DNA from: Candidatus Hydrogenedentota bacterium
Lineage (GTDB): Bacteria; Hydrogenedentota; Hydrogenedentia; Hydrogenedentales; SLHB01
Assembly: GCA_045863335.1 (NCBI GenBank)
Contig: BTVY01000004.1
Coordinates: forward strand, 1-64,000
Direction of reading: 5' to 3'
Length of the DNA: 64,000 bases
In this document: in pieces, positions 1 through 64,000 of the stretch
How the letters are laid out: each line of letters starts with the position of its first letter
Numbering within the stretch: position 1 is the stretch's first letter
The notes under the pieces: model-generated
What the model was told of the DNA's origin: nothing
Database searches by the model: none
What the model saw: only the letters and a program-made list of their open reading frames with translations
Made by a program: the position numbers and the translations under genes

Positions 1-8
1 ACGGTGGT

Positions 9-395
9 GTGAGAGGACGGGGGAGGAACTATCCTCCCCCTCCTACTCGATTGCAGGAGACCGGCGATGTGGTGCTGGTGGATGTTCGAACCGAAGACGA
101 GCGAGAGATATCCGGCATTCCGGATGCCATTTCCAAGGCCAAGTTTGAGCAGTACGAGGACGCGTACGCGGACAAGACCATCGTAACGTACTGTACGATC
201 GGGTACCGCAGTGGAATCTACGCCGAGACCCTTCGGGAGAAGGGCCTCGACGCGCGAAATCTGCGGGGCAGTATTTTGTCGTGGGTCCACGAGGGGAGAC
301 CTGTAGTCGATCCGGAAGGCGCGGAAACCAGGCGCGTGCACATCTACGGGCCGGAGTGGAATCTCCTGCCCGAAGGCTACACGGCGGTCTGGTAG
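9..395 (+). CDS. Rhodanese-like domain protein (5' end uncertain at window edge)
   Basis: LVDVRT..E motif, active-site loop YCTIGYRS, NLRGSILSW. Confidence 0.85.
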   Translation: MRGRGRNYPPPPTRLQETGDVVLVDVRTEDEREISGIPDAISKAKFEQYEDAYADKTIVTYCTIGYRSGIYAETLREKGLDARNLRGSILSWVHEGRPVVDPEGAETRRVHIYGPEWNLLPEGYTAVW

Positions 396-408
396 CGCGC
401 GCGGCGCG

Positions 409-2370
409 TCAGCCTTCCTGCTCTTCGCGAAGTTTTGCGAGCACGGTGAAATCTTCCAGCGTGGTCGTGTCACCCGTGGTGTCGCGGCCGGAGGCAATGT
501 CGCGCAGCAAACGCCGCATGATTTTTCCGGAACGCGTTTTCGGCAGGGCGTCCGTGAAGCGGATCTGATCCGGCTTCGCGATGGCGCCGATTTCCTTCGC
601 CACGTGCTCGCGCAACACATCCTTGTCCGACTCGTGCGGCGACATGCCGACCGGCACGGACACGAAGGCGCAGATGCCCTGGCCCTTGATGTCGTGGGGG
701 AACCCGACGACCGCCGCTTCGGACACGAGCTTGTGCGACACGAGGGCCGACTCGATTTCCATGGTGCCGAGGCGATGGCCGGACACGTTAATCACGTCGT
801 CGATACGGCCGATGATCATGAAGTAGCCGTTCTTGTCGCGGTACGCGCCGTCCCCCGTGAAGTACCAGCCCTGCTTTTCGTACTTGGACCAGTACACTTC
901 CTGGAAGCGCTCGTCGTCCTTGTACAGGGTGCGCAACATCGCCGGCCACGGACTGGTCACGACGAGCAACCCGCTGTGGTTCGCGTCGACCTCGTTGCCT
1001 TCCTCGTCGACGATCATCGCTTTGATCCCGAAGAAGGGGAGTCCGGCTGAACCGGGCTTGGTGCTCATAGCGCCCGGGAGCGTAGTGATCATGATGCCGC
1101 CGGTTTCCGTCTGCCACCACGTGTCGACGATAGGACAATTCCCGCGGCCGATGTGCTTGTGATACCACATCCACGCCTCGGGGTTGATGGGTTCGCCGAC
1201 GGTGCCGAGGAGGCGCAGACTGCTCAAGTCGTTCTTCGCAGGCCAGCCGTCGCCCCATTTGGAGAAGGCGCGAATGGCGGTCGGCGCGGTATAGAAGATG
1301 TTGACGTGATACCGCTCGACGATCTGCCAGAAGCGATCCGGCGTGGGGTAGTTCGGCGCGCCTTCATACATGACGGTCGTGGCGCCGTTGGCCAGAATGC
1401 CGTAGATAATATAGCTGTGCCCCGTCACCCAGCCGATATCGGCGGTACACCAATACGTGTCCTCTTCGCGGAGGTCGAAGACATACTTCGACGTGAGGTA
1501 GGTGCCGACCATGTAGCCGCCGGTCGTGTGGAGAATGCCCTTGGGCTTGCCCGTCGACCCGGAGGTGTAGAGGATGTATAGCGGATGCTCCGCATCCAGT
1601 TCCTCCGCCGGGCACACGTCCGACGCCGTTTCCATCATCTCATGCCAGTACACATCGCGGCCATGGACCATCTGGACCGGCGTCTTCGTGCGTTCCACAC
1701 AGACCACGTGACGGACCGTCGGACATTTCAACATGGCCTCGTCGACCGCCGCCTTCAGTTCGACCACTTGCCCGCGCCGGTAGCCGCCGTCCGCCGTGAT
1801 TACGAGGGACGCGCCCGCATCGTTCACACGATCCACGATAGCCGCCGACGAGAAGCCGCCGAAGATGATGGAGTGGGGAGCGCCGATCCGCGCGCAGGCC
1901 AGCATGGCGATGGCCAGTTCCGGGATCATGGGCATGTAGATGGCCACCCGGTCGCCCTGCTTCACGCCGAGGCTCTTGAGGACGTTCGAGAACTTGGACA
2001 CCTGCCGGTGCAACTCGCGGTAGGTCAGGATGCTGCGCTGGCCGTAAGGCTCGCCTTCCCAGATGATGGCGGCCTTGTTCTTGCGCCAAGTTTGGAGGTG
2101 CCGGTCGAGACAGTTGTAGGCGAGGTTCGTCGTCGCGCCTTCGTACCACTTGTAGAAGGGCGGGTTGTCCGCGTTCAGCACGCGGTCCCACTTTTTGAAC
2201 CAGTGCAGTTCCTCCGCCGCCCTGCCCCAGAACGCCTCCGGGTCCGCGATGGACTCTTCGTAGAGCTTCTTGTAGTCGTCCATGGATTTAACATGGGCCA
2301 GCTCGGAGAACTCCGGAGTCGGCTCGAATTGACGCTTTTCCTCCAGGACATGATCGATTGCAGTGCTCAC
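409..2370 (-). CDS. acs: Acetyl-CoA synthetase
   Basis: [14 protein letters not shown]-binding motif, [24 protein letters not shown]; 653 aa; host-like high GC3. Confidence 0.98.
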
Positions 2371-2857
2371 GTGATGCTCCCTTTCATTGCGAATGGTGCG
2401 CCGAAAACGATACCCCTAGTCGGGGCACAAAAATGCCACCAGTCCCGCTACCTTGCGCACGCAGATGGCGCTAATTCTTTCACGAATCGCCGCAAGTGTC
2501 AATTCTGGAACGATCTGGGCGCGGCGCGGGCGGTCACCACAGCGGTGCGGCGTGTAGCACACAGGCGCGCACGATGGTTCCCAAGACCTGCGAGCGCAGC
2601 GGAATCGCCTATTGTGGTGCAGCCTTCCAGCCTGCACCACAACCCGGACCACCGAGGAATCTCCCCCCGATGGTCTGTCCCTGATTTGCCCGTTCTTCCG
2701 TTGGTCGATTGGGTTTCCTCGATGGGTCATCTTCTGGTCCGCACGCAATCCGCTTGGGGTTTGAACCTGCGGCGGGTACAACCTCGCCGAGTTCCCGTCA
2801 ACCGCCTCCACCGCCCGGTCGTTTTCCTTGTGTCGAGAGTAGATACGAGATCCAGCC

Positions 2858-3154
2858 ATGACCGAAAGAGAACTTAGTAGCCGGCGAGACGTAGCCATTT
2901 CCGTAGTCCTCTTTTTACCAACGTGGAGCGAGGCGGTATTTCATGACCTCGTTTCCTTCTCTCGGCTCCACGGGGTGCACGTCTTTGGCCCGCTCTATGG
3001 TCTTACCTTCTTTGTTCTGACGTATGCCCTGTCCTTTGGATTTGCATTATCCGCTTTGCGCGTAGGGGAAGGGTCCGGGCGGTTCATGGGGGGCGTTATA
3101 CTCGGAGCGGAAGTTGCTTTAGCCATCGCGTGGTGCATGCCCCGCTTTAAATGA
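2858..3154 (+). CDS. Small membrane protein, paralog of the next ORF
   Basis: Three hydrophobic segments; shares SRR.AIS..F.PTWS and FGFALSA.R..EG.GR.MG with 3151-3486. Confidence 0.6.
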   Translation: MTERELSSRRDVAISVVLFLPTWSEAVFHDLVSFSRLHGVHVFGPLYGLTFFVLTYALSFGFALSALRVGEGSGRFMGGVILGAEVALAIAWCMPRFK

Positions 3155-3486
3155 TCGTCACTTCAGAGGAGAAGTCTCGCGTGACTGATGGAGCGCGCAG
3201 GAGCCGGCGAGAGATCGCCATTTCGATGATCTTTTTCATGCCAACCTGGTCTCTTTGGGTACTCCAGGAACACCACCCGCTGCTTCCGCTTTGTCTGACG
3301 CTTTTCGGTCGTGGCCACTTGCTGGCATTGCTCTACTTCAGTTACACAATGGCTTTCGGATTTGCACTATCCGCCGCGAGGATGGACGAAGGGATGGGAC
3401 GAAAGATGGGATTCATTGCGCTCTGCGCAGTATCGATCGTTGGCCTTGCCTTTGGCTTCATGTTGCTACGACCAAACGTCGGTTAA
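3151..3486 (+). CDS. Small membrane protein, paralog of the previous ORF
   Basis: Same shared motifs; directly follows 2858-3154. Confidence 0.6.
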   Translation: MIVTSEEKSRVTDGARRSRREIAISMIFFMPTWSLWVLQEHHPLLPLCLTLFGRGHLLALLYFSYTMAFGFALSAARMDEGMGRKMGFIALCAVSIVGLAFGFMLLRPNVG

Positions 3487-3761
3487 GTAAAAACTAGATC
3501 GTGAGCGGATTGCGCGACCGATAAAAACAGACAGACATCGCATCAAACCTTTAAAAGGCTTGACATGACCGGGATGCATCGGCCCGTCTCCCAAAATGTG
3601 CGCAGAACAATAAATGGGGACACCCAATTATTGCTCACGCCCATGGTGCTTATTCTTTAACGTATCGCCCCCAGCGGTCCAGCAAGACTCCGGCAAATGC
3701 CCGGCTACGATTCCAAACCTTCGAGAGCAGCGAAGCGCGAACCGGTGACGGGGTTGTCTTC

Positions 3762-3890
3762 GTTGCCCCAACGGGGCTCTGGGCTCCCAGCCCCAGGTTG
3801 CGCGACACGTCGAGCCACGCGAGACGCAGGCGCGCTACCTGGGGTATGGTTGGTGATATCGATCGGGCTAGCCCAACGGGCTTGTGGCCT
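3762..3890. repeat. Left REP-like palindromic arm flanking tnpA
   Basis: cccaacggg...gcgctacctgggg...cccaacgggcttgtggcct is an imperfect inverted copy of 4381-4511. Confidence 0.7.
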
Positions 3891-3925
3891 GCTTGCAACC
3901 GATGCGACCCAAGGAGGAATCTCTC

Positions 3926-4381
3926 ATGCCGCAATCCTTGTCTGCCGTGTTTGTGCACCTGGTCTGGTCCACCAAGGATCGCAAACCGTGGCTACGCGAT
4001 CCCGAAGTCCGCACGTGCCTCCACGCGTACTTGGGGGGCGTCTCGCGGGAAATGCAGTGTCCTCCTGTCATTGCCGGCGGGGTGGACGATCATGTCCATA
4101 TCCTGGGGCAACTGGGCCGCGAGGTGTCCATCGCGGGATGGGTGAAGGAGTTGAAGCGCGTTTCCAGCATCTGGATGAAGGATGTCGACCCAGAGTTTAA
4201 GGAATTCTATTGGCAGGGGGGATACGGGGCGTTTTCCGTGAGCCAATCAAACCTCGCGCGCGTGGAGCAGTACATCGTGGATCAAGAAACGCATCACGCG
4301 AAGTTCTCGTTCCAGGACGAACTGCGCACGCTCCTTCGCAAACACGGGATCGAGTGGGACGAACGGTATGTTTGGGATTAA
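3926..4381 (+). CDS. tnpA: IS200/IS605-family (RAYT-like) Y1 HuH transposase
   Basis: HLVWSTKDR, DHVHIL (HuH), WQGGYGAFSVS, YI.DQ..HH; RBS aaggagg before ATG 3926. Confidence 0.92.
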   Translation: MPQSLSAVFVHLVWSTKDRKPWLRDPEVRTCLHAYLGGVSREMQCPPVIAGGVDDHVHILGQLGREVSIAGWVKELKRVSSIWMKDVDPEFKEFYWQGGYGAFSVSQSNLARVEQYIVDQETHHAKFSFQDELRTLLRKHGIEWDERYVWD

Positions 4382-4511
4382 GGCCGCAACCCCTTTGGGG
4401 TAGTCCCTGGGGTATGTCATCGTTTCCCCAGGTAGCGCGGCGGCGTCGTACCGACACCGCCGCGCAACCACGCCCATGGCGTGGCTGAGAGCCCAATGTC
4501 CCGTTGGGACA
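4381..4511. repeat. Right REP-like palindromic arm flanking tnpA
   Basis: aggccgcaacccctttgggg...ccccaggtagcgc...cccgttggg, inverted relative to 3762-3890. Confidence 0.7.
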
Positions 4512-4749
4512 CAAGAATTCGGTGGAGTCGCAATCCCGCACTCCGCAGGGGCTGAGAACCCAATACTTCGATGGGTACACGTCCAAAGTGGAGTTGCGAC
4601 CGACAACCCGCACGTCAGTCTTGAACACCCGGGGACCGCCAATCAGAATCCCCTTGCGCAAAACAGGGACTTGCGCTACTCTACTAGGAGTTTCCTCCGC
4701 CCGGCGTCTCTAGGACCGGTCGGAATGGCTTTGAGTGGAGTGATACAAT

Positions 4750-5589
4750 ATGCGACCCGTATTCCTAAGCATCTGCGTGGGCATGGCACTATTCTGTCTT
4801 GGTCTGCCGTGTGCCCATTCATCCAATGACAATGCCGAGCACCCTGCCCTTACGCAAGAGGAAATGGAAGAAGTTCGCAGTCGACTCGATCGAGTTACAG
4901 CAGGGGTATTCGCCGATGCAATCGCCAAAGACTATGAGTCCAAGGGTCTCAATATATCTCCGTTTCTGGCAACCATAGTTATCGACGAAAGCGAGAGTGT
5001 GTCGACGAGAACTCACGCGATATTCTTGCTTGGACAATTGGAGAAGTCTGCCTCTACGGGCGTTTTCATACAGGTTATCGAACCTCGTCTAAAGCAAGAT
5101 ATCGTGAAAGACGACCTCAGCTTGATTCGGTGTTCGATGATTGGGCTCGGGTGGCAAGGAGATCAGCGTGGATTGGAACTTCTCTTTCAAATGGCTTCAA
5201 AGGAGTTCTGGGCTCAGATTGCGCCCGATGGGGTTACATGCGCCGATTGCGACAACATTCCGGCGGGTGATGTGAGCACCTATCTGCGTAAGCAGGCTCT
5301 GTCAGCTCTTGCAGAATCGGGCACAGATGAAGCTATGAGGGCGTTCGCGACGGGCGAAGGGTTACCGGCGGACCTGAGTAGGAGCTTTCCCCATCGTCTA
5401 GACCTTGCCGTGTACCGCAAGTGCGACATAATGAGCATACCGGACAAACTTTCGAAGCTCGATCAGGATAAGCGTTCCCAATATTGGGATACCTGGTCAT
5501 GGATTGAGAAAAACTTCGGGTCGCGCGAAGAGATATACAAGAGGTTTGGAAATGAGTCCGGTGGTTACCAGTCGGCGCCAGAGGGCTAA
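4750..5589 (+). CDS. Secreted helical (HEAT-like) protein; orphan paralog of 53771-54619
   Basis: Signal peptide; long identical blocks with 53771-54619 (VFADAIAKDYESK, GLPADLSRSFPHRLD, RSQYWDTWSWI). Confidence 0.85.
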   Translation: MRPVFLSICVGMALFCLGLPCAHSSNDNAEHPALTQEEMEEVRSRLDRVTAGVFADAIAKDYESKGLNISPFLATIVIDESESVSTRTHAIFLLGQLEKSASTGVFIQVIEPRLKQDIVKDDLSLIRCSMIGLGWQGDQRGLELLFQMASKEFWAQIAPDGVTCADCDNIPAGDVSTYLRKQALSALAESGTDEAMRAFATGEGLPADLSRSFPHRLDLAVYRKCDIMSIPDKLSKLDQDKRSQYWDTWSWIEKNFGSREEIYKRFGNESGGYQSAPEG

Positions 5590-5687
5590 AGCCTCGCGGG
5601 AATCCGCGTCACAAGTTGCCGGGTCAAGAACGGTACAGGTTTCTGCCAAACTTCCGGAGTGCCAACGGCCTTTTGGAGAGCGTTCAA

Positions 5688-6467
5688 GTGAATATCGTCA
5701 GATCGCTGCACATTCAATTACTCTTCATTGCCTATTTCGGGGTAGTCGGCGTTGCGCATGCACAGCCGGCGTCACCTGAAGGGGCGGCAAAGAACGAGGC
5801 TGCCGATTGGATAGTCGATGGCCAACTGACGCCCAAGGGCAAGGCAGAGATAGATTTAATTCTCGAGAATAGGCTTGTAAACCTCGACGACCAGGCCTTG
5901 GTGAACTTGGTCAATAGGCATCCGGAAGCCGCTGTTGCGCAATATCTAATCAAAGCGGCAGATGATGCTAACAGGGATAGCGTGACGCGCCAACGCGCCA
6001 TGGCATGGCTCGCCTATACTCGGGATGATAGAGCAGAAGATTTCCTGCGGAGCTACGTCGAGAAACTCACTCCCCAAGAGGGGAAGGTCTTATCTTTTGC
6101 GGAGTACAATTTGCTCCATGCAGCGATCATATCGCAGGGAGCAATCGGGAGCGATTCTGCAATTGATTATCTCTTACAGATTGCGAGCAAGGACTTTTGG
6201 GACAGTAGAGTCATAACCTGCAGCGGGCTCCATGGCGATGCGGAAGATCTAGCGGTTCACATGCGAAAGGCGGCGCTTTGGGGGATAGTGAGGTCCGAAA
6301 CGGACCGTGCAATTGCCCTTTTTCCAAAGCACTCGAATCCTATGCCGGACCTGTTGAGCGACGAGGAAGCCGCGAGTCTTGCGCGCACGGCGAGGTTGCG
6401 TGCGCAGAAGATATACGGAAATCCGGATGCCAATAGGGAGCCATCGCAGAAAAAAGTGAAGAAGTGA
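5688..6467 (+). CDS. Secreted helical (HEAT-like) protein; orphan paralog of 55940-56734
   Basis: Shared VTRQRAMAWLAYT.DDRAEDFLRSYVE, HMRKAALWGIVRSET, EEAASLARTARLRAQK; GTG start after ggag. Confidence 0.85.
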   Translation: MNIVRSLHIQLLFIAYFGVVGVAHAQPASPEGAAKNEAADWIVDGQLTPKGKAEIDLILENRLVNLDDQALVNLVNRHPEAAVAQYLIKAADDANRDSVTRQRAMAWLAYTRDDRAEDFLRSYVEKLTPQEGKVLSFAEYNLLHAAIISQGAIGSDSAIDYLLQIASKDFWDSRVITCSGLHGDAEDLAVHMRKAALWGIVRSETDRAIALFPKHSNPMPDLLSDEEAASLARTARLRAQKIYGNPDANREPSQKKVKK

Positions 6468-6471
6468 TCGA

Positions 6472-7368
6472 GTGGGATGTGCCGCCCCGTCTCGTGAGAT
6501 AGCACGCTGTTTCTTATTCCCCTATGGCGTATACCTGGCGCAACCTGGAGCGGAAATCACAATGGACACATCGGCTGGGATCAGCCTGGGGCCTTCGGCG
6601 ACGTTGCTGTGCGTGCTGAACGGGGGTGACCCGCGCGTGGCGGCACGGGTCCATGGATACCGCGACTTGGTCGCGGCGCCGGTGCGGCCGGAACCCGAGC
6701 CTGCCAGGCAGGGCGGCTTGGCGGGCCTCATCGGACGGTTCGCCGGAGGGAAGCGGACTCCGGAATCGGCTGACACTCGTTTCCCCTTCGCCCGCGCGGG
6801 CGCACTGCTCCGGGACCTGATGGCCGCGACACCGCCCGGCGAGCCCCGCCGCGTCTGCGTCGCGGTCCCCGCGTGGGCCAATGACGTCCAGCGCCAGCAG
6901 GTGGCCACGGGCGCGCGCGAGGCCGGGTGGGAACTGATCGCCCTGTGCAACGAACCCACCGCCGCCGCCATGGCCTCCGGACTCCTCCGCGACGGCGATG
7001 GCACGGCCCTCGTCTACGACCTCGCCGCCGACCACTTCGACGTGACGATCGTCGCATTCCGGGGCATCGACTTCGAGGTCCTCGCCAGCGACGGGCTCTT
7101 GAATCAGGACGCCTCCGTCCCCCTGCAGCAACGTCTTGCCGATACGACAGCCCCGTGCAAACGCGCCCTCGCCTACGCCAACCTCGACGCCGCCCACATC
7201 GACAGCGTCGTGCTCGTGGGTGACGCGACGCGGGAAACCCAGACCGTGGATTTCGTGACCACGCTGTTCGGAAAGGCGCCGATCACCCGCTTCGACCCCG
7301 AAGAAGTCACCGCCATCGGCGCCGCCGTGCATGCGAGTTTGCTGGAAATGCGCAAGGCATCGGGATAG
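6472..7368 (+). CDS. Hsp70/DnaK-like ATPase-domain protein (truncated, degenerate)
   Basis: VAVPAW.ND.QRQ, NEPTAAAMA.G, LVYDL...HFDVTI, VVLVG, DPEEVTAIGAAVHA. Confidence 0.8.
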   Translation: MGCAAPSREIARCFLFPYGVYLAQPGAEITMDTSAGISLGPSATLLCVLNGGDPRVAARVHGYRDLVAAPVRPEPEPARQGGLAGLIGRFAGGKRTPESADTRFPFARAGALLRDLMAATPPGEPRRVCVAVPAWANDVQRQQVATGAREAGWELIALCNEPTAAAMASGLLRDGDGTALVYDLAADHFDVTIVAFRGIDFEVLASDGLLNQDASVPLQQRLADTTAPCKRALAYANLDAAHIDSVVLVGDATRETQTVDFVTTLFGKAPITRFDPEEVTAIGAAVHASLLEMRKASG

Positions 7369-7441
7369 CAGATCCAGATTCTGGGAACCGAATGCGTCGT
7401 TCCATTTCGTCTTAGGATCTGCTTACACGTGTAAAACCGGA

Positions 7442-7590
7442 AAGACCCCCCTCTAGCTCCCCCCGTGGACGGGGGGGAGAACTTTTGCTCCTCCTAAACG
7501 TAGGAAGCAATTCGGACGCTGTGGATTCGCCAATAGAAATGGCGGTCTTGCTCACTCCCCGTCCACGGGGAGGGCCGGGGAGGGGGTCTT
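7442..7590. repeat. Inverted pair of REP-like palindromes upstream of mutM
   Basis: aagacccccctctagctccccccgtggacggggggg (7442) is an inverted imperfect copy of ctccccgtccacggggagggccggggagggggtctt (7555-7590). Confidence 0.75.
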
Positions 7591-7722
7591 CAATCCTCAA
7601 CGCGATCGCTGTGGAAACTTTGAAACGTCCCCACTTCCTGGAGCTGAACCGTTCGCGCCGCGGTTTTCGTGGTGGTAGCATTGTGGCGGTTCAACTAATC
7701 CCTGCGCGAAAGGTTTGCAGCG

Positions 7723-8520
7723 TTGCCTGAACTGCCTGAAGTCGAGATCCGCCGCCGGTATCTTGCGGCCCACGCGTTGCACCGGCCGATCCTGCGGACG
7801 GAAATCCTGGACCGGGCGCTGCTGAACGGGGCGAGCGCCCGGTCCTTCCGCAAGGCGCTGACGAGCCATGCACTGGTGGGCACGTTTCGTCACGGCAAAT
7901 GGTTGTTCGTGCAGGCGGAGTCGCTGCGTTGGATGGCCCTGCACCTCGGCATGACGGGCAACCTGCGGGTGATCGAGGCCGGCGTGGCGCTGCCGCGCTA
8001 CGTGCGTCTGCGGCTCCGGTTTCGCGATGGCGGTTCGCTGGTGTTCACCGACCCGCGGAAGTTCGGCGAGGCGCATTTGGTCGAGAGCGTAAGCGCCTTC
8101 CTCGAAGCACGGAAGTGGGGACCGGACCCCACGCTTGACGGGTTCGATCGGAACGCGTTCCGAGCGCGTCTGCGCGGACGCTCCGGCGTGCTCAAAGGGA
8201 TTCTGCTCAACCAGCAGATCATCGCGGGGATCGGGAACCTCTACGCCGACGAGATGCTGTTCCAGTGCGGTCTCCATCCAGACACCCGCGTGTCCGGTCT
8301 GAAGCCGCGCACCGTCGATGCGCTGTACGACGCCATGATGGAAATCTTCGAAGCGTCCATCGCCGTCGAGACGCGGTACGAGGAATTGCCGGACCGATAC
8401 CTGCTCCGTCACCGGAACTACGACGGACTCTGCCCGAAATGCCGCCGCCCGTTGGTGACCACGACCGCCGGCGGCCGCACCACCTACTACTGCCCAACCC
8501 ACCAACGCCGGCGGGGGTGA
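7723..8520 (+). CDS. mutM: Formamidopyrimidine-DNA glycosylase
   Basis: N-terminal PELPEVE, HLGMTG, DPRKFG, GIGNLYADE, C-terminal Zn finger. Confidence 0.95.
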   Translation: MPELPEVEIRRRYLAAHALHRPILRTEILDRALLNGASARSFRKALTSHALVGTFRHGKWLFVQAESLRWMALHLGMTGNLRVIEAGVALPRYVRLRLRFRDGGSLVFTDPRKFGEAHLVESVSAFLEARKWGPDPTLDGFDRNAFRARLRGRSGVLKGILLNQQIIAGIGNLYADEMLFQCGLHPDTRVSGLKPRTVDALYDAMMEIFEASIAVETRYEELPDRYLLRHRNYDGLCPKCRRPLVTTTAGGRTTYYCPTHQRRRG

Positions 8521-8545
8521 CATACGACCATTTCTGCGAGACGCG

Positions 8546-8727
8546 GAAGAACATCCCCCTTGATCCCCCTTCGAAGGGGGAATTTCGCAGCCTCGAATTT
8601 CGGGTGAACGCAATGACAAACAGCAAACTTGAAGATCTTCATTCATCGCAATCGCCTCGCGAAGCGCGGGCCAGAGAATCTCCCGTTGAAGGGGGCAGAC
8701 CCGAAGGGTCGAGGGGGATGTTTCTTC
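8546..8727. repeat. Inverted pair of REP-like palindromes between mutM and comM
   Basis: gaagaacatcccccttgatcccccttcgaaggggg ... cccgttgaagggggcagacccgaagggtcgagggggatgtttcttc. Confidence 0.75.
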
Positions 8728-8819
8728 GTCTGCCAAGTTGACTTCTTGAACGCGCGGCGTTTGCGCACTAAGATGCTGGCGAGTGTACGGGTTGACTGTT
8801 TCAAGGAAACGCCATCGCC

Positions 8820-9852
<1,033 letters not shown>

Positions 9853-9881
<29 letters not shown>

Positions 9882-11373
9882 AGTTGCGTTGCCTTGTTGC
9901 CATCAATTCAGGTGATACCGGCAGGTAGCACAGGTTGATGGTGATATCTTGTTCACCGATAACGATTTGGTCTGTTATGGTTTCTACGATTTGGCGGCGT
10001 TCCGAACTATCGAATCGGGTCCAACGATCGGCCAAAGTCTGGGCTTCGTAGAGAACCTGATCGTTAGACAGGAGGTTAATCTTTAGGAAGTCGACATCGG
10101 CTTGGATCTGGGGAATCTGTAGTTCAATCTGATCCAAACGGTCCTGGAGAGGCTGGTATCGCTTCCCAAACCCTTGGGTGGGGATTTCGCCGTCCCGGTG
10201 AAGGTTGAACAGGTGGTCGATGTCCTGTTCCAGCTTCTTCCGCTCTTTCGTTAAGGCTTGCAGGAGTTGCTCCTGATCTGCGATGGCTTTCTCCGCACCC
10301 GCGACGTATTCATGGAGATCCTCTGGCGACAAGAGGAATCCCTTGAGCTGTTCCTGGTAGATGTTCTCCATGTCAATGACGGGAATCTTGTTTCGACACT
10401 TCCGGCAGACATACTTCGGAGTATTGGAGGGAACGTACATCTTTTCACCGCAGTGGCAGACGACGAGTCCTGCGAAAAGGTGGGCTGGCCTTGGTCCGGG
10501 CCGGGAACGCTTGTTCCGCTGTTCTTGGAGTATGGCGTTGCACTGCTCCCAGAGTTCGACCGAGACTACTGGCTCTACTTCCGTCAAGACCCATTCGGAT
10601 TCGGGTTTCAGGTGCCACTGCTTGCCGTTTCCGGCGCTCTTCGTGTAGTTGGCCCGGCGGATACCTTTGGCGGTTGGATCTTGGATGAGCCGGTCTACGG
10701 TGGTATCGGAGAATTTCCCACCGTTACGAGTTCTGTGGCCCGCTTCATTGAGTAGCCGTGCCACGGCCTTCTTGCGCCGGTGCTGAGCGAACAATTCATA
10801 GATGCGGCGCCGAACCGGGGCTTCATTCGGTTCCGGAACCAGCTTTCCATCCTGCCACTGGTACCCGAAGGGTGCCTGACCGCCGAGCGGCTTGCCGAGT
10901 TTGGCGCGGACGGGTACCGAAGCCGCTACGCGCTCTGCGATTTCCTCTCGCTCCCATTGGGCCATGGCGGCGATCATGGTGTAGAACAGCCGGCCGGCCG
11001 GGGTGGACGTGTCTATCGACTCTTGAAGCGAGACAAGGTCCGCGCCGTGGGCTTGGAAGATGTCTGCGAAATCGAGCAATTCGCGGGTATTCCGCGCCAA
11101 ACGCGCCAGCTTGGAGAAGATCAGCCCGGAAATGTGGCCCGACTCGATATCTTTGAGCATTCGTTTCGTTTCCGGATGCGCACTGACCGCTTTCCCGCTA
11201 ATGCCCTCCAAGTGGTAAATCTCAGTGACTTTCCAACCCTTGGATTCGGCGTAGTATTTAGCCCGCTTTTCATGGTGCTCCGGACTATCGCCTTGGGCTT
11301 GGTCTTCAGTGGATACGCGAATCCAGATTCCAACACGTTTGCCTCCCGGATTCGTGCCCGGCCTATCCTTCAT
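9853..11373 (-). CDS. Large serine recombinase 1 (comM-targeting integrase)
   Basis: WIRVSTEDQ catalytic Ser, KLARLARN, recombinase domain, Zn ribbon CHCG...YVCRKC, coiled coil. Confidence 0.95.
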
Positions 11374-11589
11374 TGTTGCAGCCCTCCGAACTTTCAGTTC
11401 TTAGCAGTAGATGCCATTATAGCGGATATCCATGGCGGGCGGTTGGGCTATTCGCCGTATTAGGCGAAGTAGTGGTCGGGCGTCGAATTCTGAACTCGTG
11501 GTCGCGTTGGTGGATTTCTTGATTTGGACGAAATAAATAGTCCCCGCTTTGGTAGCGGGGACAGGGAGTTCCGGTCGAACTTGGTCTGT

Positions 11590-11814
11590 TCAAAGGAGGG
11601 AGATGAATTTGTCGACCGTCAAGCCAGCCTGTTTGATGATCGCGTGCACGGTGGGCCGTTTCAAATCGCGGGCGTGGATGGGCACGGGGATGCGCCGTTT
11701 TCGTTGGGGATGCTTAAGCAGAAGGTGGCTTCCGGTTTGAGCGTCTTCGGTGAACCCGGCTTTCTTGAGGGCAGCGATAACTTGGCGAGGCCGGAGCGTC
11801 GGAACCCGGCTCAT
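11590..11814 (-). CDS. hicA: HicA-family mRNA interferase toxin
   Basis: LKKAGF...QTGSH, VPIH.RDLK..T..AIIKQAGL. Confidence 0.92.
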   Translation of the reverse strand: MSRVPTLRPRQVIAALKKAGFTEDAQTGSHLLLKHPQRKRRIPVPIHARDLKRPTVHAIIKQAGLTVDKFISLL

Positions 11815-12083
11815 ACCTCGACGGCTGCTTGTACCTTCACACGCCGGGATACCACCCGCAGATCGCTCTCTTCAACCGGAACCGGTTTGCCATCGGCCGC
11901 CAACGATTCAACCCACAACCGAATGACATCTTCGGCCATGGCCAGCGCTTCATCCTCCGTTTCCCCTTGGGTGAAACAGCCCGGCAGAGCCGGTACACTC
12001 ACAAAATACCCACCCTCATCGGTTGGCTCAAGAACGACCGTGTAGGTCAGGGTCTTCTTTGTTGCCATTGGACTAAACCTCAT
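11811..12083 (-). CDS. hicB: HicB-family antitoxin
   Basis: YTVVLEP.DEGGYFVSVPALPGCFTQGET.DEAL; hicB-hicA order with 4-nt overlap. Confidence 0.92.
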   Translation of the reverse strand: MRFSPMATKKTLTYTVVLEPTDEGGYFVSVPALPGCFTQGETEDEALAMAEDVIRLWVESLAADGKPVPVEESDLRVVSRRVKVQAAVEV

Positions 12084-12169
12084 AAGCGTATTGACCGGAA
12101 CTACGTCAAGTATAGCGCGTCGGGGGAGCCTGTCAAGACTGGTGCCAAGATCGAAAAGCGGTAGAATTC

Positions 12170-12391
12170 TCAGACTCTCGCATAGCGGTAGACCCCCTTA
12201 ATTCTGTGGGCAAGAAACTGGCCCTTGGAAGGGGCGGTCCGCATCTCGGTATATACGAATTCCGGAACATCATAGTAGTTGTAGAGACCACCGTTGTTAA
12301 ACTCAACAGTAAGAATGAGCGTTGTCGGATCGTGCGCGAAGCGCGCGATGTTCGAGGAATCCGGGGTTTCAATCCATTCCATCTTGTTCAT
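12170..12391 (-). CDS. KTSC-domain protein
   Basis: SSNI....D.....L.VEF.NG.LY.YYDVP..VY......PSKGQF....IKG.Y. Confidence 0.9.
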   Translation of the reverse strand: MNKMEWIETPDSSNIARFAHDPTTLILTVEFNNGGLYNYYDVPEFVYTEMRTAPSKGQFLAHRIKGVYRYARV

Positions 12392-14282
12392 CCTCCGTAT
12401 TTTTGGCGGAAATGGGATGCTCGTAATAAGGCGATTGTTTGCGCCATTGGCGCACTACGGTATCGAAATTGGGAATATCCCGTTTCTGATTCCAGCCTCC
12501 AGGGCCATCGAAACCGTCCCTCTGTAAGCTACCGCGTACAGCCACGCGCGGATCCTCGCTGTCTGGCCGCCGGTGTTTTGGTGGTACATCGATTAATGTT
12601 CGGACCGGCAAGCTGACGGCCTCCCCAACAATGATGGCTTCGCCCGTTCTGAGTACCGGGAGCATATCAAAAAGTCCCTTGAGATTGTCCGAAGCAGCGC
12701 TGGTCACATGACCCCGATCTGTGTCGTTGGCGAGCCGCATAGAGATAAGAGTTCCACATTGGGAGAGAATCGTGGAGTCAATCTCGGATGGGCGCTGACT
12801 GACGATCATCATGCCGACACCGTACTTGCGCCCTTCTTTGGCAATCCGACGCACGGCCGCGGCAGCAGGGCCATTGTCGTGCGTATTTAGGTATGCGTGT
12901 GCCTCTTCGAGAACAATCAAGAGTGGTCGCTCGCGCCCTCCTTCCGGGATATTCCGTGCCCAGAAAATAGCGTCGTAGATGATACGAAGGAGAGCACCAA
13001 TGAGTTTGTCGAGAACGACAGAAGGGATACCCGAAAGATCGAGAATAGAAATTGGAGGAGCACCACCTATCCAATCGAGAAGAAGGGAGTCCAGATCGAT
13101 ACTAGTGCGGCCTGTTTCATCTGGCTTTAAACCACCAGGGTTAAAAAGAAACGAAAAAGATGGATCTCTGAGCTTCCATGCCAAGCCGCTCAATTGCTGG
13201 CGGATCCCAAGAGGATCTCGCCCGTGTTGGACGCGCTCGTGAGCGGGGCCAGTCGTCTTGACGGTGCGGTAAAGCGGTGGTGTGACGGTCATAGGGTCGC
13301 CGATTTGCACCGGTTTGTTGTTTGTCCCAAGCACATAGGCAGGCTCTACCTCGTCTGTACTGCCTCCTGGCCGTGGTATGAGGGTGTGATGCTCTCGTTT
13401 GTGAAGCTCGAACCAGAGCTTGTGGATACAAAATGGAACCGGGGAGTCCACCATAACTTCGTCAGCAGATATGCCCGTTAGCGGGCGCGCTTGCAGGGCA
13501 TCTCTCTTGAGAGAAACGACAAGGTCCGCGACGGAGGCCAATTGGGTGTCATTTAATTTATCAAAGGCAAGCGTGACGAACTCCTCGAATCGTAACGCCC
13601 AGAATGGTATTAGAAGAGGCTTTTCTCCTCGGTCAGAGTTGGCGTTGACTCGAAAGACTGAGCTTCGATCCGCCAATGCGCGTGGATACTCACCGTGAAT
13701 ATCAAGAATGAGGATTCGTGCGGAAGGGTAACGCGTCGGGTCTGAAAGCGAACTTAAAAGTCCTGCAACAGTGGTAGATTTTCCAGCACCGGTAGTGCCA
13801 ACCACAGCGGAATGGCGAGTCACGAGTCTATTGATGTTGACGAGTGCCGGGATGGACTCAGCACTCGCAAGGTGCCCAATCGAGACGTGGTCGTCCGGGT
13901 CACCGGGTCCGTAGATTCCGTGAAGGTCCAGTTCTGTAACTACATGCACGGGGTCATTGATCGTTGGGTGCTGGGAAACGCCACGCTCAAAATGGCCGCC
14001 TCGCGTCGCTTCCCCGACCAGCTGAATACGCAGCCAACGGTTACCGAATGGGTGTGGTTCATTCTCTCGTTGCGGTGCAGCGCCAGCGCCGACTTGCGAG
14101 ACGATGCCATAGAGATTGACGAAACCGAGGGGAATTCGGACGAAGCTGCCAACTTGCCCGACTCTGTAAGCATCACCATGGACAAAAGTAAGCCCCGTGA
14201 CCGTGTCAGCAGCAAGTTCTACCGTAACCGTTGCGCCTTGCACATCCTGGACAGTGCCTATGCGCGAAGGATCATGCGCCAT
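12369..14282 (-). CDS. herA: HerA-like ATPase (SIR2-HerA defence)
   Basis: HAS barrel, RHSAVVGTTGAGKS, LEEAH, RIAKEGRKYG, SQRPSE. Confidence 0.92.
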   Translation of the reverse strand: MAHDPSRIGTVQDVQGATVTVELAADTVTGLTFVHGDAYRVGQVGSFVRIPLGFVNLYGIVSQVGAGAAPQRENEPHPFGNRWLRIQLVGEATRGGHFERGVSQHPTINDPVHVVTELDLHGIYGPGDPDDHVSIGHLASAESIPALVNINRLVTRHSAVVGTTGAGKSTTVAGLLSSLSDPTRYPSARILILDIHGEYPRALADRSSVFRVNANSDRGEKPLLIPFWALRFEEFVTLAFDKLNDTQLASVADLVVSLKRDALQARPLTGISADEVMVDSPVPFCIHKLWFELHKREHHTLIPRPGGSTDEVEPAYVLGTNNKPVQIGDPMTVTPPLYRTVKTTGPAHERVQHGRDPLGIRQQLSGLAWKLRDPSFSFLFNPGGLKPDETGRTSIDLDSLLLDWIGGAPPISILDLSGIPSVVLDKLIGALLRIIYDAIFWARNIPEGGRERPLLIVLEEAHAYLNTHDNGPAAAAVRRIAKEGRKYGVGMMIVSQRPSEIDSTILSQCGTLISMRLANDTDRGHVTSAASDNLKGLFDMLPVLRTGEAIIVGEAVSLPVRTLIDVPPKHRRPDSEDPRVAVRGSLQRDGFDGPGGWNQKRDIPNFDTVVRQWRKQSPYYEHPISAKNTEDEQDGMD

Positions 14283-15510
14283 CGTCGCCTCGCAAATTTG
14301 GGCCTTGCTGAGACAGTTGCCATGACAAAAAGCTTCCAAGCGCGTTGAAGTCGCCCAAGAGAAATTTGCACGAGCTGGATGCCGCGGACGTATCGCGTTG
14401 GACACCGTCTACCGAAACGGCAATAGAATGCAATGGATGGTCCGCCCTTGGTGTGGAGTGCCAGTCGCGTTCAAAAGTGCCGAAGATGGCTCCATCAAGG
14501 GCCACTAGGCGAAAGTTTGGATGGAGTCGTATTTGCTGGCGGACATCATCCGAAAGGGATGTACGGTCCTGATAGAGTAGCCCGAAGCAAACGGCATTCG
14601 GATTGCTGTTCAAGCCATCCATAATAACTTCGTTAAGATGCTGGTCGGAAAACGAGTACCCGCAGGTGACAAGAACGGCCTGTCCCGAAGCAAGGAATTT
14701 CCGTAGGCGGTCCAGCATGGCTAGGTATGGCATGCGACGGCTTTGGTCGTACTTAAGATGGGAGGGATAAATCATTTGGCGAGATTCCGTGTCCTCCACT
14801 TTTTCTCGGCGTTGAACATGGCCATTGGGGATGCGCCACCAATTGATTGAACCATGAAGTTTCCAGAGTCGTGCCCATCGTGGGGGCAGTAGATCATGGT
14901 CCATATCGGTAGATTTCAAATCGAAGAATGGGTGGCTGGATCCCACGAACCCATCAAAAAATGGGACTCGTCGTTCTTCAAGTGCCTGCTCAAGCAAGAG
15001 GTCGTAATTGGTAGTGAATAGTTCGACGGGCGTACGTCTTTCTATAGCGCCTATCCATGCAGCGAGTTGATGATAGGCTGTGTTTTCATGCGCGAGACGG
15101 ACAGAAACAGCCTCCGTGGTGAGGCGACAGATTTCTCGGTCTAGGGCTTCTAGGGTGTCTTTTCCCGTTCCGTCGATTCCGTTTGCGCCAGCAACGTCAA
15201 TTAAGGTGCGTACTAGAGTAAGGATGTCCTCTATGGTCGGTGGTTCTTGGTTGGGTAGCAAAAGGCGGTTTTGTACGACAGCAAAGGATGAGGAGAATTG
15301 AGAATCGCCGTTCAGTGACTGGATGACTTGCTGGGTGAGTCCTGCAACATCGGGAATGAGAGGAATTGCACAACCGGCGCCCAGGAAGAATGCGACGCGC
15401 ATTTTATCGGGGGCGAGTGCTTGCTGGAGAAGTGAAGCCTGCCTATATGGACAATGCGTCGGTTCAGGTGAAGCGGTATCGGTTGGTTGAGAGAGTGTTT
15501 CCGTGCTCAC
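14272..15510 (-). CDS. SIR2-family NADase-like protein
   Basis: FFLGAGC, FTTNYDLLLE, WKLHGSINW, GYSFSD.H. Confidence 0.92.
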   Translation of the reverse strand: MSTETLSQPTDTASPEPTHCPYRQASLLQQALAPDKMRVAFFLGAGCAIPLIPDVAGLTQQVIQSLNGDSQFSSSFAVVQNRLLLPNQEPPTIEDILTLVRTLIDVAGANGIDGTGKDTLEALDREICRLTTEAVSVRLAHENTAYHQLAAWIGAIERRTPVELFTTNYDLLLEQALEERRVPFFDGFVGSSHPFFDLKSTDMDHDLLPPRWARLWKLHGSINWWRIPNGHVQRREKVEDTESRQMIYPSHLKYDQSRRMPYLAMLDRLRKFLASGQAVLVTCGYSFSDQHLNEVIMDGLNSNPNAVCFGLLYQDRTSLSDDVRQQIRLHPNFRLVALDGAIFGTFERDWHSTPRADHPLHSIAVSVDGVQRDTSAASSSCKFLLGDFNALGSFLSWQLSQQGPNLRGDDGA

Positions 15511-16784
15511 GACTTGGTAACCTCGTCCGGTGCTTCAAGCGCTGGTAAGGCAATCCCTTCGATTTCCTGTAGTGATTTTCCGGCGATACCCTGCAAGTCG
15601 CCATACATCCCAACCGTCGCTTGAATGACGCGATCAATTTGTTCTTGACGCTTTGCCCATTGCTTCATGATGGCTCTCTTCTCCTTGTCGAGGTCCTCCT
15701 GCATTGAGGAAAAGGCCTCGGCAATAGCTTGAACGCGCTGGCGGAAGCGGGGGCCTGTGAGGTACTGGTAAACCATCTCCATCTTGGTCTGTTGGCCTTC
15801 GATGGCTTGGCGTGCCATGGCCACTTCGGTCAGGGTGTGCCGCAACGAGAGAGCGACCGGTAGGACGGCGCGGGGATGGACAACCCAGACGCCGTCCTTA
15901 AGGTCGAACGAGTCGATGTCCTTGGGAAGCGCCTGGCTGACGATCACGGCTATTTCGGCTTTGGCCGCACGTTGGTCGTCCCGGAGTTTGGAAAGCCAAC
16001 CGTCGCTCCAATTCTTGGTCCGTTTGGACTCCCAGAGAATTGTGCCGCAGGTCAGGCCGACAGGTGTCATTACGCAATGCAGGACATCGCCGCCAAACTC
16101 GCCCTTGGGTACAGGGGTAATCGTGTCCATGGGAAACCGGGCTGCAAGCACAGCCTCCAGTTCGAGTTCTTGAACCTCGCCCTGTAATTGTTGAGAGCCT
16201 TGCTCGGCCTTTCGCTTGAGTTCTTCAATCTGCTTCTGCATCGAGGTGATAGTCTGTTCCTTCTCCATCACCTTGAGCTTGAGCGATTCCTCGGCCTCTT
16301 TTCGGGCCTGCTCCCGAGTGGCGTCAAGGCTCTCCTGCACCCGTTTCTCGACGGTGAGTTCAAGTTCACGTTTGGCATCGTCCAGTTCGCGTTTGGCTCG
16401 GATGAGTTCGGCCTGGGCCTTTTGGGCCTCGGCAAGCTTCGCATCGCGTTCTTGCAGGACATCCTGGAGATCGGAGATCTCTTTGGTCTTCTGCTCGATG
16501 TCGGTCGCCAGGGCCAGCTTGGCCTTCTTGGCCTCTTCTGCGGCGATCTTGGTGCGCTCCTGGCGCAGTTTCTCGGTAACTAAGTCCTCGATGGATTCCT
16601 TCTGCTTTTCGAGGTTCTCCTCGCGCTCACGTAGAACAGCCTCACGCCTGGCCACGTCGGCGTCTTTCTTTGCGAGGCGTTGCTCATACTCGTGGCGTGT
16701 GGCCTCGATGAGGGGAGCAGCGAGCGATTCCGTGAGTTTGATTTCGTACTGGCATTGCGGACAAGTGATGGTCGGCTCGGTCAT
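15507..16784 (-). CDS. DUF2130-family coiled-coil protein
   Basis: N-terminal CPQC, long coiled coil, GSQQLQGEVQELELE, ILWESKRTKNWSDGWL.KL. Confidence 0.88.
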   Translation of the reverse strand: MTEPTITCPQCQYEIKLTESLAAPLIEATRHEYEQRLAKKDADVARREAVLREREENLEKQKESIEDLVTEKLRQERTKIAAEEAKKAKLALATDIEQKTKEISDLQDVLQERDAKLAEAQKAQAELIRAKRELDDAKRELELTVEKRVQESLDATREQARKEAEESLKLKVMEKEQTITSMQKQIEELKRKAEQGSQQLQGEVQELELEAVLAARFPMDTITPVPKGEFGGDVLHCVMTPVGLTCGTILWESKRTKNWSDGWLSKLRDDQRAAKAEIAVIVSQALPKDIDSFDLKDGVWVVHPRAVLPVALSLRHTLTEVAMARQAIEGQQTKMEMVYQYLTGPRFRQRVQAIAEAFSSMQEDLDKEKRAIMKQWAKRQEQIDRVIQATVGMYGDLQGIAGKSLQEIEGIALPALEAPDEVTKS

Positions 16785-17009
16785 GGATGCCTCCTGATCC
16801 ACATAGGCGTGCCATGATGCCATGAACAACTCTCACGACTCAGAAATCCCCCCAAAAAAGCAACCGTCTAGGGTTCTACTTCATAAGGTCCCAAATTTCG
16901 TCTTGGACTACCTCGTAATTCGCACGCTGGAAGACGACGTACGTAACTATACTCCAGAAGCTCACAGTAGGGAAACGAACGACCTTTATCCCGGTTGGAT
17001 CATTCGATA

Positions 17010-20000
17010 TCACTTATCTACGCTCTTTCGCTTCAATGCCTGTAACACCACACGCGAAATCGCTCTACGCCGATCTTTCTGCTCATCCGAGGGCAGAGTT
17101 TGGTAATTCACGTTAACTCGGTACCCCCGAATCATGGTGTCGTGTGACGCACCTTTCGCCTCCCGGTCCTGGAGAACCTGAAGGAATTCCGCCGGATCGC
17201 AGAATGATACCTTGACCTGCTCTGCTCCGGACATGGATTCTTCCACTGCATTCCGAACGCGGCCCAGTTTCTTGGCGTCCGTCGCGATGGCGAAGACTTG
17301 GCCGATGCCCGCGTCCAGACATTTGCGAATATTCTGCACTTCATGTTCTGGCATCGTGGTCACGGAAATCTCACAAGCGATCGTAGCCCCGTCCTTTTCG
17401 AGCAAGACATCCACGCTACCACCATTTTCGAGCGGCTTCTCTATCGTCGCGCGATACCCGAGTCCCTCTGCCCATCGCTTGATCAACTGTTGCACGTACC
17501 GGTGTTCCGGCCCACCTTTCCCCATCACCTTTGAAGTGGGAAGTGCGCGAGCTCTTGGTATAGGTGGTGCTTCGGGGGCCGTCACCGGTAAACGAGACTC
17601 CGGTTCTTCTACCGCTACGCTGCGCGGCTCAGTGGGCGGTGGTGCTGTTATGGGAGCGTTCGCAGGCTTGGAAAATTTTGCGTCCTGTGCGAGCGAATCC
17701 CGCAGGACCCGCTCCACGTCCACTCTTGGCATCGCGTAGCGCTCGCGGGACTGGGCTAAAAGGCGCTCCATTCGCTCCCGTGCCTGGGAATCGGGCGTTG
17801 GAGCGGCAAACGTCCGGAGGTTGAAATCGTGGCGTGCCTGTTCAAAGCGAACCAACGCTTCCCCTGTACCAAGATTCAGAAGATCCGCAGGCGTGAACGA
17901 GCTAAATCCGTCGGCAAGACGTTTCGCGTCCGGTTCTCCAACCCGGAAACATACTCGCGCGTAGGGGTTCGCCAAAACCGCATGCGCCACCTCGGGCGAC
18001 TGTTTCTCCAATTGCCGCAACTCCTGATGAGCCAGAACCAACCCAAGCCGGTACTTCCGGGCTCCGGTCAGAATGGAAGCCATGGATGGGGTGGCGACGT
18101 TGTGGAATTCGTCGATATAGAGGTAGAAGGGGCGGCGCTCGGATTCCTGCATGCCTTGACGACTCAACGCGATCTGATGGAATTTGGAGACCAGGAAGGT
18201 TCCCAGAAGGTATGCGTTCTCTTCGCCGATTAGGCCCTGGGGCAGCCGGGCCAGGAACACCTTACCCTCATTCATAATCGCGCCGAAGTCCAAACGGTTT
18301 TCTCGTTGACAGACGATGTTCCGGATTACCTTCGGCCGGAGGAAAGCATCCAGACGGGTCAGAATAGAGCCGTGTGGCCGGCCGGACAAGAGCGGATACT
18401 CGCGTTGCCAGTAGTAGGCGATACTCGGATCGTCTACTATCCTCAAGAATGTATTGCGATAGTCCTTCTCCAACAAGAACCGGCGCAAATCGGCGAGTGT
18501 GCCGCCTTCTTTGCTCTCCAGGAACGCAAGCACTGCGTTAGCCAAGACCGTCGTCATCTGGTCGCCCCAACTGGTGGATTGCCGGCGGAAGACAGCCACC
18601 AAGTCCGAGGCCATTAGATCCCGTTCCAGTTCGGAGTGGGCGCTGAGGATGTTGAAGCCAATGGGATACTCGGCATCGGCGGGATCGAACACGATCACGT
18701 CATCCACCCGGTGTTCCGGTATCCGAAGCAGCACTTCATCAACGAGATCACCGTGAGGATCGAGGAGGGCGAGTCCATTCCCTCGCTCCAAATCCTGAAC
18801 GATAAGGTTGAGCAGAAGCGTGCTCTTACCCGTGCCGGACGCGCCAATCACGTACATGTGCCGGATTCGCTGCGCATCGTCCAGAGTCACTTCTGTTCGC
18901 TCGCCGTGGTGGACGTTTTCGCCCAGGATGACGCCCCGGCCTTCGCGGATAGCGGGCGGGGCTTTGGTGTGCGAATCCGCGCGCATGAGGCGTTCACAGC
19001 GAATGGATGGGCTGGGCGGATGAACGAAACCAACCAACTCCTCGACATTCAGAATCATCCCCTGGCGCCTGCTTCGCCGGCACAGGAGATCCTCGACGTG
19101 GTCCACGTCATAGTAACCGTCGTTGTCCAGCGGGATCAGTTCGTTACTGGCGGGGTCGCTGAATTGCCGCAAGACGCCACCCACGGATCGCGCGATATCC
19201 CAAGCGCGGGAAGAATCCGGCGCAGATACACCCAATCGCAGAACCGCTGAATACAGTGGCGTGGACACCTTGCTCCGTGCCAAGGACAGCATCTCCGGCG
19301 CATCCGCGAAGAAACACCCGCCGCCGCCGTCCGATACGGCCCTGAGGATATTGGCAGCCCAGGAGAACGTACACGGCTGAAAGAGAACCTGGAACACGGC
19401 CAATTCTTCATCGCGGAGTCCATCAAAGCTCGCCACCACTCCCAACAAGGGATCGGGCTCCAGAGAACTAAATGTGCGCAGCGGCCGGATGAACTCATTG
19501 GATAGACCAAAGTCCACGCAAAGGATATCGTTGTATTCCCGAGAATGCCAAAGGTCCTCCAGAGGCTCTGCGCTGGGGAGAGTCACGGCGGCGGGCAGGT
19601 GCGCGCGGAGTTGAGGAAGGAGCGTATGCGAGTCTATCGGGCGACAAGTGTACTGATACCAGATGGCATCCTTTGTCCCGATGATTTCAAATGCAATGGG
19701 CCAAGGCAGCGAGGAAAGACTCACGAGCAATTGAGTGGCGATGGTCTTGGATGTAGCTGAGTCCGCGGGCACCAAAAGCCGATGTTCGTCGACGAAATCT
19801 CCATAGACCACCGGATACGGTCCGGGTTCGAGCGGATGGGAGATATCCGCCTGAAGACTTGTAAGCTCCGGTCCTCTCGGGTTCGAGGTGAACAACCCAT
19901 CGACAATCTTGCTGAGAAACGTGGGCCGTCTGCCGTCGTCCAGTACCGGTTGGGTCTGTGGTAGGTAGTAGTATATCGGCCGGAACGGTGGTTCCAAGTC

Positions 20001-20138
20001 TACCGGCTCATCCCAGACCAGCCACCCGCGGCCCCGGCATTCCCACTCATAGAACTGCTGGGTAAGCTGCTCGGCCAGCGTCAGCCGGACGGGCATTGCC
20101 GGTACCGGGAGATTTTGCCCCTCGCCCATGATCCCCAC
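17010..20138 (-). CDS. VirD4/TrwB-like ATPase with C-terminal PD-(D/E)xK-like domain
   Basis: HMYVIGASGTGKS, LDPHGDL, YIDEFHN, ARKYRL.L.LAHQ; Pro-rich linker then VDVLLEKDG..IACEIS. Confidence 0.8.
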   Translation of the reverse strand: MGIMGEGQNLPVPAMPVRLTLAEQLTQQFYEWECRGRGWLVWDEPVDLEPPFRPIYYYLPQTQPVLDDGRRPTFLSKIVDGLFTSNPRGPELTSLQADISHPLEPGPYPVVYGDFVDEHRLLVPADSATSKTIATQLLVSLSSLPWPIAFEIIGTKDAIWYQYTCRPIDSHTLLPQLRAHLPAAVTLPSAEPLEDLWHSREYNDILCVDFGLSNEFIRPLRTFSSLEPDPLLGVVASFDGLRDEELAVFQVLFQPCTFSWAANILRAVSDGGGGCFFADAPEMLSLARSKVSTPLYSAVLRLGVSAPDSSRAWDIARSVGGVLRQFSDPASNELIPLDNDGYYDVDHVEDLLCRRSRRQGMILNVEELVGFVHPPSPSIRCERLMRADSHTKAPPAIREGRGVILGENVHHGERTEVTLDDAQRIRHMYVIGASGTGKSTLLLNLIVQDLERGNGLALLDPHGDLVDEVLLRIPEHRVDDVIVFDPADAEYPIGFNILSAHSELERDLMASDLVAVFRRQSTSWGDQMTTVLANAVLAFLESKEGGTLADLRRFLLEKDYRNTFLRIVDDPSIAYYWQREYPLLSGRPHGSILTRLDAFLRPKVIRNIVCQRENRLDFGAIMNEGKVFLARLPQGLIGEENAYLLGTFLVSKFHQIALSRQGMQESERRPFYLYIDEFHNVATPSMASILTGARKYRLGLVLAHQELRQLEKQSPEVAHAVLANPYARVCFRVGEPDAKRLADGFSSFTPADLLNLGTGEALVRFEQARHDFNLRTFAAPTPDSQARERMERLLAQSRERYAMPRVDVERVLRDSLAQDAKFSKPANAPITAPPPTEPRSVAVEEPESRLPVTAPEAPPIPRARALPTSKVMGKGGPEHRYVQQLIKRWAEGLGYRATIEKPLENGGSVDVLLEKDGATIACEISVTTMPEHEVQNIRKCLDAGIGQVFAIATDAKKLGRVRNAVEESMSGAEQVKVSFCDPAEFLQVLQDREAKGASHDTMIRGYRVNVNYQTLPSDEQKDRRRAISRVVLQALKRKSVDK

Positions 20139-20142
20139 ACCC

Positions 20143-20637
20143 CTAGAAATTGCGCATGATCGGCTTTCGTTCCGTCTCGGTTAGCCCGCGGACGCCTTTG
20201 GCGGACGTAATCTTGTCCAGCACCTCGGTAATCGCGCTATGTACCGCCTGCTGGAACATGAGTGCGGTGTCAATCTTATAGTATGTGACGGGGCGGACCA
20301 GTAGCCCGGCGATCAGATTCAAACCGGGAATCGCCGATAGGAGCATGAGGCAACCGTCGGCTCTGCTGCTTAGCCACCAGGAGACAAAGAAGCCATTTCC
20401 GAAGGGTGCGCCGCAGATGTCGAAGATATGGTCCTTTCGAAGTACCCGCAAGTAGATGCGCTTGGCCGAAAACACGCCGCCTTCTTGCATGGTGATTTTC
20501 GTTGTTCGCACGTCCGGGATGTTGCGAGCTTTGATTGCCGTATCAATTTGCTCGTAGAGATCCTGGGAAGAGAACTGGAGATCGTCGAACACGTGGTGCC
20601 AGTGCGAAATCACATCGGTCAGTTGCGAGTCTGCCAT
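20143..20637 (-). CDS. Hypothetical membrane-associated protein
   Basis: Between the two ATPases in an operon; hydrophobic hairpin CLMLLSAIPGLNLIAGLLV. Confidence 0.7.
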   Translation of the reverse strand: MADSQLTDVISHWHHVFDDLQFSSQDLYEQIDTAIKARNIPDVRTTKITMQEGGVFSAKRIYLRVLRKDHIFDICGAPFGNGFFVSWWLSSRADGCLMLLSAIPGLNLIAGLLVRPVTYYKIDTALMFQQAVHSAITEVLDKITSAKGVRGLTETERKPIMRNF

Positions 20638-20714
20638 GGGTCATCCCTCCGCTTGAGTAGCCCCTGTGCCCAGGTGAGAGTCTAGTACAGAAGGAGCTAG
20701 AAAGTAAAGAACTA

Positions 20715-21926
20715 TTACGGAGTCTGTACGCTTAGAGGGCTTGCGCCCCGAGCCATGGGATCAAGCGTTTCGGCGCTGAAGGGGCGAGACGCGGTTCCGT
20801 CTATCATCATGCGCAGGTAGATATGCCGATTCGCTAAATTGGCGAAATCGGACTGCTTGAAGGTGGGATAGAACTCCTGTGCGAGTACTTCCGCGTCTGT
20901 ATTGCCCAGTCTGAACGCAACCAGTGTCCCAACATTTCCAACGATTGCTTCATAAACAGCGGGGTCCAATTGACCCAGATACTGATGAGCCAAGACCATG
21001 CCTACCCTGTATTTGCGTAATTCAGAAAGCATCGTGACAAAGGCCTGTGAGGTGAAGGACTGGAATTCGTCCAGGTAGGCAAAGAACGGAGGGCGTTCAC
21101 TCTCGGTCACTTCCGCGCGGCTCAGGGCCGCCAGATTGATCCGGGATACCAACAGCGACCCCAGCAAAGAAGAGGTGTCCTCTCCGATCCGGCCTTTGGC
21201 CAGGTTCACGAGGAGGATTTTCCCTTCATCTAGAACGGGTCGCAGGAGCAAACTCGATTGTTTGTTTCCCAGGATTCGTTGCAACACCGGGTCTGCCAGA
21301 AACGCTCCCACCTTGTTCTGGACGGGTGCGATGGCCTCCGCCTGGAGACGAGGTGGGTACTTTGGAAATTCCTCCAGCCAGAACCGGCGGACCTGGGAGT
21401 TGGAAACATGTCTGATGGCATCAGAGCGGTACTCGCGGTCCTCGAAGAGGCGGAGGATGTCGAATAAGGTGGCATCTTGCTGCTCTAGGAGCGCGAAAAT
21501 CGCATTGCGGAGCAGATGCTCAAGCCGCGGTCCCCAGGAGTCGGCCCAAAGTTTCTTGAAGGCGTCCAGCATTCCGCCTGCGGCCAAACCGCGCCTGGGA
21601 GCTGACACGTGCTGGAGTGGATTGAAGGTGACGCGATTAGCGGGATCAGGCACATTGAAGTCTATGAGGTCCTGCCGTCTCCGGTCTGGGATGACTTGCT
21701 TCACGTGGTCAATCAATTCTCCGTGCGGATCGAGGACGGCCACTCCACGCCCGGCGACGGTGTCCTGCCAAATCAGGTTCTCCAATAACGTCGATTTACC
21801 TACGCCGGTCTTGCCGATGACGTACATGTGGGACAGCCGATCCGCCTGCCGGATGCCAAATACCTGCCGTTTGTTTCGGTACGTCGTTTGGGCGAAGTAC
21901 GAGATGTCGCCGGTTGGGTCCAGCAT
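20715..21926 (-). CDS. Second VirD4/TrwB-like ATPase
   Basis: HMYVIGKTGVGKS, LDPHGEL, YLDEFQ, SELRKYRVGMVLAHQY. Confidence 0.85.
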   Translation of the reverse strand: MLDPTGDISYFAQTTYRNKRQVFGIRQADRLSHMYVIGKTGVGKSTLLENLIWQDTVAGRGVAVLDPHGELIDHVKQVIPDRRRQDLIDFNVPDPANRVTFNPLQHVSAPRRGLAAGGMLDAFKKLWADSWGPRLEHLLRNAIFALLEQQDATLFDILRLFEDREYRSDAIRHVSNSQVRRFWLEEFPKYPPRLQAEAIAPVQNKVGAFLADPVLQRILGNKQSSLLLRPVLDEGKILLVNLAKGRIGEDTSSLLGSLLVSRINLAALSRAEVTESERPPFFAYLDEFQSFTSQAFVTMLSELRKYRVGMVLAHQYLGQLDPAVYEAIVGNVGTLVAFRLGNTDAEVLAQEFYPTFKQSDFANLANRHIYLRMMIDGTASRPFSAETLDPMARGASPLSVQTP

Positions 21927-22081
21927 GTCCCTAGCGTGACATTGCTCAACCCCTCTCGCGAGGCGCTCCGGCTTGTCTTACCGCGCCAATTCCGCCCTCT
22001 ACCTGAACTCCTCTCCCTCCCGCAAGCTGTGTTCAGTTATTGGTCTTTCACTTCTACCCAGAACACAAGGAGAGCAGAACC

Positions 22082-22909
22082 ATGTCGATTTCAGCCACTG
22101 AACACGGCAACCATCGCGGGAACCAGGCGGCGCCGTTCGTCACTATCCCGCACGCCCAAGGGTATACGGTCTATGCGGCCGATAACCCCAGCAATGCGTT
22201 TCAGGTGTCCGGGAGCCCGGACAACCCAAGCTGCACCTGTACCGATTTTCGAGCCCATCCGCCTCATCTGCGGTACCGCTGTCCCCACATCTATGCGGTA
22301 TTCCGGGATGTCGGGAACGGGAGCGCGAATCCGCCGGTACAGCCTGCACCTGTCCCGGCGAGCAAGTCAGGCACGATTGTACCGCTGACGCTTTCCGAAG
22401 GCATCGGCATGGTGCTCAAGCGAAGCGTCAGCCCGGACCGTAGGATCGATTCATTATCTGTCGAGTTGACGGTTCCGCCGGAAGTTCTTGTGGACAAGGA
22501 TATCGATGAGGTGGCCATGGCGGTCCTAAACCGTCAGGATGCCATTGTCTCAGCGTTTCTGGACTCCCGTAGCCCAGACACGGCAAGGCAGGGTTCAGAA
22601 GCCCATTCTGAGCCTTCTAGCCCCGTCGATGCCGTGCTCCGTGACGTGGGCGGCATGCAAACCCGCCTGGGCTGGCGTTACTTCATCAACGTGGCCGTCG
22701 GCGACAAGGTGTACAAGCTTTTCGGCACCCGCAAGCAATTGGCCGAAAAGCTCATGGCCGCCGGATGCGCAAGCTACGCCAACAACATCACCAAGGGGGC
22801 TGTTTTCAACGCCCGGTGCGCGGCGGTATTGGCCCCAAGTGAAGATGGTAAGTACGTGAATGTCGAGACCATCCTGCCGTGGGCGCCTCCGAACGGAAAT
22901 GGGAGGTAG
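22082..22909 (+). CDS. SWIM Zn-finger-containing hypothetical protein
   Basis: CTCTDF...CPHI motif; RBS aaggag. Confidence 0.7.
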   Translation: MSISATEHGNHRGNQAAPFVTIPHAQGYTVYAADNPSNAFQVSGSPDNPSCTCTDFRAHPPHLRYRCPHIYAVFRDVGNGSANPPVQPAPVPASKSGTIVPLTLSEGIGMVLKRSVSPDRRIDSLSVELTVPPEVLVDKDIDEVAMAVLNRQDAIVSAFLDSRSPDTARQGSEAHSEPSSPVDAVLRDVGGMQTRLGWRYFINVAVGDKVYKLFGTRKQLAEKLMAAGCASYANNITKGAVFNARCAAVLAPSEDGKYVNVETILPWAPPNGNGR

Positions 22910-22913
22910 CGCC

Positions 22914-23681
22914 ATGGGTACGATGCTGGACGATTTCGTTCAGGTGGCCGAACCGGACGCGACGCTGCCTTATCTCTCCCACTCGCGGGTGGATCGTTAT
23001 CTCCGCTGTCCCGAGCAATACCGGCTGTATTACGTGGAGAACTTGCGGCCGGCGGTAAAGGCCGCGAGTCTGGAATTCGGGCAAGCTATCCACCATTCCT
23101 TGGCGCGGTTCTACCAGAACCAAGAAAACCCAATCGATGTCTTTCTGGAGATCTGGGAAGGCTGGCGTGAAGAGGAACTCCGCTATGCGTTCCGGGAATC
23201 TTGGGAGAAGCTCCGGGAGCGGGGCCAAGGATTGCTCGCGCAGTTCCTGATGAAGCAGCAGCCGTCCCTGAGTTGCATCGAAGCCTCGGAGGAGAGGTTC
23301 GAGTTGAGTATCTCGAACCTGGACGTTTCCTTCGTGGGCGTTATCGACCTCGTGGCCCGAGTGGACGGTGTGGTGAGTGTCATCGACTTCAAGACATCGT
23401 CGTCCGCCTATCAGGACCATGAGGTTGAGTTGTCTGATCAGCTCACGGCATATCAGCTCGCCAAGCCGGAGGCTCAACAGAGCGTGTTCTGTGTCTTCGT
23501 TAAGACGAAGGAGCCGCGGATCGATTGGTATTATGCGCGACGCCGCCCGGAGCAGTTGACGGAATACCTAGAGAAGGTTGGTCAGGTGGGCAAACTGATT
23601 CAGCAGCAGGTGTTCTTCAAGCGGCCGGGGAAGTGGTGTGCGTATTGCGACTATTTGCCGATATGCGTGGGAAGTTGGTAG
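22914..23681 (+). CDS. PD-(D/E)xK (RecB/Cas4-like) nuclease
   Basis: LSHS....YL.CP, GVIDLV....VIDFKT, QL.AY, C..CDY..IC. Confidence 0.9.
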   Translation: MGTMLDDFVQVAEPDATLPYLSHSRVDRYLRCPEQYRLYYVENLRPAVKAASLEFGQAIHHSLARFYQNQENPIDVFLEIWEGWREEELRYAFRESWEKLRERGQGLLAQFLMKQQPSLSCIEASEERFELSISNLDVSFVGVIDLVARVDGVVSVIDFKTSSSAYQDHEVELSDQLTAYQLAKPEAQQSVFCVFVKTKEPRIDWYYARRRPEQLTEYLEKVGQVGKLIQQQVFFKRPGKWCAYCDYLPICVGSW

Positions 23682-23712
23682 ACGACGCAAATCGCAGGAA
23701 ACATTCTCGTCC

Positions 23713-23740
23713 AAGCCAGTACACCTTGTACTGGCTTTTC
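23713..23740 (+). terminator. Intrinsic terminator
   Basis: aagccagtaca-cct-tgtactggctt-ttc hairpin after the nuclease gene. Confidence 0.65.
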
Positions 23741-23821
23741 AAGCATACAGAAACAGCGTGGCTTGGTTTCGGCACAGCAAAAAAACCGCCGAAAGCTCGG
23801 CGGTTGAGAGTTGGGAGCCCT

Positions 23822-24013
23822 TTACGTTTTTGTGTCGGCTAACCGTTCTGACTTCGCTTGTCCCTTTGCCCGTTCATCTGACCCTCGAAGAAGTTTATCC
23901 ATCAAATCAAGGAAATCACTGTCGACGTAGCCAATATCTACTTCGCTGCTGTTCTGCGGTATATCCTCGTGAATAATCCGTTGGATTTCTGAATCAAACA
24001 GTACTTTGCCCAT
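23822..24013 (-). CDS. Small hypothetical protein
   Basis: Purine-rich RBS upstream; hairpin aaccgccg-aaagct-cggcggtt downstream. Confidence 0.45.
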   Translation of the reverse strand: MGKVLFDSEIQRIIHEDIPQNSSEVDIGYVDSDFLDLMDKLLRGSDERAKGQAKSERLADTKT

Positions 24014-24160
24014 ATGCTAGTCCCTTCCCTTCACGCAAGATAAAGGCCTTTCCCGCTCTCTACCCTATATAGTACCAGTCTCTGCTCTAAACTACAAGAT
24101 TTAGGGGGTAAGTTCTTTTAGAAAGCCAATTCTGATTCAGATCATGTCGCTCCCGGCGCG

Positions 24161-25354
24161 TCATTTTGACGGGGGATGAAGAACAGGTAGCAGAGTGACA
24201 TAGAGCATGTCCGCAATGCAAGCGCCGAGATGCCAGGCGGGAGATTCACGACAGAGAGTCTCATACTGTTCCCATTTCTTCCGATGCTCAAAAGCACAGG
24301 GTATTTGCGGGAATCCATCTATACAATTCCGATCAAAAGTAAGAAACCCCGAAAAGGTGAACTTCTCGGCCCCAGATGGCCTATGGCGTATCGGATACGC
24401 CAACGTAGACTTGTAGAGGCGTTTCCAGTTCTTTCTGTCACACGCGAATATTCTCCGATGTCGTACTAGATTGTTACAGGAGAACGATGAGAATGGTTGA
24501 GGCCAGTCATTGATACCGTCAGATTTGCCGAGAATGCTTGCGAAGACGCTGTTGCTCGTCGCGACATGTGCATTCTCTCTCCCATATTCAGGCTCTCTAT
24601 CAGAGGGGGAGGAACGGCCAATCGTGACGATTCGATAGACTTTGTTCGAGAAATCATTGACTTTAAGACAACAATGAGGAGGATCAGTTTCCGGACAATC
24701 TAGAATCTTTCCCAACGTTTTTCCTACACTCGAGCAGAAGACATTCGTGTCAGCACGTACTGGTGCATCCAACAATGTCTGGTGATCAACGGATGATATC
24801 CAGTGGGCGAGTTCCCGTATCATGTGAACGACACCATAGTGACAAAGGGTGTGCCAGGCCGTGTCAGTGCAATTTAAGGGGAGGCCCATGGTGACCTCTT
24901 GGATCTCTCGCATGATTTCATTACAGGCTGTTCCAAGTGCTGCTTTCAGATTTCCGTCACTTCGCCCGGAGTCGTACTCGGCGGCAACCACACCAAGTAG
25001 GTCAGTCGGGATGCGAAGTCGGGTTCGATTCTCGGGGATAACGATGAATACTCGGTTTCGTCCCAACCGGCCGGTAAACAAACCCAACTCAAAAATAACG
25101 TTGTCTCGCGTAACCCCTTCTTTCTTGCCCCTTATCCATAGTTTATCGACATCGGTAAGATCAAAGATCGCGAAATCAGCGCGCTCGGAAGCTTTCAATA
25201 GGGCGTCAAGTTGGAACTGCGCTGGTCGAAAGACTCCTTGATCCCACACAGTGATTTCGAAACTACGGCCCAGATTTGCTTGGATTGCGTGCGCGACATC
25301 GAGGTTCTCCGTAGCTGAACCGATAAAGATCCGAGGTTTGCGTCTAGCGAGCAT
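24161..25354 (-). CDS. TIR-domain (Cap12/Pycsar-type) protein with unknown C-terminal domain
   Basis: IFIGS, DFAIF, RDNVIFELGLF.GRLG..RVF, IPTDL.G. Confidence 0.85.
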   Translation of the reverse strand: MLARRKPRIFIGSATENLDVAHAIQANLGRSFEITVWDQGVFRPAQFQLDALLKASERADFAIFDLTDVDKLWIRGKKEGVTRDNVIFELGLFTGRLGRNRVFIVIPENRTRLRIPTDLLGVVAAEYDSGRSDGNLKAALGTACNEIMREIQEVTMGLPLNCTDTAWHTLCHYGVVHMIRELAHWISSVDHQTLLDAPVRADTNVFCSSVGKTLGKILDCPETDPPHCCLKVNDFSNKVYRIVTIGRSSPSDREPEYGRENAHVATSNSVFASILGKSDGINDWPQPFSSFSCNNLVRHRRIFACDRKNWKRLYKSTLAYPIRHRPSGAEKFTFSGFLTFDRNCIDGFPQIPCAFEHRKKWEQYETLCRESPAWHLGACIADMLYVTLLPVLHPPSK

Positions 25355-25551
25355 TATCCATTGCCTCCGTCTGAATGGATAATGCTAGAATCATATTCTA
25401 TAGTCAAGTAGACGAATATCCTCGACACTCGCTCGACAGGTGTGGATCGCTTCGCTTTTCTCTCTGACTGACCGCGTATTGTCATACCTTTTCCAGCCTT
25501 GAATGTTTTCGCCTGCTGTCAGACAGTGTTGAATATTGGGTTTCGCCGGAC

Positions 25552-25944
25552 CTAAAAGGCCGCCCGACCATCGGCGATAATGTTCGCAAATTGGCTGTGC
25601 TGATAGCCGCCCGGATGTTCTTGCTTGTACTCCTGCCACAACAGAATCAGTGTCACCTCTTTACGCTTGAGTTCCTGGTGGACCTGCGGCCAGTCCGGCT
25701 GGGGGCGCCGGTTCACTGCTCCCGACAGGGGCGCTGCGAACAGAAGCCTTTCCAGACCTTCCTCGTCCAGTTCCTCTGGCAGGGGCCAGGACAACCCCGC
25801 GCGCACCGCCCGCCGAAGATAATCCCGCACCGTCGTCTCGCCAACCCCACAACTCTCGGCTACCGCCCGGTTGCTCAGTCCGCCTTCCCATTTCAGTCGT
25901 AGCACTTCCTGAATCTTGCGCATGGACAATCTCTCCCTCGGCAT
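25552..25944 (-). pseudogene. istA: IS21-family istA 5' fragment
   Basis: MPRERLSMRKIQEVLRL, GLSWPLP, PDW..VH.ELKRK.VTL.LLWQEY; ends before the DDE domain. Confidence 0.9.
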
Positions 25945-26019
25945 CGCGGCCTCCTTCGCTTGCGGTCCCTGCGACCACAAAAGGCACACGATACGTTTAA
26001 GGTTTGAAACTGTCCCGCG

Positions 26020-26193
26020 TTCGCTACGCCCCGCTGCGCGGGGTCCGGAACGGGTGCGCGGATTCCTCCGGAACGGATCCGCGCGCGCCCCGGAATCACT
26101 GCGCGGATTGAATCGGAATTCGTGCGCGGATTATCCCGGAATCACTCCGCGCTTTCCCCCGGAATCCAACCGCGCTTTGCTCCGGAATACGCA
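26020..26193 (-). repeat. IS21 left end with tandem transposase-binding repeats
   Basis: Terminal TGCGTATTCCGG (minus strand) and several cgcg..tt..ccggaat repeats. Confidence 0.8.
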
Positions 26194-26308
26194 CCAGTAC
26201 TTGGTTCTTAGTCATAATGCAAGAATAGCAGGAAGACGCCTCGTTTGTACGGTGCTGGCAGAAGAAGCAGCGGAATGACGGACTTTGCTCTCGTAGGATG
26301 ACCTTTGC

Positions 26309-26435
26309 CAGTGGACTTCGGGGACTTCACCTGGAGTCCTACCAGCCTCTTGCCAATCTCCCTCTGTCCGATAGAATGGAATCACCCCGGCAAGCATTAC
26401 CCCCAAAGTTCGAAGTCTGGCTCGATACGGGGCAC
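26309..26435. repeat. Array repeat R1 (GACTTC iterons + motif + internally deleted recombinase tail + att core)
   Basis: gtggacttcggggacttcacctgg...ttgccaatctccctctgtccgatagaatggaat-caccccggcaagcatt...aaagttcgaagtctggctcgatacggggcac. Confidence 0.9.
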
Positions 26436-26705
26436 GCGTTCCATTGCGGAACGATATGCCTTTTCTAACTTAAACTTATTCAAGAATGCATCGTACTCTT
26501 CGGTCCGCGGGGTTCCAGTGCGTCTGAGAGATTTTTGGAGTATGGGCTTACCCGCTCGTGTGTAGGTGAAGCGAACGAACTAGGTACAGAGCTGGAACTG
26601 AACATCCACAAAAATCTCTTCATTCGGTGGCAAATTCCGTTTGTTGCTCCGCAGTAAATAAGTAGAGGCAATTGGGCCTCGACAGAAGTCGTAGGAGAAG
26701 GACTA

Positions 26706-27206
26706 ATGGAAACCAAAGAAACCGGACCGAAAGTCGCGTACCCGCAAGGTGATCGCGAGAGTGAGGTGCGCATCCACATCGATCACAAGCCGTACGACTC
26801 GCCCAATCCAACGACTGGAAAGGCGCTGTACACGCTCGGTCAAATCGTTGAAGACCTCGTGCTTCTCCGTCAGGTTCAGTGCGGTGGAGAAGTCATCGAG
26901 ATTCCCAACAGTACGGACGTGATTGAACTGCGGCCAGGCGAACAATTTCACACCGGACCGCGTGAGAAGACGGAAACCACGATCATCGTCAACGGCCGGC
27001 AGAGATCAGTATCCCAAAAACACCTGTCGTTTCTTGAAGTAGTTGCTCTCGCCTTTGACCCCATCCCCACCGGGCCAAACCTGATCTTCACGATTACCTA
27101 TTGGCACGGACCGCGTCCCAACCCGGAAGGAACGTTGTTAGAAGGATCGAAGGTCAGAATCGCCGAGGGTATGGTTTTCAATGTCACACAAACTGATAAA
27201 TCGTAG
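26706..27206 (+). CDS. Multi-ubiquitin-domain protein (bacterial Ubl)
   Basis: Two beta-grasp-like repeats (IHID.K.Y...TG.ALY; IIVNGR...LSF.EVV.LAF), ends FNVTQTDKS. Confidence 0.85.
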   Translation: METKETGPKVAYPQGDRESEVRIHIDHKPYDSPNPTTGKALYTLGQIVEDLVLLRQVQCGGEVIEIPNSTDVIELRPGEQFHTGPREKTETTIIVNGRQRSVSQKHLSFLEVVALAFDPIPTGPNLIFTITYWHGPRPNPEGTLLEGSKVRIAEGMVFNVTQTDKS

Positions 27207-28368
27207 CCCGGACCTGAATCGTCTACGTGACGAAGGTTACAATCTAGAGATTCGGTCCGGCTTTCTGCTGGTCAAGGACGTTCCTTATGTAAACTCTTCC
27301 AAAGAGGTCAAGAGGGGAACGCTTGTTACAAAACTTGTACTCGCGGGTGACGTGACCACACAGCCGGATAATCATGTCGCCTACTTCATAGGCGAGCACC
27401 CGTGCCGTCAAGATGGGCGCGAAATCCACCAGATCAAGAATCAGAGCAATAATCAGGTGCTTGCGGAGGACGTAGTGATTAATCACACATTCTCGGCAAA
27501 ACCAAAACCGACGGGTCAGTATCCCGACTACTATGCCAAGGTGAGCACCTATGTTGCCATTCTCTCGGGACCTGCCCAAGCGATTGACCCGTCTGCGGTG
27601 GCGACAATGCACTCACTAATTGAGCCAGATCGAGAAGATGATACGGCGGTGTTTAACTATGTCGACACAGCGTCAAGCCGGGCCGAGATCGGAACCATCA
27701 CGTGCAAATTGGAACTTGGAAACATCGCAATTGTCGGCATGGGAGGAACGGGGGGCTATGTGCTGGACCTCGTGGCAAAAACTCCCGTGAAGCAGATTCA
27801 TCTTTACGACGGCGATACCTTCTATCAGCACAACGCATTTCGCTCTCCCGGCGCACCATCGGTGAATGAACTCAGGGCCAAGCCAAGCAAGGCGGCATAC
27901 ATGCGTGAAGTGTATTCGAAGATGCATCGCGGAATAGTTGCTCATGAACATTACATCGATACCGGAAGTGTGGAACAGTTGCGGAGTATGGACTTCGTCT
28001 TCCTCTGTCTCGACCGGGGAGCCGCGAAGGAGCTGATCGTCCCGTGGCTGGAGGAGTTTGACGTGCCCTTCGTCGATGTCGGAATGGGCCTTCATGTCAA
28101 CGACGGCTCGCTGGGGGGTATCGTGCGCGTTACAGCCAGCACGTCTGCAAAGCGCGATCATGTCAGGTCTAGGATTCAGTTCTCTGATGGCGACGGCCAC
28201 AACGACTACGCACAGAACATTCAGATTGCCGACTTGAATGCCCTGAACGCGGCTTTGGCCGTCATCAAATGGAAGAAGCACTTTGGCTTTTACCGGGACT
28301 TAAGTCATGAACACAACAGCACATACACGTTGGACGGCAACGTCCTCGTTAATGAAGACTGCCCATGA
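27181..28368 (+). CDS. E2-like/ThiF (E1) fusion protein
   Basis: N-terminal LLVKDVPYVN...HTFS.KP domain; IAIVGMGGTGGY, DGD....HN.FR.PG, FVFLCLD. Confidence 0.88.
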   Translation: MSHKLINRSPDLNRLRDEGYNLEIRSGFLLVKDVPYVNSSKEVKRGTLVTKLVLAGDVTTQPDNHVAYFIGEHPCRQDGREIHQIKNQSNNQVLAEDVVINHTFSAKPKPTGQYPDYYAKVSTYVAILSGPAQAIDPSAVATMHSLIEPDREDDTAVFNYVDTASSRAEIGTITCKLELGNIAIVGMGGTGGYVLDLVAKTPVKQIHLYDGDTFYQHNAFRSPGAPSVNELRAKPSKAAYMREVYSKMHRGIVAHEHYIDTGSVEQLRSMDFVFLCLDRGAAKELIVPWLEEFDVPFVDVGMGLHVNDGSLGGIVRVTASTSAKRDHVRSRIQFSDGDGHNDYAQNIQIADLNALNAALAVIKWKKHFGFYRDLSHEHNSTYTLDGNVLVNEDCP

Positions 28369-28817
28369 GAACTACGAAGTTATCCCACCAATTCGTGGAG
28401 TTCATTCCCGATACTATCCAGGAGCGGACATTGTATGTGTCGGTGAAATTCGCAACGGTCGTCCACAAATGCTGCTGCGGTTGCGGAAAGGAGGTTGTCA
28501 CTCCCCTGAGCCCTACGGACTGGAAGCTCACGTACGATGGAAAGACAATCTCCCTCGCGCCTTCCATCGGGAACTGGGGCCTCGAATGCCGATCCCATTA
28601 TTGGATCAGGAACAATCGTGTCTACTGGGCGCCTTCCTGGTCACAATGGGAGATCCAGGCCGGGCGCGCGCATGACCGGATATCAAAGGAGGAGTACTTC
28701 GGCACCGGTCCCAAGTCACAGGCTGCCGTTTCCGACCAACCGCCGATTCCGGCCTCCCGTGAGGAAGGCGGAATGTGGTCGATACTGAGCAAGCTTTGGC
28801 GACGCTCGTTCAAGTAA
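28365..28817 (+). CDS. DUF6527-family protein (putative Ubl peptidase)
   Basis: HKCCCGCG..VVTPL, SL.PSIGNW...CRSHYWI; ATGA overlap with the E1 gene. Confidence 0.85.
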   Translation: MRTTKLSHQFVEFIPDTIQERTLYVSVKFATVVHKCCCGCGKEVVTPLSPTDWKLTYDGKTISLAPSIGNWGLECRSHYWIRNNRVYWAPSWSQWEIQAGRAHDRISKEEYFGTGPKSQAAVSDQPPIPASREEGGMWSILSKLWRRSFK

Positions 28818-29313
28818 GTTCGGCTCGTCATCTGGCGGACTGAGCTTAGCACATTATAAAGGACGTTTTTCTACACTAAGATGGCACAATCGATCAAATT
28901 GGCGACCGGCACTAACGGTCATTCCTCTACCGCGCTAGCAGTGACCAGGGACGAAAGCGCCTCCTGTCGGTTCGTCGGGTTGCCCACAGTCAACACCCGA
29001 AATTTGAACAGCCGTCACGCCTATGCGTGTACCGTGACCAGCTTATGTCTGTGGTGCAAATCCCGATACCCCCTCGGACCGGCGACTCTGAATCTGATTA
29101 CGGGGTTGCAAGAAGTTTCCCTAAATCTCACCCGTACCAGTAATTGGTCCGGTCCTTACCCGGCAAGCCAAGATACAAGGTCATTGGTTTCCGGAAACCG
29201 GTTTTGCCGTGTTCCGCTACCGCCTCGGTGGAATCTTCGCAAAAAGTCGCAAAATATGCCGATCCCGTGGCAGTGTATAATTACGGGCAGGCAAGGAGAG
29301 GTAGACGAGAGGA

Positions 29314-29958
29314 ATGGACAGAGAAGCCAATCGTATTCAACTACTCGAACAACAGCCTTGGGAAGAAATCATTCTAGGGCTGGACAAGTATGCGCTCCAG
29401 AAGGCGCGGCGCCTGTATTGGCCCACCGCCTCAGGGCGGCTCGACATACTGGCCAAGGGTGCATCCCCAACGGACATCGCGCGAGAGGCGATAGCGAGGC
29501 TGTTTGAAGGCACACGGGATTGGGACCCGGACAAAGAGCCTGATGTTCTTCGCTATCTCAAGAGTGTCGTCGACAGTTTGATGTCAGCTCTTGTGGAGTC
29601 GGCCGAAGTGGCAGAGGTGAGAGTCAGCGTCGCATATGATGAAACGGATGCTTCCACAGTGATAAGCCCTTCTCAGGCATCCGTTGTGGTGGAATCGACC
29701 GCGCTGCACCCAGCGCCACTTTCGCCAGAGCTTGTGGCGCAAGAGAACGAACTGCGGGAGCGAATATTGGCGGCCGTAGCTGGAGACGAATTCCTGGAAC
29801 TACTTGTGCTTTGTCTGGCTGAAGGCCACACCAAGCGCAGCGACATTGCAAGGGAGCTCGGCGTGTCGGCGGACGAAGTAACGAACCTTAGGAGGCGGCT
29901 GCAGCGCGTTGTTGACTGCGACGTGCTGGGGGTGACAGGGAAAGGGAGGCGAGAGTGA
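29314..29958 (+). CDS. ECF-sigma-like HTH protein
   Basis: DIAREAI..LF.G.R.WDP region-2-like segment; C-terminal HTH DIARELGVS.DEV.N.RRRL. Confidence 0.7.
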   Translation: MDREANRIQLLEQQPWEEIILGLDKYALQKARRLYWPTASGRLDILAKGASPTDIAREAIARLFEGTRDWDPDKEPDVLRYLKSVVDSLMSALVESAEVAEVRVSVAYDETDASTVISPSQASVVVESTALHPAPLSPELVAQENELRERILAAVAGDEFLELLVLCLAEGHTKRSDIARELGVSADEVTNLRRRLQRVVDCDVLGVTGKGRRE

Positions 29959-30410
29959 TGAGCAATCAAGATGGTAAAAGCTCGAGAGACTTTGCTTCCA
30001 ATCTCTTCGAGTTTCTGGAAGAAGAGGAGACATTAGGTAGTCTGGCCGATCTCAAGGAAGAGCTGCAAGCAAGCGGCATTGATCCAGAGGTAGAGACGCG
30101 CTGGGCAACTGAATACGCGGGCGAGCAGATTCGGATGCTGAAAACAAGGCGCATACAGGCTGCCTCGGAAACACGCAACGCGCTGTTGAACCAGCTTAAG
30201 ACACTCCGGACGCGCGGTTCTGCAGGAGTGGTCGCCGTGGTTGATCGACTGCTTAGCCAATTCCAATGTGGCCAACTCCAAGGCCTGGAAGCGATACAAG
30301 CCCAGTTCAGCAAACTGGAAAATCCTACCGAAGCCGACTTGCGCAGTCTCTTGGAAGATTGGGTAGAAATCGAGAAGTGGGGTGACAGTACCGAATCGGA
30401 CAAGGAGTAG
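29955..30410 (+). CDS. Hypothetical protein (possible anti-sigma-like partner)
   Basis: Overlaps the sigma-like stop; lies between it and the peptidase gene. Confidence 0.65.
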   Translation: MMSNQDGKSSRDFASNLFEFLEEEETLGSLADLKEELQASGIDPEVETRWATEYAGEQIRMLKTRRIQAASETRNALLNQLKTLRTRGSAGVVAVVDRLLSQFQCGQLQGLEAIQAQFSKLENPTEADLRSLLEDWVEIEKWGDSTESDKE

Positions 30411-30416
30411 AGTCTG

Positions 30417-31265
30417 TTGCCCGAACCATCTGAGGCACACGCACGAGCAATCGCGCTTCGGGTACTGAACGAATCCATGGTATGCGAACCCGCGCACCTC
30501 GATGTGTACGCCATCGCGTTCATGAGAAAGGTTCTTGTAGAAGAGGGGATGCTTCAGGGTGCCCAAGGGAGGCTAATTATTCGCGAAGGCCGCGGAAAGG
30601 TGCGGATAGATGAGACGATACCCGAGTTGGGAAGAAAGCGATTCGTCGCCGCGCATGAATTAGGCCATTTTGAACTACACTACTCCAAGGCGCCTCTGTT
30701 ATTTTCTTGCAAAGCAGAGTATTTCGATCTTTGGAGGCAGACGAATCCAGCTGCCGAGCGGGAGGCGAATGCGTTCGCTGCCGAATTTCTGATGCCAAAG
30801 CCTATGTTCGCGCCCCTGTGTACGGGGTGCAATCCTACCTTTGACGTCATTACGGACTTGGCCGGCACTTTCAAAACCAGCCTGACAGCGACGAGCCTTC
30901 GGTTCATTGATCTAACATCCGCCGCATGTCTCGTTGTGAGTTCCAATGCGGGCGTAGTCCAATGGAGCGTATCCTCAAAGGGCTTCGATCAAAGGATTCG
31001 GTCCGGGCAGTCCTTGAGCCAAAACACATACGCGTACGATTTTTTTCAAGGACAAGCGCTGCCCAAAGGACCTCAGGAAGTATTAGCCGCTGCTTGGTTT
31101 CCCGAGGCGCGTCTGAAGCCAGATGCCACCTTATTGGAAGACTCCGTTGGCATGTCGGCCTACGGATCGGTCCTGACGATTCTCCATATTCTGAATCTAA
31201 TCGAAGCCGAGGATGACCCGGTGGACGAACATTTTACACCCGATGGCCGTCGATATCGCTGGTAG
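30417..31265 (+). CDS. ImmA/IrrE-family metallopeptidase
   Basis: RKRFVAAHELGH, EREANAFAAEFLMP, F.TSLTA. Confidence 0.92.
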   Translation: MPEPSEAHARAIALRVLNESMVCEPAHLDVYAIAFMRKVLVEEGMLQGAQGRLIIREGRGKVRIDETIPELGRKRFVAAHELGHFELHYSKAPLLFSCKAEYFDLWRQTNPAAEREANAFAAEFLMPKPMFAPLCTGCNPTFDVITDLAGTFKTSLTATSLRFIDLTSAACLVVSSNAGVVQWSVSSKGFDQRIRSGQSLSQNTYAYDFFQGQALPKGPQEVLAAAWFPEARLKPDATLLEDSVGMSAYGSVLTILHILNLIEAEDDPVDEHFTPDGRRYRW

Positions 31266-31279
31266 CCTGATATCCCCCG

Positions 31280-31304
31280 TTCACCTGCCTCGATACGGGT
31301 CACA
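31280..31304. repeat. Array repeat R2 (collapsed: ttcacctg fused to att core)
   Basis: ttcacctgcctcgatacgggtcaca; the 19-mer ctgcctcgatacgggtcac is identical to R3 and R6. Confidence 0.8.
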
Positions 31305-31768
31305 CGCCTTTGCCGCTCACGGCAAGATTTCACAGACGAAGATTTGGCTCAACTGAGCCGTTTTTCGATTACGGTTGGTGGAGACAACTATTTGAATTCT
31401 ATCGGACAGTTCCGAATTCCGGTGAGGATTCGAACCGGAATTCTTCAAGCGGTCGGGGAAGTGGTGTGTACAGTGTGATTTTTTCCAATCTGCATCGGAA
31501 ACGGGAGGTGAAACGCATCCCTCAAGACTCTGTAAAATCATTAAGCCAACACAATCTCTTGATTTTTCTTGTCTCCTTCTTTTCTTGGCTTGCAGATTGC
31601 TTCTGGTATGTTGGGCAATAAGGACCGACACTGGAATTCCATCCACATCCTCCCGCAAGTCGTTGCAGCCACGTATTACGAATCGCGCATGACTCGAATT
31701 GTGGCTGTAGCTTGTACTAATTGCGCGCCCGCCAGAAGTGCCGTGCAGGGCTATACCGCATTCGTCAG

Positions 31769-32500
31769 TCATCCCAACCATTCCGTAACGAGAAGCTTAA
31801 TGTGTTCCGCTTCTGCCACACCACCAGCATGAATTAGGTTCCGTACTTGATGACCACGTCCTCGTTGGTACCGAAAAAAATACCGCACATACGTCTTTAC
31901 CCACTCGAGACCGGCAAAGCTTTGTTCCCCTTCAAGGAGCAGTAAACATGATTCACCCCTACAGAGGTACGATACAAGAGGTCGAAACAAAGCAGGCTCC
32001 CGACGGATTGCGTCTGCACAGATGAAGCGTACGTCACTTGCGGTGAATGTAAAATGACCAGAGGCCAGAACGTGCAGTCCCAACGCTTCAGCACTGTTTG
32101 TGACTATATCAAGAAGCGTGAAAGAACTCCTGATCGCTTCGCAATCCACCGCGCATTTCGCTAAACGCTCAGTGCATAAACTGCGATCAAGTAGCGGCTC
32201 GGCAAAGCTAGCTTCGGCCCGTGCACGAAAGCAGACTTGTTCGAGTGCGGCCGTAGCCCGCCATATTGAGCTTCGGCATTTGAAATCCTTTTGTTCCGGA
32301 AGGACATTCGCTAAGCCGCATCGAAGCGCATAAAAGTAATCCCTTGATCGCAGATAACCACATGTCGCGTACGACCCTCTAAGTGCATCTGGCTTGAGTA
32401 CCATCGCTCCTCTGAGGGTCGAGAGGGACGCCATGGCGGCTAGCCTAGTCTTCGCGCAACTGCCCAGGACCGCACTTAAGTGTCCGAGCTTCCGGAACAA
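31769..32500 (-). CDS. Nucleoside-diphosphate-kinase-like protein
   Basis: MVLKPDA near the N-terminus and VRNLIHA near the C-terminus resemble NDK motifs; real start probably near 32435. Confidence 0.55.
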   Translation of the reverse strand: MFRKLGHLSAVLGSCAKTRLAAMASLSTLRGAMVLKPDALRGSYATCGYLRSRDYFYALRCGLANVLPEQKDFKCRSSIWRATAALEQVCFRARAEASFAEPLLDRSLCTERLAKCAVDCEAIRSSFTLLDIVTNSAEALGLHVLASGHFTFTASDVRFICADAIRREPALFRPLVSYLCRGESCLLLLEGEQSFAGLEWVKTYVRYFFRYQRGRGHQVRNLIHAGGVAEAEHIKLLVTEWLG

Positions 32501-32936
32501 AACCCTTTACTAAGTCATCTGCGAGCCAGTCACGTACCTCCAAAGGATACAGGGTGATAGAGTGTAGATCCTTAAACGAGACCCACATCGGTTCATGAAG
32601 GTCGCCAGCCTTCGATTCCTCCAATTCCTCACCGCCCAAGGCGACTTGGCCTGAACAATAACTGCAGGCATAGAAGTAATGGTCACTATCGCCCACAAGG
32701 TCGTGGTGGTAAAGGAGTCGATCGACGGACACGACTACCGAACACTCTTCCAGAATCTCCCGCACTACAGCTTCCTCAACCGATTCACCGCACTCTACCC
32801 CCCCGCCGGGAAAAGTAAAATACACCCGGCCGTAGTGCGAACGTCTCATAAGCAAGACGGCCTGTTGGTGGAGAACGATTCCAACGGCGCGGGTGCCATT
32901 CGGCTTATCTAATCGCGTTATTTGTTTCATACCCAT
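32445..32936 (-). CDS. NUDIX hydrolase
   Basis: FPGGGVECGESVEEAVVREILEECS Nudix box. Confidence 0.92.
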   Translation of the reverse strand: MGMKQITRLDKPNGTRAVGIVLHQQAVLLMRRSHYGRVYFTFPGGGVECGESVEEAVVREILEECSVVVSVDRLLYHHDLVGDSDHYFYACSYCSGQVALGGEELEESKAGDLHEPMWVSFKDLHSITLYPLEVRDWLADDLVKGFVPEARTLKCGPGQLRED

Positions 32937-33065
32937 GCTTCACATTATTCTCAGCTACCGCCTTCGACTATCACGTAGACTGTCCCATTGCATACGGCAC
33001 TGCTTTATATGCCCCCCGGGAAACATCCGTACAGCCCACACTAAACCGTAAATTGGTGTCGAAAC

Positions 33066-34136
33066 TTACGACATTCCATTCACCAAAGCCTCCCACATTC
33101 TGGCCACGTGTTCCGAGGAGAGCTCCTCCGCTTCCTGCCGTGCTCTGACGCCCATCTTCGCTCTTAGCGAACAACAACTCAACAGCCTGCAAATGAGCTC
33201 GGTAAATTTTGCTTCGGTTGCAGGAACTTCAGGATCGCCAGCGACAAGATAACCTGTAGTACCTTCACGTACCCGCTCGGCTAAAGCTTCATAGTCGCTC
33301 AGGATGCATGGCGTGCCCGCGGCGGCGCTTTCAGCGGCGCTCAAACAAAACATTTCAGGGAAGCGGCAGGGGTAAATCATCAAAGCGGCCGATGCTTGTA
33401 TACATCGTAAGGCGTCTTTTGGGATCACTCCAAGCACCTCTACATTATAGCCTCCTGAAGTCAGCTTGTGAAGCAGGCGGTGATAGGGCTCCTCTCTGTC
33501 CTTTGCCTCTTCTGCTGTATAGCCCCACTGCTGATATCCACCTGTAACCCTCAGTAAAGCACTAGGGTGCCGATCCTGCACGCTCGGCCACAGACGCGCT
33601 ACAATATCTAATCCGCGGTTGGGCATGCTGCTGAAAAGACAAACCAGGTCGCGTTTTTCATGAGGAACAGGATTATACAAGTCGTAATCCACCGGAAGGG
33701 GTATGTACGATAGCCAGTTTGATGGAACCCCTGCGTCCCCTAGAACACGAGCCATCGCCCTTGAAGCAACAACGATTCTCGCTGCCCTGGGCCGGTACGT
33801 ACTTGCGAAGCGGCGTGAGCCTGAAGTCCGGTTGTCTAGCATCCAGAACAGTGTGGCCAGACGGCCGTGGGTGGGCTGTATCGCTTCTTCGCAGCGAACT
33901 GCGACGTACACATCCGGCGCTGGTGCTACTGACCACTCGTGAAGCAAATGCCAGTAGACCCCGTCGTAGCGGCCGGGTCTTAGACACGCATTAAACACGT
34001 GTATCTCATGTCCGAGCTTAGCCAAGGCTCGAGTCAACGTTACGAGGCAGCTTTCTCCACCGCCCAACCCAGGCATTTCGTAATCTGCGGGGGAAAAGGC
34101 AAAACGCTTGGGATAGTAAAAGTGCCATCTAGTCAC
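33066..34136 (-). CDS. Glycosyltransferase (GT-B, family 4-like)
   Basis: GLGGGE, SS.PNRGL, YPCRFPEMFCLSAAES.AAGTP. Confidence 0.88.
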   Translation of the reverse strand: MTRWHFYYPKRFAFSPADYEMPGLGGGESCLVTLTRALAKLGHEIHVFNACLRPGRYDGVYWHLLHEWSVAPAPDVYVAVRCEEAIQPTHGRLATLFWMLDNRTSGSRRFASTYRPRAARIVVASRAMARVLGDAGVPSNWLSYIPLPVDYDLYNPVPHEKRDLVCLFSSMPNRGLDIVARLWPSVQDRHPSALLRVTGGYQQWGYTAEEAKDREEPYHRLLHKLTSGGYNVEVLGVIPKDALRCIQASAALMIYPCRFPEMFCLSAAESAAAGTPCILSDYEALAERVREGTTGYLVAGDPEVPATEAKFTELICRLLSCCSLRAKMGVRARQEAEELSSEHVARMWEALVNGMS

Positions 34137-34810
34137 TGTATGAGCCCTCGGCGCCTACAACGATCAAAGTGCTCGAGAACGATTTCTGTCAGAACTTCCG
34201 GTTCTACGCCATCGGTATTCAGGACCAGTACATCTGGTACATTTTCTTGAAGAAGGCGGAGAAGGCTTAGGTCCCATTCTTCAAATACGGATTGGTCGTA
34301 CTCCAAGAACCTGTAATTCTCTACCTTGGTGGTGCGGCCATTCTCAAAGTCACTTCTATGGCGGAGGATTCTCACCTGGAATGGCGTTGTCAGAAAAGCA
34401 CATCCGCCGTAACAAACAAGCAAAGACCGGAACGCTTCAAAGAAGTTCGTCATAATCGTGTCAGAGTCGATGATGGCTTTTGCCCAGGCCCTGTAGTGAG
34501 AACTCACCTTTACAGTGGTGTTACCGTTCCGCTCGCAAAAAAGTATGCCGTCTACAAGCGGTCCGAGCAAATAAACACTGCGCTTCAGCGTTTTCTCTAA
34601 CCGCGAGGAGCGTCCAACCCCTGCAAGGTATGTCAGGCGGCAGTCAAGATACTGAAGCGGTGACCGAACAAGAGGACCAATGACAACTGAAATCGGTCGC
34701 ATGCACCGCTCGCCCAGCGCGCTCGCGAGATGCCGAGCGAGCGTCTTCTTTCCCGAGCAATCGAGCCCTTCTATTAGATACGGGCGGCAATTGCGACGAT
34801 GTAGCATCAT
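34133..34810 (-). CDS. Thymidylate-kinase-like P-loop protein
   Basis: LIEGLDCSGKKTLA Walker A. Confidence 0.65.
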   Translation of the reverse strand: MMLHRRNCRPYLIEGLDCSGKKTLARHLASALGERCMRPISVVIGPLVRSPLQYLDCRLTYLAGVGRSSRLEKTLKRSVYLLGPLVDGILFCERNGNTTVKVSSHYRAWAKAIIDSDTIMTNFFEAFRSLLVCYGGCAFLTTPFQVRILRHRSDFENGRTTKVENYRFLEYDQSVFEEWDLSLLRLLQENVPDVLVLNTDGVEPEVLTEIVLEHFDRCRRRGLIQ

Positions 34811-35982
34811 GACACCAGTCTTGGCGAAGATACGGTGTCATCTAAACTACCATGCGGGGCTAGGTACAAGGGTTCACCCACTCGGAGACTTTCCTGTACG
34901 AGCTGTTCTACTTGTGCCAAGGCCACCGTGCCAAGTGAAAGTAGATCAAGAAGGTGGAGAGGGCACGGTGGAGAACTAGCTACAAAGGCGTAATTCCACG
35001 AATCCTGCCCATCCGGCAGACAGTGTACAGGTTCTCTCGTTCTCAACGCAAAGCCAAGATCTTCGAGCGCAGACAGAGCCAAACCTATCCTCCCATATGT
35101 ATTGCCGAAATGAGTCACTCTTGCTCCAAGACAGGAGAGCACCGCCTCAACGATAGCGATGAGGCGTGCGCCCACTACCGTAGTCCCTGAGACAAGTCCT
35201 TCCGCGATGTCATGGAGGTTAGTACTCTTCACTGGCCCTGCCCTGCCCGATAGCGGGTCGATCACAATTTGGCAAAAGGTTCCGCTTCCCGCGGCCCACG
35301 CAACTCGGTATATGCTCAAGTCCTCTGAATGCCCGAAAGCTAGTTTTGTATACTCAGAAGCATGGTCAGCAATGGCCATTCGCGCGAGGACGGACTCAAT
35401 AGTCCGAGCGTAGGAATCCAAAACCCGGGCAATGACAAAACGTTCTGGAGCCTTTGTTAGACTCCGTAAGTGGACATCGGGTAACGAACAGAAGACATAT
35501 CTTGAAAGGTCAAAATTGCTCATGTTCACAACTTCACCCAAAGTTGTATTTCCACTTTCACTGAGATTAGTCCTCAGACAGTCATACTGCATCGCTACTG
35601 CATTTCTTTCAGACGCCGTAAGTCCAGAACCGGATCGCACCCCGTTGTCAAACACTGGGTGGAGAAACTGCCAAGCCAAGTGCGAGGGCATCCACCATGG
35701 CACGTATGCAAGAAAACTTGGGAGTTCGAACAGATTGGCACGCACGGCATCACTCGACGGTAGGGTTGGAATACCCGTACCGCTGAAGCGGATAAACCTG
35801 AGCGTGCATCCTCCCCCTTTTCGCGGTACCTCGTTTAATATTCCGATGTTCTCGCGAACGATACTAATATGTCGGTGATAATATACGGGCATGCGGGATG
35901 ATGGGTTCACTGTAGGATGCCACCCATCGGTATAGGAGAAGCTCCCAGAGTACTCTACTGCCGTCACTGGAGTAACTCCCAA
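34807..35982 (-). CDS. Hypothetical protein
   Basis: 391-aa ORF overlapping both neighbours in the operon. Confidence 0.7.
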   Translation of the reverse strand: MGVTPVTAVEYSGSFSYTDGWHPTVNPSSRMPVYYHRHISIVRENIGILNEVPRKGGGCTLRFIRFSGTGIPTLPSSDAVRANLFELPSFLAYVPWWMPSHLAWQFLHPVFDNGVRSGSGLTASERNAVAMQYDCLRTNLSESGNTTLGEVVNMSNFDLSRYVFCSLPDVHLRSLTKAPERFVIARVLDSYARTIESVLARMAIADHASEYTKLAFGHSEDLSIYRVAWAAGSGTFCQIVIDPLSGRAGPVKSTNLHDIAEGLVSGTTVVGARLIAIVEAVLSCLGARVTHFGNTYGRIGLALSALEDLGFALRTREPVHCLPDGQDSWNYAFVASSPPCPLHLLDLLSLGTVALAQVEQLVQESLRVGEPLYLAPHGSLDDTVSSPRLVS

Positions 35983-37442
35983 GGGGTTAAGGGTGACTCG
36001 CGAAGTAACTCACGATAGACGGCCAGATTACGGTCCAGTTCATTTCTTTTTGCATCCGTGCTCCCGGAGCGAGGCAGGTGATGGACGTGGAAAACACCAG
36101 TACTAAGAACTGGGCTCACGAAGAAACCTCGCGCAATCATCTTAGCTGCAAAACTGACGTCTTCGGGCCCCCAACCTTCGAAAGCTTTGGCAAATCCTAC
36201 CTCTGTCGCCGCGTTGCGTCTAATACTGAAGTTGTTGCCTTTGACCATAAAAGGAAGGTCTACGGGCCCCAAATTCGAGTAGTATCCAAAAGTACGAAAG
36301 TTATCAGTAGATGCCAGCGGGGTAACCCTAACTCGTTCTGGTACTTGCCGGAGTCCCGGCCAGTTCGCGGGGTAAGTGGCAACAGTTCGAGAATCAAGCG
36401 ACGTGTCTGGGAGACGGTCCGGGATCGCAGTGTTGTTGATGTCCTCTCTCAAGGACACAAGTATCAGGTTCGGAAAAACCCTGTGCCTCAACCAGTGATT
36501 TATGATGTAATTCCGCGAGAGGTACGTATCTGCATCCAAGAAGAAGACAATACTGCCCCGCGCAACAGCGAGTCCCAGATTTCTGGCTCCCGCGCAATGC
36601 TGGCGGGAGGTAGAACGGATAACTGCGACCGAAGGACTAATCTTAGTAAAGTCACACTTGGTAGTACAGCCGTCATCAACAACGATGATCTCCGCCTTCA
36701 CGTTGTGCGGAAGTGGCTCTAAAGCGAGCAACACCGATGACACAGTGTTCGCTATTGTGCTATCAGCGCGATAGCAGGGGATGACAAACGAGATGGTATC
36801 TGAAACGAGGTCGAAGTGGGAAGGAGTATGGTGACAGTCGCCGTAGACGAAGTCGACGTTGAAGAGCGATTGACAGAGATGTGCTGCCAATGAATAGTCA
36901 TTGGATTTCCTTTGGAGAAAGTCAACCGTAGTCCCAAAAGAGGCAGACTGGGAAACAGGTGTAAGGTAGCCGAGGCACGAAAGAGCGTCAGTTCCTGCGT
37001 GAATCGGGAAAGCTGCTGCAACAGAGCATGAGGCAAGGTCCCTTGATGCGAACCGACGCAAGTTCTCTAGGGTCACTGGTACGAAGCCTTGAGTTGCCCA
37101 AAAACATCGTGATTCTCGAGCCTTTGTCTCTAACAATAACGTAAAGTTTTCGCAATCTCGAAGTTCGGGAGCGCTAAGAAGGGCAAAAGTTGAGTTCGTG
37201 TTGATAGAGAAGGACTGCCCAGAGGACGAGAGGCGAAGTGATGGGTAGCCGGGTGGTCTGAGGAGCAAGAGCTCGGAATGTCCGAGGCGCCAAAGAATAC
37301 TAGGAATCAACGGAGGCATACCGGCGCAATGAAAATGCGATAAGTCATCCATAGCACGCCCTGTCCTGGGGTGGTTGCACATTTGGAAAGGTATGCTTGA
37401 CCATGTTCGAGGCAGCATCTCCTCAGCTCTCAAAATGAGCAC
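35964..37442 (-). CDS. Glycosyltransferase family 2 with unknown N-terminal domain
   Basis: SFVIPCY, IIVVDDG, ARN.G, FLDAD, FEGWGPED. Confidence 0.88.
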   Translation of the reverse strand: MLILRAEEMLPRTWSSIPFQMCNHPRTGRAMDDLSHFHCAGMPPLIPSILWRLGHSELLLLRPPGYPSLRLSSSGQSFSINTNSTFALLSAPELRDCENFTLLLETKARESRCFWATQGFVPVTLENLRRFASRDLASCSVAAAFPIHAGTDALSCLGYLTPVSQSASFGTTVDFLQRKSNDYSLAAHLCQSLFNVDFVYGDCHHTPSHFDLVSDTISFVIPCYRADSTIANTVSSVLLALEPLPHNVKAEIIVVDDGCTTKCDFTKISPSVAVIRSTSRQHCAGARNLGLAVARGSIVFFLDADTYLSRNYIINHWLRHRVFPNLILVSLREDINNTAIPDRLPDTSLDSRTVATYPANWPGLRQVPERVRVTPLASTDNFRTFGYYSNLGPVDLPFMVKGNNFSIRRNAATEVGFAKAFEGWGPEDVSFAAKMIARGFFVSPVLSTGVFHVHHLPRSGSTDAKRNELDRNLAVYRELLRESPLTPWELLQ

Positions 37443-37549
37443 ACATACCGCGATGGGTCAGCACATGGAGAGCTTTAGCAATTGCAGTATAGCAGACGGC
37501 GTACCAAAGGACATCGTCTTTAAGGAACTTTGTTTAAGAAGCTGACCTT

Positions 37550-37801
37550 CAGTAGACTTCGAGACTTCAGGGACTTCACCCGGGGCCTGGTCTCCCCCTT
37601 GCCAATCTCCCCCTGTCCGATAGAATGGAATGGCCCATCGAGTCAGTCTGAAAAATCGTTTTCCTCTTGACCACCTTCCGGCAAAATGACGTTTTCCTCG
37701 GCAGTTGTACGGCAATGTTTGATCACTCCGGCAAGCATTACCTCCAAAGTTCGAAGTCTGCCTCGATACGGGTCACAATAAGCCCAAACTTCGAACTTTA
37801 G
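37550..37801. repeat. Array repeat R3 (complete; att with 12-bp inverted arms)
   Basis: Three GACTTC, conserved motif, open 43-codon recombinase tail, AAAGTTCGAAGT (37746-57) and ACTTCGAACTTT (37788-99). Confidence 0.92.
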
Positions 37802-37893
37802 AATTTGGCTCAACGAAGCCATTTATGAGGAACGAAAAACCGTAGATTCTGAGGATTTTTGCCTTGTCTCATTGAATCCACTCGGGAATCGAA

Positions 37894-38361
37894 CTAACTT
37901 TTCGAATTGGCTTGTTGGTTTTGATTTAAGTGAAGGTACTGCACATATTTCTCTCTTATTTCGGGTAGCCGCTCTAGGTTCCCCCGGCTTAGGATGGAGA
38001 CGAGCTCGTCAATCAAGGATAGGGTATCTTTGATTGGTTTTAATGCGGATCGCGGATTCATTCTAAGATGCAACGCTACCCGTTCGAGTGTGGGCGTGTT
38101 CGATTTGGGTTGAGTGCCGTCATGGCGTGTATGGATGGTGAAGAGTTCTTCTTCATCCTGAACAAATTCAAATAATTGCTGGTGGGTTTTCTTAGTGGAA
38201 TTCTCGGACGAATCTTCGTTCTCCATAGAATCAAGGGCTGAACCAATAGAATCCAACAACTGAGTGTTGAGAGCTTGGAGTTTCTTGCGAGCATCCGGAA
38301 GTTCGAGTCCCGTTGACCCTTCTAACCCCCTTAATTGTGCCTCAAGATCTGTGTATGTCAT
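37894..38361 (-). CDS. Hypothetical protein (cassette cargo)
   Basis: Helical 155-aa ORF in an AT-richer block. Confidence 0.6.
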   Translation of the reverse strand: MTYTDLEAQLRGLEGSTGLELPDARKKLQALNTQLLDSIGSALDSMENEDSSENSTKKTHQQLFEFVQDEEELFTIHTRHDGTQPKSNTPTLERVALHLRMNPRSALKPIKDTLSLIDELVSILSRGNLERLPEIREKYVQYLHLNQNQQANSKS

Positions 38362-38420
38362 TAGCCTAAGAATATAGAAACAGGGCACAGCCCGCAAGAC
38401 TCTGCCCTGTTTCATCAAAA

Positions 38421-38627
38421 TTATCTACTGGCAGGGTCGCTACACTCGTCGCAACTACCCCGATGCTCTACGCCGCTATTTCCGGTATCCTTCTCGACCC
38501 AGGCATGGCAATGGTCACTTTCTCCCTTGCCGGTAGAGAAGACATCAACTTGATGGCTTGATTCCTTGATGATTATGCGATCATCACCGCTACGATGTAC
38601 TTCGGGCTTTGGAGCCACTGTTTTCAC
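38421..38627 (-). CDS. Small His/Cys-containing hypothetical protein
   Basis: Strong RBS aaggag before GTG; HCH...H..CxxC. Confidence 0.6.
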   Translation of the reverse strand: MKTVAPKPEVHRSGDDRIIIKESSHQVDVFSTGKGESDHCHAWVEKDTGNSGVEHRGSCDECSDPASR

Positions 38628-38761
38628 CTCCTTCGTCTTCGTTGAGTGTCAGTGCCTCCTCTTCTTGCACCCCAATTGTACCCGGCAATCTATCATTTTG
38701 TCCAATTTTAGGACAATTGAATTAAATCTCACTTCGTATGCGGTATATGCGGGATCGCATG

Positions 38762-38790
38762 CCAAAAGAGCCCCGATGGGGCTCTTTTGG
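38762..38790. terminator. Bidirectional intrinsic terminator
   Basis: ccaaaagagcccc-gat-ggggctcttttgg. Confidence 0.8.
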
Positions 38791-39039
38791 TTACGCTTTT
38801 TCTTCGATTTTTTCCAGTCGCCGGCGATGATCGCCAAGGTGGTCGGCAAAGTAATCCAAACGATTCTCGACACTGGTTAGCCTTAACTCTACCCGGGCTA
38901 ACCTGTTTTCAACTTTATCCAAACGATTCTCGACGCCATCGAATCTTTCGTCCACGGCATTAAATCGTTCGTCCACCGCGTCAAAACCGCATTTGACCAT
39001 CAGTGCTAAATCATCAAGAGTGGTTTTCTTCTTCGGCAT
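38791..39039 (-). CDS. Small heptad-repeat coiled-coil protein
   Basis: TLDDLA.MV..GF then repeated VDERF/VENRL heptads; terminator directly after the stop. Confidence 0.8.
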   Translation of the reverse strand: MPKKKTTLDDLALMVKCGFDAVDERFNAVDERFDGVENRLDKVENRLARVELRLTSVENRLDYFADHLGDHRRRLEKIEEKA

Positions 39040-39086
39040 ATTACTTTAAGTTTAATGCTTGTGTGTTGTCTGTCAAGATTGAAAAA

Positions 39087-39312
39087 CAGTAGACTTCCGG
39101 ACTTCGGGGACTTCACCTGGGGTCTACCCACCTCTTGCCAATCTCCCTCTGTCCGATAGAATGAAGTGGCCGATAGGATTAGTCTAAAAACTCCTCTTCC
39201 TCTTGACCATCCTTCGGTACCGAAGCAAAATCAGCCATGTGTGTACCGCAATATTCGACCACTCCGGCAAAGATTGAGTCCAAAGTTCGAAACCTGCCTC
39301 TATACGGGTCAC
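39087..39312. repeat. Array repeat R4 (complete, diverged tail)
   Basis: GACTTC x3, ttgccaatctccctctgtccgatagaatg, tail DPYRGRFRTLDSIFAGVVEYC...FLD*, ctgcctctatacgggtcac. Confidence 0.92.
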
Positions 39313-39385
39313 AATAATTTGCCTCCGGCGGCAAAAAATACCACCTAGACAAGGTGAAAATTTGTGTCAAAAGACACCCTTAGGA

Positions 39386-39541
39386 CTACTTAGTCTGGTT
39401 GTTCTGATACTCCGATTCCTCGACTATTTTATAGGCAACCTCGACAAACCGCCTGAGATTCTCTTCGGCTGCCTCAAGCCCATTATCCGAGAGTTGAGGG
39501 AACAATCGTCTTAATCGATTAAGACTTTCCTTGTGGGTCAT
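39386..39541 (-). CDS. Small protein, paralog of 42325-42564
   Basis: L.P.LS...LE.AEENLRRFVEVA shared with 42325-42564. Confidence 0.75.
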   Translation of the reverse strand: MTHKESLNRLRRLFPQLSDNGLEAAEENLRRFVEVAYKIVEESEYQNNQTK

Positions 39542-39579
39542 ATAAATCAAGGGATTATGGTTTATACACATCGACCATC

Positions 39580-39607
39580 TTGACAATCCCACCAAACCCG
39601 CTAGAAT
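39580..39607 (+). promoter_or_regulatory. Sigma70-type promoter
   Basis: TTGACA-16 nt-TAGAAT. Confidence 0.7.
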
Positions 39608-39612
39608 GAAGA

Positions 39613-39699
39613 TGTGCTTGTGGGCGCAAGCCCCGTTCAGCTAAGGATTTCCTAAGCTGAAGGCAAGCACACCAAAGGAGCCCCTGTGGGGGCTTTTTT
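39613..39699 (+). ncRNA. Putative small structured RNA (three-way junction plus terminator)
   Basis: P1 TGTGCTTG/CAAGCACA, P2 GGGC-GCAA-GCCC, P3 TTCAGCTAAGG-ATTT-CCTAAGCTGAA, then AGCCCC..GGGGCT-TTTTT; no ORF. Confidence 0.65.
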
Positions 39700-39701
39700 G
39701 G

Positions 39702-40163
39702 TTACTCATCTTCGATATTCTTGTCATGTAACCGTTGGCCATTCTTGAGTTTTGAATCCGGCATGACGCTCCAGAAAATAATATTGCCGTCACCAATCCG
39801 TCTGAGAATTACCCGGATCTTGATTTTATTCTGGCCAGTGATGGCGGCGAAGCCCCAGTAGGTAGTCTGCTTCAAGGCAGTGAAGCCACTTTTGGATTTC
39901 TTGCCAATCGGACTCATCGTTTCGCGGAATTCTTGAAGAGTTCCTGATTTCCGAATCACATCAAGCGCTAGTGGCAGCAGGCGGAATTTAAGCATCTGCT
40001 CATCCTTGGACCGCTCTCGCCTGGCTGAAAATTGAAGATGATGAAAACCGTCCGAATTGAGTCTAATCGGAGACTGAAAATAAGGGCAGAGGATCTCCTT
40101 CTGGCGGGAGTAGATAGTCTCGGCCTTACGTTTGTATTCGGCGAACTTTTCCGCTTCAATCAT
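39702..40163 (-). CDS. Basic hypothetical protein, possibly a BECR/RelE-fold RNase toxin
   Basis: GFHHL motif, K/R-rich, C-terminal beta-meander IRVILRRIGDGNIIFWSVMP; the fold call is inference. Confidence 0.6.
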   Translation of the reverse strand: MIEAEKFAEYKRKAETIYSRQKEILCPYFQSPIRLNSDGFHHLQFSARRERSKDEQMLKFRLLPLALDVIRKSGTLQEFRETMSPIGKKSKSGFTALKQTTYWGFAAITGQNKIKIRVILRRIGDGNIIFWSVMPDSKLKNGQRLHDKNIEDE

Positions 40164-40200
40164 AGCGTCATCATAATATCGGCAAAAGCCGAGTCTGCCA

Positions 40201-40268
40201 AGTAGACTTCAAGACTTCAGGGACTTCACCTGGGGCGTACCCGCCTTTGCTAATCCTCCTTTTATCCA
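40201..40268. repeat. Array repeat R5 (iteron half only)
   Basis: agtagacttcaagacttcagggacttcacctgggg plus a degenerate ttgctaatcctcctttatcc. Confidence 0.8.
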
Positions 40269-40365
40269 AATGTGTGTGCACATTACCATAGACCCTTGAC
40301 GCGATTTGTAAGACTGGTAGTATTGACTCTAGATTCCACAACTAGAACCTAAGAGGAGAAATGAT

Positions 40366-40620
40366 ATGTTACTCAACAACACGGAGTTTTGGCTACTTGA
40401 GCACATCGAAAGAAATCAAACTGTGCCCAAAGAACTGTGCAACTTAGCCCGCAAGCTTGCGTCGTTAGGATTGCTTTGTCTTGGCTACCACAGAGACGGG
40501 ACTAAGGTTAAGGAGACGGGTAGTTTAACTTTCTTGGGGCGGCAGATTGTGAGATTGGAACGAATTGAGCGTAGTCCGTTTCGGTGCGCTCTTCAATCTT
40601 TCTTTGCACCTTTTATTTGA
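40366..40620 (+). CDS. Small hypothetical protein inserted between R5 and R6
   Basis: RBS gaggag; promoter-like TTGAC boxes upstream; hairpin plus T-run downstream. Confidence 0.6.
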   Translation: MLLNNTEFWLLEHIERNQTVPKELCNLARKLASLGLLCLGYHRDGTKVKETGSLTFLGRQIVRLERIERSPFRCALQSFFAPFI

Positions 40621-40718
40621 TTGCCCACAATACCTATCTTGTAATGACGCGGCACCTATTAGTTTAGATCAACTAAATGACTAGGTGCTTTTCTTTTTCT
40701 GTTTACGTTCAGTAATCA

Positions 40719-40899
40719 CTCTTGCCAATCTCCCCCTGTCCGATAGAATGGAATGGCCCATAGAGTCAGTCTGAAAAATAGTCTTCCTCTTGACCGCCTT
40801 CCGACACCATGTCCATATTTTCCACATTTGTACGGCAATGTTTGATCACCCCGGCAAGCATTGCCTCCAAAGTTCGAAGTCTGCCTCGATACGGGTCAC
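40719..40899. repeat. Array repeat R6 (native 3' end of recombinase 2 with att core)
   Basis: Closely matches R3; core aaagttcgaagtctgcctcgatacgggtcac at 40869-40899. Confidence 0.92.
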
Positions 40900-42328
40900 C
40901 GTTTGTCGGTTTTCGCCGATTAGCGATGATGTCGAAGGGAGAGGATAGCTCAACCACAACGTTTCTTTCGTTCACCGCCAGGTTCGAAGTCAGCGTTCCG
41001 AGCAATTCTCGCTTCGTGTCTTTTAGAGCCATTTCGTAAAGCACTGGAGCCGAATTTGCCCGTTCGAAGATCTCACGCACCCGATATAGGACATCATTTG
41101 CAGAGGACTCCAATTCTGTCCGGGCTTTTTCAGCCGCCATCCGGTCGGCAATCAGGTTCTCCTTTCTTTCTTCATACATTTTGCGGTCAATAGCCTGATC
41201 GAGATAGGCGTCGGTCAGTCGGTTGAGTCTGTCTGTGACTCGTTTAATCCGAAGTTCCAGGGCTTTGGTCAGTCCGGCTTTCGTTTCTAACCACGACGCC
41301 CGATGCGCATCGATGAGTTGGGTCAACTTCTTCCTTTCGCGATCGGAGAATTCCAGAGAGCCTAGTGTTGCGACTACCGCTACATCTATGGCTTCCTCAC
41401 GGACGCCTTTCGTCGGACAAGTTCGAGAGTGGCACCGGTAGTAAGTGTGCCCCTTCTGGCATTCCCCAGACATCGTATAGCCGCAATGACGGCATGTGAT
41501 GAGTTTTCGGTAGAGGAAGCTATTTCTTCGCGTGCGAACGGGTGTCCGGCCGGTGAGAATGGCTTGAACACGGTCAAAGACGATACGGCTGATTAAAGGT
41601 TCATGATTGCCCTCGAAAACTTCGCGGGTTCGGGCGAGTCGGATCAGACCCGTATAGAAGGGATTGTTCAAGAGCCTTGAAATGCCGTTCAGCGAAATAC
41701 TCGTTCCGTGACGGTTACGAAGGCCTGATTGATGCAATTCCGCCCGAAGCGTGTCCAGCGTATATCGGCCGGTGGCGTACAGATCAAAAGCCCGCTTCAC
41801 CGACGGTGCCGTCGATGGGTCGAGAGTCTTCTTGGCGCCACCGCCATTATCCAAGTATCCAAGTGGGGCAGGCAACGGATAAAACCCTTGTTTCAGCCGG
41901 CCATAGAAGCCCTTGCGGCTTTCCTCTCGGAGATTCCGAATGTAGTCAGCAGCAACGACAGCCTGAATGTCTGCCGATAATCTTCCGCCACGCGTGTGCA
42001 GATCCAAGCCTTCATTCGCAAAGTGGATCTTTATCCCCCTATCGATGAGTTCACCGAGCTTTGCCCAGTCGCGTAGATTCCGGGCGCTACGGTCGATCTT
42101 GTGAATGACGATTCCGCTGGCCTTCCCTTGTCTTAACCGGCTTAACATTTGGCCGAAGACCGGCCGACCGCTCTTGGCCGCTGTCTGGCGCTCTTCGAAC
42201 CATTCCACGATCTCTAACGATTCGCGCTCGCAGTAGCGCACAATGGCGTCTCGTTGCTCCTGGAGCGAAACGCCCTTTTCTCCTTGTTTGACGGTGGATA
42301 CGCGCACATAGGCGAAGACTTTGTTCAT
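40766..42328 (-). CDS. Large serine recombinase 2
   Basis: YVRVST..Q, HKIDRSARN, L.NPFY.G, Zn ribbon CRHCG...YYRC...C, coiled coil. Confidence 0.95.
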   Translation of the reverse strand: MNKVFAYVRVSTVKQGEKGVSLQEQRDAIVRYCERESLEIVEWFEERQTAAKSGRPVFGQMLSRLRQGKASGIVIHKIDRSARNLRDWAKLGELIDRGIKIHFANEGLDLHTRGGRLSADIQAVVAADYIRNLREESRKGFYGRLKQGFYPLPAPLGYLDNGGGAKKTLDPSTAPSVKRAFDLYATGRYTLDTLRAELHQSGLRNRHGTSISLNGISRLLNNPFYTGLIRLARTREVFEGNHEPLISRIVFDRVQAILTGRTPVRTRRNSFLYRKLITCRHCGYTMSGECQKGHTYYRCHSRTCPTKGVREEAIDVAVVATLGSLEFSDRERKKLTQLIDAHRASWLETKAGLTKALELRIKRVTDRLNRLTDAYLDQAIDRKMYEERKENLIADRMAAEKARTELESSANDVLYRVREIFERANSAPVLYEMALKDTKRELLGTLTSNLAVNERNVVVELSSPFDIIANRRKPTNGDPYRGRLRTLEAMLAGVIKHCRTNVENMDMVSEGGQEEDYFSD

Positions 42329-42564
42329 CGTCGCTTTGGATTAGTGATTGGTGATGATCGGATCGTAGATCGCGATTCGGAATCTGTCAACGGTGGGGTT
42401 GTGGACTGATTCACGCTATCTTGTTCGGCCTGCTCACAGATGCGGATAGCGACCTCCACAAACCGCCGGAGATTCTCCTCCGCGATCTCCAATTGTTCTT
42501 CGGAAAGCTCTGGGTACAGTCCGGCCAATTCCGCCCGCGAAGGCCTCTCCTTGTCGCTATTCAT
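42325..42564 (-). CDS. Small protein translationally coupled to recombinase 2
   Basis: ATGA overlap with the recombinase start; paralog at 39386-39541. Confidence 0.7.
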   Translation of the reverse strand: MNSDKERPSRAELAGLYPELSEEQLEIAEENLRRFVEVAIRICEQAEQDSVNQSTTPPLTDSESRSTIRSSPITNPKRR

Positions 42565-42677
42565 GACTGCAGTTTGCCTGAAACGAAATGTGAGAGAGAG
42601 GCAGTGCTTCTTTACCCATCCAACAAGATCGAACGCCTACGATGCCCTCGCCCGGACCGGCACAATGGTCACACACT

Positions 42678-43991
42678 ATGGCTAAGTCATACAAAGAATC
42701 ATCCCTCAGTCTGGCAAAGGCGTCTCCATCCAAACCGCTCGCTTCGGCAACCCTTGCGGACGGTGGTCTACTGGAGACCCTCTACGATCCAATCGAGAAG
42801 CGGACAAGTTTTTGTCTCGCGAGGGAAGGCAAATGGAAGACTGCTTCGGAGATCGTGATCGATCGTCAGAAGTTTGTGCCGTATTCGCCGGAGAATAATC
42901 TTATCCAACACGGCACGGTACTGTTTCCTTCGGCCGTGGAAGAGTACGGAACCGAAGCGGAGTTGGTACAAGACATCAGGGAGTTCATTCGCCGCTATGT
43001 GGACTTGTCTCCACTTTTCGAAGAGGTTGCCGCCTATTACGTCCTGTTCACGTGGCTCTACGATAGTTTCAATGAATTGCCATATCTCCGCGCAATGGGT
43101 GACTACGGCTCGGGTAAGACTCGGTTCCTGCTAACGGTTGGGTCTATCTGCTATCTGCCTATCTTTGCGAGTGGTGCTTCCACCGTCTCACCCTTGTTCC
43201 GAATCCTGGATGCGTTTCGGGGTACGCTCATCATTGACGAGGCCGACCTTCGTTGGAGTGATGAGCGGGCGGATATGGTCAAAATCCTGAACAACGGGAA
43301 TGCGCGCGGGTTCCCGGTACTACGAACGGAACTCACACCTACTCGGGAATTAAACCCCGTCGCGTACTCCGTATTCGGACCCAAGTTGGTGGCGACACGC
43401 GCTGAATTCAGCGACAAGGCGCTGGAAAGCCGGTTTCTAACCGAACGGATGGGCGTACGCCCGCTCCGAGCGGATATCCCTATCAACCTACCCAAATCGC
43501 TTTGGCAGGAAGCCCGAAATCTGCGTAACAAGCTGCTTGCTTTTCGTATTCGAAATCATTCGCTCGTGCGGCCCCTGGAGGGTGTCGCAGACGCCAATTT
43601 AGAGCCCAGACTGAACCAGATATTTTCCCCGCTCCTAAGTGTGATCCAGGAACCCGAGGCACGTGATAAGATTCGGTCACTCATCCGGCAATACAACCGG
43701 CAGGTGATTTCCGAGCGGGGTATGACGGCGGAGGCACAAGTTTTGGAGGTGATGCGTGCGCTTCTGAACGCCAACGAACCACTGTCTGTTAAGGTCATAA
43801 CGGAACGTTTCGCCAATCTTCATGAAGCCGAGTATCAACGAAAGATCACGCCAAGATGGATTGGTTGGCTTATCCGGCAGCGCTTGGGCTTCTCGACAAA
43901 CAAGACCAACGGAACTTTTGTCGTATCAAACCTCGATCCCGAAGTTCTTGAGAGATTGGAAGCAAAGTATGGTTTGAAGTCGCTCGATTAA
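42678..43991 (+). CDS. Replication-associated P-loop helicase-like protein (DUF3631-like)
   Basis: PYL...GDYGSGKTR, LFR......TLIIDEAD, ILN.G, ALESRFL; C-terminal wHTH-like region. Confidence 0.7.
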   Translation: MAKSYKESSLSLAKASPSKPLASATLADGGLLETLYDPIEKRTSFCLAREGKWKTASEIVIDRQKFVPYSPENNLIQHGTVLFPSAVEEYGTEAELVQDIREFIRRYVDLSPLFEEVAAYYVLFTWLYDSFNELPYLRAMGDYGSGKTRFLLTVGSICYLPIFASGASTVSPLFRILDAFRGTLIIDEADLRWSDERADMVKILNNGNARGFPVLRTELTPTRELNPVAYSVFGPKLVATRAEFSDKALESRFLTERMGVRPLRADIPINLPKSLWQEARNLRNKLLAFRIRNHSLVRPLEGVADANLEPRLNQIFSPLLSVIQEPEARDKIRSLIRQYNRQVISERGMTAEAQVLEVMRALLNANEPLSVKVITERFANLHEAEYQRKITPRWIGWLIRQRLGFSTNKTNGTFVVSNLDPEVLERLEAKYGLKSLD

Positions 43992-44012
43992 CCAGTCCAG
44001 TGATTCACTCCG

Positions 44013-44049
44013 TGTACCCCTGCGAAGTCCCTGAAGTCCCGATGTCCAC
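44013..44049. repeat. Inverted copy of the GACTTC iteron cluster (possible origin)
   Basis: gtacccctgcgaagtccctgaagtcccgatgtccac resembles the reverse complement of R1/R3/R4/R5. Confidence 0.75.
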
Positions 44050-44147
44050 AGAAACTTGCCGGTGTAGGCAAAGCAAACACCCTTCGGAGTCGCTCATCTT
44101 GCGGTAAACTGGAAAGGCACAAAGGTCGAAATTATTCGCAAACAAAC

Positions 44148-44507
44148 TTGCATGAAGTGTCATCTCCACAGTTCCTCCCCAACTACATTCGTTCGCATCG
44201 AAAGCAGCTGAATCTGACACAAGATGAAGTGGCATTCTTGATGGGTTGTGTTAGCAGCGCCAGCGTGTCTCGCTACGAGCGTTTTGCTCGAACGCCCACT
44301 TTGAAGAGTGCCCTTTGGTTTGAACACATACTTCAAGTTCCGGCTCGAGAGCTATTTGCGGGCACGTTTGAGACGGTAAGAAAATCGACGCATGCCCATG
44401 CTCGCGTTCTAGCACGGCAAGTCGAGCGAAAGTGCCCAGCCGGTCCGGCTCGTGACCGCAAACTGAAAGCACTTCTCGCAATTATAAGGACCACCGAATC
44501 TCGATAG
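44148..44507 (+). CDS. XRE-family HTH protein
   Basis: RKQLNLTQDEVAFLMG.....VSRYE...RTP. Confidence 0.85.
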   Translation: MHEVSSPQFLPNYIRSHRKQLNLTQDEVAFLMGCVSSASVSRYERFARTPTLKSALWFEHILQVPARELFAGTFETVRKSTHAHARVLARQVERKCPAGPARDRKLKALLAIIRTTESR

Positions 44508-44509
44508 CC

Positions 44510-45049
44510 ATGTCTGTGGGCACGGGAATTCGCACGCTTGCGATCCACATTGATTACCGGGGTTTTGGCTATATCGTTTTGGAGGGCGGGAACCGGTTGG
44601 TCGATTGGGGGACCAAACAGACAACAGGGGCGGGGCGCAAGAAGACGCTCGATGTTGTTGCGGACCTCGTTGTCCTCTACCAGCCTGACTACGTACTTCT
44701 TGAAGACTTGATTCACGATACGCATCGCCGAAGTGCCCGCGCCGTTCTTCTGACGAGAAAGATCGCAATACACATGGTGGAAAGCGGCAAAGATTGCCGA
44801 CTCGTACCGACAGAACTCATCAAGTCCACTTTTCGCCGATGGGGCGCCAATACGAAGCAGGAGCGGGCCAACCTCATCTCTAGGCAGTTGCCGGTGTTGG
44901 AACCGCGCCTGCCCCCGCCGCGCAAGCCCTGGATGAGCGAAGATGCGCGCATGAGCATTTTTTCGGCCGCGACTGTTGCTTTGACGTTCCTTGACAACTA
45001 CCGATTCATAAACGCGCCACAGACTAACCGCGATCAAGATGAAGCGTGA
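44510..45049 (+). CDS. RNase H/RuvC-like fold hypothetical protein
   Basis: LAIH...RGFGYIVLEG...LVDWG, YQPD.VLLED. Confidence 0.55.
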   Translation: MSVGTGIRTLAIHIDYRGFGYIVLEGGNRLVDWGTKQTTGAGRKKTLDVVADLVVLYQPDYVLLEDLIHDTHRRSARAVLLTRKIAIHMVESGKDCRLVPTELIKSTFRRWGANTKQERANLISRQLPVLEPRLPPPRKPWMSEDARMSIFSAATVALTFLDNYRFINAPQTNRDQDEA

Positions 45050-45482
45050 ACCGCGGGTGCTGGGCGTTGCGTCTGCTGCTCGCGCCTGTGGACTCGTCGT
45101 CCTTGAAGGCTCCGACATCGTCTATTACTGGGCCGTACCGTACGACCGCTCCAAGTCTCCTGTCCAGAATTTCGCTGCGATACGAAAGCGGCTCGTATCC
45201 GTGACAAACTACCTTCGTCCGAGTCAAATTGCCCTTTCTATGCGGGAGTACGTGCGTTCTAGAGACCGTGCGATTGTTGATTGCGTGTTCGCGGAAGCGC
45301 AATGGCTAGCTCGCACCCACCAGATCCGGTTCCGGTCGATCGATGTTCACAATAGATTCCGGACCAATCTTCGATTGGCCGAGCTATCCCGTATGTCATT
45401 GCCTACCGGCGCGCGCCGTTCACTTCACCTGGCTTATGAGGCTGCCTGGGCGGTCTATCACCGTTCCAACCGAGCACGCTGA
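45039..45482 (+). CDS. Degenerate paralog of the preceding RNase H-like protein
   Basis: RVLGV....CGLVVLEG..IVYYW, LRPS.IAL. Confidence 0.5.
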   Translation: MKREPRVLGVASAARACGLVVLEGSDIVYYWAVPYDRSKSPVQNFAAIRKRLVSVTNYLRPSQIALSMREYVRSRDRAIVDCVFAEAQWLARTHQIRFRSIDVHNRFRTNLRLAELSRMSLPTGARRSLHLAYEAAWAVYHRSNRAR

Positions 45483-45671
45483 GAACTTAAGCCGAACCAA
45501 ACCGCCAACAAGACTTCTTTTCGGGAGCACGACCGTCCCTAAAGCTGCGAGGACCGATTAACCCCCTCGTGGCTTTAGGGCCGGTGGTGCAAACAAAGCA
45601 GAGATCTTTAACAACCCGACAACTAACTTGCGGCCACGCCTGTGGCGTGGTTCGCAGAAAGGAGAATTGAA

Positions 45672-46700
45672 ATGGCGACATTGACACGCGCACATGATGA
45701 GTTGTTCCGGCGCGCGCCGGATACACGGTTCGCGTCACTGGACGATCTTCACTCGCACTGCGATCGGGAGAAGAAGGAGTCCATGGAACGGTGGGTAGTC
45801 CCGGAAAAGTTCCGTTTCGTCGTAGACGGCGGTTATCCCCGGTTGGCCTTCAATGGGGATATGCCGCATACCATGTCCGACTGGAGCTTTTCCCAAGTAT
45901 GCCGCATGGCGGAGGTCCAGAAAGACACAGTGAACCGGCTTACTGCTGAGACCGCCAGTCGAGTGCTTATGGAAACCCTGCCAAGGGGCAGTCGGCCGAT
46001 TCAGGCATTTTCCTTGGGAGAGTCGCTGCGGTCGATTCACGGGGTGAGTTACCGTCGGCTGTACAATGCCGATTTGCTCAACACCGTCCGCGAGCACGCG
46101 GTGGGATTCTCTCCGCCGCAGGTGGCGGCGAATGGCGGCACCGGGTTGTATTGTGGCGAGCAGGACATGTTCTGTTTCCTCGTCGACCCGACCGGCTGGG
46201 TGGAGATCGAGAACGAAGCTTTCGCACCGGGGTTCTTCCTGTGGAATTCGGAGGTTGGCCGGCGGTCCGTGGGGATTCAGAGTTTCTGGTTCCAAGCGGT
46301 CTGCCAGAACCATATCGTCTGGGATGCCATCCCGGCGACGCAATACCACCGAAAGCATACGGCGAATGTCGATACGGCCCTGGACGAGATCCGGGAAACT
46401 ATCGACTACCTCGTTTCCAAACGGGATGAGCGCCGCGATCGCTTCGTTCGTATTGTGCAGCAGGCCATGAACATACGGCTGGACGATGACCTGGAGGAAA
46501 CGTTGCAGACGGTTCAGCAACAAGGTTTCAGCCGATCCCTGGCCAACGCCGCGCTGGAAGCGGCGCAGCGACAGGGCGCATTGACCCTGTTCTCCCTGAT
46601 TGATGCGCTGACGCGGCTTTCCCAGGAACGTCATTCCTACGCCGGAGACCGGGCGGACGCAGACGAACGCGCCGGGAAGTTGCTGGCGCTAGCCGCCTAG
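45672..46700 (+). CDS. DUF932-like mobile-element protein
   Basis: GFFLWNSEVG..S, VCQNH, ends LALAA; RBS aggag. Confidence 0.7.
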   Translation: MATLTRAHDELFRRAPDTRFASLDDLHSHCDREKKESMERWVVPEKFRFVVDGGYPRLAFNGDMPHTMSDWSFSQVCRMAEVQKDTVNRLTAETASRVLMETLPRGSRPIQAFSLGESLRSIHGVSYRRLYNADLLNTVREHAVGFSPPQVAANGGTGLYCGEQDMFCFLVDPTGWVEIENEAFAPGFFLWNSEVGRRSVGIQSFWFQAVCQNHIVWDAIPATQYHRKHTANVDTALDEIRETIDYLVSKRDERRDRFVRIVQQAMNIRLDDDLEETLQTVQQQGFSRSLANAALEAAQRQGALTLFSLIDALTRLSQERHSYAGDRADADERAGKLLALAA

Positions 46701-46830
46701 CTTCCAGCTTGTATCCACGGGCTCATTCCCACTTCTCACCTCGTTGTTTCTCACCCGCACCACCGGCCCAAAACAATGTAGGAAGCAGGCTTGCAGCCGC
46801 TCTTGCCAAAACGATATACCGGGAGGAATC

Positions 46831-47124
46831 ATGGGAGATGTTTGCGATCACAACGACTTGGAGCGCTTCCTGCGGTCGCCCGAAGGGCAGGAACATCTGG
46901 AAGGTTTCCGCAGAACTCTCATCGACCGCTCTATCGTCGATGTGGAGTTCTCTAACGAGATTCATGCCATCGTCTTGACCCTTCATCTGGACAATGGCGA
47001 ATCATTTGCTCTTTGTCAGGCGTCCTTGGAAGTGGACGCCATTCGGAAGGAATTCAGTGAAGTGTTGGAACGGGAGTTCAAAGAGGATTACCCCGATCCG
47101 ACATCGAACGATTCACCCTCGTGA
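46831..47124 (+). CDS. Acidic hypothetical protein
   Basis: RBS ggagg; 97 aa. Confidence 0.6.
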   Translation: MGDVCDHNDLERFLRSPEGQEHLEGFRRTLIDRSIVDVEFSNEIHAIVLTLHLDNGESFALCQASLEVDAIRKEFSEVLEREFKEDYPDPTSNDSPS

Positions 47125-47152
47125 GAACGTCAGAACCGGCCTGGCACTGCGT

Positions 47153-47701
47153 CTATCGTAGCGCCGGGCCTTTTTCTCGTCTCCGATTTCCACCGTTTTT
47201 CCAGTTCGTACTAATGGAAGGTAACCGGCAAATCCCATACTCGCTTCGCGTCCAGGCATAGTCTGAGGACCATACGTCGTTCACGAGGTTGTCGTACCAA
47301 CTGCATCGGCCGGTCATCTGGCAAGAATCGGCACTGATCTGGAGCACGAAGGTTCCCGTTCCGGCCAGGATGTGGGAGTCTACGCGACGGAAGCTTCCAT
47401 AGAAGGCGTTTCGCTTGATAGTCCCGCGGTAGACGAACAAGTCACCCGGTTTGTCTTGGACATGGCCGGTTCCCCAGACGTATCGGCCGAACTGTTGGAG
47501 CAAGGCGTCGATTTTGCGGCTTCTGGAGTTGCCGGAAGGCGTGGGATCATCGAAGCTCACGACCCAGGCGCCGTCTAGGTCCGGAACGTCGCCCACCACG
47601 TGCATACACAGACGAGCGAGTTGCCTTTGGAAGGCCGGTGTAAGTACACGAGCGACGAGCGCGAGAACGTAGGCGGCAATGTTCTGAAAGAGCGACTTCA
47701 T
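47153..47701 (-). CDS. Hypothetical membrane-anchored beta-barrel protein
   Basis: Hydrophobic N-terminus, PDLDGAW, beta-rich; overlaps the GNAT stop. Confidence 0.6.
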   Translation of the reverse strand: MKSLFQNIAAYVLALVARVLTPAFQRQLARLCMHVVGDVPDLDGAWVVSFDDPTPSGNSRSRKIDALLQQFGRYVWGTGHVQDKPGDLFVYRGTIKRNAFYGSFRRVDSHILAGTGTFVLQISADSCQMTGRCSWYDNLVNDVWSSDYAWTRSEYGICRLPSISTNWKNGGNRRREKGPALR

Positions 47702-48258
47702 GCATGGGTTGTTAAGTCTTTACAATATACGACCATGTCACCGCCTGCCGGAAGGTAACTTTCGACGCTTCCCACATGAAAGAACCCCATCGTTCGGTAG
47801 AACGCGCGGGCTTTGGCGAATTCCGGTGTGGAATAGGTTTCGATAAAGATTTTCATGTATCCAAATTGCTTTGCGAGGCGGCAGGCAAATTTCAGCATTT
47901 GCCTGCCGAGGCCCCGCTTCTGATGGTCCGGGTCCACGGCGAACCATGCCAGCCACACGTTCTGCGGGGGACCCCACAGATATTGATGGAGCCCGACAAC
48001 GCCGTCGATGCGGCCGTCGCGATCGAGCACGAAGTATCGTCGGCCATCATTCAGATCGTGTCGTTGGCAGGTGAAGTGGAATCCAAAGGTCTTCTGGGCC
48101 TGGCCCGCCTCGTCCTGATTCATGGCCCGCCCGATCAGGCGAGTTACCGCCGAGATATCCTCCACCGTCATCGGACGTGGTTCGTGCGCGCGCAGGCCGG
48201 TGGAATCGGACCTACGAGCGACGGTACCGGGCGCAAGGTGGGAGTTGTCCGCAATCAA
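47698..48258 (-). CDS. GNAT acetyltransferase
   Basis: FAVDPDHQKRGLGRQM, ARAFYRTMGF. Confidence 0.9.
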   Translation of the reverse strand: MIADNSHLAPGTVARRSDSTGLRAHEPRPMTVEDISAVTRLIGRAMNQDEAGQAQKTFGFHFTCQRHDLNDGRRYFVLDRDGRIDGVVGLHQYLWGPPQNVWLAWFAVDPDHQKRGLGRQMLKFACRLAKQFGYMKIFIETYSTPEFAKARAFYRTMGFFHVGSVESYLPAGGDMVVYCKDLTTHA

Positions 48259-48277
48259 GAGTTACGATCCTCTGGGA

Positions 48278-48335
48278 AATTTCCCACATGTGGGAAATTA
48301 TACGCGATACCATGATTTCCCGCAAGTGGGAAATC
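48278..48335. promoter_or_regulatory. Tandem palindromic operators between divergent GNAT and HTH genes
   Basis: AATTTCCCACATGTGGGAAATT (perfect 22-mer) and GATTTCCCGCAAGTGGGAAATC. Confidence 0.8.
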
Positions 48336-48336
48336 G

Positions 48337-48546
48337 ATGAACACATTAGCGAAAAGATTAGGAATTCGGCTGCGAGAACTCCGGGGAGATGAGTCTCAAC
48401 TCCAGTTCTCCAAGAAGCTTGGGATATCGAATTCGTCCCTTAACCGCATGGAATTGGGCGAACAGAACGTCTCTCTAAACACGCTGGAAGTCTTGTGCAA
48501 ACGGCTGAAATGTGATGTAGGGGATCTGTTCGCCGACCGCCGCTGA
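48337..48546 (+). CDS. Small XRE-family regulator
   Basis: LRELRG..SQ..FS.KLGIS.SSL.R.E.G..N.SL.TL. Confidence 0.9.
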   Translation: MNTLAKRLGIRLRELRGDESQLQFSKKLGISNSSLNRMELGEQNVSLNTLEVLCKRLKCDVGDLFADRR

Positions 48547-48658
48547 CGATGCGCCATTCAGACCCTATTTGAGCCGTTCTCCGATCCTTCACTCTTCATG
48601 CTATTCTGTCACGGGTATGTACCGTTATGAGCCGAAGTGGCGGTTATGTGAGGATCAG

Positions 48659-50194
48659 TTGTTAGCACGAATCCAATCTTGCGTCATACTGGGGATCGAT
48701 GGGATTCCTCTGTCCGTCGAGGTGGACAATCATCCGGGATTGAACAAACTCACGATTGTGGGATTGCCCGATACCGCCGTGAAGGAAAGTCAGGAGCGGG
48801 TTACCTCAGCGATCAGAAACTCCGGGTTTCGAGTTCCGAGGGGGGTCACAGTCGTCAACCTTGCGCCCGCGGACATTCGGAAGGAAGGGAGTTCACTCGA
48901 TCTTCCCATTGCGTTGGGTATCTTAGCGGCCACGGAACAAATCAATGGAGAGCGAATCTTCGAATACTCCACCGTCGGTGAGCTTGCACTCGACGGCTCG
49001 GTCCGCACCGTTGCGGGTGTCCTTCCAATGACTCTGTCATCTCGCGAACAAGGTCTTCGGGGAATTCTGATCCCAAAAGTCAACGCCCAAGAGGCTGGCA
49101 TCGTGCCGGATGTAAACGCGATTCCTGTAGAAACACTAACCGATGCAGTTGGCTTCATGACCGGAACGAGCGACATCGAGCCGTTCGTGACCAGCCTTGA
49201 GGCAGTGCTCCAGAACGGGCGCACGCACGTTGCCGATTTCAGCGATGTGAAAGGTCAAGCCCACGTCAAACGGGCGCTCACCATTGCGGCCGCTGGCGGC
49301 CACAACGTCCTCATGGTCGGGCCTCCTGGTACCGGCAAGACTATGCTGGCATCCCGGCTACCCGGAATCCTACCGGATATGACGTTTGACGAAGCTTTGG
49401 AAACCACTCGTGTGTATAGCGTGGCGGGAGCTTTGGGCAACGGCAGGCACCTTGTCGCGCAACGGCCGTTCCGGGCACCCCATCAAACCGCGACCACAGT
49501 GGCGATTTCCGGCGGTGGACACGGACAGCGGCCCATGCCGGGAGAAGTTAGCATGGCACATAATGGCGTCCTGTTTTTGGACGAACTGCCCGAGTTCAAT
49601 CGCGCCGCGCTGGAAGTTTTGCGGCAGCCTCTCGAGGAAGGGTTGGTGCACATCAGGCGAGCGCTCTATTCGGTAACATTTCCGTCGCGTTTCTTGCTCG
49701 TAGTGGCGCTCAATTCATGTCCCTGTGGATATCGTTCGCATCCGACCAAGTCCTGTCGTTGCTCGGTCGGCGAGATTCAACGATACATGTCCCGTCTGTC
49801 TGGGCCATTGCTTGACCGTATCGATATCCATGTCGACGTTCCTACCTTGACATACGACGAGATCGCCAATCGAGCGCCAACGGGTCCAACAAGCGCGGAA
49901 GTAAGAACCACAGTGCAAGACGCCCGTGACCGCCAACGAATTCGCTACAAAGGTCGGATAGCCTGCAACGCCAGACTGGATTCCGGTGCGATCAGAGAAC
50001 ACTGTCCGGTAAGCAAGGAATCCGAGCGGCTGCTGGAAAACGTCATGGATGAATTCGGCCTTAGCGCACGTGCTTACGATAAGATCCTCAGGGTGGCGCG
50101 AACCATCGCCGACGTGAAAGGAGCAGAACACATCTCGGAAATGCACGTGGCGGAGGCGGTTCATTACAGAAGTATGGATCGGCACCTTCCTTGA
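48659..50194 (+). CDS. comM: Second, full-length comM/YifB homolog
   Basis: Co-linear with the host 5' copy, then CPCG, SGPLLDRID, SARAYDKILRVARTIAD; lower GC3 throughout. Confidence 0.93.
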   Translation: MLARIQSCVILGIDGIPLSVEVDNHPGLNKLTIVGLPDTAVKESQERVTSAIRNSGFRVPRGVTVVNLAPADIRKEGSSLDLPIALGILAATEQINGERIFEYSTVGELALDGSVRTVAGVLPMTLSSREQGLRGILIPKVNAQEAGIVPDVNAIPVETLTDAVGFMTGTSDIEPFVTSLEAVLQNGRTHVADFSDVKGQAHVKRALTIAAAGGHNVLMVGPPGTGKTMLASRLPGILPDMTFDEALETTRVYSVAGALGNGRHLVAQRPFRAPHQTATTVAISGGGHGQRPMPGEVSMAHNGVLFLDELPEFNRAALEVLRQPLEEGLVHIRRALYSVTFPSRFLLVVALNSCPCGYRSHPTKSCRCSVGEIQRYMSRLSGPLLDRIDIHVDVPTLTYDEIANRAPTGPTSAEVRTTVQDARDRQRIRYKGRIACNARLDSGAIREHCPVSKESERLLENVMDEFGLSARAYDKILRVARTIADVKGAEHISEMHVAEAVHYRSMDRHLP

Positions 50195-50623
50195 GTATAG
50201 GGCCCCTCCGACGCTAACGCCATAATACGATCTGCAAGTCCCACAGCAACTCTACAACCCCCTCCATGCGAGATTTCGACAAGTGTAACAGGATGTTGCG
50301 CTTGTAATGTAAATCTTTTTTACACTTTCCTGGATAATGCGACCCTTTGTCTCGCTTAAGAAGATCGTCTTGCCTACCTTTTCGCCAATGACTTAGCAAA
50401 ATGCGAGCTTGCGAGACAGTTTCTGGTGTGGATCTTGCGTGTACACCCATAGTCGACAAAACAATTTCATGCGGGTACCGCGCGGCGATTGGATACAACC
50501 GAGAAAATGAGATCGATTACTGTGACAGGATTTTACTCTTGGCCGTCTTCCGCCAGTTCGTTGTCACGCGGAACTCTTAGCGTTGCGGAGGCGCGCGCAA
50601 GTTCTTGTCAGTACGGGGATTAT

Positions 50624-51037
50624 ATGTATGACCTAGATTCAATTCCTACGGAAGCCCAGATCAGGAAGTTCATCCGCCGCGGGCTCTTCGGAAAGAATGT
50701 CTATTGCCCGCAATGCAGGAATAGACGGGTCCATAAAGATGGCGCGCGGTATTGGTGCGCCAAATGTCGACGAAGGTTCTCGCTTCTTTCCCACACTTGG
50801 CTCCGCGACCTCAAAATTACGCTGCAAAAATGGTGGCTAATTCTGTGGTGTTGGAGTTCCCGCATGTCGCTCAAGCAAGCGGCCGACATCACTGGTCTGT
50901 CCGAAGCAACGGTTCGGCGCTGGTACACTCGGTTCCAGCAAAAAGCACCGAGGGATCCCAGCATACTCGCAAGTGCCCTCTCGCTGGACCAAGAATGTGA
51001 AGTGAGATGGTTGCTCGGTCCAGAAGAGAAGGTTTAG
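50624..51037 (+). pseudogene. IS1595-like transposase N-terminal fragment
   Basis: CPQC...YWCAKCRRRFSL Zn ribbon plus HTH; no DDE domain. Confidence 0.7.
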
Positions 51038-51257
51038 TCCAAGTAGTACGCTCGCTAGTGCAAAATTTCCCTGATAACAAAACGCAAAATTCCGCGACAA
51101 ACGTAAGAAAAATCACCGATCTATGCGCCAATTGGATAAGGGTTTGGGTAGTACTGGCGTCCCCCATGGCAAGCCCATTGACATTTCGAACGAAGTGTAG
51201 TACAGTCATATTTGGAACCCAGTCAAAAAAGGTAGCGAGAAATTGGAGGGTACACAA

Positions 51258-51368
51258 ATGTCCGGGAGCAGGAAAAATGTCTACGAGCCACCGAAAATCG
51301 AAACTTATGAGGAAAGTGACTTCGTTGCGGAGGCGGCTCTTGCTGACATAAGTTGCGACCAGCTGTAA
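51258..51368 (+). CDS. Putative RiPP-like precursor peptide MSGSRKNVYEPPKIETYEESDFVAEAALADISCDQL (not in ORF track)
   Basis: RBS ggagg at 51245; YxxP leader motif; directly upstream of the kinase gene. Confidence 0.7.
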   Translation: MSGSRKNVYEPPKIETYEESDFVAEAALADISCDQL

Positions 51369-52351
51369 AGGTGTTAGTGCCTTCGGTTGCGAATGAACTC
51401 TTCATAAGTGTCTTGGGTATAACGATTCTAATCAAGGGCACTAGGGGGAGTCCAGAGTTGAAACGCCTGCGGGAGCATTTTGCTCCCTATATTGAAGAGA
51501 AGGTCCCTGAGATAATTCACGCCAGCATCGGCGTCGAGCGAAACGGCGTAGATTCGGTGATCTCCTATGGTGATCGAGAGGCACATATAGAATTTCGTTC
51601 GCAGTGGCCGAATATTGAGCATTTTGTCCAAATGGTTTTAATTCAGCTTCGTCCGAAGTATTTCTTCCTTCATGCTGCGAGCATTTCTCAAGGCGACGAA
51701 TGTGTGCTGCTAATTGGCAGTACAGGCGCCGGGAAGTCAACGCTGGCAAGAACTCTCACTTCCTGGGGATTTACGATAGAATGCGAGGACGTAACGCCAA
51801 TAGACGTGAGAACTCAATCGGCCCATCGGTATCGTCCACAAATATGTTCCCAGAATGAAGATGCAACCCGACGTTCTGAGTCTTTCTGTGTGGACGCCGG
51901 TGGGTATGAATCACACCAGAAGCCGATCTCCCTGCTAATCTATTTGGGGAATTTGGACGATCTTTCTGTCATGGGACGCGAATTAACATTACGGACTCTG
52001 GAATCCAAATCAATTGGCGAACAATTTCGTGCGTGGCGAGTTCTCTGTCGACTTTGTCTTGGCGATGAGAATGCCGAACGAAATCCGTCAAGTACAGGTC
52101 CAGTTTTGATACCACGATTCTCGTTTAATGAGGCCCTGACAATGCGGAAGCTGACTCCGTCCACTGCGGTAAGAGTATTCTCAAAACACTTGCTTTATCC
52201 CGCACCTGACATTGGAGAAGTGATTCGCCAGTTCAGCCCAGTACTCGCTCGCTTGCCAATGTTTAACATAATTCACGGAAGCCCTGCGCAGCGGGCAGAG
52301 AGTGTAATTAAGTTATTCAATGAGCGGGCGAAATCCGCTTCCCTTGCCTAG
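51353..52351 (+). CDS. HPr-kinase-related P-loop kinase
   Basis: FLHAAS.......LL.G.TGAGKSTL....L...GF....ED. Confidence 0.8.
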   Translation: MRPAVKVLVPSVANELFISVLGITILIKGTRGSPELKRLREHFAPYIEEKVPEIIHASIGVERNGVDSVISYGDREAHIEFRSQWPNIEHFVQMVLIQLRPKYFFLHAASISQGDECVLLIGSTGAGKSTLARTLTSWGFTIECEDVTPIDVRTQSAHRYRPQICSQNEDATRRSESFCVDAGGYESHQKPISLLIYLGNLDDLSVMGRELTLRTLESKSIGEQFRAWRVLCRLCLGDENAERNPSSTGPVLIPRFSFNEALTMRKLTPSTAVRVFSKHLLYPAPDIGEVIRQFSPVLARLPMFNIIHGSPAQRAESVIKLFNERAKSASLA

Positions 52352-52418
52352 AGAAAGCGAATACGTTGTGACGGGGTGTCGGGGTGGGCGTAGATTAATA
52401 ACACTTGGGGAGAGAACG

Positions 52419-53585
52419 ATGAGAGACCTGGTGCAGAATCTTTGTTCGGCCTCTTTGGCATTTATTCTCATATCGACCATTTGCCTAGCTCAAGCTCCCA
52501 CGGACCGCCTTGTAGAGACAGGTTGTCTCAGTGGAACCGTTCCTGCTAACTACCCCGCGAAATCACAGTCCGAAACCAACAATAATAAGCCAATCCTCAT
52601 TGAAGGTTTAATCAATGGCGAGATATTCGTGTGTGCAGGGAAGATTTTTGAAGTGACCGCAAGCGGTGGTAGCGATTGTGATCTGAAACAGGGCAGCGGG
52701 TGTTCTGGCTGTTCCGGCATGCGGTGCGCTGAGAAATGGGACAATTTCAACGCCAACTACGGTTGGAGCGGCAGTGGTCTCGTTGACCAAGCGTACGGTG
52801 TTTGGGAATCAAAACACTTAGTTGAGGCTCCCGTGGATTGGGGGGCAAGCACAACGATCACGGTAACGCGAGAAGAATGTACTATCAAATCCGGCGAGAC
52901 TGCTGCAAACAAGACTTGTACTCTAAAGATAACTGCTACTGAGCCTTCGCGCAATTCATTGACGGTCTGTGCGCATACATCCTTGGGTTACAGTATGAGC
53001 ACGGCACAGCAGCTGATGGATGATGCAGCTAAAGAAGTCTATTTGCTCGACGAAGATAGCAATTCCGGTACTGAGGATATTCACTGTTGTACTGGCTTCA
53101 CGGCGAGTGGAAGCCTTGTAACATTTACTGACAATAATGTGTCTTCGGCCGACACCGTGGAAGATGGAACGTTTGACGGAATCTCGGATGAAGATACATA
53201 TAGAGATATGGTTGAAGACCAAGACGCGAATGGTGACTGGTATGGTATAACCTGGAATAATGAGAGTAAGTACATGAAGATAGTTGTTGTGGACGAGATC
53301 CTGTGGACTCGAACCTTGGGGAATATCCCGCAGAATAATCGTCCTGGTTTCTATTTGCCGGCGAGACACAAACTCTACTACGCGGTCAACGCCAACGCGA
53401 AGGTGTGGGCCCATGAATATGGGCACTACGCGGGACTCGCAGATTTGTACGACGCGCAAGGTCCGCTGCAGGGTTATGAAAATAACTTTATGGCGACACT
53501 CACTGCTGGCGGAGTGACCACAGTGAATGACCCAGATTTGGGTGCCGGTACAAACCAGTGTACAAAATTGACGAACGCAAATTAG
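52419..53585 (+). CDS. Secreted Cys-rich protein with C-terminal zincin motif (variant 1)
   Basis: Signal peptide; WAHEYGHYAGLADLY...NNFM. Confidence 0.8.
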   Translation: MRDLVQNLCSASLAFILISTICLAQAPTDRLVETGCLSGTVPANYPAKSQSETNNNKPILIEGLINGEIFVCAGKIFEVTASGGSDCDLKQGSGCSGCSGMRCAEKWDNFNANYGWSGSGLVDQAYGVWESKHLVEAPVDWGASTTITVTREECTIKSGETAANKTCTLKITATEPSRNSLTVCAHTSLGYSMSTAQQLMDDAAKEVYLLDEDSNSGTEDIHCCTGFTASGSLVTFTDNNVSSADTVEDGTFDGISDEDTYRDMVEDQDANGDWYGITWNNESKYMKIVVVDEILWTRTLGNIPQNNRPGFYLPARHKLYYAVNANAKVWAHEYGHYAGLADLYDAQGPLQGYENNFMATLTAGGVTTVNDPDLGAGTNQCTKLTNAN

Positions 53586-53770
53586 AATTCCTGCGGAATT
53601 AGATCACCGTCGCGCAGTCGTGATGTCTGTTGAGTGGAGTCGGTAGCGGGCATATATTCGTTTGCATATGAGAGTTGAAACCAGACGAGCCTGTACGCCT
53701 ACGAAGTTCGGTACATGGCAGGAGCTTCGTAAACGGCTATAGGCAACTCCTAGTGTGGAGGGCATGTAAA

Positions 53771-54619
53771 ATGAAATTCATTACAAGAATATCTGTTTGT
53801 ATGACTGTATTGCCGTTCGCGGTCGGTTTTTCCCATGCCCAGCCAGTGGATACTAATAGTAGTAGTGAGCACTTAGCCCTCACCCAACAGGAGAGGGATG
53901 AAGTTCGCAGTAGCCTCGACCGGGTTACGGCAGAGGTATTCGCGGATGCAATCGCCAAGGATTATGAGTCCAAGAATTTAAACATATCTCCATTCCTGGA
54001 AACCATAGTTCTTGACGAGAGCGAGAGTGTATCGACTAGAACTCAGGCAATATTCTTGCTCGGACAATTGGAAGAGAATAGCTCTACGGACGTATTTATA
54101 GACATTATCGATTCACGACTGAAGCAAGAAATGATGAAGGATGACATCGAGTTGATTAGGTGTTCAATGATTGCACTCGGCTGGCAAGGAGACAAGCGTG
54201 CATTAGAGCTTCTCTTTAAGTTGGCTTCAAAGGAGTTTTGGGCTCAGGTTACGCCCGATGGTATCGCATGCGCCGATTGCGACACTATTCAGGAGGGTAA
54301 TGTGATCACCTATTTACGCAAACAGGCCCTGTCGGCTCTTGCAGGATCGGGGACTGATGAAGCGATAAAGGCATTCGCGACGGGCGAGGGGTTACCGGCG
54401 GACCTAAGCAGAAGCTTTCCCCATCGTCTAGACATTGCTGTTTACCGTAAGTGCGACATAATCGCCATACCGGACAAGCTTTCGAAGCTCGATCAGGATG
54501 AGCGTTCCCAATATTGGGATACCTGGTCATGGATTCAGAAAGAATTCGGATCGCGCGAAGAAATTTATCAGAGGTTTAGGAACGAATCCGGTCAAGCCCC
54601 GTCGGAGCCGGAAGGCTAG
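53771..54619 (+). CDS. Secreted HEAT-like partner of variant 1
   Basis: Signal peptide; paralog of 4750-5589. Confidence 0.85.
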   Translation: MKFITRISVCMTVLPFAVGFSHAQPVDTNSSSEHLALTQQERDEVRSSLDRVTAEVFADAIAKDYESKNLNISPFLETIVLDESESVSTRTQAIFLLGQLEENSSTDVFIDIIDSRLKQEMMKDDIELIRCSMIALGWQGDKRALELLFKLASKEFWAQVTPDGIACADCDTIQEGNVITYLRKQALSALAGSGTDEAIKAFATGEGLPADLSRSFPHRLDIAVYRKCDIIAIPDKLSKLDQDERSQYWDTWSWIQKEFGSREEIYQRFRNESGQAPSEPEG

Positions 54620-54723
54620 AAGACTCACGAACGAAGACCCAGAGTTCCTTGCCTAGAGAAAGCGAATACGTTGTGACGGGGTGTCGGGGTGGGCGTAGAT
54701 TAATAACACTTGGGGAGAGAACG

Positions 54724-55848
54724 ATGAGAGACCTGGTGCAGAATCTTTGTTCGGCCTCTTTGGCATTTATTCTCATATCGACCATTTGCCTAGCTCAAGC
54801 TCCCACGGACCGCCTTGTAGAGACAGGTTGTCTCAGTGGAACCGTTCCTGCTAACTACCCCGCGAAATCACAGTCCGAAACCAACAATAATAAGCCAATC
54901 CTCATTGAAGGTTTAATCAATGGCGAGATATTCGTGTGTGCAGGGAAGATTTTTGAAGTGACCGCAAGCGGTGGTAGCGATTGTGATCTGAAACAGGGCA
55001 GCGGGTGTTCTGGCTGTTCCGGCATGCGGTGCGCTGAGAAATGGGACAATTTCAACGCCAACTACGGTTGGAGCGGCAGTGGTCTCGTTGACCAAGCGTA
55101 CGGTGTTTGGGAATCAAAACACTTAGTTGAGGCTCCCGTGGATTGGGGGGCAAGCACAACGATCACGGTAACGCGAGAAGAATGTACTATCAAATCCGGC
55201 GAGACTGCTGCAAACAAGACTTGTACTCTAAAGATAACTGCTACTGAGCCTTCGCGAGACGCGATCACAGTTTCGAAGCACACGTCAGGAAGCATTAACC
55301 CGAATATACAAATCTTAACGGCGCAACAAACCAAAGAAGTATTGCTGAAGGACGACGACACTCTAGCGCTTACGGCGGACAACCACTGCTGCAAAGGCTT
55401 CAAGCATTCGGCAACTTACATCTTTGATGACAGCGACGTACACTCTTCCCTGACAGGTTTTACTTCAATCGATACTCAGGCTAAGCACAATGCAATTAAA
55501 GGATCGTGGGCCGACGGTAGCAAGAAGAAACGATACATAATGGTGGATAGTTACACGTTTGACTACAATAATAATGTGCCTACGCAGACGCAGCAGCGCA
55601 GCTATACAACTGCGAATCATGTATACATGAACATGGCTAACGCTACTGATTGGACATGGATTCACGAATGGGGACACGAGGCTGGCGATTTGGCGGACCT
55701 CTACTGCAGAACGCCTGGCTCATCAGCGTGGTGCCAGAATGAGGGCGACCCAAACCCTGCCTATCCCAACAACTGGATGAACATTCACAACGGGAAATTT
55801 GTGGGCACCGTCTCGCCAGACGGCGATCAATGTGCCGAGCTCCCGTAG
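54724..55848 (+). CDS. Secreted Cys-rich protein with C-terminal zincin motif (variant 2)
   Basis: Same N-terminus as variant 1; WIHEWGHEAGDLADLY...NNWM. Confidence 0.8.
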   Translation: MRDLVQNLCSASLAFILISTICLAQAPTDRLVETGCLSGTVPANYPAKSQSETNNNKPILIEGLINGEIFVCAGKIFEVTASGGSDCDLKQGSGCSGCSGMRCAEKWDNFNANYGWSGSGLVDQAYGVWESKHLVEAPVDWGASTTITVTREECTIKSGETAANKTCTLKITATEPSRDAITVSKHTSGSINPNIQILTAQQTKEVLLKDDDTLALTADNHCCKGFKHSATYIFDDSDVHSSLTGFTSIDTQAKHNAIKGSWADGSKKKRYIMVDSYTFDYNNNVPTQTQQRSYTTANHVYMNMANATDWTWIHEWGHEAGDLADLYCRTPGSSAWCQNEGDPNPAYPNNWMNIHNGKFVGTVSPDGDQCAELP

Positions 55849-55939
55849 TTGCGGCTTAAGTAAAAGGCCAGCAAGCAGGTCTTGTCTGGCTCCTTTCACC
55901 AGAAGTAGCCAGTAGACTCACAAAAGAGGAGGCGTCCCA

Positions 55940-56734
55940 ATGTTAACGATAAGGCCGCAGCATTTTCAGTTACTCCTCATTACTTATTTCGGCGTATTCG
56001 CCGTTGTACATGCTCAGTCGGCGGCACCTGAAGGGGGAGCCAATAACGAAGTCGTCGATTTGATAGTAGGTAACGAATTGACAGTCAAGGGAAAGGCAAA
56101 GATTGACTCGATTCTTGAGAATAGGCTTGTAAATTTTGACGATCAAATGATGGTGAATCTTGTAGAAATGTATCCAGAAACCGCTGTGGCGGAATATCTA
56201 ATCGAAGTGGCAGATGATAGTAATCGGCACGCGGTCACGCGCCAGCGCGCCATGGCATGGCTCGCCTACACGAAAGATGATCGAGCTGAAGACTTCCTGC
56301 GGAGCTATGTTGAACGACTCACCAACCTAGAGAAGAAGGATTTAGACTTCGTGGAGTTTAATCTGCTCCACGCAGCGATAATGTCGCAGGGATCAATTGG
56401 GAGCAATTCTTCGATTGACTATCTTTTACAAATATCCAGCAAGGACTTTTGGGAAAGGAAAACTATAAGCTGCAATTGGCTAAATATGGACGCGGAAGGT
56501 ATAGAAACTCATATGCGAAAGGCTGCGCTTTGGGGTATAGTCAGATCCGAAACAAGCCGCGCAGTTGCACTATTCCCAAGCGATTCCAATCCAATGCCAG
56601 GCCTGCTCAGCGAAGAGGAAGCCGCCAGTTTAGCCCGTACCGCGAGGTTACGTGCGCAGAAAGTATACGTCGATCCGGAAGCTCAAAGAGAGGCATCTCA
56701 ACAGTCAGAACCCTCGAACATCCAAGGAGAATAG
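55940..56734 (+). CDS. Secreted HEAT-like partner of variant 2
   Basis: RBS ggagg; signal peptide; paralog of 5688-6467. Confidence 0.85.
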   Translation: MLTIRPQHFQLLLITYFGVFAVVHAQSAAPEGGANNEVVDLIVGNELTVKGKAKIDSILENRLVNFDDQMMVNLVEMYPETAVAEYLIEVADDSNRHAVTRQRAMAWLAYTKDDRAEDFLRSYVERLTNLEKKDLDFVEFNLLHAAIMSQGSIGSNSSIDYLLQISSKDFWERKTISCNWLNMDAEGIETHMRKAALWGIVRSETSRAVALFPSDSNPMPGLLSEEEAASLARTARLRAQKVYVDPEAQREASQQSEPSNIQGE

Positions 56735-56737
56735 TTC

Positions 56738-58447
56738 GTGGTACGAATAGGAACGGCGGTGGGTTATATTACCACCTGCGCAGGGTGGTTACGGGCGCCG
56801 TCGATACTAGGCATGGCTCCACTGGTTGTGATGGGCTGTTATAGATCTGACGTTTACCATCAGGAGCAGAGTCACCGTATCGAAATTGAGAAAGCGGAGG
56901 GAGAGTCGCAGACTATAGTTGGACATGAAGACTTCCTTAGTTCCCGCGAAGCAAGGACTGTAGTAGAGTGCATCCGAAACGGCAACGCTCCCCAATCAAA
57001 TTGTTACGCACAACTGGAGCGTCGTGGCGTCAGAACCGAGTCGATTCTAGCGATTCTAGAGCAGCTTGAAGTCGAGGATTTTGAGAAACATGCAAGCAGT
57101 CTCGAAGCGTTACTCGCACTAATCGAGCAATCAGAAGACAGCGTTTCGATCAGTTTAAGCGCACTTGAAGCGTTGTCAGTACGGGACATAGAAATATACG
57201 AGTGTTGGGTTGAGCTTTGCGAAAACTCGGGGAATATCGAAACGAAATTCGCGGCTCTGTACCAGAAGTATGTATATCACCAACTTCGCGAGCAACAAAG
57301 TGAAGTAGCCCGCAGCGCATTAGATTTATGGATATTTTGTCCCAAGTTAGTGCAAGAAAAGAACTTAGGCCTTCGACTTCAGGGGTCCCTTGAAAGCGCG
57401 GGGTACATTCTTGAATCCGATCTTCTGGGTCGAGAATTGGACCCCCAAGCAGTTGCCACGTACATAAAGACTGAATTGTGGCGAAAGAAAGTGCCAGGAA
57501 AGACATCCGGTAGTTACGAAGGTGATGCTATTGGCTTTTCGACACGTTTACCACAATTCTCCTTCCTAGACAGTGCGTTACACGCGGATTTCTGGCCAGT
57601 TATGAATTCGGTCTGTGAGGCGTCCAGGGCGGGAGATTGGCAATTAGTGCTGGAAGGTATAGCGACATGCAATTCGGTCTTGCGGCATCATCTCGTTGAA
57701 GGCCAAATGTCGATACATGACTTGCGCGTCGTGCGTGCAGCGGCGCTAGTTATCTACGCCGCAATGGATAAACTAGTTCTTGCGCATGAGCTAGGCCAAT
57801 CGCATAATATCACTCCGTTCGCGCTTGCATTGGAAAAGAGTTTGTGCACGCAACTAATCTGCGAACTTGCGATCCGCGAGTCCGAACTTAATCTCGCTGC
57901 CAACAGGGGACAAGCCTTAGGAAGCATCGAATGGTTGTTGGATTTTGCCAGAACTGAAGAATTACCCGCGATAACTCTAGAAGCGTATGGATTTGTTGTC
58001 GAGAAATTCCCAGGTACAGAGAATGCACTGGATGCGCAGTGCCTTCGGGGGGAATTGCTAGAGAAGGAATTCGGAAACCACCGCTCAGCAGTTAAAGATT
58101 ATTGGGCAGTTTTAGAGAGGGATTTATCGCCAGACAAGCGAGAGTATATAACTTTCCGACTCGCAAAGGCATTATTGCTCGGGATTAGGGATCCTCTGGC
58201 AGCTCAGGAGGTCCTCGTAAATTATCTGGAGGATCACCCTAACGGCGCCCATGCTGTGGGTTTGATGTACTTGCTGGCTTTGGCAGAATACGAGACGGGT
58301 TTGGAACCGGATGCGATCGAACGGATGCGGCGAATCGCAACGGGGCCGGATGGGCAGGACGAGAACGTAAGAAGTGCGGCCGAGAACTGGATCTCTCGAC
58401 TAAATGGAGAAAGCGGTGTGTCGCTACATGATACGCAGGCCAATTAG
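56738..58447 (+). CDS. TPR-containing putative lipoprotein
   Basis: VVMGC lipobox-like motif; C-terminal TPR-type repeats (VVEKFPGT, YLEDHPNG). Confidence 0.7.
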   Translation: MVRIGTAVGYITTCAGWLRAPSILGMAPLVVMGCYRSDVYHQEQSHRIEIEKAEGESQTIVGHEDFLSSREARTVVECIRNGNAPQSNCYAQLERRGVRTESILAILEQLEVEDFEKHASSLEALLALIEQSEDSVSISLSALEALSVRDIEIYECWVELCENSGNIETKFAALYQKYVYHQLREQQSEVARSALDLWIFCPKLVQEKNLGLRLQGSLESAGYILESDLLGRELDPQAVATYIKTELWRKKVPGKTSGSYEGDAIGFSTRLPQFSFLDSALHADFWPVMNSVCEASRAGDWQLVLEGIATCNSVLRHHLVEGQMSIHDLRVVRAAALVIYAAMDKLVLAHELGQSHNITPFALALEKSLCTQLICELAIRESELNLAANRGQALGSIEWLLDFARTEELPAITLEAYGFVVEKFPGTENALDAQCLRGELLEKEFGNHRSAVKDYWAVLERDLSPDKREYITFRLAKALLLGIRDPLAAQEVLVNYLEDHPNGAHAVGLMYLLALAEYETGLEPDAIERMRRIATGPDGQDENVRSAAENWISRLNGESGVSLHDTQAN

Positions 58448-58620
58448 ATCGCATATCATGTATCTGCTTTCACAAACGTGCACCGGCAGGATGTGACTCA
58501 CTAAACGTGAAATCGTAATCAGGTTGTAACACATAACAGGAACCGAAGCTCGGTCGGCGAGTGTATCGGACTTTGACTGAAAAGCGGCAGGAAGAGCGTT
58601 TACTGCCAGTATGGTAGGGA

Positions 58621-60003
58621 GTGTTAACTGTGCAAAAAAGGAATAAGGGCTGGCCTACAAGGATGGTGTTGGGGTTCTCCACGGCGATGCCAAATAGAGT
58701 ATTGGGGCACGGGCGGCTTAAGACCTGGACAAGATCCATCCTGCTGGCTGTTCACTCAGTAGCTCTTATGTCGAGAGTTTGGGCTGCTGATCCTGTCGCA
58801 ATCGAAGTTGGCACATGGAGCGCTGAATACGGCCGGGAATGGTTGACTACCGAGTTGACGGCTTTCCAGGAAGCGTATTCAGATGTTTCGGTATCGACTG
58901 TCTCACTTTTTGACCCCTCTCGATACAAAAATCCCGTTGAGAAATTTCCTCGGCTAGCTGAGAATGTAATCGCAATAGACAGTGAGTCTGGCTACGAAAC
59001 GGTGTATTTCGTGGAACGTGACATGCTAGTTCCAATTGAAGATTTCTTGCCTGACCCCGACTTCGACTTTGATAGCTTTTACCCGAAGGTATTCGACAGC
59101 GTCCGATATCAGGGAAAGACTTGGGGTGTTCCTTGGACGTACTGGACCGCGTTCTTGGTTATAGACGAGCAGTTGTTCAATGAATCCAAGATTCCTTTGC
59201 CTCAATCTTGGAAGGACGTACACGAAGCTGCACGGAAGCTAACTAAGGATCGTGATGGCGACGGACAAGTGGATCAATGGGGAATGAGGCTAACTTTCTT
59301 TGACGAAAGTACGCCGTACGCCGCGGTAAGCAAAGTTTTGCAAGATGGTGGACATGTAATGAAGAACGGAATGTTCGACATTAACCATCCTGCATTTATT
59401 GACGCCTTCGAGTTCTTTGGGGAACTCGCAAATGACAGATCAGCCTCAAAACTCGATGCAAGGCAGCCCGAAGAGTTCTTGCAGGACCAGGACGTACGAT
59501 ACGCAATGTTCATTATACCTAGCTTCGATTTGCCACAAATAGAGAATCGGACTGACTTGCGAGTTATGCCGCTGCCGACCGATAAGGAGAAGGTGTGCAT
59601 CGCGGAGTGCAGACGATATTTTGCAATAAGAAAATCTACTCCACAGCAAGAAATGGCTTCTTGGAAGTTTGTTAAGTGGATGACACGAGAAGGGATATCC
59701 CTGCCTACGAATTGGGACGTGTTTCCTTGCAGAAGTAACATTACAGGACGCGAGGATTTTCGGCTCCAATCGAAGAGCAAAATCCAGGGATTGGCAGAAG
59801 CGCTTACTACAAACTCAATTGCAGTTGACCCCGGAGATCCGGTGTACGGCAGGAGGGATGCCTTAATATACATAGTTTCGGGGTTGGCGGGTCCAATGGT
59901 TGAGGGTCAGCCGTTGTCCCCTATTGTTGAGAAAATTGAGATCCAAGCAAATACCATGATACGGCAGATTCTACCTGATATCGCCAGAGATAGTCCGCGG
60001 TAA
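58621..60003 (+). CDS. Extracellular solute-binding protein (sugar ABC type), no permease adjacent
   Basis: YQGKTWGVPW, PQSW.DV..AA.KLT.D.DGDG.VDQWG, ASWKFVKWM. Confidence 0.85.
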   Translation: MLTVQKRNKGWPTRMVLGFSTAMPNRVLGHGRLKTWTRSILLAVHSVALMSRVWAADPVAIEVGTWSAEYGREWLTTELTAFQEAYSDVSVSTVSLFDPSRYKNPVEKFPRLAENVIAIDSESGYETVYFVERDMLVPIEDFLPDPDFDFDSFYPKVFDSVRYQGKTWGVPWTYWTAFLVIDEQLFNESKIPLPQSWKDVHEAARKLTKDRDGDGQVDQWGMRLTFFDESTPYAAVSKVLQDGGHVMKNGMFDINHPAFIDAFEFFGELANDRSASKLDARQPEEFLQDQDVRYAMFIIPSFDLPQIENRTDLRVMPLPTDKEKVCIAECRRYFAIRKSTPQQEMASWKFVKWMTREGISLPTNWDVFPCRSNITGREDFRLQSKSKIQGLAEALTTNSIAVDPGDPVYGRRDALIYIVSGLAGPMVEGQPLSPIVEKIEIQANTMIRQILPDIARDSPR

Positions 60004-60151
60004 GCTTTTGGCCATATGATGGGTCGAAGATTATAGTCCGTGATCGCACGCGACTTACCAAGTTCCTGAGTATAAAACGGGTAACCTCCGATTTGGAGCG
60101 TTTGAACAACAGAAAAGATCTGAAACTATGCACAGGAAAATAAGGTAGAAA

Positions 60152-61195
60152 ATGATGGCCGTAGCGGTGTTTCTCCTAAGTGGACTTGTAAGTCAGTACA
60201 ACCACCCACAAGATTTGTTGAAGGAATTGCAGAGACAATACGTATTACCAGGGGGGCTTGTTGAAGCACTTGGTGAGGGGTCCCTGGACCAAGTTGAACA
60301 AGAATATATTGATCAGTACTCTCAGGCTATTAGCGAGGGAGACGGCGTTGCGGTTCTGGCTTCGTTGAATTCAATTCTTAGCCGAGGGAGTATGACTGAG
60401 GAGCTACGTTCATACTTGCAGCTCGAGAAAGCGGTATGGGAGCTTGGTGTCGAGCAGTATGGCGAGGCTATTGAGACTATGTCTAGTTTGCGGAGTATGT
60501 TGCCGAATGAAGGAATGGAACAGTGCCTTCTAGATTTAGCCGAATTAAAGACTCTCTCATCAGCATACGAGTTAATGGATGTTCCTTTTCAATCTGTCTT
60601 AACCAAATATGAAGAAGCGTTTATAACCCATGACCCTTTCAACGTTTATATGGCCAACGCCTATTATGATTGCGCGAGACTAGCATACAACGGCGGAACG
60701 AAAAATCAGGACACTACATTACTAAACCTGGCCCAACAACGACTTTCGGAATGTGAAGGAATTATCGTCGCAATCGGCACAGATAATGATGAATTGATGA
60801 GAAAGGAGTACGCGAGCCTGGTAGCTCTGGGCCGTAACATAAAGACAATGTCGGCAAAATTGGATCTCGCGGTGCGGAGAGCCGAGGAAGGGAAGATATC
60901 CAGAGTTTCAACCTCTGATTACGCCAAAGGAATTGAGATTCCGAAACCCGAGTTTTCCCAGTTCCGAGGGAGTTCCGAGTCGATAACACCTAGCGAAGCG
61001 GAGTACTCTGCGTCTGTGAAGAACTCGGAAGTTTCCAATATCGCGGTGATCGAGCAACCGTCCGACGAGGCCAGAGAGTCATCGCGTAGGAGTGAGACAC
61101 ATTCGGGTCATTTGTATCTCATTGGAGCGTTTTCGTGCGGGCTACTGGCTGTAGTTGTCTATCGATGGAAGTTTTCGCGAGCAGCCGGAAAATAA
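60152..61195 (+). CDS. Exported helical protein with C-terminal membrane anchor
   Basis: Hydrophobic N-terminus; C-terminal TM plus basic tail (LLAVVVYRWKFSRAAGK). Confidence 0.7.
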   Translation: MMAVAVFLLSGLVSQYNHPQDLLKELQRQYVLPGGLVEALGEGSLDQVEQEYIDQYSQAISEGDGVAVLASLNSILSRGSMTEELRSYLQLEKAVWELGVEQYGEAIETMSSLRSMLPNEGMEQCLLDLAELKTLSSAYELMDVPFQSVLTKYEEAFITHDPFNVYMANAYYDCARLAYNGGTKNQDTTLLNLAQQRLSECEGIIVAIGTDNDELMRKEYASLVALGRNIKTMSAKLDLAVRRAEEGKISRVSTSDYAKGIEIPKPEFSQFRGSSESITPSEAEYSASVKNSEVSNIAVIEQPSDEARESSRRSETHSGHLYLIGAFSCGLLAVVVYRWKFSRAAGK

Positions 61196-61278
61196 CAAAT
61201 AACAAACAACGAGCCCCAGGCGAATGAAATTAATGTGAATTTTTCCTGAACCATGCGAGGGTGTCGCTTTAGCCAGTA

Positions 61279-62691
61279 ATGCATGATTTCGTACGGACAA
61301 GGTGTATGACCTGTACTATAAATAGGAAAACTGCAAAGGTTGACGCGTGCGTCGCAGCGACGATGCTTTCATGGCCTAAGCCATATCTAGCGTCGGATTC
61401 AATTGAATCCCTGCAAATTGGGGGCGTTTTGAATTCCTCCCGATTCCGTGACTTCGTTATTGCGCATCGAATCTACCCTCTGGTTTTACGTAACCTCTCT
61501 CACCTAGGACGAGGTTCTATAGAAGTCCACCATCGACAACTTGCAGGAGTACTCTATAAGGTGCTTCTGCGGGATTGGTGCCCGACTTTTGCTATACTGC
61601 GAGATACCTACATCGCAACTAGGGCTATATTCGAAAGCCTATCACAACCGTTTACCATATTGAGGGGGTTGCATTTGGCTTCGCTGTACTACGAGGAGCC
61701 ACACGATCGCGTCTTTGGGGATATAGACATACTATGCATGGACAAGCCGAACATGGTTACGCTTAGCGCGTTCGCAGACGCTGGTTTTCTTCCATTAAGA
61801 CTGGCAGATTTTCGTGCGGCCCAAGAAAAGTACGTCTGCCAGATAGAACTAAGGCATAGGATGACCGGCGTACGGCTGGACATCAACTGGAAATTGACCG
61901 GCAACGGACAAAATGGTGGTTTGAGTTTCGATACGACCAAAGTGTGGGAGCGCGCCCAAGGGAAATCGGCAGTCGAATACGAACTTTCCCCAACAGACAC
62001 GCTGTTAGATGTCGCTAGGCACATCGCACAAGGCCATGAATACGATGGTTATACTGTGCAGGCGTGTGCTGACATTTGTCGCATAATGATCCGAGATGGC
62101 GAAAGAATCGATTGGGACTACTTTGAGAGCCAAGTACGACTCGCAAAATTTGAGCGAGCTGCTGCGTTTTTTCTTGATTACTATGATCGTAATTATGCCT
62201 TAAATGAACGAATGCCGAGATTCAGCGAGCGTTTTCTCGGATTTCGAAACTTCGGAGTGCCCCTCTACGAGCGAAGATATATGCGCCACTTAATTACTGT
62301 TCAATCATGGAATTTCCGAAGACGCTCAAACAGTGTCGGCCGACTTTTCATAGCAAATGTCTGTCTAATTGTGAAGTACTTTTCGACCACAAATGGTGCT
62401 GACCTCGTGAGACTAGGCCGCATAACGGTTATTTGGCCGCCAAGCGGTATTGTGATTTTACTCGATGACGAAGCGTTTACGGGTGCACTTTACATGAAGA
62501 GGATGCGTGTCTACGTAATGCTTTGCACATACCTATTTCCGGGGCTCGTGTTTGGGGTGTCTACCAGATTAGTTTGCATGATTTTGTCCCTACTGCATCC
62601 TCGCAATCGCCGCAAGCAAGCGTTCTTGATGGGCAAAATAGAGAGTGGCCTCGCACGTAGCGAATGTGGTGAAAAGGAGAAAATGGTGTGA
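61279..62691 (+). CDS. Nucleotidyltransferase-family (NTP_transf_5-like) protein
   Basis: LRG..LA..YY..P..R..GDIDIL, LDINW. Confidence 0.8.
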   Translation: MHDFVRTRCMTCTINRKTAKVDACVAATMLSWPKPYLASDSIESLQIGGVLNSSRFRDFVIAHRIYPLVLRNLSHLGRGSIEVHHRQLAGVLYKVLLRDWCPTFAILRDTYIATRAIFESLSQPFTILRGLHLASLYYEEPHDRVFGDIDILCMDKPNMVTLSAFADAGFLPLRLADFRAAQEKYVCQIELRHRMTGVRLDINWKLTGNGQNGGLSFDTTKVWERAQGKSAVEYELSPTDTLLDVARHIAQGHEYDGYTVQACADICRIMIRDGERIDWDYFESQVRLAKFERAAAFFLDYYDRNYALNERMPRFSERFLGFRNFGVPLYERRYMRHLITVQSWNFRRRSNSVGRLFIANVCLIVKYFSTTNGADLVRLGRITVIWPPSGIVILLDDEAFTGALYMKRMRVYVMLCTYLFPGLVFGVSTRLVCMILSLLHPRNRRKQAFLMGKIESGLARSECGEKEKMV

Positions 62692-63725
62692 AAAGTTGTT
62701 TTCGACTTCAGTCGATTGGTGTTCTCGCATTGGCATTTTCCTTTGGCGTTTTTTCACTACTTGAGCTCGAAGCGCATGCGGAGGCGATAGTTCACGTTTT
62801 GGAACCAAACGTCGAAATCGAAGAATGGCCACTTGAGATTTCGTTTGAGCATCAGTTCGTAGTCGAGAATAGAGGGGATGAAGATTTAGTGCTGGAAGTT
62901 GGATCAAAGAGTTGTGGCTGTATTACATCCTTTCTAACGTTAGAGCATATTAGTCCTGGCGCTGTTGGAAAAGTCGGGATACGGACCGATAATCGTTCGG
63001 TTGCAAATCGGCCCTACCTAGAAAGTATGACCGTAGTACTAGAGACAAATGATCCGGACCATCCAACTATTACCCTTTCGGCGAGGGCCAATATTGTGCC
63101 GGTCGCGTATGTTGTAGAAAAGACGGTTAACCTTGGAGAACTGGAAGTGGGAAGTATCGGGACCGGAAAGTTTCTGCTTCGGCACCGAGTACCAATGGAG
63201 ATTGTTGATATTGAGAATTCCTCCCCTGCGCTCACGGTAAGCAATGTAAGAAGCTTTCCTGATGGAGAGTGGAGAATAAAGGAGTTCTCAGTCGAGTTTA
63301 TGCAGCCGGAAGTTGCCGCATGGGTGAGTGAGACAACTATGCTAACAACGGACAACGTCCTGATTCCCGTGATAGAGGTAGATATTGAGTCGAAGTCAAA
63401 GTATGTACTTAGGGCGGATCCTGGGGTGGTGAGTTTCGGCGGAGTATTGCTTGGGGATTCTGCATTGCGAACCGTAATACTGAATTCTGAGGACGAAGGC
63501 ATCTCAGAGCCGGATCATCTTGCCTTAGACAATCCGGACATTGAGGGAAAGATCGTCAAGTCGAATGCTCGGTCGGAATACGAATTGGAGATTCTCGTAC
63601 ATCCTACGTCGCTTTGCGGGGTTCGCCGTGGTTTCGTGCGAGTTTATTCATCTGATGCTCAGCTTTTGAGTCTCGTTGGATATATCTACAGCTGCCCAAG
63701 AAGACTAAACTTGGAGGCGAAATGA
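62688..63725 (+). CDS. DUF1573-domain exported protein
   Basis: F.V.N.GDEDL......SCGC......I.PG..G; TNDPD.P. Confidence 0.85.
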   Translation: MKSCFRLQSIGVLALAFSFGVFSLLELEAHAEAIVHVLEPNVEIEEWPLEISFEHQFVVENRGDEDLVLEVGSKSCGCITSFLTLEHISPGAVGKVGIRTDNRSVANRPYLESMTVVLETNDPDHPTITLSARANIVPVAYVVEKTVNLGELEVGSIGTGKFLLRHRVPMEIVDIENSSPALTVSNVRSFPDGEWRIKEFSVEFMQPEVAAWVSETTMLTTDNVLIPVIEVDIESKSKYVLRADPGVVSFGGVLLGDSALRTVILNSEDEGISEPDHLALDNPDIEGKIVKSNARSEYELEILVHPTSLCGVRRGFVRVYSSDAQLLSLVGYIYSCPRRLNLEAK

Positions 63726-63771
63726 AAAATCATTTAGGGTGAGATTCACTCAGAGGAGTTAAAGGAGTCCG

Positions 63772-64000
63772 ATGTCGAATATGAATAAGGAAATGCTTCT
63801 ACCGAAGTGGGTGCCCGGAATTGTCAAACACGATTTAGGTTCTGAGTCATTTCTCCATGATGAGCAGAATGAGCGCATCCACGTGCTTAATTGCACTGCG
63901 AGTCTTATCTGGGATCATTGCGATGGTCATACTTCCTATCAAGAGATGCTTGGTATTTTACTGAGAGAGTTTTCGGATGTTACGGTTGATGTGCTACGAA
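63772..64000 (+). CDS. PqqD-family (RiPP recognition element) protein, runs off the window
   Basis: My translation: ...IHVLNCTASLIWDHCDGHTS..EM...L...F; RBS aaggag. Confidence 0.8.
   Translation, partial: MSNMNKEMLLPKWVPGIVKHDLGSESFLHDEQNERIHVLNCTASLIWDHCDGHTSYQEMLGILLREFSDVTVDVLR

Follow-up and report, generated by a model that had tools for sequence, protein, structure and literature searches.

The locus raises the question of how unrelated, partly anti-phage genes came to be stacked between direct copies of the 3′ end of an adjacent recombinase gene. Within the window, i.e., the whole analyzed stretch of 64,000 nt, this stack spans 26.3-40.9 kb and is built of four or five blocks. We consider it probable that non-autonomous cassettes accreted site-specifically at the 3′ end of the recombinase's own gene, the array thus being SCC-like in mechanism and integron-like in outcome, and a member of neither family. 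The enzyme beside the stack is encoded as follows:

40766..42328, minus strand: rec-2, large serine recombinase of 520 aa (Pfam Resolvase, Recombinase, Zn_ribbon_recom)

All three Pfam domains exceeded their cut-offs (Resolvase PF00239, 2e-28; Recombinase PF07508, 3.5e-14; Zn_ribbon_recom PF13408, 1.9e-8), and the RVS motif R9-V10-S11 with its catalytic Ser11 was invariant among 39 aligned rec-2 homologs. The window also hosts a second, unrelated large serine recombinase at 9853..11373.

The 19-nt core CTGCCTCGATACGGGTCAC was found five times between 26417 and 40899, each time on the plus strand (at most 3 mismatches), with 0.03 copies expected by chance and five copies reached in 0/100 shuffles. 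For a 28-nt core, four copies were detected (0.00 expected). All core copies share the identical end base, beyond which the flanks are unrelated. Four of the five cores are carried by a unit of ~230 nt combining iterons, a promoter-like box, the last 43 recombinase codons, and the core; no further copy of this unit was found across the 6.75-Mb genome. The iteron pair GACTTCNNGGACTTC occurs five times (0.11 expected), directly in R1, R3, R4, and R5 and once inverted at 44024-44038, just past a 449-aa gene. The six repeats R1 to R6 proposed by the first-pass annotation were confirmed within a few bases:

26303..26435, minus strand: R1, distal decayed unit with two iterons, box, tail with an internal deletion of ~92 nt, and core with 2 mismatches
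31283-31303: R2, core only (~21 nt), and a hairpin in common with the right flank of R4
37551-37776: R3, complete unit
39088-39312: R4, complete unit with 76% identity to R3
40201-40267: R5, iterons and a diverged half box
40686..40899, minus strand: R6, core, last 43 codons, stop, and box, inside the recombinase gene, its tail now in use
44017..44053, minus strand: inverted iteron set directly 3′ of the ATPase gene

The core of R6 ends at 40899, the second base of codon 477 (GDPYRGRLRT); within rec-2, the core occupies codons 477-487 and the enzyme's own recombination site roughly codons 470-487. Compared with recombinase residues 478-520, the tails of R3 and R4 show 74% and 48% amino acid identity, respectively. 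The frames of the tail copies are still open and share a common stop position, with a pN/pS of 0.45 in the pooled set and of 0.8-0.9 within the window. The AF2 model of rec-2 (mean pLDDT 82; residues 481-483 and 506-520 below 50, helix 485-500 confident) locates the crossover in a low-confidence linker ahead of the terminal helix and a disordered acidic end; judged by this model, the tail would thus be easy to swap.

Serine-integrase att sites measure roughly 40-50 bp and consist of two imperfectly inverted half-sites flanking a central dinucleotide. At the rec-2 site, the downstream half is strongly conserved, the upstream inverted arm being clear in R3 only (11/12 match; 0/500 controls) and marginal in the related locus L027. 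R3 contains a perfect 12-nt inverted repeat (37746-37757/37788-37799) with the center ggg|tcac. Among 15 upstream half-sites of cassettes, no common inverted arm was detected (mean best match 6.67/12 versus 6.23 in controls), an uncommon result for a site to which a serine-recombinase dimer binds.

The following blocks, listed from the recombinase outward, lie between the cores:

39313..40899, minus strand: cassette A, adjoining the recombinase, with R6 tail and box, three small ORFs, R5 iterons, and hairpins
40366..40620, plus strand: 84-aa gene of cassette A
39702..40163, minus strand: 153-aa gene of cassette A
39386..39595, minus strand: 69-aa ORF of cassette A
39318-39357: terminator-like hairpins of cassette A
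37777..39312, minus strand: cassette B, with the R4 unit (39088-39312) and four small ORFs
37894..38418, 38421..38627, 38649..38873, and 38791..39039, all minus strand: small ORFs of cassette B
31304..37776, minus strand: cassette C, with the R3 unit (37551-37776) and a seven-gene minus-strand cluster
Cluster of cassette C, minus strand: GT2 (35964..37442), two unknowns, GT4/GT1 (33066..34136), NUDIX (32445..32936), and two unknowns
26436..31303, plus strand: cassette D, its recombinase side reduced to ~21 nt of core (R2, 31283-31303)
Cargo of cassette D, plus strand (Pfam): Multi_ubiq (26706..27206), DUF6791+ThiF E1 (27181..28368), DUF6527 (28365..28817), and three unknowns
30417..31265, plus strand: CapP-like peptidase of cassette D (PADLOC capP, 2.5e-55)

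The earlier description of discrete recombinase-less blocks bounded by the recombinase's own 3′-end site held. A tblastn search of the window revealed only tails covering residues 478-520 and no remnant of the recombinase body or the 449-aa gene in the blocks; because rec-1, with 30% identity, is missing from the matches listed, the search can exclude closer remnants only. Decayed integrases, whose presence in each block had been named beforehand as counter-evidence, are likewise absent from the window blocks. The predicted defense and toxin-antitoxin cargo was recovered in part: cassette D carries a Ubl/E1 operon with CapP (E1-E2 matches in PADLOC being weak), and a toxin-antitoxin gene (MazF) was found only in the relative L091. 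The 153-aa gene of cassette A, formerly called nuclease-like, matched no family, with the protein atlas returning only hypothetical clusters and an LPD3 hint, and no RNA family was found for the RNA suggested in the same cassette. Cargo of cassettes A, B, and C is co-oriented with the recombinase and that of D opposite; among the cassette sets of relatives, five are opposed to the recombinase, three run along with it, and two are mixed.

In the proposed mechanism, the 26.3-40.9 kb region would represent four or five recombinase-less cassettes, inserted successively by site-specific recombination inside the 3′ end of the rec-2 gene (codons ~470-487), with the putative crossover in or beside GTGAC of the coding strand. 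Read along the recombinase gene, a cassette would consist of a conserved downstream half-site, the replacement last 43 codons and stop, the cargo, usually closed by a terminator-like hairpin, and a variable upstream half-site; those of the window element would also bring the promoter-like box and three GACTTC iterons before the cargo. Since the new tail would come with the incoming cassette, the recombinase gene would stay whole after insertion at the core. Each insertion would move the preceding tail one place outward, so that cassette A, as the newest, adjoins the recombinase gene, with the decayed R2 and R1 as the oldest units at the far end; under this model, the R6 tail is assigned to cassette A. 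Putative recombination of core with core should free a circle with one complete site, able to enter another platform. We infer that rec-2 is the catalyst, that circles are formed, and that the iterons let the neighboring ATPase act on excised cassettes.

Extension of the analysis toward 86 related loci from environmental bacteria of several phyla, of which 82 contain a complete recombinase ORF and 49 at least 1500 nt downstream, showed that the own-3′-end cassette design is a family trait. Tail-peptide tblastn detected tail copies in 13/82 loci with a complete ORF and in 12/49 with at least 1500 nt downstream, the latter 12 carrying one to three copies each. Every copy is located downstream in direct orientation on the recombinase strand. 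A reversed-peptide control gave 0 matches, and a further control with 350 nt taken from the 5′ portion of the recombinase gene gave 0 extra matches in 82 loci. Scanning each locus with its own 26-mer core yielded 11 extra direct matches in 9/80 loci and 0 inverted ones. In all nine loci checked, the beginning of the repeat deviates by at most 2 nt from the first base of the core (recombinase gene position ~1414-1435), and 24-31 of 33 core DNA positions fit the consensus in 56/80 loci, the proteins being 45-57% identical. Number and content of the blocks vary among these distant relatives, as the first-pass annotation had proposed to check. L067 harbors three cassettes, its unit comprising core, tail, stop, and GTCCCC iterons. 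The cargo, often of defense type, includes SIR2+HerA, Gabija-like AAA_15/TOPRIM+UvrD, MazF, KAP NTPase, kinase, and glyoxalase; homologs of the window cargo are nearly absent from the 86 loci, and the recombinase is present in 86/86. Because 37 of the 49 loci with enough downstream sequence are devoid of a tail copy, cassette capture cannot be the sole role of this recombinase family.

Possible signs of excision and re-insertion came from contigs of other metagenome samples, namely an X6 contig in which a cassette is joined end to end, and a cassette placed in a different context in X3. In these two independent metagenomes, the contig breaks coincide exactly with the cores. In X3, contigs reproduce 39309-40843 of cassette A (~1.5 kb) with 2 differences; their sequence departs from that of the window precisely ahead of 39309 and past 40899, and the pieces on the ATPase side are up to 10% different. 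Cassette A is thus present nearly unchanged in another context. In X6, the two ends of cassette B are connected by a 537-nt contig running from 39293 to 37758 (side 55, ambiguity 7), as expected for the junction of a circular or tandemly duplicated cassette B; this is one Logan contig with a depth of ~5, found at a 90% likeness setting prone to cross-organism joints. With regard to the proposed search for junctions at the cores, it is a candidate circle-or-tandem junction. For X1, the likely source sample, and its sister X2, compared on assembled contigs (k=31 for X1), no joint was listed and depth was flat at 15-20; as contigs cannot show rare events, this weighs little.

These data bear on an alternative that we regard as unlikely, namely that entry was site-specific and the junctions are fossil scars, i.e., hybrid sites unusable by a directional integrase and a static record. 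Large serine integrases are normally directional, which favors such scars together with the missing joints and flat depth in X1 and X2, the decay of R1 and R2, the almost neutral evolution of the window tails, and the lack of a motif common to the upstream half-sites. The nearly unchanged cassette A beside platform genes of the same sample that differ by up to 10% and the end-to-end joint of cassette B speak against them. Substrate and product sites are, moreover, alike, with a constant downstream and a variable upstream half, so that an attL/attR asymmetry cannot be seen.

The duplications, deletions, and reshuffling between samples could also be ascribed to homologous recombination between the ~230-nt repeats instead of to the serine recombinase. 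The pairwise identity of the repeats (75-90% over 180-230 nt) would suit such a process, and the X6 joint can be placed only to about 30 nt around the core if its one base difference is a polymorphism. However, breakpoints are not spread along the repeat but coincide with the first core base, both in the window and in X3 and 9 other loci, R2 bounds a block with only ~21 nt of homology, and the first entry of cassettes with unrelated cargo is left unaccounted for, making this explanation very unlikely.

It is highly improbable that sister elements, each complete with recombinase and ATPase, integrated in tandem and were later reduced by random deletion. Tandem accretion with subsequent decay is described as common among integrative elements (PMC5357655), and G057 carries two recombinase homologs side by side. 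Against this stands the lack of any recombinase-body or ATPase fragment in the blocks (within the detection range given above), and the deletion ends would have to agree to the base at 5/5 sites here and at 9 other loci. An assembly artefact chaining unrelated contigs through similar repeats is hardly credible: the genome is metagenome-derived in 105 contigs and the independent k=31 assembly is interrupted at each repeat, but X1 depth is even over all blocks, one X1 contig runs from R1 to R3 via R2, and at least 12 unrelated contigs of other assemblies, one of them 8.4 Mb long, are built in the same way. Since this X1 contig covers 26349-37627, the link between D and C was assembled independently; as the X1 contigs break at every repeat, the order of A, B, and C rests on the assembled window contig.

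Accretion of cassettes at the recombinase's own 3′ end has relatives among described systems, contrary to the initial statement that no named serine-recombinase equivalent exists. SCC/SCCmec islands, whose defense-rich cassettes are moved by the large serine recombinases CcrAB or CcrC, integrate into a gene 3′ end that the incoming element restores, form tandem cassettes, many without recombinase, with direct repeats of the target end between them, and have been shown experimentally to excise as circles (PMC11470126). The window array likewise consists of tandem recombinase-less cassettes that alternate with direct target-end repeats. In contrast to SCC, the target is the recombinase's own gene instead of rlmH (orfX), and thus the last 43 residues of the enzyme are rewritten by every cassette. 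Instead of a short integration-site sequence as in SCC, a repeat of ~230 nt with box and iterons is present, the hosts belong to several phyla of environmental bacteria and not to the staphylococci, and the platform is embedded in a larger mobile island. Assignment of rec-2 to the Ccr families failed, with NCBIfam scores of 95.4 bits for CcrB (cut-off 900), 66.4 for CcrC (900), and 63.3 for CcrA (700). The platform appears to be an environmental relative of the SCC islands of staphylococci, with a mode of action somewhat like that of an integron. Of the same kind are the Dehalococcoides ssrA islands with the CcrB-like integrase DsiB, standing in tandem behind one target, from whose 3′ end 20 bp recur as direct repeats between the islands; some islands lack the integration module and are regarded as cis-mobilizable (passages of PMC3146451). 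Their target is the tmRNA gene, most have their own integration module, and recombinase-tail exchange does not figure in those passages.

Like in integrons, the recombinase is fixed beside the insertion point with the newest cassette nearest, providing an ordered stock of adaptive and defense genes, and integron cassettes are described as common to different platforms in the available part of 10.1101/2024.07.02.601686. The array lacks the defining features of integrons. The adjacent enzyme is of serine type, unlike the tyrosine recombinase IntI beside attI; coding tail and core, repeated directly, form the boundaries, with terminator-like end hairpins in some cassettes lacking attC-like conserved ends (compared without an attC model); and cargo orientation is mixed, unlike that of promoterless, co-oriented, Pc-expressed cassettes. 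The cassettes are, furthermore, operons of 1.5-6.5 kb in either orientation, apparently with own promoters, and the insertion site lies within the recombinase coding sequence. Hence, "integron-like" is valid only as a functional analogy, and the first-pass interpretation as a whole is partly supported.

In SSV1-type archaeal integrases, the att site is located inside the integrase gene. The serine-integrase element IME_Spy2096_SNF2 similarly has its recombination site inside the integrase coding sequence (PMC5357655, in part). In both, this site is used to integrate the element itself into a host target, and for IME_Spy2096_SNF2-type elements the available part of PMC5357655 describes no stacks of foreign cassettes at the att site. 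Accretion of the ICESt1/ICESt3 type proceeds by entry into resident attL/attR, leading to tandem arrays whose integrase-less parts are mobilized in cis or in trans (PMC5357655, in part, citing Pavlovic 2004 and Bellanger 2011); these are 5-40 kb elements with transfer modules, tyrosine integrases, and tRNA or ribosomal-protein genes as targets.

Three further genes accompany the platform:

42642..43991, plus strand: 449-aa P-loop ATPase with Walker A GDYGSGKT, Walker B LIIDEAD, and a C-terminal winged-helix-like part
42325..42564, minus strand: 79-aa ORF overlapping the recombinase start codon
20715..21926, minus strand: TraG/HerA-like ATPase (Pfam), backbone gene of the larger element

The 449-aa protein, introduced as a rep gene product, is an unannotated P-loop ATPase with no replication-protein annotation. 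It had no sequence match in Pfam, NCBIfam, or PDB; its more than 5290 homologs are nearly all "hypothetical" where named, with no Pfam domain on record among the 120 matches listed. An iteron-type replicon was considered, since iterons are present, but the protein fits no Rep family and its fold matches are weak (MCM, E 0.013; Orc1, probability 0.77). The ATPase gene is divergent to the recombinase in 18 related loci, with GTCCC-type iterons at its 3′ end in L014, L038, L044, L057, L072, and L091. The 79-aa ORF, without family or tblastn match in the 86 related loci, is by position a candidate accessory or directionality factor. Linkage of the TraG/HerA-like gene to the recombinase was seen in 16 related loci; in relatives it comes directly after the recombinase, starting 37 nt past the recombinase stop in L015, whereas in the window it is located 18.8 kb from the recombinase on the far side of the array, a difference that we count in favor of insertion.

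Every repeat described in the first-pass annotation was found at its place in the window. In the order of the + strand, the full unit consists of three GACTTC iterons, a short spacer, a box (TTGCCAATCTCCC.CTGTCCGATAGAATG), a tail being the reverse complement of the recombinase gene's last 43 codons plus stop, and a core ending in ...CTGCCTCGATACGGGTCAC. The copies (R1-R6) and the cargo blocks between the cores (cassettes A-D) are arranged as follows, with the box, where listed, on the + strand:

26303-26435: R1, tail with a hole of ~92 nt
26436-31303: cassette D, Multi_ubiq, DUF6791+ThiF (E1-like) and DUF6527 genes
31283-31303: R2, core only
31304-37776: cassette C, glycosyltransferase and NUDIX cluster
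37551-37776: R3, complete unit; promoter-like box at 37599-37626
37777-39312: cassette B
39088-39312: R4, complete unit; promoter-like box at 39135-39162
39313-40899: cassette A
40201-40267: R5, iteron set and half a box; an 84-aa gene lies between it and R6
40686-40899: R6, unit without iterons, inside the recombinase gene (40766-42328, - strand); promoter-like box at 40722-40749

Within the window, the 19-nt core occurs in five copies on a single strand (0.03 expected) and the iteron pair likewise in five copies (0.11 expected), the fifth one being inverted (44024-44038). No further occurrence of the unit was detected anywhere in the 6.75-Mb genome. In the alignment, the likeness of all copies ends at one base, directly behind GGGTCAC.

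Read in the direction of the recombinase, the array starts with recombinase residues 1-476, followed by tail-box-[84-aa gene]-iterons-cargo A, tail-box-iterons-cargo B, tail-box-iterons-cargo C, cargo D behind a core only, and a decayed tail-box-iterons. This order is that of a metagenome-assembled contig, with independent support limited to the D-C link. If the core is the insertion point, an incoming circle would be laid out as downstream half-site, tail, cargo and upstream half-site; its tail would complete the recombinase gene and displace the old tail outward, and R1 would represent the oldest tail. A tblastn search of the blocks revealed no other piece of the recombinase and none of the 449-aa ATPase gene next to the array; as the same search missed the 30%-identical second recombinase, only closer remnants are ruled out.

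Signs of movement come from assembled contigs of public metagenome runs (Logan) compared with the window. In run X3, derived from an independent study, the stretch 39309-40843 is covered by contigs that show two differences from the window, and unlike sequence sets in immediately before 39309 and directly behind 40899. On the ATPase side, pieces diverge by 1-10%. Cassette A is thus found near-identical yet between other neighbours, with both breakpoints at cores. Read by eye from 30-letter consensus sequences, the flank beyond 39309 holds a short diverged tail-like peptide in the tail frame, and the flank beyond 40899 an in-frame stop. Because of this stop, the latter looks like the end of another cassette, not like recombinase body; both observations serve as leads. 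In run X6 of another study, the R4 tail is joined to the start of cassette B on one contig of 537 nt (depth ~5; back-step 1536, shorter side 55 nt, ambiguity 7). As assembled, this contig corresponds to the junction that a circle or a tandem duplication of cassette B would give; joints found at <95% likeness can be spurious, and with one polymorphism allowed, the switch point is located only to ~30 nt around the core. The recombination at the cores proposed in the first-pass annotation is matched by one contig joining the ends of cassette B, and this single junction is what points to a circle; no joint is listed among the Logan contigs of the likely source run X1, in which depth is flat. X6 contigs are absent on A, C, and D and X3 contigs on C and D, gaps that say nothing on array content.

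The recombinase is a large serine recombinase of 520 aa with all three Pfam domains, and its catalytic serine is invariant in 39 homologues. The common breakpoint falls on the second base of codon 477, and the conserved DNA past it encodes GDPYRGRLRT, a poorly defined linker in the AF2 model (mean pLDDT 82); behind it, residues 485-500 form a helix modelled with confidence, and 506-520 a disordered acidic end. According to this order, the piece exchanged comprises a linker, one helix and a floppy tail, a module that could plausibly be swapped without wrecking the recombinase fold. R3 harbors a perfect 12-nt inverted repeat (37746-37757/37788-37799) centred on ggg|tcac, and the X3 breakpoint in R4 coincides with the position of this centre. 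Since both agree, the crossover probably takes place within GTGAC (coding strand), right where the shared sequence begins. The inverted arm is seen in R3 and not in the upstream halves of the other cassette sites, and a general signal was not obtained from the upstream half-sites (mean 6.67/12 versus 6.23 in controls, 15 sites). Only the downstream half is conserved, which constitutes a difficulty for the mechanism.

For a survey of the family, we used homologues with 45-57% identity, five from genome contigs and 80 kept from at least 452 confirmed in one metagenome scan. Each locus was subjected to blastn of the gene's last 200 nt plus 150 nt downstream, to tblastn of the last 58 residues with the gene masked, and to a scan of both strands with its own 26-nt core. 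The variation in number and content of blocks among relatives, a question raised in the first-pass annotation, became apparent: 13 of the 82 loci whose ORF is complete carry tail copies (12/49 if at least 1.5 kb of downstream sequence is required; L058 and L060 in this count are near-duplicates), and cargo varies by locus. All tail copies are direct and located downstream; a reversed-peptide control gave 0 matches and a 5' control piece of the gene 0 extra matches in the 82 loci. The core scan resulted in 11 direct versus 0 inverted matches in 9 of 80 loci, and in these nine the repeat starts at most 2 nt from the first core base. About three quarters of the family loci are without any cassette. 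Locus L067 hosts three cassettes, the unit of which (core, tail, stop, GTCCCC iterons) follows the design seen in the window. Spacing from copy to copy ranges from 152 nt to 5.7 kb. Even if diverged, the tail copies retain open frames and a common end point (53 codons in L027), with a pooled pN/pS of 0.45 and 0.8-0.9 for the window's own pairs. The recombinase was detected (E ≤ 1e-30) in 4 of 60 other genomes, none of the same genus, at 29-52% identity, and a search for the 240-nt unit in 132 other genomes of the order yielded one weak core-like match and nothing else. Genome G021 was discarded as array evidence, its contig ending an uninformative 215 nt past the recombinase; this end matches another contig end via an unrelated 54-nt repeat. 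In L033 (2862-3099), a second tail lies 152 nt behind the first with no cargo, resembling an empty cassette, and in L058/L060 (11469-11871) an in-frame tail duplication gives a 610-aa recombinase ORF. Locus L024 (G057:C53) carries two recombinase homologues (10850-12475 and 12512-13912; 52% and 50% identity) head to tail, 37 nt apart, the second being shorter (466 aa), a pair that recalls the ccrA/ccrB pairing.

The cargo of the window has almost no homologues in the 86 related loci, whereas the recombinase is present in 86/86. The peptidase of cassette D matches CapP in PADLOC (2.5e-55), and together with the operon we take it to resemble bacterial ubiquitin-like defence operons and CapH/CapP regulators. 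The small proteins of cassettes A and B gave no family match. Cassettes of related loci carry HerA+SIR2 and a glyoxalase (L067), a KAP NTPase (L051), MazF (L091), AAA_15/OLD-TOPRIM with UvrD (Gabija-like; L095), a Ser/Thr kinase (L079), and an HTH_17 protein (L014). Relative to the recombinase, cargo orientation is mixed; the cassettes are therefore not promoterless units in the style of integrons. A 69-aa ORF of cassette A (39386-39595, - strand) shares 40-49% over 35-55 aa with small ORFs of L055, L065, and L070. These counterparts are located just upstream of the recombinase, and the ORF may encode an accessory protein carried as cargo.

The neighboring gene (42642-43991, + strand), termed rep in the first-pass annotation, encodes a 449-aa protein that has Walker A and B motifs and whose C-terminus is helical and winged-helix-like (AF2 model, mediocre pLDDT of 68). 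No significant match was obtained in Pfam, NCBIfam, PDB sequence/profile searches, or Foldseek against PDB, nor in Pfam for 14 homologues; the best fold matches (MCM, E 0.013; Orc1, probability 0.77) are both not significant. In the absence of any family or significant fold match, the name Rep was dropped, and the protein is described instead as a P-loop ATPase linked to iterons. With >5290 homologues in public data, the named ones being almost all "hypothetical" and none of 120 listed ones having a Pfam domain on record, the family is large, unannotated and associated with mobile elements. Its members P0003-P0005 (77-79% identical) probably mark the closest platforms. The ATPase gene is divergent to the recombinase in 18 related loci, at least six of which show GTCCC-type iterons at the ATPase gene 3' end, often as an inverted pair. 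Unlike this placement, the iterons accompany every tail in the window and in L067. They read as putative binding sites of the ATPase and may enable cassettes, once excised, to replicate or to be acted upon in trans.

The box corresponds to a sigma-70-like promoter (TTGCCA-16-TAGAAT, 10/12) directed antisense across recombinase tail and core. As the L067 units yielded no equivalent, it was dropped as a family feature. At R1, reading from the same box would enter the + strand operon of cassette D. The region's best promoter-like match (39580-39607, + strand; TTGACA-16-TAGAAT, 11/12) is directed into the 153-aa gene of cassette A in antisense orientation and could belong to an antisense RNA or a small toxin-antitoxin-like pair; this stretch has no Rfam family match. 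Throughout the window, Rfam at gathering thresholds and ARAGORN returned no RNA or tRNA. The RNA previously placed in cassette A is consequently unsupported, and a tRNA is not involved as target. In a viral collection, neither the box pattern nor the recombinase protein found a match.

Among known systems, three come closest: the tandem cassettes of SCC and SCC-like type, which Ccr recombinases move and which carry defence cargo (PMC11470126), the tandem ssrA islands of Dehalococcoides (PMC3146451), and a streptococcal IME with a serine-integrase att site within the integrase gene (PMC5357655). The window system is similar in working and a member of none: Ccr models score its recombinase far below their cut-offs, its target is neither rlmH as in SCC nor ssrA as in Dehalococcoides, and it differs from integrons in all three characters tested. 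The open-access literature searched yielded no description of arrays of cassettes located at the 3' end of the serine recombinase gene itself. New is the combination of the own tail as target, tail exchange per insertion, ATPase-linked iterons on cassettes, and a design that is widespread in an unannotated family. It is conceivable, albeit rather doubtful, that this represents a widespread serine-recombinase counterpart of the integron, i.e., a dedicated capture platform of several phyla with a site in its own codons, helix-rewriting cassettes and iteron-carrying circles. Each captured cassette would then rewrite the C-terminal helix of the recombinase, possibly tuning activity or partner choice, and circles carrying ATPase binding sites could persist or be handled as satellite mini-replicons before entry into another platform. 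Tandem stacking by large serine recombinases is known mainly from staphylococcal SCC islands and Dehalococcoides; our finding suggests SCC logic in a large unannotated family of environmental bacteria (at least 452 relatives in one metagenome scan). As the enzyme targets its own gene, the capture module would be compact, self-contained and portable by any larger mobile element, explaining one route by which defence genes (SIR2-HerA, Gabija-like genes, Ubl/E1 with CapP, MazF) are shuffled between islands. In practical terms, it offers natural recombinase/site pairs with a defined conserved half-site of ~30 nt, a natural C-terminus-swap experiment in a serine recombinase, and a simple signature for mining cassette cargo, namely the last ~45 codons of the recombinase gene repeated downstream of it.

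The platform sits within a larger island. Linkage to the recombinase is seen in 16 related loci for a TraG/HerA-like ATPase gene (20715-21926). Its start in L015 is 37 nt past the recombinase stop, compared with 18.8 kb in the window, which fits an insertion of the array between two backbone genes. The genes to the right (DUF932, 182-aa ORF, GNAT) are syntenic in L041. The host comM is split; its parts, the C-terminal ones being located outside the window, 58 and 72 kb further on, are listed below together with an intact copy:

8820-9887: N-terminal part (residues 31-386, one TGA inside), ending in the last codons (3' end) of the second large serine recombinase gene (9853-11373)
C4:68325-68807 and C4:81513-81995: C-terminal fragments (residues 380-540), at the aa level 91% and 61% identical to the intact comM
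48569-50191: intact, foreign-looking comM between the fragments, ~67% DNA identity to comM of congeners

Taken together, these parts indicate that accretion took place a second time, at comM and on a larger scale, probably through the second recombinase, whose gene, too, ends at its junction. The locus looks like a tandem accretion of two or three elements, only one with a matching recombinase. In the interval between R1 and the backbone, a TIR effector (24161-25354, - strand; CAP12/Pycsar-type, PADLOC TIR 1e-42), an HTH protein (25552-25989, - strand), and three direct repeats of ~23-46 nt (CGGAA...GCGCG; 26046-26182) were observed; this stretch has no homologue in related loci and no further core as boundary. 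HerA (DUF87), SIR2_2, and DUF2130 genes in a row (12369-16829, - strand) look like a SIR2-HerA-type defence module on the island backbone, and a similar HerA+SIR2 pair occurs as cassette cargo in L067.

Follow-up and report, generated by a model that had tools for sequence, protein, structure and literature searches.

The gene of a large serine recombinase, Rec2, in a 64,000-nucleotide stretch of DNA from a Candidatus Hydrogenedentota bacterium (hereafter the window) is followed by an array of units that begin at one and the same short core sequence, and that core lies within the recombinase gene itself. The reading that we consider probable is that the attachment site (attP) of Rec2 is located inside its own ORF, and that the spare C-terminal tails found downstream are P' arms of units inserted in tandem. 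A boundary common to all copies, empty and occupied sites, relatives fused to tRNA sequence and the occurrence of one unit, S1, as a separate unit elsewhere were all observed.

Rec2 and the core within its gene

Rec2 (40766..42328, minus strand; 520 aa) is a large serine recombinase by its domains (resolvase-type, Recombinase and zinc-ribbon) as well as by its fold. The Pfam matches are Resolvase (PF00239, E 2e-28, residues 4-148), Recombinase (PF07508, 3.5e-14) and Zn_ribbon_recom (PF13408, 1.9e-8); the N-terminus reads YVRVST, and the serine position is aligned in all 24 homologues. The AF2 model (pLDDT 79.5) has long helices at residues 329-376, 382-407 and 413-446. Its best Foldseek match is the SPbeta integrase complex (9dxd_A, E 3.8e-17), and the SPbeta, PhiC31, Bxb1 and LI integrases were matched with E 4e-17 to 4e-11. 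Rec2 is not a Ccr protein, as it scores 63-95 bits on the NCBIfam CcrA/B/C models versus cut-offs of 700-900. Searches with the Rec2 protein returned only distant recombinases from 60 related genomes (best 52%) and 247 records from the plasmid collection (protein mode), all below 60% identity, with the best (45.5%) on a Sulfitobacter plasmid. In a scan of viral contigs with the tail alignment, none of the 44 pattern matches was confirmed.

The Rec2 start codon is overlapped by a small gene, ORF79 (42325..42564, minus strand), which is a candidate recombination directionality factor (RDF), as suggested by a complex prediction score of 0.78 versus 0.03 for the best control. Its homologues are positioned upstream of the recombinase in loci L019, L016 and L034, and also inside cassettes (ORF69 of the window; L016 11660..12046). 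ORF449 (42642..43991, plus strand), a divergent conserved partner with a P-loop motif, has homologues (44-69% identity) upstream of the recombinase in L014, L016, L017 and L019; it had no match in Pfam, NCBIfam or PHROG, and the atlas gave a lead to DUF3631 only. Downstream of ORF449 there is an inverted copy of the D box described below (44017..44053, plus strand; inverted repeats I1 and I2). The composite is located in a comM island.

All five copies in the window begin their homology at a 7-nt core, GTG(A/C)CCC, which in the intact gene corresponds to codons G477-D478-P479. Core x1 (GTGACCC, 40893..40899, minus strand), placed by the start of homology and by the exit of a contig from run X3, is a junction of the P.x.P' type and gives the intact gene. 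Core x2 (GTGACCC, 39306..39312, minus strand), marked at 39309 by loose contig ends in both X3 and X6, has a left arm without recombinase coding sequence (a hairpin and ATTATT). Core x3 (GTGACCC, 37770..37776, minus strand) was read directly from the sequence; on its left side, AAAGTTCGAAGT pairs as a perfect inverted repeat with ACTTCGAACTTT on the right (a 12-nt pair). The five window copies and four external junctions gain or lose homology at the same GTG(A/C)CCC. The left arms at these nine junctions are unrelated to one another; those of R4, of 31303 and of the tRNA site in L021 share, ahead of the core, a run rich in A/T and a TTGCC...GGCAAA hairpin. The intact junction has the symmetry ACGG-TGAC-CCGT. 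A TCGAAC motif is found 16-21 nt beyond the core in the P' arms; for the tRNA-Glu arm and the X3 flank this distance is 10-15 nt. The shift resembles the 5-bp inward displacement of the zinc-ribbon-domain motif in attB of serine integrases (PMC3783163).

The supposition of the preliminary description that crossover takes place within the gene is borne out, at GTGACCC in codons 477-479, by the comparison of L019 with L021, by homologue P0116, by S1 in X3 and X6 and by L016; the exact crossover dinucleotide is putatively within GTGACCC. In the Rec2 model these codons fall in a low-confidence linker that precedes a helix at residues 482-500 (pLDDT 70-87), and the crossover site would be this flexible linker before the terminal helix and an acidic, disordered end.

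That the copies might be produced by homologous-recombination duplication or by mis-assembly of repeats is very hard to sustain. The Logan contigs of the probable source run do break at every repeat, but the copies are 11-27% divergent and so do not stem from collapse or duplication of reads, contigs from the source run cover the array in window order at an even depth of 15-21, and homologous exchange would not yield a single common boundary nucleotide across nine junctions.

The probable cassette array and its spare tails

Three co-linear 43-codon tails (native, R4 and R3) with one common stop on the minus strand, the central observation of the preliminary description, were found again by ORF listing and re-translation. 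The listing contains a 520-aa ORF (40766..42328), a 63-aa ORF (39179..39370) and a 59-aa ORF (37643..37822), all on the minus strand, and their last 43 residues are exactly the three tail strings reported earlier. The tail copies belong to one direct-repeat family found by repeat search (D1; 184 nt, 73-89% identical; 37593-37776, 39129-39312 and 40716-40899), and their stop codons share one column of the DNA alignment. Because both orphan tails were recovered by a Rec2 protein search of the whole genome (E 6.1e-13 and 9.4e-7), the similarity is homology and not chance.

Two additional, decayed tail copies, absent from the preliminary description, are located at 31303 and 26435. The first, core x4 (31283..31303, minus strand; repeat D17), keeps 13 nt of tail followed by TGA (DPYRGR, stop) and is a truncated P' arm with about 20 nt retained (region 31283-31325). 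The second (26303..26435, minus strand; repeats D6 and D8 and alignment) combines core x5 (GTGCCCC) with the 18 initial codons of the tail, which are fused directly to the C and D boxes; the 92-nt remainder of the tail is deleted. All copies of the repeat in the 6.75-Mb genome fall within the window, and the P' arm pattern had 4 matches in the source genome (G000) and none in 134 other genomes of the phylum. There were no Rfam matches (E up to 1) in 26000-45000. The antisense strand of the tail has an in-register ORF that is uninterrupted in the native tail, R3 and L019 and broken by a stop in R4; it was rejected as a gene. A search for orphan tails annotated as small proteins (23-76 aa) gave no candidate, which does not show that they are absent, since stumps of this kind seldom get annotated.

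Residues 1-477 of Rec2 are its own core, and its last 43 codons are part of cassette S1 (1.6 kb; 39313..40892, minus strand), which is delimited by the X3/X6 contigs and the ORF listing. S1 consists of the native tail (40766-40897), a C box (about 40716-40752), ORF84 (40366..40620, plus strand), a degenerate C'D' box seen in the repeat search as a partial downstream box (40201-40267), ORF153 (39702..40163), ORF69, which is ORF79-like by protein alignment (39386..39595), and a hairpin (39318-39335). Cassette S2 (1.5 kb; 37777..39305, minus strand), defined by ORF listing, repeats and alignment, has tail R4 (39179-39310), a C box (about 39129-39165), a D box (39088-39128), ORF82 (38791..39039), ORF68 (38421..38627) and ORF174 (37894..38418). 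Unit S3 (6.5 kb; 31304..37769, minus strand), defined by ORF listing, repeats and Pfam, has tail R3 (37643-37774), a C box (about 37593-37629), a D box (37548-37592), two glycosyltransferase genes (35964..37442 and 33066..34136), a NUDIX gene (32445..32936), ORFs of unassigned function and a hairpin (about 31310-31325). The five cores are co-oriented, and by Pfam S1 and S2 carry no recombinase domain. All tail copies are direct repeats, not the inverted, flipping ends of a shufflon.

If the element-side attachment site is within the recombinase ORF, integration would cut off the last 43 codons, and these would become part of a P' arm at the unit's opposite end, an arm made of the tail, a conserved promoter-like C box and the D box. 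Units without a recombinase that carry such an arm could be inserted at any existing core and would behave as cassettes. The array would then consist of the Rec2 core followed by S1, S2, S3 and two decayed arms. The Rec2 gene would be intact only because S1 supplies a tail; the native tail would therefore be that of S1, and R4 and R3 would be the arms of S2 and S3. If two cores recombined, the intervening units would be released in circular form and the core gene would acquire the next tail in frame, and exchange of tails would follow automatically from their being element-derived P' arms. We infer that Rec2 itself is the catalyst, and likewise the order of insertion and any effect of the tail on activity. 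Canonical serine integrases recombine attP with attB only or, in the presence of an RDF, attL with attR (PMC3783163). For an array in which a P.x.P' junction precedes several B-type.x.P' junctions, either the pairing would have to be relaxed or flanking units would have to be captured through excision from an outer site.

Runs X3 and X6, from two other studies, contain S1 in nearly identical form, with 0-1 substitutions and a single additional T. The contigs cover 39309-40843/40899 and have other flanks past both cores; the flanks are foreign from 39309 in X3 and X6 and from 40899 in X3, where the contig leaves the window sequence exactly at core x1. The X3 flank at 40899 starts a tsaD-like ORF, without a recombinase, and this tsaD-side junction is seen in one low-depth contig (depth 2-5) from a run that is equal in size to X4 and X5, so that the three may be one data set. 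The genome's own tsaD has no core site upstream. Homologues of ORF82 (91-95% identical) adjoin the core site next to tsaD in L020-L022, a housekeeping region with the layout seen for S1, where the order is tsaD, core with 66 nt of tail, ORF82, hairpin, core, tRNA-Glu. The earlier proposal that incoming units bring their own tail agrees with the free-standing occurrence of S1, native tail included, bounded by the same cores.

An array of this kind could also be a relic, left by a tandem of complete elements whose recombinase genes were subsequently deleted, so that the units are not mobile cassettes. S1 does end with ORF69, a homologue of the gene directly upstream of the recombinase in a full element, as expected of the leftover of a core deletion; two arms are visibly decayed and dN/dS is about 1. 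However, S1 sits in another context between the same two cores and differs there, over its roughly 1.5 kb, by a single substitution and a single inserted base; recent movement of this recombinase-less unit is therefore required. The ORF82 unit stands alone between two cores in L021, and the common left-arm hairpin and A/T-rich run (R4, 31303, L021 tRNA site) do not look like random deletion end-points. We regard the relic explanation as improbable.

The probable tRNA-Glu target and conservation of the tails

Under the preferred reading of tandem insertion, the family would insert into the chromosome at the 3' ends of tRNA genes, and its nearest relatives at that of tRNA-Glu. One pair of metagenome contigs provides the site in both its empty and its occupied form; L019 1-308 is 99.7% identical to L021 8804-9111. 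L021 runs on into tRNA-Glu(ttc) (9105..9177, minus strand), the 3' end of which is the core. L019, analysed up to base 10432, runs on into a full 43-aa tail, C and D boxes, 5 kb of cargo, homologues of ORF449 and ORF79, and then a recombinase core, P0006 (67% identity, aa 1-479), which stops matching at the core sequence and continues in unrelated codons. Insertion at the tRNA-Glu 3' end in L019 thus separates a 67%-identical recombinase core from its tail. The L021 tRNA-Glu read antisense in the recombinase frame gives DPTGNRTPITGLKSRCPNR followed by a stop, and homologue P0116 ends GDPTGNRTRILGLKSPCPNR, identical to that peptide at 16/19 positions. P0091, P0039 and P0075 switch sequence at the same position, and their end peptides, as read from the genetic code alone, seem to fit tRNA T-arm complements.

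An independent case is L016, a Holophagales MAG from another phylum, in which the recombinase is 48% identical and a 200-nt repeat (90% identity) starts at GTGCACCC, codons G-A-P, the codon position at which the tail of Rec2 is duplicated; a second 43-aa tail lies 741 bp downstream with one ORF between. The tail repeat was absent from the sequence examined in L017, L034 and L035, and there were no tRNA genes in L014-L017, L034 and L035. Two tandem recombinases of the family in genome G057 looked split, and the tail of the first has most likely diverged without a break. G000 is without a matching target end because the match of its tRNA-Glu to the L021 gene does not begin before base 16, and the window contains no tRNA gene, no B' arm and no tail upstream of Rec2.

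It had been proposed that an incoming unit must supply a tail to keep the recombinase intact. This does not hold for the family, since P0116, P0091, P0039 and P0006 run into antisense tRNA or unrelated DNA after the core. It had also been proposed that excision swaps tails and in this way might tune the enzyme. The first part follows in principle, as recombination at any two cores of the array would give the core gene a different tail in frame. No excision or tail-exchange joints were present in contigs of X1, X2, X3 and X6, which include the probable source run and a sister run; this is weak evidence because contigs drop rare variants.

An adaptive switch, in which tails are selected as interchangeable modules and the tail state sets activity, directionality or stability, has several points in its favour. 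All four full tails (4/4) keep 43 codons and the same stop with no indel despite their 11-27% nucleotide divergence, P479, R481, R485 and T486 are invariant or nearly so among 24 aligned homologues, the strict tail motif is present in 100/120 homologues, and a helix is modelled with good confidence directly after the linker that contains the crossover. There is a precedent in Mx8, where attP is within int and the new 3' end alters Int activity (PMC6070905). Against this, pairwise dN/dS among the tails is 0.72-1.25, their differences are spread over all codon positions, pN is about equal to pS in codons 19-43, and these codons are less conserved than the non-coding box downstream. Two of the five arms have decayed by deletion, relatives have tRNA-antisense or unrelated tails, and, over the 100 homologues that have the motif, tails resemble one another to the degree that their cores do, without any hint of shuffling. 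Open frames would be expected anyway if the arms diverged while joined to working genes. Among the near-identical tails the lack of coding constraint, part of what the preliminary description named as refuting its proposal, is close to established; the first half of the tail, with its widely kept motif and its modelled helix, points the other way. Because 100/120 homologues keep an intact motif, either splitting is not the common state in databases or most members adjoin a tail. We consider a selected switch, with an adaptive role for the tails, rather unlikely.

Relation to known systems

Mx8 reportedly integrates at a tRNA gene. Mx8 and Rec2 both have attP inside the coding sequence, with replacement of the tail on integration; for the Mx8 integrase (IntP/IntX) the new 3' end changes but does not abolish activity, according to the available portion of PMC6070905, which describes no cassette array with several spare tails such as that of Rec2. 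The Mx8 integrase is a tyrosine recombinase (PMC4383910), whereas Rec2 is a large serine recombinase. In the SSV-type 'suicidal' integrases (SSV1, pTN3, pT26-2) attP is also inside the ORF, the target is a tRNA gene and integration partitions the gene (PMC7253208). That paper describes them as tyrosine recombinases 'so far restricted to archaea', reports hybrid integrases from pieces of different origin and predicts that tandem integration would rebuild the gene (PMC7253208). The SSV-type gene is split in the middle and inactivated, whereas Rec2 loses only its 43-codon tail; the rebuilt tandem state, which 'has not been observed' for the SSV type in the same text (PMC7253208), is displayed by Rec2. 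The Rec2 family thus has the crossover in the ORF and the tRNA target (L021, P0116) of attP-in-ORF integrases and a chemistry other than that of tyrosine recombinases. Rec2 works like these integrases (SSV type, Mx8) and is not a member of their family, because its domains and fold are those of a serine recombinase.

The SCC and psiSCC islands of staphylococci, which are moved by Ccr large serine recombinases, are tandem co-oriented units with and without a recombinase, bounded by direct att-core repeats like those of the window. No SCC att site is known from within the ccr genes, and the target is the end of a protein gene and not a tRNA gene as in the Rec2 family. Integrons have a recombinase gene with an insertion point beside it, where small, promoter-poor cassettes line up in a single direction. 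Their integrases are tyrosine recombinases that act on folded attC sites, and insertion takes place outside intI; in contrast, Rec2 is of the serine type, its site is inside the ORF and its cassettes have a long conserved arm, not attC. The site-specific tandem build-up of the window array may be likened to CIME/ICE accretion, and streptococcal phage-ICE tandems arise by site-specific accretion into co-transferable tandems (PMC13651849). The tycheposons of Prochlorococcus target tRNA genes and form islands of degraded elements and cargo; 27/937 carry a large serine recombinase, and the available preprint text mentions neither an att site in the recombinase ORF nor tail replacement (10.1101/2020.12.28.424599).

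No serine recombinase with this layout was found in the full-text literature, subscription journals and supplements being outside that scope, and an earlier description is possible. The layout is already known for tyrosine integrases (Mx8, archaeal viruses); within searchable full text the serine-recombinase version is apparently new. A 2014 account states that serine integrases are not known to target tRNA genes (PMC4383910). The Rec2 family breaks this statement and the restriction of attP-in-ORF integration to archaea, and the Rec2 array displays the rebuilt-gene tandem state that the archaeal work predicted and had not observed.

Serine integrases are valued as tools for short sites that are separate from the gene. 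It is possible, and we put this forward tentatively, that Rec2 represents a platform for cassette capture, in which a large serine recombinase has the insertion point in its own ORF and each capture or loss rewrites the terminal helix and acidic end and brings in an outward promoter (the C box) and sometimes an RDF-like gene (ORF69). The tail state, family-type from a neighbouring cassette or tRNA-antisense after insertion at a naive tRNA gene, might then act as a switch of activity or direction. Rec2 offers a natural system for the gating of large serine recombinase activity by a C-terminal helix, for the spread of recombinase-less cassettes between phyla, and for the tRNA 3' end as a portable landing pad.

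Repeated tails of the Rec2 recombinase

Rec2 is encoded on the minus strand at 40766..42328 (520 aa) and carries the Pfam domain set of a large serine recombinase, with matches to Resolvase (2e-28), to Recombinase (3.5e-14) and to Zn_ribbon_recom (1.9e-8). Its AlphaFold model (pLDDT 79.5) has structural matches to the SPbeta, PhiC31, Bxb1 and LI integrases, the top one being 9dxd_A (E 3.8e-17). Second and third open copies of its last 43 codons, the orphan tails R4 (39179..39310) and R3 (37643..37774), are found downstream on the same strand, and the stop codons of the native, R4 and R3 tails share one alignment column. The preliminary description had proposed three such tails with a common stop; this was borne out by re-translation of the ORFs, DNA alignment, the 184-nt tail-containing repeat (73–89% identity between copies) and a whole-genome search with the Rec2 protein, which retrieved the orphan tails with E values of 6e-13 and 9e-7. 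Repeat copies were confined to the window in the whole-genome search.

Read along the minus strand, the repeat has four parts. Part A is the core GTGACCC with the following 45–59 nt, which covers roughly 18 codons from the start of the tail; part B is the other 25 codons and the stop; part C is a 36-nt box, ATTCCATTCTATCGGACAG.GGGAGATTGGCAAG; and part D opens with a short, variable hairpin and goes on with GAAGTC repeats. The R4 and R3 copies have all four parts, the Rec2-fused copy has A-B-C, and the copy at 26303-26435 has A-C-D with B deleted. The remaining copies are reduced to the core and 13 nt followed by TGA (31283-31303), a degenerate C-D (40201-40267) and an inverted D (44017-44053). 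In 5/5 copies the homology starts at the G of GTG(A/C)CCC; leftward of it the copies have unrelated sequences. In the intact Rec2 gene the core is codons G477-D478-P479. D boxes are located at 37548-37592, 39088-39128, 26303-26345 and 40201-40240, and in inverted orientation at 44017-44053, behind ORF449, a gene upstream of Rec2; each has a 4-bp hairpin, whose stem sequence varies by copy with pairing retained, and then two or three GAAGTC repeats.

Evidence for a crossover within the recombinase gene

Four loci were recovered when metagenome contigs were scanned with the alignment of tails. Locus L021 has the gene content of an ordinary chromosome (Hsp20, PrsW, class-I tRNA synthetase, TsaD, thioredoxin-reductase-like, FtsZ, FtsA, HisRS). 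Directly upstream of its tsaD lie the core and 66 nt of part A, forming a 23-codon tail, and beyond it a homologue of ORF82 of the window (91–95% aa identity), a hairpin and the core again, this second core being the 3' end of a tRNA-Glu(ttc) gene (9105..9177, minus strand). The first 308 bases of locus L019 are 99.7% identical to L021, through the tRNA-end core inclusive. Beyond this point L019 differs: a complete 43-aa tail and its C and D boxes come next, then 5 kb of cargo, a truncated homologue of ORF449 and one of ORF79, which in the window directly precedes Rec2. On the far side is a recombinase core with 67% identity to Rec2 over residues 1-479, which terminates its family homology at GGTGACCC and continues for 34 unrelated codons (513-aa product P0006). 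The pair represents an empty site (L021) and an occupied one (L019), in which integration parted the recombinase core from its tail. The DNA fused to the recombinase core in L019 (7071-7183) has CCGAAC at the spacing of the P' arm (tail, C box and D box) and shares TT.CGAACTTT with the family arm at an offset of one base; rather than chromosome, this stretch may be the P' arm of a further cassette that has diverged and shifted frame.

The antisense of the L021 tRNA-Glu, translated in the recombinase frame, reads DPTGNRTPITGLKSRCPNR up to a stop, and the C-terminus of the homologue P0116 (57% identical to Rec2) is GDPTGNRTRILGLKSPCPNR. The homologues P0091, P0039 and P0075 switch sequence at the matching position, and we read their end peptides as complements of the tRNA T-arm, through the genetic code alone. 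Logan contigs from four sequencing runs were aligned to 25800-45500 of the window. Runs X3 and X6, from two studies, contain 39309-40843/40899 with a single substitution and a single inserted T. Contigs of both runs diverge from the window at 39309, into the same foreign sequence, and an X3 contig diverges also at 40899, where the foreign side opens a tsaD-like ORF (MIILAIET) in the context seen in L021. Since the contigs depart at these points, the unit between cores x1 (40893-40899) and x2 (39306-39312), including the Rec2-fused tail, is a discrete 1.6-kb cassette, which elsewhere lies next to tsaD at a site that has no recombinase core. In the genome containing the window tsaD is a different gene, and no core was found upstream of it. 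Locus L016, in a MAG titled Holophagales, encodes a recombinase 48% identical to Rec2 and has a 200-nt direct repeat (90% identity) beginning at GTGCACCC (codons G-A-P), which supplies another 43-aa tail, 741 bp further downstream, with a single ORF between the two; no tail-repeat copies beyond these two were found in that genome. The placement of the crossover inside the Rec2 gene, also part of the preliminary description, is thus supported at GTGACCC by four independent comparisons (L019/L021, the tRNA-antisense tails, X3/X6 and L016).

The intact junction reads ...ACGG-TGAC-CCGT..., and core x3 (37770-37776) is flanked by a perfect 12-nt inverted pair, AAAGTTCGAAGT / ACTTCGAACTTT, symmetric if the centre is AC of GTG-AC-CC. 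For serine recombinases to act on two sites, the central dinucleotides of the partners have to match. A TCGAAC motif lies 16–21 nt past the core in P' arms versus 10–15 nt in the tRNA-Glu arm and the X3 flank. PMC3783163 describes for serine integrases that the outer motif, bound to the zinc-ribbon domain, sits 5 bp nearer the centre in attB than in attP; the likeness between the two shifts is suggestive only. The left arms of R4, of the 31303 core and of the L021 tRNA site have a common TTGCC...GGCAAA hairpin and an A/T-rich run ahead of the core, and look like chromosome-type rather than recombinase-coding sequence.

On the plus strand, the C box reads as a sigma-70-like promoter (TTGCCA, 16 nt, TAGAAT; 10/12) in all three copies, at 37599-37626, 39135-39162 and 40722-40749, and by direct reading it is retained in the 26.3-kb copy and L019. 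Its predicted direction is toward the core: it would read antisense into the tail and across the crossover, opposite in sense to the recombinase. At the chromosomal site it would fire toward tsaD, and a cassette would separate tsaD from the tRNA promoter.

Constraint on the tails and a candidate directionality factor

In the Rec2 model the linker that holds the crossover codons (residues 471-480) has low confidence (pLDDT ~59); on one side of it is a helix (465-472) and on the other a terminal helix modelled with confidence (482-500, pLDDT 70–87). Residues 504-520 are disordered. Across 24 aligned homologues P479 and T486 do not vary, and R481 and R485 hardly do. A homologue search in which 8000 candidates were scored gave 5427 matches (E <= 0.001), and the strict motif P.R...RT was found in 100 of the best 120, which were inspected. 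The motif favours the coding constraint that had been expected of the tails; the dN/dS check does not, with pairwise values of 0.72–1.25 among the native, R3, R4 and L019 tails, four full-length close relatives whose differences are distributed evenly over the three codon positions. Part A is conserved equally at synonymous and non-synonymous sites, as would be expected of a DNA site, and the non-coding C box is more conserved than tail codons 19-43. Decay has affected 2/5 arms, and the Logan contigs of four runs showed no tail-exchange joints. Tail exchange is a necessary consequence of the architecture; that it is adaptive, with tails perhaps tuning activity, is unproven. By eye, the alignment of homologue P0005 with Rec2 has ~95% identity over the first ~150 residues and 63% overall, a mosaic that suggests recombination between family members within the catalytic domain.

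ORF79 (42325-42564, minus strand) overlaps the recombinase start. L019, L016 and L034 each have a homologue of it upstream of the recombinase, and cassettes carry others: ORF69 (39386-39595, minus strand) in the x1-x2 unit and a fusion ORF in L016. ORF79 and ORF69 have the common motif LFP.LS.E.LE.AEENLRRFVEVA. The L016 ORF (11660-12046, minus strand), the sole ORF of the 741-bp cassette, joins an ORF79-type motif to an N-terminus that we read as excisionase-like. Complex prediction placed ORF79 on Rec2 residues 330-342, 410-446 and 462-467, the base of the coiled coil, with a score of 0.78 (best of 3 controls, 0.03), at least 60% of contacts agreeing between runs and partner pLDDT of at least 59. 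The mark for this score was reached by 58/80 solved complexes and 2/110 mismatched pairs, counts that are only rough here because our own alignments were used, and the pass may reflect likeness, since integrase-RDF complexes have already been solved. The model supports, rather than proves, binding of ORF79 to Rec2; ORF79 is a candidate directionality factor.

The island and the probable origin of the array

The P' arm was found in 0/134 other genomes of the phylum, the tRNA-Glu of the host genome is without a matching end, and no tRNA gene was found in the window; the Rec2 composite is therefore an import. It sits within a 39.8-kb island interrupting a comM-like gene. A 353-aa fragment of this gene (Mg-chelatase family; 8820-9881) has 70% identity to residues 31-382 of the full 541-aa copy at 48569-50194, 39.8 kb away, and directly adjoins another large serine recombinase (506 aa, 9853-11373). 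The region at 10–50 kb has the appearance of an insertion into comM, an island that brought along a substitute for the gene's 5' part. Defence-type genes are abundant in it (12369-16829, 24161-25354, 26706-28817, 30417-31265), the set including HerA-like with SIR2_2, DUF2130 and a CAP12/Pycsar-type TIR protein. Also present are an IrrE-type M78 peptidase and a ubiquitin-like Multiubiquitin / DUF6791-ThiF / DUF6527 operon, the operon being in the unit between cores x4 (31303) and x5 (26435). Just past the last tail remnant lies a 145-aa ORF (25552-25989, minus strand), which we take to be the N-terminal part of a transposase of IS21 type.

SCC/psiSCC islands and ICE/CIME tandems arise by accretion of units, a mode of growth that the Rec2 array most likely shares. 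A comparable account of accretion into tandems is given in PMC13651849. Location of attP within the integrase ORF, as in Rec2, is described for Mx8 (PMC6070905) and for archaeal SSV-type integrases; the relevant passages of PMC7253208 state that the latter have to date been confined to archaea, and that a tandem restoring an intact integrase gene is unobserved. No description of a serine recombinase with the crossover-in-gene layout was found in full-text searches of open articles.

Core-bounded units would insert at the tRNA 3' end or at any pre-existing core, and a unit devoid of a recombinase still has a P' arm. An element excising via an outer core, not its own, would carry the neighbouring unit along. 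Repeated rounds would yield the order seen in the window: recombinase core, x1, S1, x2, S2, x3, S3, x4 and further units, all co-oriented (S1, S2 and S3 being the units between successive cores). Such rounds of integration and excision most likely built the array, in which the Rec2 gene is whole only because S1 follows its core.

Follow-up and report, generated by a model that had tools for sequence, protein, structure and literature searches.

Structured RNAs beside known and putative toxin genes

Toxins of the RelE/BECR type usually have a protein antidote encoded next door. The ToxIN, CptIN and TenpIN systems associate an endoribonuclease with a structured RNA, and the cited part of one account describes these RNAs as tandem repeats processed into pseudoknots, with the repeats and a terminator lying upstream of a ToxN-like toxin under one promoter (PMC3401426). 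In AvcID, as set out in the cited part of another report, the non-coding RNA AvcI binds and inhibits AvcD within a type III system, the toxin being freed once transcription stops (PMC10511110).

The locus described here lies in a 64-kb stretch of DNA from a Candidatus Hydrogenedentota bacterium, hereafter the window. As in ToxIN, CptIN and TenpIN, a protein is associated with a structured RNA, a terminator separates the two genes, and two homologous loci (L012 and L016) even share the order of RNA, terminator and gene. In contrast to these systems, the present locus has no repeats, two promoters, a mostly convergent arrangement and RelE-like neighbours in fold comparisons; no Pfam or PADLOC family, those of ToxN, CptN and TenpN included, was matched by the protein at E <= 1. 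With AvcID it has in common a protein effector next to a non-coding RNA gene, and the RNA of AvcID is likewise not described as a repeat array in the cited part of that report (PMC10511110). Differences from AvcID concern both partners: AvcD is a deoxycytidylate deaminase, whereas the fold predicted here is RelE-like, and the RNA gene has a separate promoter, encodes a three-way junction and is in most loci convergent with that of the protein. In the broad sense, a type III toxin-antitoxin (TA) system is a toxin protein held inactive by a non-coding RNA bound to it; one feature of such systems, a dedicated non-coding RNA gene next to and co-occurring with the protein gene, is present here. The explanation that we favour, with about even confidence, is a type III-like TA module whose toxin, of RelE fold, is neutralised by one structured RNA. 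Among the papers searched, none described this RNA, its protein family or an RNA antidote to a toxin with the RelE fold.

A small RNA gene convergent with a gene for a basic protein

The whole module spans about 640 bp (39562-40201), occurs once in the window and has a GC content of 0.478, against 0.537 for the window (Table 1). Its RNA gene is preceded by a near-consensus promoter, matching at 11 of 12 positions and exactly as described in the initial annotation, and the upstream sequences printed for homologous loci carry a -35/-10 pair at an equal distance from P1. We infer that a small RNA is transcribed from this promoter, with its start set about 6-7 nt after the -10 and its end at the T run. 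Conservation in contigs of other organisms, including those of run X20, begins at 39605-39613 and ends at 39670-39677. The transcript of about 87 nt had been proposed to be free of open reading frames, and the + strand indeed holds no ORF of at least 40 aa over the RNA.

Table 1. Coordinates of the elements of the module in the window.
Feature	Position	Strand	Description
DnaA-box-like 9-mer TTATACACA	39562..39570	+	9 nt upstream of the -35 of the RNA promoter
Sigma-70-type promoter of the small RNA	39580..39607	+	TTGACA 39580-39585, 16-nt spacer, TAGAAT 39602-39607
Small RNA, ~87-89 nt	39613..39701	+	both ends predicted
Three-way junction core, 57 nt	39614..39670	+	fold and covariation
P1	39614-39620/39664-39670	+	GUGCUUG/CAAGCAC, 7 conserved pairs
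P2	39622-39625/39630-39633	+	GGGC-GCAA-GCCC, GCAA loop 39626-39629
P3	39636-39646/39651-39661	+	10 pairs, conserved A.A mismatch 39643/39654, loop 39647-39650
Shared, apparently bidirectional intrinsic terminator	39671..39701	.	A-rich tract, stem 39679-39684/39689-39694, loop TGTG, T run
Gene of the basic 153-aa protein, pI 9.91	39702..40163	-	convergent with the RNA gene
Promoter of the protein gene	40173..40201	-	TTGGCA, 17 nt, TATTAT; 10/12 matches

For 39610-39705, the computed fold, with an energy of -53.5 kcal/mol, is a three-way junction with a terminator behind it; its z-score is -6.96, and none of 200 shuffles was as stable. The GCAA-capped P2 and the P3 with a single mismatch were found as initially drawn. 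For P1, initially given eight base pairs, seven are conserved in the family, and the eighth is a U.G pair that other members do not keep. Reading of the terminator on the - strand comes from prediction, and that on the + strand (a stem followed by TTTTTT) from sequence and fold; its T run reaches 39699. In terminators of the family, the flanking A tract base-pairs with the T tract, while the sequences themselves vary. After P1 most members have AACAAA, which is the A tract of the terminator. A tRNA-like 3' end was considered on account of an 'ACCA' after P1 that resembles a discriminator base plus CCA, and was rejected as it is not conserved.

Tandem Repeats Finder detected no array in 39560-39701, in agreement with the proposed lack of ToxI-type repeats; its sole entry, at 40204-40228, falls upstream of the protein-coding gene. 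Searches of the whole window against Rfam 15 gave no match at gathering score. With permissive settings, a scan of 39400-40400 had Atu_C8 as its highest-scoring entry (22.6 bits, cut-off 50), a match that rests on P1 and the terminator. Neither BLAST nor a covariance model of the RNA (R1) detected a second copy in the genome to which the window belongs.

The opposite gene begins from a promoter with 10 of 12 consensus matches, the -10 of which ends 9 nt ahead of the ATG, with no Shine-Dalgarno sequence. With so short a distance, the mRNA would be leaderless or nearly so. A TATGAT- or TATAAT-like -10 a few bases ahead of the start codon was also seen in many of 70 homologous loci plus the window, in a survey made by eye and without counting. 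As initially noted, the terminator of the RNA abuts the stop codon of this gene, its T run ending one base short of it.

A covarying three-way junction

In a set of 75 closely related sequences, 96.8% of cells were paired and eight pairs had changed on both sides, and none of 500 shuffles equalled the observed pairing and covariation. A more diverged set of 19 sequences was paired in 93.2% of cells, with both-sided changes in 21/21 pairs, so the check for covariation beside homologous genes that had been proposed for this locus came out in favour of the fold. RNAalifold independently recovered P1 and P2 together with the lower portion of P3, and each of 12 diverged RNAs (12/12) folded alone into a three-way junction. 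Conservation and covariation over about 100 loci put the structure of the RNA far beyond chance. Conservation also extends to single bases, with 25 invariant columns among the 75 sequences, helical positions included, and the apical loop of P3 as the only variable segment; nothing guide-like varies.

A junction with conserved bases directly before a terminator is the typical anatomy of an aptamer, and one could imagine a riboswitch-like element in which the junction binds a small molecule and modulates the terminator, read-through being antisense to the protein gene. We find this highly improbable. No antiterminator pairing is evident, the A-rich linker between P1 and the terminator pairs with the T tract, and no riboswitch of Rfam was matched; moreover, read-through in L012 and L016 would be sense, not antisense.

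The same conserved 60 bp could instead act as DNA, e.g. by serving a mobile element as a site for recombination, replication or protein binding. Pointing this way are the near-perfect inverted repeat of the P3 arms, the DnaA-box-like motif in the vicinity, and a gene for a large serine recombinase close by in the window and in two other loci (L070 and L072). This idea is nonetheless barely credible, because essentially every locus has a promoter at a fixed distance and a terminator behind the core, compensatory changes preserve all three helices, and recombinases are not conserved next to the module. It is also opposed by the strand specificity of the G.U pairs, with 28 and 26 cells fitting the promoter strand in the close and diverged alignments; a contrary signal comes from 18 cells of P3 that are A.C or C.A, equivalent to G.U on the opposite strand.

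The DnaA-box-like motif was scored against TTATCCACA, which we take to be the DnaA-box consensus. A single TTATNCACA in the 64-kb window is not significant alone, at least one occurring in 76 of 100 shuffles. Across loci, a 9-mer with at most one mismatch from the consensus stands at the same position in 30 of 79 close loci, for 0.013 expected per locus, and in 11 of 34 diverged loci. From these sequence matches we infer that DnaA may bind at the box beside the -35 of the RNA promoter.

RNA and protein gene as a pair

The RNA core adjoins the protein gene in all 80 homologous loci fetched (mostly from Patescibacteria, plus other phyla), with 86-100% identity over the aligned part. For 28 of the 80, the best match to the core is below 93% identity, and the matching proteins are 50-65% identical. 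Among 151 genomes sampled at class level, covariance model R1 matched at the expected place and strand in 13/13 places with the protein, including nine diverged genes (22-39% protein identity) and one gene missed by tblastn. In a phylum-level sample, R1 matched at 25 of 30 loci, and two of its five misses (L141 and L144) show by eye a promoter-driven convergent three-way junction. These three sets partly overlap (G061:C7 is L010, G074:C48 is L009, and L116 and L119 repeat L113 and L110). The type of RNA tracks the clade of the protein, the two diverging in parallel. The pairing of RNA and protein gene that the initial annotation put forward is therefore strongly supported as one functional pair, being strictly adjacent (80/80, 13/13 and 25/30) and diverging together.

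There is no conserved protein partner beside the module. When neighbouring ORFs of at least 60 aa from 81 loci were clustered, no family was common to more than five loci; two larger clusters, with 41 and 14 loci, are shadows of the protein gene on its opposite strand. Only the window and L011 have a short ORF that carries an ENLRR[FY] motif.

The two genes are convergent and share a terminator in 78 of 80 loci, and their transcripts are therefore complementary at the 3' ends. In convergent type I pairs of Bacillus, the 3' ends overlap as well. This arrangement would suit a type I-like mode of action in which the RNA acts on the mRNA, as an antisense or through transcription interference, by means of the roughly 30 nt common to both transcripts. 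Such a mechanism seems very unlikely to us, as the conserved and covarying junction lies outside the overlap, and the terminator sequences, to which complementarity is limited, are not conserved. In L012 and L016, which have both genes intact, the RNA is placed upstream on the same strand, so that no overlap exists. The protein is also, with its 153 aa and pI of 9.91, unlike a small membrane peptide.

The protein and its relatives

One database search yielded 884 homologues of the 153-aa protein; 556 cluster representatives were also found, and H42 and R51 are invariant throughout this superfamily. No family was matched in Pfam or NCBIfam at E <= 1, nor any PADLOC or PHROG family, and a profile search against PDB sequences gave chance-level rows, none of them relevant.

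AlphaFold models had a pLDDT of 82.5, and of 90.1 when trimmed to residues 22-142. In the trimmed model a strand pair (E2-5, E10-13) is followed by helices H16-23 and H32-51 and by four long strands, and RelE-type chains align from about its residue 9. RelE/ParE and BECR toxins such as RelE, BrnT, YoeB, MqsR, CdiA-CT and colicin D run from a strand through two helices to an antiparallel sheet, an order of secondary structures that the model may share. In VIA-align comparisons, toxin-system entries made up 22 of the first 25 rows, and all of the first 15 were chains from toxin-antitoxin or toxin-immunity entries (types CDI, RelBE, BrnT, ParDE, YefM-YoeB, MqsRA, PfiAT, YxiD-YxxD and colicin D). 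The best row was 7m5f_C (Z 5.3, rmsd 3.5 A, 86 aligned residues), accompanied by 6cp9_A, 7vd7_A and the BrnT chain 3u97_A, each at Z 5.2; scores ranged over Z 4.5-5.3, all below the 7-8 that is the tool's common level for unrelated folds. Foldseek, which had been suggested for this protein, gave nothing at E <= 0.001 with the models. ToxN-type chains were absent among the structural rows listed, an absence that does not exclude a likeness to ToxN. The models thus point weakly to a RelE/BECR-like fold, with structural scores below background. As in RelE/BECR toxins, the protein is small and basic, here with an invariant His and Arg. It differs from them in having no detectable sequence-family membership, in an extra N-terminal helix (residues 2-20) and in a conserved RNA gene where the gene of an antidote is expected. 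The putative RNase of the initial annotation finds some backing in the toxin-type structural neighbours and the invariant H42 and R51, and is weakened by Z-scores of at most 5.3.

A further lead is that the protein of the window may be a distant, sub-threshold relative of the Pfam domain LPD3 (PF18798). Among 26 distant representatives of the family, 10 match nearly the full domain with E-values from 1.1e-5 to 0.045, at 14.4-26.0 bits against a Pfam cut-off of 27, while the protein of the window itself has no LPD3 match at E <= 1. In structure searches, phage proteins with an LPD3 annotation head the BFVD list (E from 6.3e-3 to 0.1, probability at most 0.99, TM 0.40-0.53), and rows of the ESM Atlas carrying LPD3 have a TM of 0.54-0.58. 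The cited part of one source describes LPD domains as belonging to phage polyvalent proteins and having an elusive function (PMC5512222). LPD3 is a domain of giant proteins injected by phages and conjugative elements, whereas here a stand-alone cellular protein is encoded beside an RNA gene.

Distribution, mobility and loss

The protein was found in none of 60 relatives of the window's genome and in 30 of the 401 Patescibacteria genomes sampled (about 7%). Some genomes have two or three copies, and L067 consists of two modules in tandem. Together with the lower GC content, this rarity and copy number would suit a selfish or accessory element. Flanking genes (134 ORFs) are mostly housekeeping, not defence islands. 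Plasmid and phage collections contained no tblastn match to the protein, and viral contigs two matches of 16 residues and nothing more. In a search for an empty site, the gene flanking the module of G061 had no match at E <= 1e-20 in eight other genomes of its family. The housekeeping surroundings and the negative results in plasmid, phage and viral collections count against the favoured TA reading. We read the module as horizontally acquired, with a sporadic distribution and spread between phyla.

Several losses were also seen. An RNA stands without a protein gene in G186, a nonsense codon interrupts 4 of 80 protein genes, and in L130 the protein gene is truncated and the RNA is lost. Loss of the RNA alone was not seen, against four nonsense alleles, one missing gene beside the orphan RNA and one truncated gene; this asymmetry is uninformative alone, because mutations have a target about eight times as large in the protein gene as in the RNA core. 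Rows with a single TAA in the genome searches were mostly natural gene ends, with G133 as the sole exception, and the latter was rejected as a pseudogene since its TAA lies ahead of the start codon.

Bioreactor or sludge communities contain the sequence, and transcript data were searched for the RNA. One RNA library (run X17) contained a 171-nt contig identical over 39540-39668, which spans the promoter region and may therefore be DNA or another transcript. Matches in run X20 are probably DNA of other organisms, and the metatranscriptomes X22 and X23 had no match to the RNA stretch.

A possible mechanism and its alternatives

The anatomy of the locus fits a toxin/antitoxin or abortive-infection system, because there is no protein partner, spread is sporadic and horizontal, and both a lone RNA and protein genes with nonsense codons occur. 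Under the type III-like reading, the near-consensus promoter would give an RNA of about 87 nt made of the 57-nt junction and an intrinsic terminator, while the convergent gene, ending at the common terminator, would be expressed from its weaker promoter as a leaderless mRNA encoding a basic 153-aa protein with a BECR fold of the RelE, BrnT or colicin kind. The RNA would bind the protein directly and restrain a toxic, probably RNA-cleaving activity, for which H42 and R51 are the candidate catalytic pair. Strong transcription of the RNA, set against the weaker promoter and leaderless translation of the protein, would keep the RNA in excess. If its supply dropped, through a phage-induced shut-off of transcription or loss of the module, the freed protein would arrest the cell; in about a third of modules, changed occupancy by DnaA beside the -35 might have the same effect on supply. 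The pair would then form a type III-like TA or abortive-infection system with a single, non-repeated RNA as antitoxin. A point against a TA system is that the RNA is predicted to be very stable, with a strong terminal hairpin, in contrast to the labile antitoxins of known systems.

Its stability would instead suit a dedicated ribonucleoprotein that is no TA system. There the RelE-fold protein would carry the junction as an obligatory subunit, a scaffold or a cofactor, or take it as a specific substrate, and the complex would perform an accessory task, e.g. RNA processing or interference with invaders. Co-occurrence and co-divergence support such a particle as well as they support a TA pair, the extreme conservation of the RNA would fit many specific contacts or a tertiary fold, and the LPD3 matches of distant relatives also speak for it. 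We consider it rather unlikely, for no segment of the RNA varies as a guide would, the structural neighbours of the protein are toxins that function by themselves, and presence in about 7% of sampled Patescibacteria genomes together with jumps between phyla argues against a housekeeping role. A more elaborate version, which we hold to be quite unlikely, would make the RNA more than an inhibitor, namely a subunit of a new small ribonucleoprotein with a RelE-type fold as its base, which would have its centre in Patescibacteria and would have been exported from there to other phyla. The third or so of members with the box would have their RNA supply tied to the replication initiator DnaA, and the module would read the replication state of the cell or of an invader and answer with RNA cleavage.

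Should the type III-like reading prove right, the module would represent a new and abundant class of RNA-neutralised toxins, linking one structured RNA to RelE/BECR, the best-known toxin fold, for which the antidotes seen so far are proteins, and extending type III-like logic to the poorly studied and mostly uncultured Patescibacteria. Whatever its function, the RNA constitutes a new structured family outside Rfam 15, with about 100 examples, clear subtypes and full covariation support, and the protein belongs to a superfamily of 884 homologues that matched no curated family at threshold. It may also offer a functional foothold for the phage LPD3 domain. Being self-contained within about 640 bp, the module is directly testable in E. 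coli.

As a minor structural observation, P3 contains a symmetric CUAAG/CUAAG motif, and it is tempting to speculate that a protein dimer might read it.

Genetic organization of the module

The small RNA gene is preceded by a near-consensus promoter, and no ORF of at least 40 aa occurs on the same strand in the ca. 90 nt that follow, from which a short non-coding RNA would be transcribed. The predicted fold is a three-way junction followed by a hairpin with a T run (-53.5 kcal/mol; z-score -6.96), and none of 200 shuffled sequences folded equally well. The initial annotation had described this promoter, the ORF-free transcript, the junction and a terminator abutting the stop of a basic 153-aa gene, as well as the lack of tandem repeats within the RNA, and the corresponding sequence features are all present (see table). 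The Rfam search it had proposed returned no gathering-level match over the whole window, the top match of a permissive scan scoring 22.6 bits against a cut-off of 50, and left the RNA without a match in any Rfam family.

Main features of the RNA-protein module and its surroundings in the window
Feature	Position	Strand	Remarks
~226-nt repeat, five whole or partial copies	26314-26435, 37551-37776, 39088-39312, 40201-40236, 40721-40899
Small ORF with AEENLRRFVEV motif	39386-39541	-	beside RNA promoter
DnaA-box-like 9-mer	39562-39570	+	TTATACACA
Small RNA promoter	39580-39607	+	TTGACA, 16 nt, TAGAAT; 11/12 consensus matches
P1	39614-39620/39664-39670	+	RNA helix
P2	39622-39633	+	helix, GCAA loop
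P3	39636-39661	+	helix, one A.A mismatch (39643/39654)
RNA terminator	to 39701	+	1 base short of convergent ORF's stop codon
Basic protein gene	39702-40163	-	153 aa, pI 9.91
Acidic C-terminal tail	39705-39716	-
Protein gene promoter	40201-40173	-	TTGGCA, 17 nt, TATTAT; -10 end 9 nt before ATG
ORF of 484-bp insert	40366-40620
Large serine recombinase gene	40766-42328	-
Small ORF with AEENLRRFVEV motif	42325-42564	-	directly upstream of recombinase
449-aa ORF	42642-43991	+	GDYGSGKT, P-loop-like

An A tract and a T tract flank the terminator, which, from its sequence, can serve both transcripts. On the protein side, many homologous loci (by eye, uncounted) likewise have a -10 element directly ahead of the start codon and lack a Shine-Dalgarno sequence; the mRNA would accordingly be leaderless or nearly so. 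A 9-mer with at most one mismatch to the DnaA-box consensus was found just upstream of the RNA -35 element in 30 of 79 close loci, against 0.013 expected per locus, and in 11 of 34 diverged loci, in both orientations and at a variable distance; DnaA may have a role here. In the middle of P3, the conserved A.A mismatch is embedded in a symmetric motif that reads 5'-CUAAG-3' on either strand, and P2 has a GNRA loop in the close subtype and not in the diverged one; these motifs could represent a tetraloop contact or a protein-dimer site.

The convergent protein and its predicted fold

The 153-aa protein has no curated family match in Pfam, NCBIfam, PADLOC or PHROGs, and no sequence relative in the PDB. 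AlphaFold modelled it with a pLDDT of 82.5 at full length and of 90.1 for residues 22-142 with a deeper alignment. The Foldseek comparison proposed by the initial annotation, which regarded the product as a putative RNase, gave nothing in the PDB at E <= 0.001, but an exhaustive VIA-align search with the trimmed model placed toxin-system chains at the top. The first 15 rows comprise CDI toxin-immunity, RelBE, BrnT, ParDE, YefM-YoeB, MqsRA and PfiAT entries, the rest being YxiD-YxxD, colicin D and "sequence-specific ribonuclease" entries; toxin-system entries fill 22 of the first 25 rows, where the matched chain may be the toxin or its partner. The best row was 7m5f_C (Z 5.3, rmsd 3.5 Å, 86 residues), followed by 6cp9_A, 7vd7_A and BrnT 3u97_A (Z 5.2 each). 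Since all Z values fall below 7-8, the level ordinary for VIA-align, it is the coherence of this list rather than any single score that points to a possible toxin-like fold. Sub-threshold matches to Pfam LPD3 (PF18798, large polyvalent protein-associated domain 3) were detected in 10 of the 26 distant representatives, the LPD3 annotation is carried by the top hits among viral structures, and ESM Atlas gave the same lead; PMC5512222 describes the function of LPD domains as elusive. Three residues (H42, R51 and F130) do not vary among close, diverged and distant members, and Y18, P27, G39, Q56, S73, T75, Q77, G126 and S132 are nearly invariant. In most members, a poorly modelled stretch is followed by a short acidic C-terminal tail (IEDE, PEED or LEED).

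Conservation of the RNA beside the protein gene

Among 907 candidates, 884 protein homologues were retained at E <= 0.001, and another search gave 556 cluster representatives. A scan of one genome per species yielded 119 confirmed loci, the best 80 of which were used. Short-word BLAST with window positions 39560-39720 as query gave a match right beside the gene in all 80, with 86-100% identity over 21-71 nt (at least ca. 90% in most loci and under 93% in 28 of the 80 best hits), against 50-65% identity for the protein in the same loci; contig ends cut four of the RNAs (L018, L019, L026 and L032). The RNA converges on the protein gene in 78 loci, and in the other two, L012 and L016, lies ca. 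70 nt upstream of it on the same strand.

The close alignment combined the window with 74 of these loci (left out were L009, which the search pattern had missed, the cut RNAs of L018, L019, L026 and L032, and L075, which is identical to L074). In these 75 sequences, 96.8% of cells are paired, against at most 54% in slid controls, and changes on both sides occur in 8 of the 21 pairs. The covariation score, another check proposed by the initial annotation, was 0.115 against 0.065 in shuffles, none of 500 reaching it, and RNAalifold recovered P1, P2 and the lower part of P3 unaided. The RNA is thus a real, conserved, structured RNA family. Its assignment to the plus strand agrees with promoters at a fixed distance, T runs after the hairpin, 28 and 26 G.U cells in the close and diverged sets, and the retention of the RNA's own promoter and terminator in L012 and L016; against it, 18 A.C or C.A cells in P3 would be G.U on the opposite strand. 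Control through the terminator overlap of the two convergent transcripts would fit a convergent layout, but this explanation is unlikely because the conserved part of the RNA lies outside the overlap and two loci have both genes on the same strand.

Co-divergence in distant relatives

A covariance model of the RNA core, R1, finds exactly one copy in the 6.75-Mb genome of the window, and in five other carrier genomes its copy number equals that of the protein gene. In 151 genomes from a single class of Patescibacteria, matches to the protein profile were found at 13 places in 11 genomes. R1 matched in 6 genomes with speed filters; with these switched off, it matched in the fetched loci beside all 13 places, each time where expected and on the expected strand (E 3e-24 to 0.14). 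Nine of the 10 diverged genes share only 22-39% identity with the window's protein, and tblastn missed that of locus L112. The window's RNA and 11 diverged ones each fold individually into a three-way junction, preceded by a promoter and followed by a terminator (12/12), the diverged subtype having UUCG- or YYUG-type P2 loops in place of GNRA and ACGGCU/AGCUGU in P3. In a phylum-wide sample of 401 genomes, a family member was present in 30 (33 places), and 25 of the 30 loci fetched gave an R1 match where one was expected. Of the five others, L141 and L144 have convergent three-way junctions behind a promoter, as judged by eye, L143 has a promoter and hairpins, and L130 a truncated gene and no RNA. 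The last, L145 (G545:C19:1-2291), holds a distant family domain within a reading frame that stays open over at least 763 aa, with no RNA match beside it; some 70 residues downstream, the same frame carries a ...GTHNF...IVAHNT motif, which we take to be Hint- or intein-like.

In the 19 best diverged RNAs, whose alignment was fitted to the model and is hence biased toward structure, 93.2% of cells are paired (at most 49% in slid controls), all 21 pairs have both-side changes, and covariation scores 0.583, a value that 0 of 500 shuffles reach (0.235 in shuffles). There is some overlap between the sets (G061:C7 is the L010 place and G074:C48 the L009 place; L116 repeats L113, and L119 repeats L110). 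RNA divergence tracks protein divergence, and the association of RNA and protein gene persists in distant relatives. One Patescibacteria locus, L067, has tandem modules of different subtypes (1950-2520 and 2764-3316), whose proteins share 36% and 55% identity with that of the window, with RNA-like sequence behind each.

Possible mode of action

The existence, conservation, structure and linkage of the two parts are directly observed, and the RNA-protein pair proposed by the initial annotation is borne out in its linkage and conserved structure (80/80, 13/13 and 25/30 loci), its toxin/antitoxin part staying conditional. Small RelE-fold proteins normally have a protein antidote next door. Here, a conserved structured RNA that diverges along with the protein and has the stronger promoter occupies that position, and the simplest reading, with about even chances of being right, is a type III-like pair in which the RNA would bind and neutralise a putatively toxic protein, presumably subject to some trigger. 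A constructive ribonucleoprotein of the two is compatible with the same data and is a possible, more tentative interpretation. Riboswitch-like control is very unlikely and a site acting at the DNA level hardly credible, both fitting less well than the type III-like pair, the ribonucleoprotein or the transcript overlap. The likeness to type III systems would lie in the mode of action: the classical ones, as outlined in PMC3401426, have a repeat array, a single promoter and a ToxN-type toxin, whereas the module has no repeat array, a separate promoter for each gene and a protein with no Pfam or PADLOC sequence match. The nearest precedent is AvcID, in which, according to PMC10511110, one non-coding RNA inhibits a deaminase. 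Our literature search found no description of this RNA, of the protein family or of an RNA antidote for a RelE-fold toxin.

Distribution and genomic surroundings

The protein is absent from all 60 genomes examined that are related to that of the window (5 same-genus and 31 other same-family genomes included), and the module has a GC content of 0.478 against 0.537 for the window. By record titles, most loci belong to Patescibacteria, and others on long contigs to Acidobacteriota, Alphaproteobacteria, Chitinophagales and further groups. Some genomes carry two or three copies. In genome G186, the RNA gene is intact and the protein gene reduced to its last codons, and 4 of the best 80 of 119 loci (L019, L059, L070 and L073) have one nonsense codon each in the gene. 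These affect 3 of 14 loci titled as other phyla against 1 of 66 in the rest (Fisher's exact p = 0.016, a post-hoc test with phylum labels from record titles). No conserved neighbouring gene was found beside the module. Most of the 134 flanking ORFs scanned are housekeeping genes, and the few of other kinds include recombinases, one integrase, one restriction-modification gene and one PIN gene. In the window, L070 and L072, the module is adjoined by a large serine recombinase gene. Beside the recombinase operon of the window, the 449-aa ORF had no Pfam, NCBIfam, PADLOC or PHROG family match.

The ~226-nt repeat, confined within the genome to the window's contig, delimits units of ca. 1.1-1.6 kb beside the recombinase gene, one of them occupied by the module. 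It also encodes the final ~45 codons of the recombinase and the ends of two small ORFs. A 484-bp insert apparently splits the last copy, and the overall arrangement resembles a cassette array with recombination-site-like repeats between the cassettes. Family searches with the two small ORFs sharing the AEENLRRFVEV motif gave only chance-level rows (39386-39595) or none (42325-42564), and the motif occurs in just 2 of 81 loci. In the Adlerbacteria locus L011 (2707-2982), an ORF of similar sequence (ATENLRRYLKAM) is located upstream of the module, and the product may have an accessory function in the recombinase element.

Follow-up and report, generated by a model that had tools for sequence, protein, structure and literature searches.

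A composite serine-recombinase island splits comM in a Hydrogenedentota genome and carries a foreign full-length comM changed at the codon beside the crossover

The product of comM, ComM/YifB, is an AAA+ helicase that serves in natural transformation. In the genome analysed here the native comM is split by an insert of about 71.6 kb, both halves are dead, and a second, full-length comM lies 38.8 kb inside the insert. The best explanation, which we hold with reasonable though not strong confidence, is that the insert is a composite island moved by a serine recombinase and bringing a replacement comM with a weakened integration site. The analysis starts from the window, i.e. the 64,000-nucleotide stretch C4:1-64000 of contig C4, and extends to the remainder of the contig (positions marked C4) and of the 6.75-Mb draft genome (105 contigs, completeness 99.4%, contamination 0.9%). 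All genomes compared are metagenome bins.

The native 5' half contains the Pfam ChlI domain and a truncated Mg_chelatase domain, and it is closed by a TGA codon composed of the TG crossover dinucleotide and the first base of the island. In the window GCCATGAACCC has a single occurrence, at 9867-9877, at the end of this half. By itself such a match is at chance level, with at least one match in 75 of 100 shuffles, and the observation therefore rests on gene-level evidence. Over 353 columns the native 5' half is 99% identical to comM of two genomes of the same genus, G003 and G005, and the native 3' half is 100% identical to that of G005. In both of these genomes comM is uninterrupted and represents the empty site, which reads ...AACCCC TG CCC..., with flanks that align up to 9877 and again from 81525. 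As the native halves match these genomes and the gene is uninterrupted there, the native comM has been split by the ~71.6-kb insert. The base composition follows the same boundaries: GC content is ~0.62 before 9.9 kb and 0.46-0.58 from 10 to 82 kb, and it regains the genome mean of 0.60 only past ~82 kb. An earlier note, made from the window alone, had placed the cut of the host gene at the AMNP motif, and the 5' half does end there and is followed by a recombinase gene. The GC-rich host 3' half that it expected beyond the window is also found, with a GC3 of 0.85 (Table 1).

The gene next to the native 5' half codes for a large serine recombinase, recombinase 1, in which the Resolvase (PF00239, 2.5e-34) and Recombinase (PF07508, 2.1e-19) domains both score past their cut-offs. 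The zinc ribbon is the weak part, as Zn_ribbon_recom (PF13408) reaches 20.7 bits (E 5.5e-4) and stays below the curated cut-off of 25.3 bits. The protein contains the stretch R-V-S-T-E-D-Q, which we take to be the catalytic motif, and its final seven codons and stop come from host sequence. At the junctions, the non-palindromic dinucleotide TG is the only sequence common to attL (9879), attR-A (C4:68337) and attR-B (C4:81525), which places the crossover in the first Cys codon of NPCPCG, a conserved motif. The island-side arm to the right of attL is a perfect inverted repeat, over 22 bases, of the arm at right end A (C4:68315-68336) and has one mismatch to the arm at right end B (C4:81503-81524). 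A 2-bp core flanked by imperfect inverted arms is the known anatomy of serine-integrase attP sites. Each right end harbours a gene for a triple-HTH protein on the minus strand whose start codon is a few bases from the junction, and both comM 3' fragments are preceded by antisense HTH-gene sequence. Judged by its recombinase domains, its junctions and its empty site, the element can be classed as a large-serine-recombinase integrative island, in which we recognised no directionality factor.

Table 1. Features of the split comM locus and of the island (C4, contig coordinates beyond the window)
Feature	Position	Strand	Evidence and remarks
Native comM 5' half	8820-9881	+	353 codons (8820-9878) ending A-M-N-P, then TGA 9879-9881
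Large serine recombinase 1, 506 aa	9853-11373	-	Pfam Resolvase and Recombinase; overlaps end of comM 5' half
attL crossover TG	9879-9880		Positions 1-2 of the Cys codon (CPCG) in the intact gene
Island-side attachment arm (P' arm)	9881-9904		22-base inverted repeat of the arms left of both right-end junctions
SIR2-HerA defence pair (cargo)	12369-15510	-	PADLOC HerA 4.9e-156, SIR2 6e-113; Pfam
Backbone block common to the G021 and G092 islands	17010-23681		Pfam; tblastn 38-68% identity
Further defence-type cargo	24161-31265		TIR effector; multiubiquitin/E1-like/DUF6527 genes; CapP-like M78 peptidase
Large serine recombinase 2, 520 aa	40766-42328	-	Pfam
Backbone genes upstream of spare comM	45642-48546		DUF932, two small ORFs, GNAT acetyltransferase, 69-aa HTH_3 regulator; Pfam
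Island-borne full-length (spare) comM, 511 aa	48659-50194	+	Pfam ChlI, Mg_chelatase, Mg_chelatase_C
Spare comM stretch matching host attB	49688-49747	+	TG 49718-49719; Ser353 codon TCA 49715-49717, host has Pro
Low-GC cargo block (~0.48)	50195-64000, onward to C4:67764	+	Ends in right end A (triple-HTH gene)
comM 3' scar	C4:68337-68807 (match from 68325)		About 91-93% identical to spare copy; joined to right end A exactly at TG
Native comM 3' half	C4:81525-81995 (match from 81513)		About 61-62% identical to full copy; genome search with full copy

The draft state of the genome, with its 105 contigs, and the shifts in GC along the contig could be taken as signs that assembly or binning had joined the DNA of two organisms. 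Against such a chimera, each junction is a precise att structure placed at a conserved codon, the same layout stands on a single 245-kb contig in G092, a genome of another family, and a 16.6-kb contig of sequencing run X1 bridges the left junction, although X1 may be the source sample and is then not independent. Given also the high completeness and low contamination of the assembly, we regard a chimera as very improbable. Runs X2, X3 and X23 contain parts of the native 5' half only, with a likeness of 90-99%, which end near the junction, and one short X1 contig departs from the window sequence at 9877. No excised form was seen among the run contigs, of which only those of X1 span the island side, and this was counted neither for nor against excision.

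The arrangement recurs within the phylum. In a survey of 135 genomes, five (G000, G021, G092, G110 and G112) have a comM that breaks off at this codon in a TGA, and homologues of recombinase 1 with 63-77% identity occupy the same position beside the split gene in G021, G092, G110 and G112. The left arm is conserved in these same four genomes, and a TG core with inverted arms and without long direct repeats is also present in G021, G092 and G112. Four of the five split genomes possess a full-length second comM, the other copies being 74-78% identical to the spare comM of the window; in G110, which is 92% complete, a search with the spare comM as query found no second full copy. The split halves and the spare copy lie on one contig in G000 and G092 and on two contigs in G021 and G112. 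A phylum-wide genome scan added two genomes and no case beyond those of the order scan, and viral contigs scanned with the spare ComM and recombinase 1 gave no relative of either. Metagenome contigs scanned for the island-side arm yielded two loci only, both reading AMNP and both near-copies of the G110 and G112 junctions.

The islands have a backbone in common that comprises two TrwB-like ATPases, a SWIM protein, a PD-(D/E)XK nuclease, DUF932, a second serine recombinase and the right-end HTH gene, and in the G021 island the GNAT and small HTH genes are present as well. In the window, the two TrwB/HerA-like ATPases, a small ORF, the SWIM protein and the nuclease make up the block at 17010-23681. 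Recombinase 2 has homologues with 50-52% identity in the G021 and G092 islands, and G092 has two copies; pieces of its 3' end are repeated in the window at 37598-37776, 39087-39317 and 26313-26440. The genes directly upstream of the spare comM have homologues in the G021 island (76% identity for the HTH regulator), and in the G092 island only DUF932 and the ORF at 46744 do. A match to the 69-aa HTH regulator (64%) is seen in G092 past the right junction of its island. For the low-GC block downstream of the spare comM, tblastn with 13 ORFs gave no homologue in the other islands. This block leads to right end A and its junction with the comM 3' scar (C4:68337), some distance before right end B and the native 3' half. 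With two right ends and two recombinases the island is composite, a feature that the earlier note had missed.

The spare comM is a complete gene. Its reading frame starts with TTG at 48659, five bases downstream of GAGGA, and runs through 511 intact codons to the stop at 50194. All three Pfam domains are matched over the full profile length (ChlI 2.3e-44, Mg_chelatase 1.7e-90, Mg_chelatase_C 1.2e-31), the protein aligns to the solved ComM structure 8rxd over residues 9-511 (E 1.5e-114), and the nucleotide-binding motifs including PLLDRID are kept. It is 70% identical to the native 5' half over 352 residues, and the segment YSVTFPSRF(M/L)LVVA is conserved in both, which agrees with the near-identical flanking protein described before. 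The GC3 values of its 5' and 3' parts are 0.62 and 0.57, compared to 0.85 in both native halves, so that the lower GC usage on both sides of the motif is confirmed. In separate trees of the two gene halves, both parts of the spare comM fall in the same foreign clade, and the nearest relative of both is G014 (78% and 72% identity). This indicates that the gene is foreign in both halves and stems from a different lineage within the phylum, and it bears out the view that the island carries a complete foreign comM whose 3' half is not the displaced host half.

Some mobile elements restore their target gene at one junction, and the full copy might accordingly be simply attR, with a 5' part supplied by the island and the displaced host sequence as its 3' half. 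This reading, which the earlier note had named as one that would refute its own view, was rejected. The 3' part of the spare copy is only 62% identical to the native 3' half, compared to 93% to the island-type scar and 72% to G014; the native 3' half itself is intact at C4:81525-81995, 31 kb further on; and what precedes the CPCG codons in the full copy is comM sequence and not an island right end. With both halves in the foreign clade, we give the attR reading practically no weight.

Pairwise comparison of the island copies gives dN values of 0.08-0.19 with saturated dS (at least 1.5), and dN/dS for the spare comM is ~0.05-0.08. These values show that the spare comM has been kept under purifying selection as a working gene while island-borne. 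It probably replaces the lost ComM function. The 3' half of the spare copy and the scar at C4:68337 differ with a dN of 0.052 and a dS of 0.637; the scar thus derives from another functional allele and not from a local duplication.

Natural transformation is not known for this phylum, which counts against our explanation. Mobile elements inserted in competence genes are commonly interpreted as a block on transformation that keeps the host from deleting them. If our explanation is true, this island family would do the opposite, as it strikes comM and hands back a working copy, and it would distinguish comM as a convenient conserved landing site from comM struck in order to kill it. Gene-restoring integration is known from prophage e14 and phage 21 at icd and from islands at tRNA genes, dusA and prfC. 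Like these elements, the island would avoid the cost of striking a conserved gene; they carry, however, only a substitute end that fuses in frame, whereas the island has a separate whole gene. At the island junction no comM ORF is regenerated and the 5' half stops at the core, which sets the island apart from the gene-restoring class. Elements with regulated excision from competence or sporulation genes, such as the Listeria comK prophage and Bacillus skin and SPbeta, likewise are elements with a serine or tyrosine recombinase that split a functional gene at a precise site. There the function comes back by excision, while here it would come back via the second copy.

A close parallel in the choice of target is sr1WO, a variant of the Wolbachia prophage WO, which, in the extract of the paper that we draw on, is integrated by its large serine recombinase into a 'magnesium chelatase' gene (PMC9203015). 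Both systems combine a large serine recombinase, a target of the ComM/YifB family and portions of the gene on both flanks; the Wolbachia element is a prophage and not a defence island, and the same extract mentions no element-borne full copy of the target (PMC9203015). In Acinetobacter baumannii, an excerpt of a further study describes comM as a hot spot for mobile elements, many of them with defence systems, and states that interruption of comM lowers transformation (PMC11472951). These elements, AbaR/AbGRI among them, have the target in common with the island, and many of them the defence cargo. AbaR moves by Tn7-like transposition, however, and leaves the cell without ComM, whereas the island has recombinase att junctions and brings a replacement; among the 73 ORFs scanned there is no Pfam family of a Tn7-type (TnsABC-type) transposase. 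A limited literature search found no report of an element with a whole replacement of its own target and a change at the crossover.

At the site corresponding to the crossover the spare comM reads GCG CTC AAT TCA TGT CCC at 49706-49723, i.e. A L N S C P, so that the ALNSCPCG reported earlier for these positions is correct to the base. The solved ComM 8rxd has AAMNPCPCG where the spare copy has VALNSCPCG, with the Asn kept. ALNS is found in four of four island copies and AMNP in all five split host genes, which is the count that the earlier note had called for. The codons behind ALNS differ between the copies, with CTC AAT TCA in the window and TTA/TTG, AAC and TCG in the others. For the comparison with other genes the groups were set by genomic context, with the four full-length copies that accompany a split comM on one side and 40 sole copies on the other; groups defined by the ALNS motif itself would have been circular and were replaced. 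Among the 187 columns that are near-invariant in the 40 sole copies, residue 353 is the only one changed in all four island copies, and across the alignment of 511 positions Pro353Ser is the only residue private to them. The codon of residue 353 adjoins the TG crossover. At the DNA level, two positions of the left half-site, 9 and 3 bases before TG, are the only ones at which the island copies consistently depart from the host sites that were used.

The proline is widely kept. It is retained in 39 of the 40 sole copies, and a survey of 80 loci in many phyla gave 81 full-length matches, of which 78 have Asn-Pro, the others being two Asn-Ser, which are island copies seen again, and one unreadable sequence. 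AMNP is found in 32 of 37 full-length copies from relatives, and the five exceptions (two AFNP and one each of AFNL, ALNP and ALNS) are the closest relatives of the island copy; the best 120 database proteins comprise 90 AMNP, 19 ALNP, nine ALNS, one AFNP and one AFNL. The Met-to-Leu change is thus typical of the donor clade, since related sole-copy genes read ALNP, and only the Pro-to-Ser change accompanies the island. The earlier claim that the spare copy is recoded exactly at the integration motif accordingly holds for Pro353Ser, which is private to the island copies, and fails for the leucine. The AFNL copy, in G006, represents a second loss of the proline and is located 600 bp from a remnant of a recombinase-1-like gene.

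The four island copies belong to a clade of seven (support 98/94). Owing to this common ancestry the count of four out of four is weak evidence, close to one event, and the informative part is the location of the change, which is independent of that count. In a FastTree phylogeny of 113 proteins Ser and Pro alternate, with at least five changes needed and at least two forced by well-supported branches. This alternation fits a repeated origin or reversion.

The spare comM might also be a neutral passenger taken up from a former host, with Pro353Ser marking its lineage and having no effect on recombination. A single capture is plausible, as the island copies share one clade with genes that are the sole comM copies in other genera (G014, G006 and G125), and the alternation of Ser and Pro within this clade fits the same view. 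Purifying selection across a saturated synonymous divergence speaks against a neutral passenger, however, as does the conservation of the proline in the sole copies and in the cross-phylum matches. Moreover, out of 511 aligned positions the single private change sits in the codon that touches the crossover, and the second loss of the proline lies close to a recombinase-1-like remnant. We therefore consider a neutral passenger unlikely.

In the explanation that we favour, a replacement comM carried by the island would spare the host the cost of the insertion. The island's circular form poses a further problem: were a circle to carry attP and, in the same orientation, a good attB, it would recombine with itself into two dead circles. 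As such a circle would fall apart, the island comM would have to be a poor substrate. Pro353Ser, a change from CCN to TCN three bases before TG, is the candidate cause of poor recognition by the recombinase, and we may reasonably infer that the spare copy is immune to the integrase to some degree. If so, the island would be a natural example of an element that makes its copy of the target a poor substrate for its own recombinase, possibly through one residue, and Pro353Ser could help to map the features of attB that a large serine recombinase reads.

The scar at C4:68337 sets a limit to this protection. Its first 41 bases after TG are identical to the spare copy and the remainder is 86% identical. 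The scar sits exactly at a recombinase junction, and hence a right half-site nearly identical to that of the spare copy has already been used for integration, which indicates that an island-type comM once served as attB for an island of the same family. As the scar is a used island-type comM, any protection by Pro353Ser would be partial or recombinase-specific, and strong immunity of the spare copy is disfavoured. The evidence thus goes part of the way to showing that the protection is not absolute, that a related island at some time entered a comM carried by an island and that the present element is the resulting stack.

Two histories could have produced the stack. In the first, an island with recombinase 1, right end A and its own comM would have inserted into the comM of an earlier related island, of which the scar, DUF1573, RHS, a TMEM260-like gene and right end B would be the remnant. 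Excision by recombination of the inner left junction with the outer right junction would then have generated the present composite, which entered the host comM. The left half of the targeted gene would have been lost on this route, and its motif with it.

In the second history, the full copy would be a restored hybrid of two island alleles, still island-borne and foreign. An outer island extending from recombinase 1 to right end B would have had a comM consisting of the present 5' part and the scar, and the inner element would have comprised the present 3' part, the low-GC block 50195-67764 and right end A. The route would be a nested integration followed by excision between non-partner junctions, and if this history is true the ALNS left half-site has been used by a recombinase at least once. 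It would account for the low-GC block, which has a GC content of 0.48 compared to ~0.55 on both sides and ORFs without homologues in other islands, and for the genes past the scar (DUF1573, RHS and the TMEM260-like gene), which belong to the gene set of the G021 island; in the G112 island a TMEM260-like gene is directly upstream of comM. Comparable footprints are present in two MAGs of other phyla, L091 and L092. On the other hand, the hybrid requires as many events as the simpler history or more, the left arm is perfect relative to right end A and has a mismatch to right end B, and the left part of the island also dips to a GC content of 0.46-0.50. The GC3 values (0.62, 0.57 and 0.63) and the half-gene identities to 19 relatives do not distinguish between the histories, and neither does a tblastx comparison of the flanks below the gene. 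Overall, gene content and GC appear to lean to the hybrid, and arm symmetry and the number of steps to the first history; we regard the hybrid as quite possible, though somewhat doubtful.

Combining these observations, we tentatively suggest, as a possibility of limited probability, that the island comM acts both as gene replacement and as a poor but usable secondary docking site weakened by Pro353Ser. Self-recombination would be avoided, yet with the chromosomal site already taken, later islands could be added within earlier ones. Two products would then arise through excision at non-partner junctions: composite islands, as on this contig, and cargo cassettes that lack a recombinase and lie next to a repaired comM, as in L091, L092 and the tandem scars of G076. 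Changes from Ser to Pro or back along the gene tree would record transfers of comM between island and chromosome. The nested scars point to a simple way in which defence islands could accumulate at one locus.

The loci cited here have the following structure. In L091 and L092 a chromosomal full-length comM reading AMNP lies downstream of glnS and is followed by 6.5 kb of unrelated cargo without a recombinase and by a right-end-like arm. This arm has the GGCAACGC core in common and is joined at TG to a comM 3' fragment, which is just the footprint expected if a nested pair had been excised through non-partner junctions. G076 contains two tandem junctions of a right end with a comM 3' part and a third, partial fragment.

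Both genes at the ends of the island, the composite insert that splits native comM, cross or abut its junctions. At one junction the end of the gene for recombinase 1, a large serine recombinase, is supplied by host sequence, while the right-end HTH gene has its start 9 bases from the other. Thus, the C-terminus of recombinase 1 and the promoter of the HTH gene would not be the same in the integrated island as in its circular form.

The 3' end of the gene for recombinase 2, the second large serine recombinase of the island, is found together with ~45 bases beyond it in three additional copies in the window (76-94% identical). These extra copies suggest that a second element family resides inside the island, as repeated insertions or as remnants. 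Two homologues of recombinase 2 are present in G092, the genome of a relative.

Coordinates of features at the island junctions, in its cargo and at comM loci of other genomes
Feature	Location	Compared with
Recombinase 1 gene end, host-supplied	window 9853-9878	
Right-end HTH gene start to junction	contig C4:81516-81524	
Recombinase 2 3' end and bases beyond	window 40721-40899	
Recombinase 2 3'-end copies	window 37598-37776, 39087-39317, 26313-26440	40721-40899
Direct repeat	window 52342-52951 and 54647-55256	each other
Adjacent ORFs	window 52320-53585; 54649-55848	
Cargo copies of host gene pair	window 53867-54629; 55956-56700	host genes 4837-5598; 5704-6448
RHS-repeat protein gene	contig C4:70382-76945 (locus L006 6382-12945)	
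comM locus L091	11057-18081	
comM locus L092	10713-17171	
Tandem junctions, L070 (G076:C606)	1288-4602	
comM locus L048 (G006:C354)	10875-13224	

Within the low-GC cargo block, two adjacent ORFs begin inside the copies of a direct repeat, which is 610 bases long and 100% identical. The cargo also carries copies of two host genes of unknown function (82% and 76% nucleotide identity), which lie upstream of native comM in a local GC dip (0.55) and one of which has weak HEAT repeats. Beyond the window, the island segment that separates the comM scar from right end B encodes an RHS-repeat protein of 2187 aa, which also has TPR repeats and a peptidase C39 domain; a homologue is encoded by the island of G021.

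In two MAGs, labelled Bacteroidetes and Kryptoniota (loci L091 and L092), a full comM is followed by 6.5 kb of secreted-protease cargo lacking a recombinase and by a comM 3' fragment joined at the TG crossover dinucleotide to an arm containing GGCAACGC. The two comM 3' copies of L091 differ by a single base over their first 307 bases, which looks like gene conversion. At locus L070 a stretch of 3.3 kb contains two right-end/comM-3' junctions in tandem and, as a third comM 3' fragment, a partial one. In G006 the only comM (L048) has AFNL at the AMNP motif, another case in which the conserved Pro is lost; a recombinase-1-like gene remnant (residues 382-445, 62% identical) lies 600 bp away, and the surroundings of this comM are otherwise chromosomal-looking.

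The comM genes of seven further members of the order (G091, G031, G029, G041, G089, G101 and G119) are broken at residue ~214-220. These breaks mark a second insertion point, probably used by a different element. The two comM parts of G091 are located 10.5 kb apart on one contig, and in G031 a full comM copy is followed by a fragment spanning residues 216-505.
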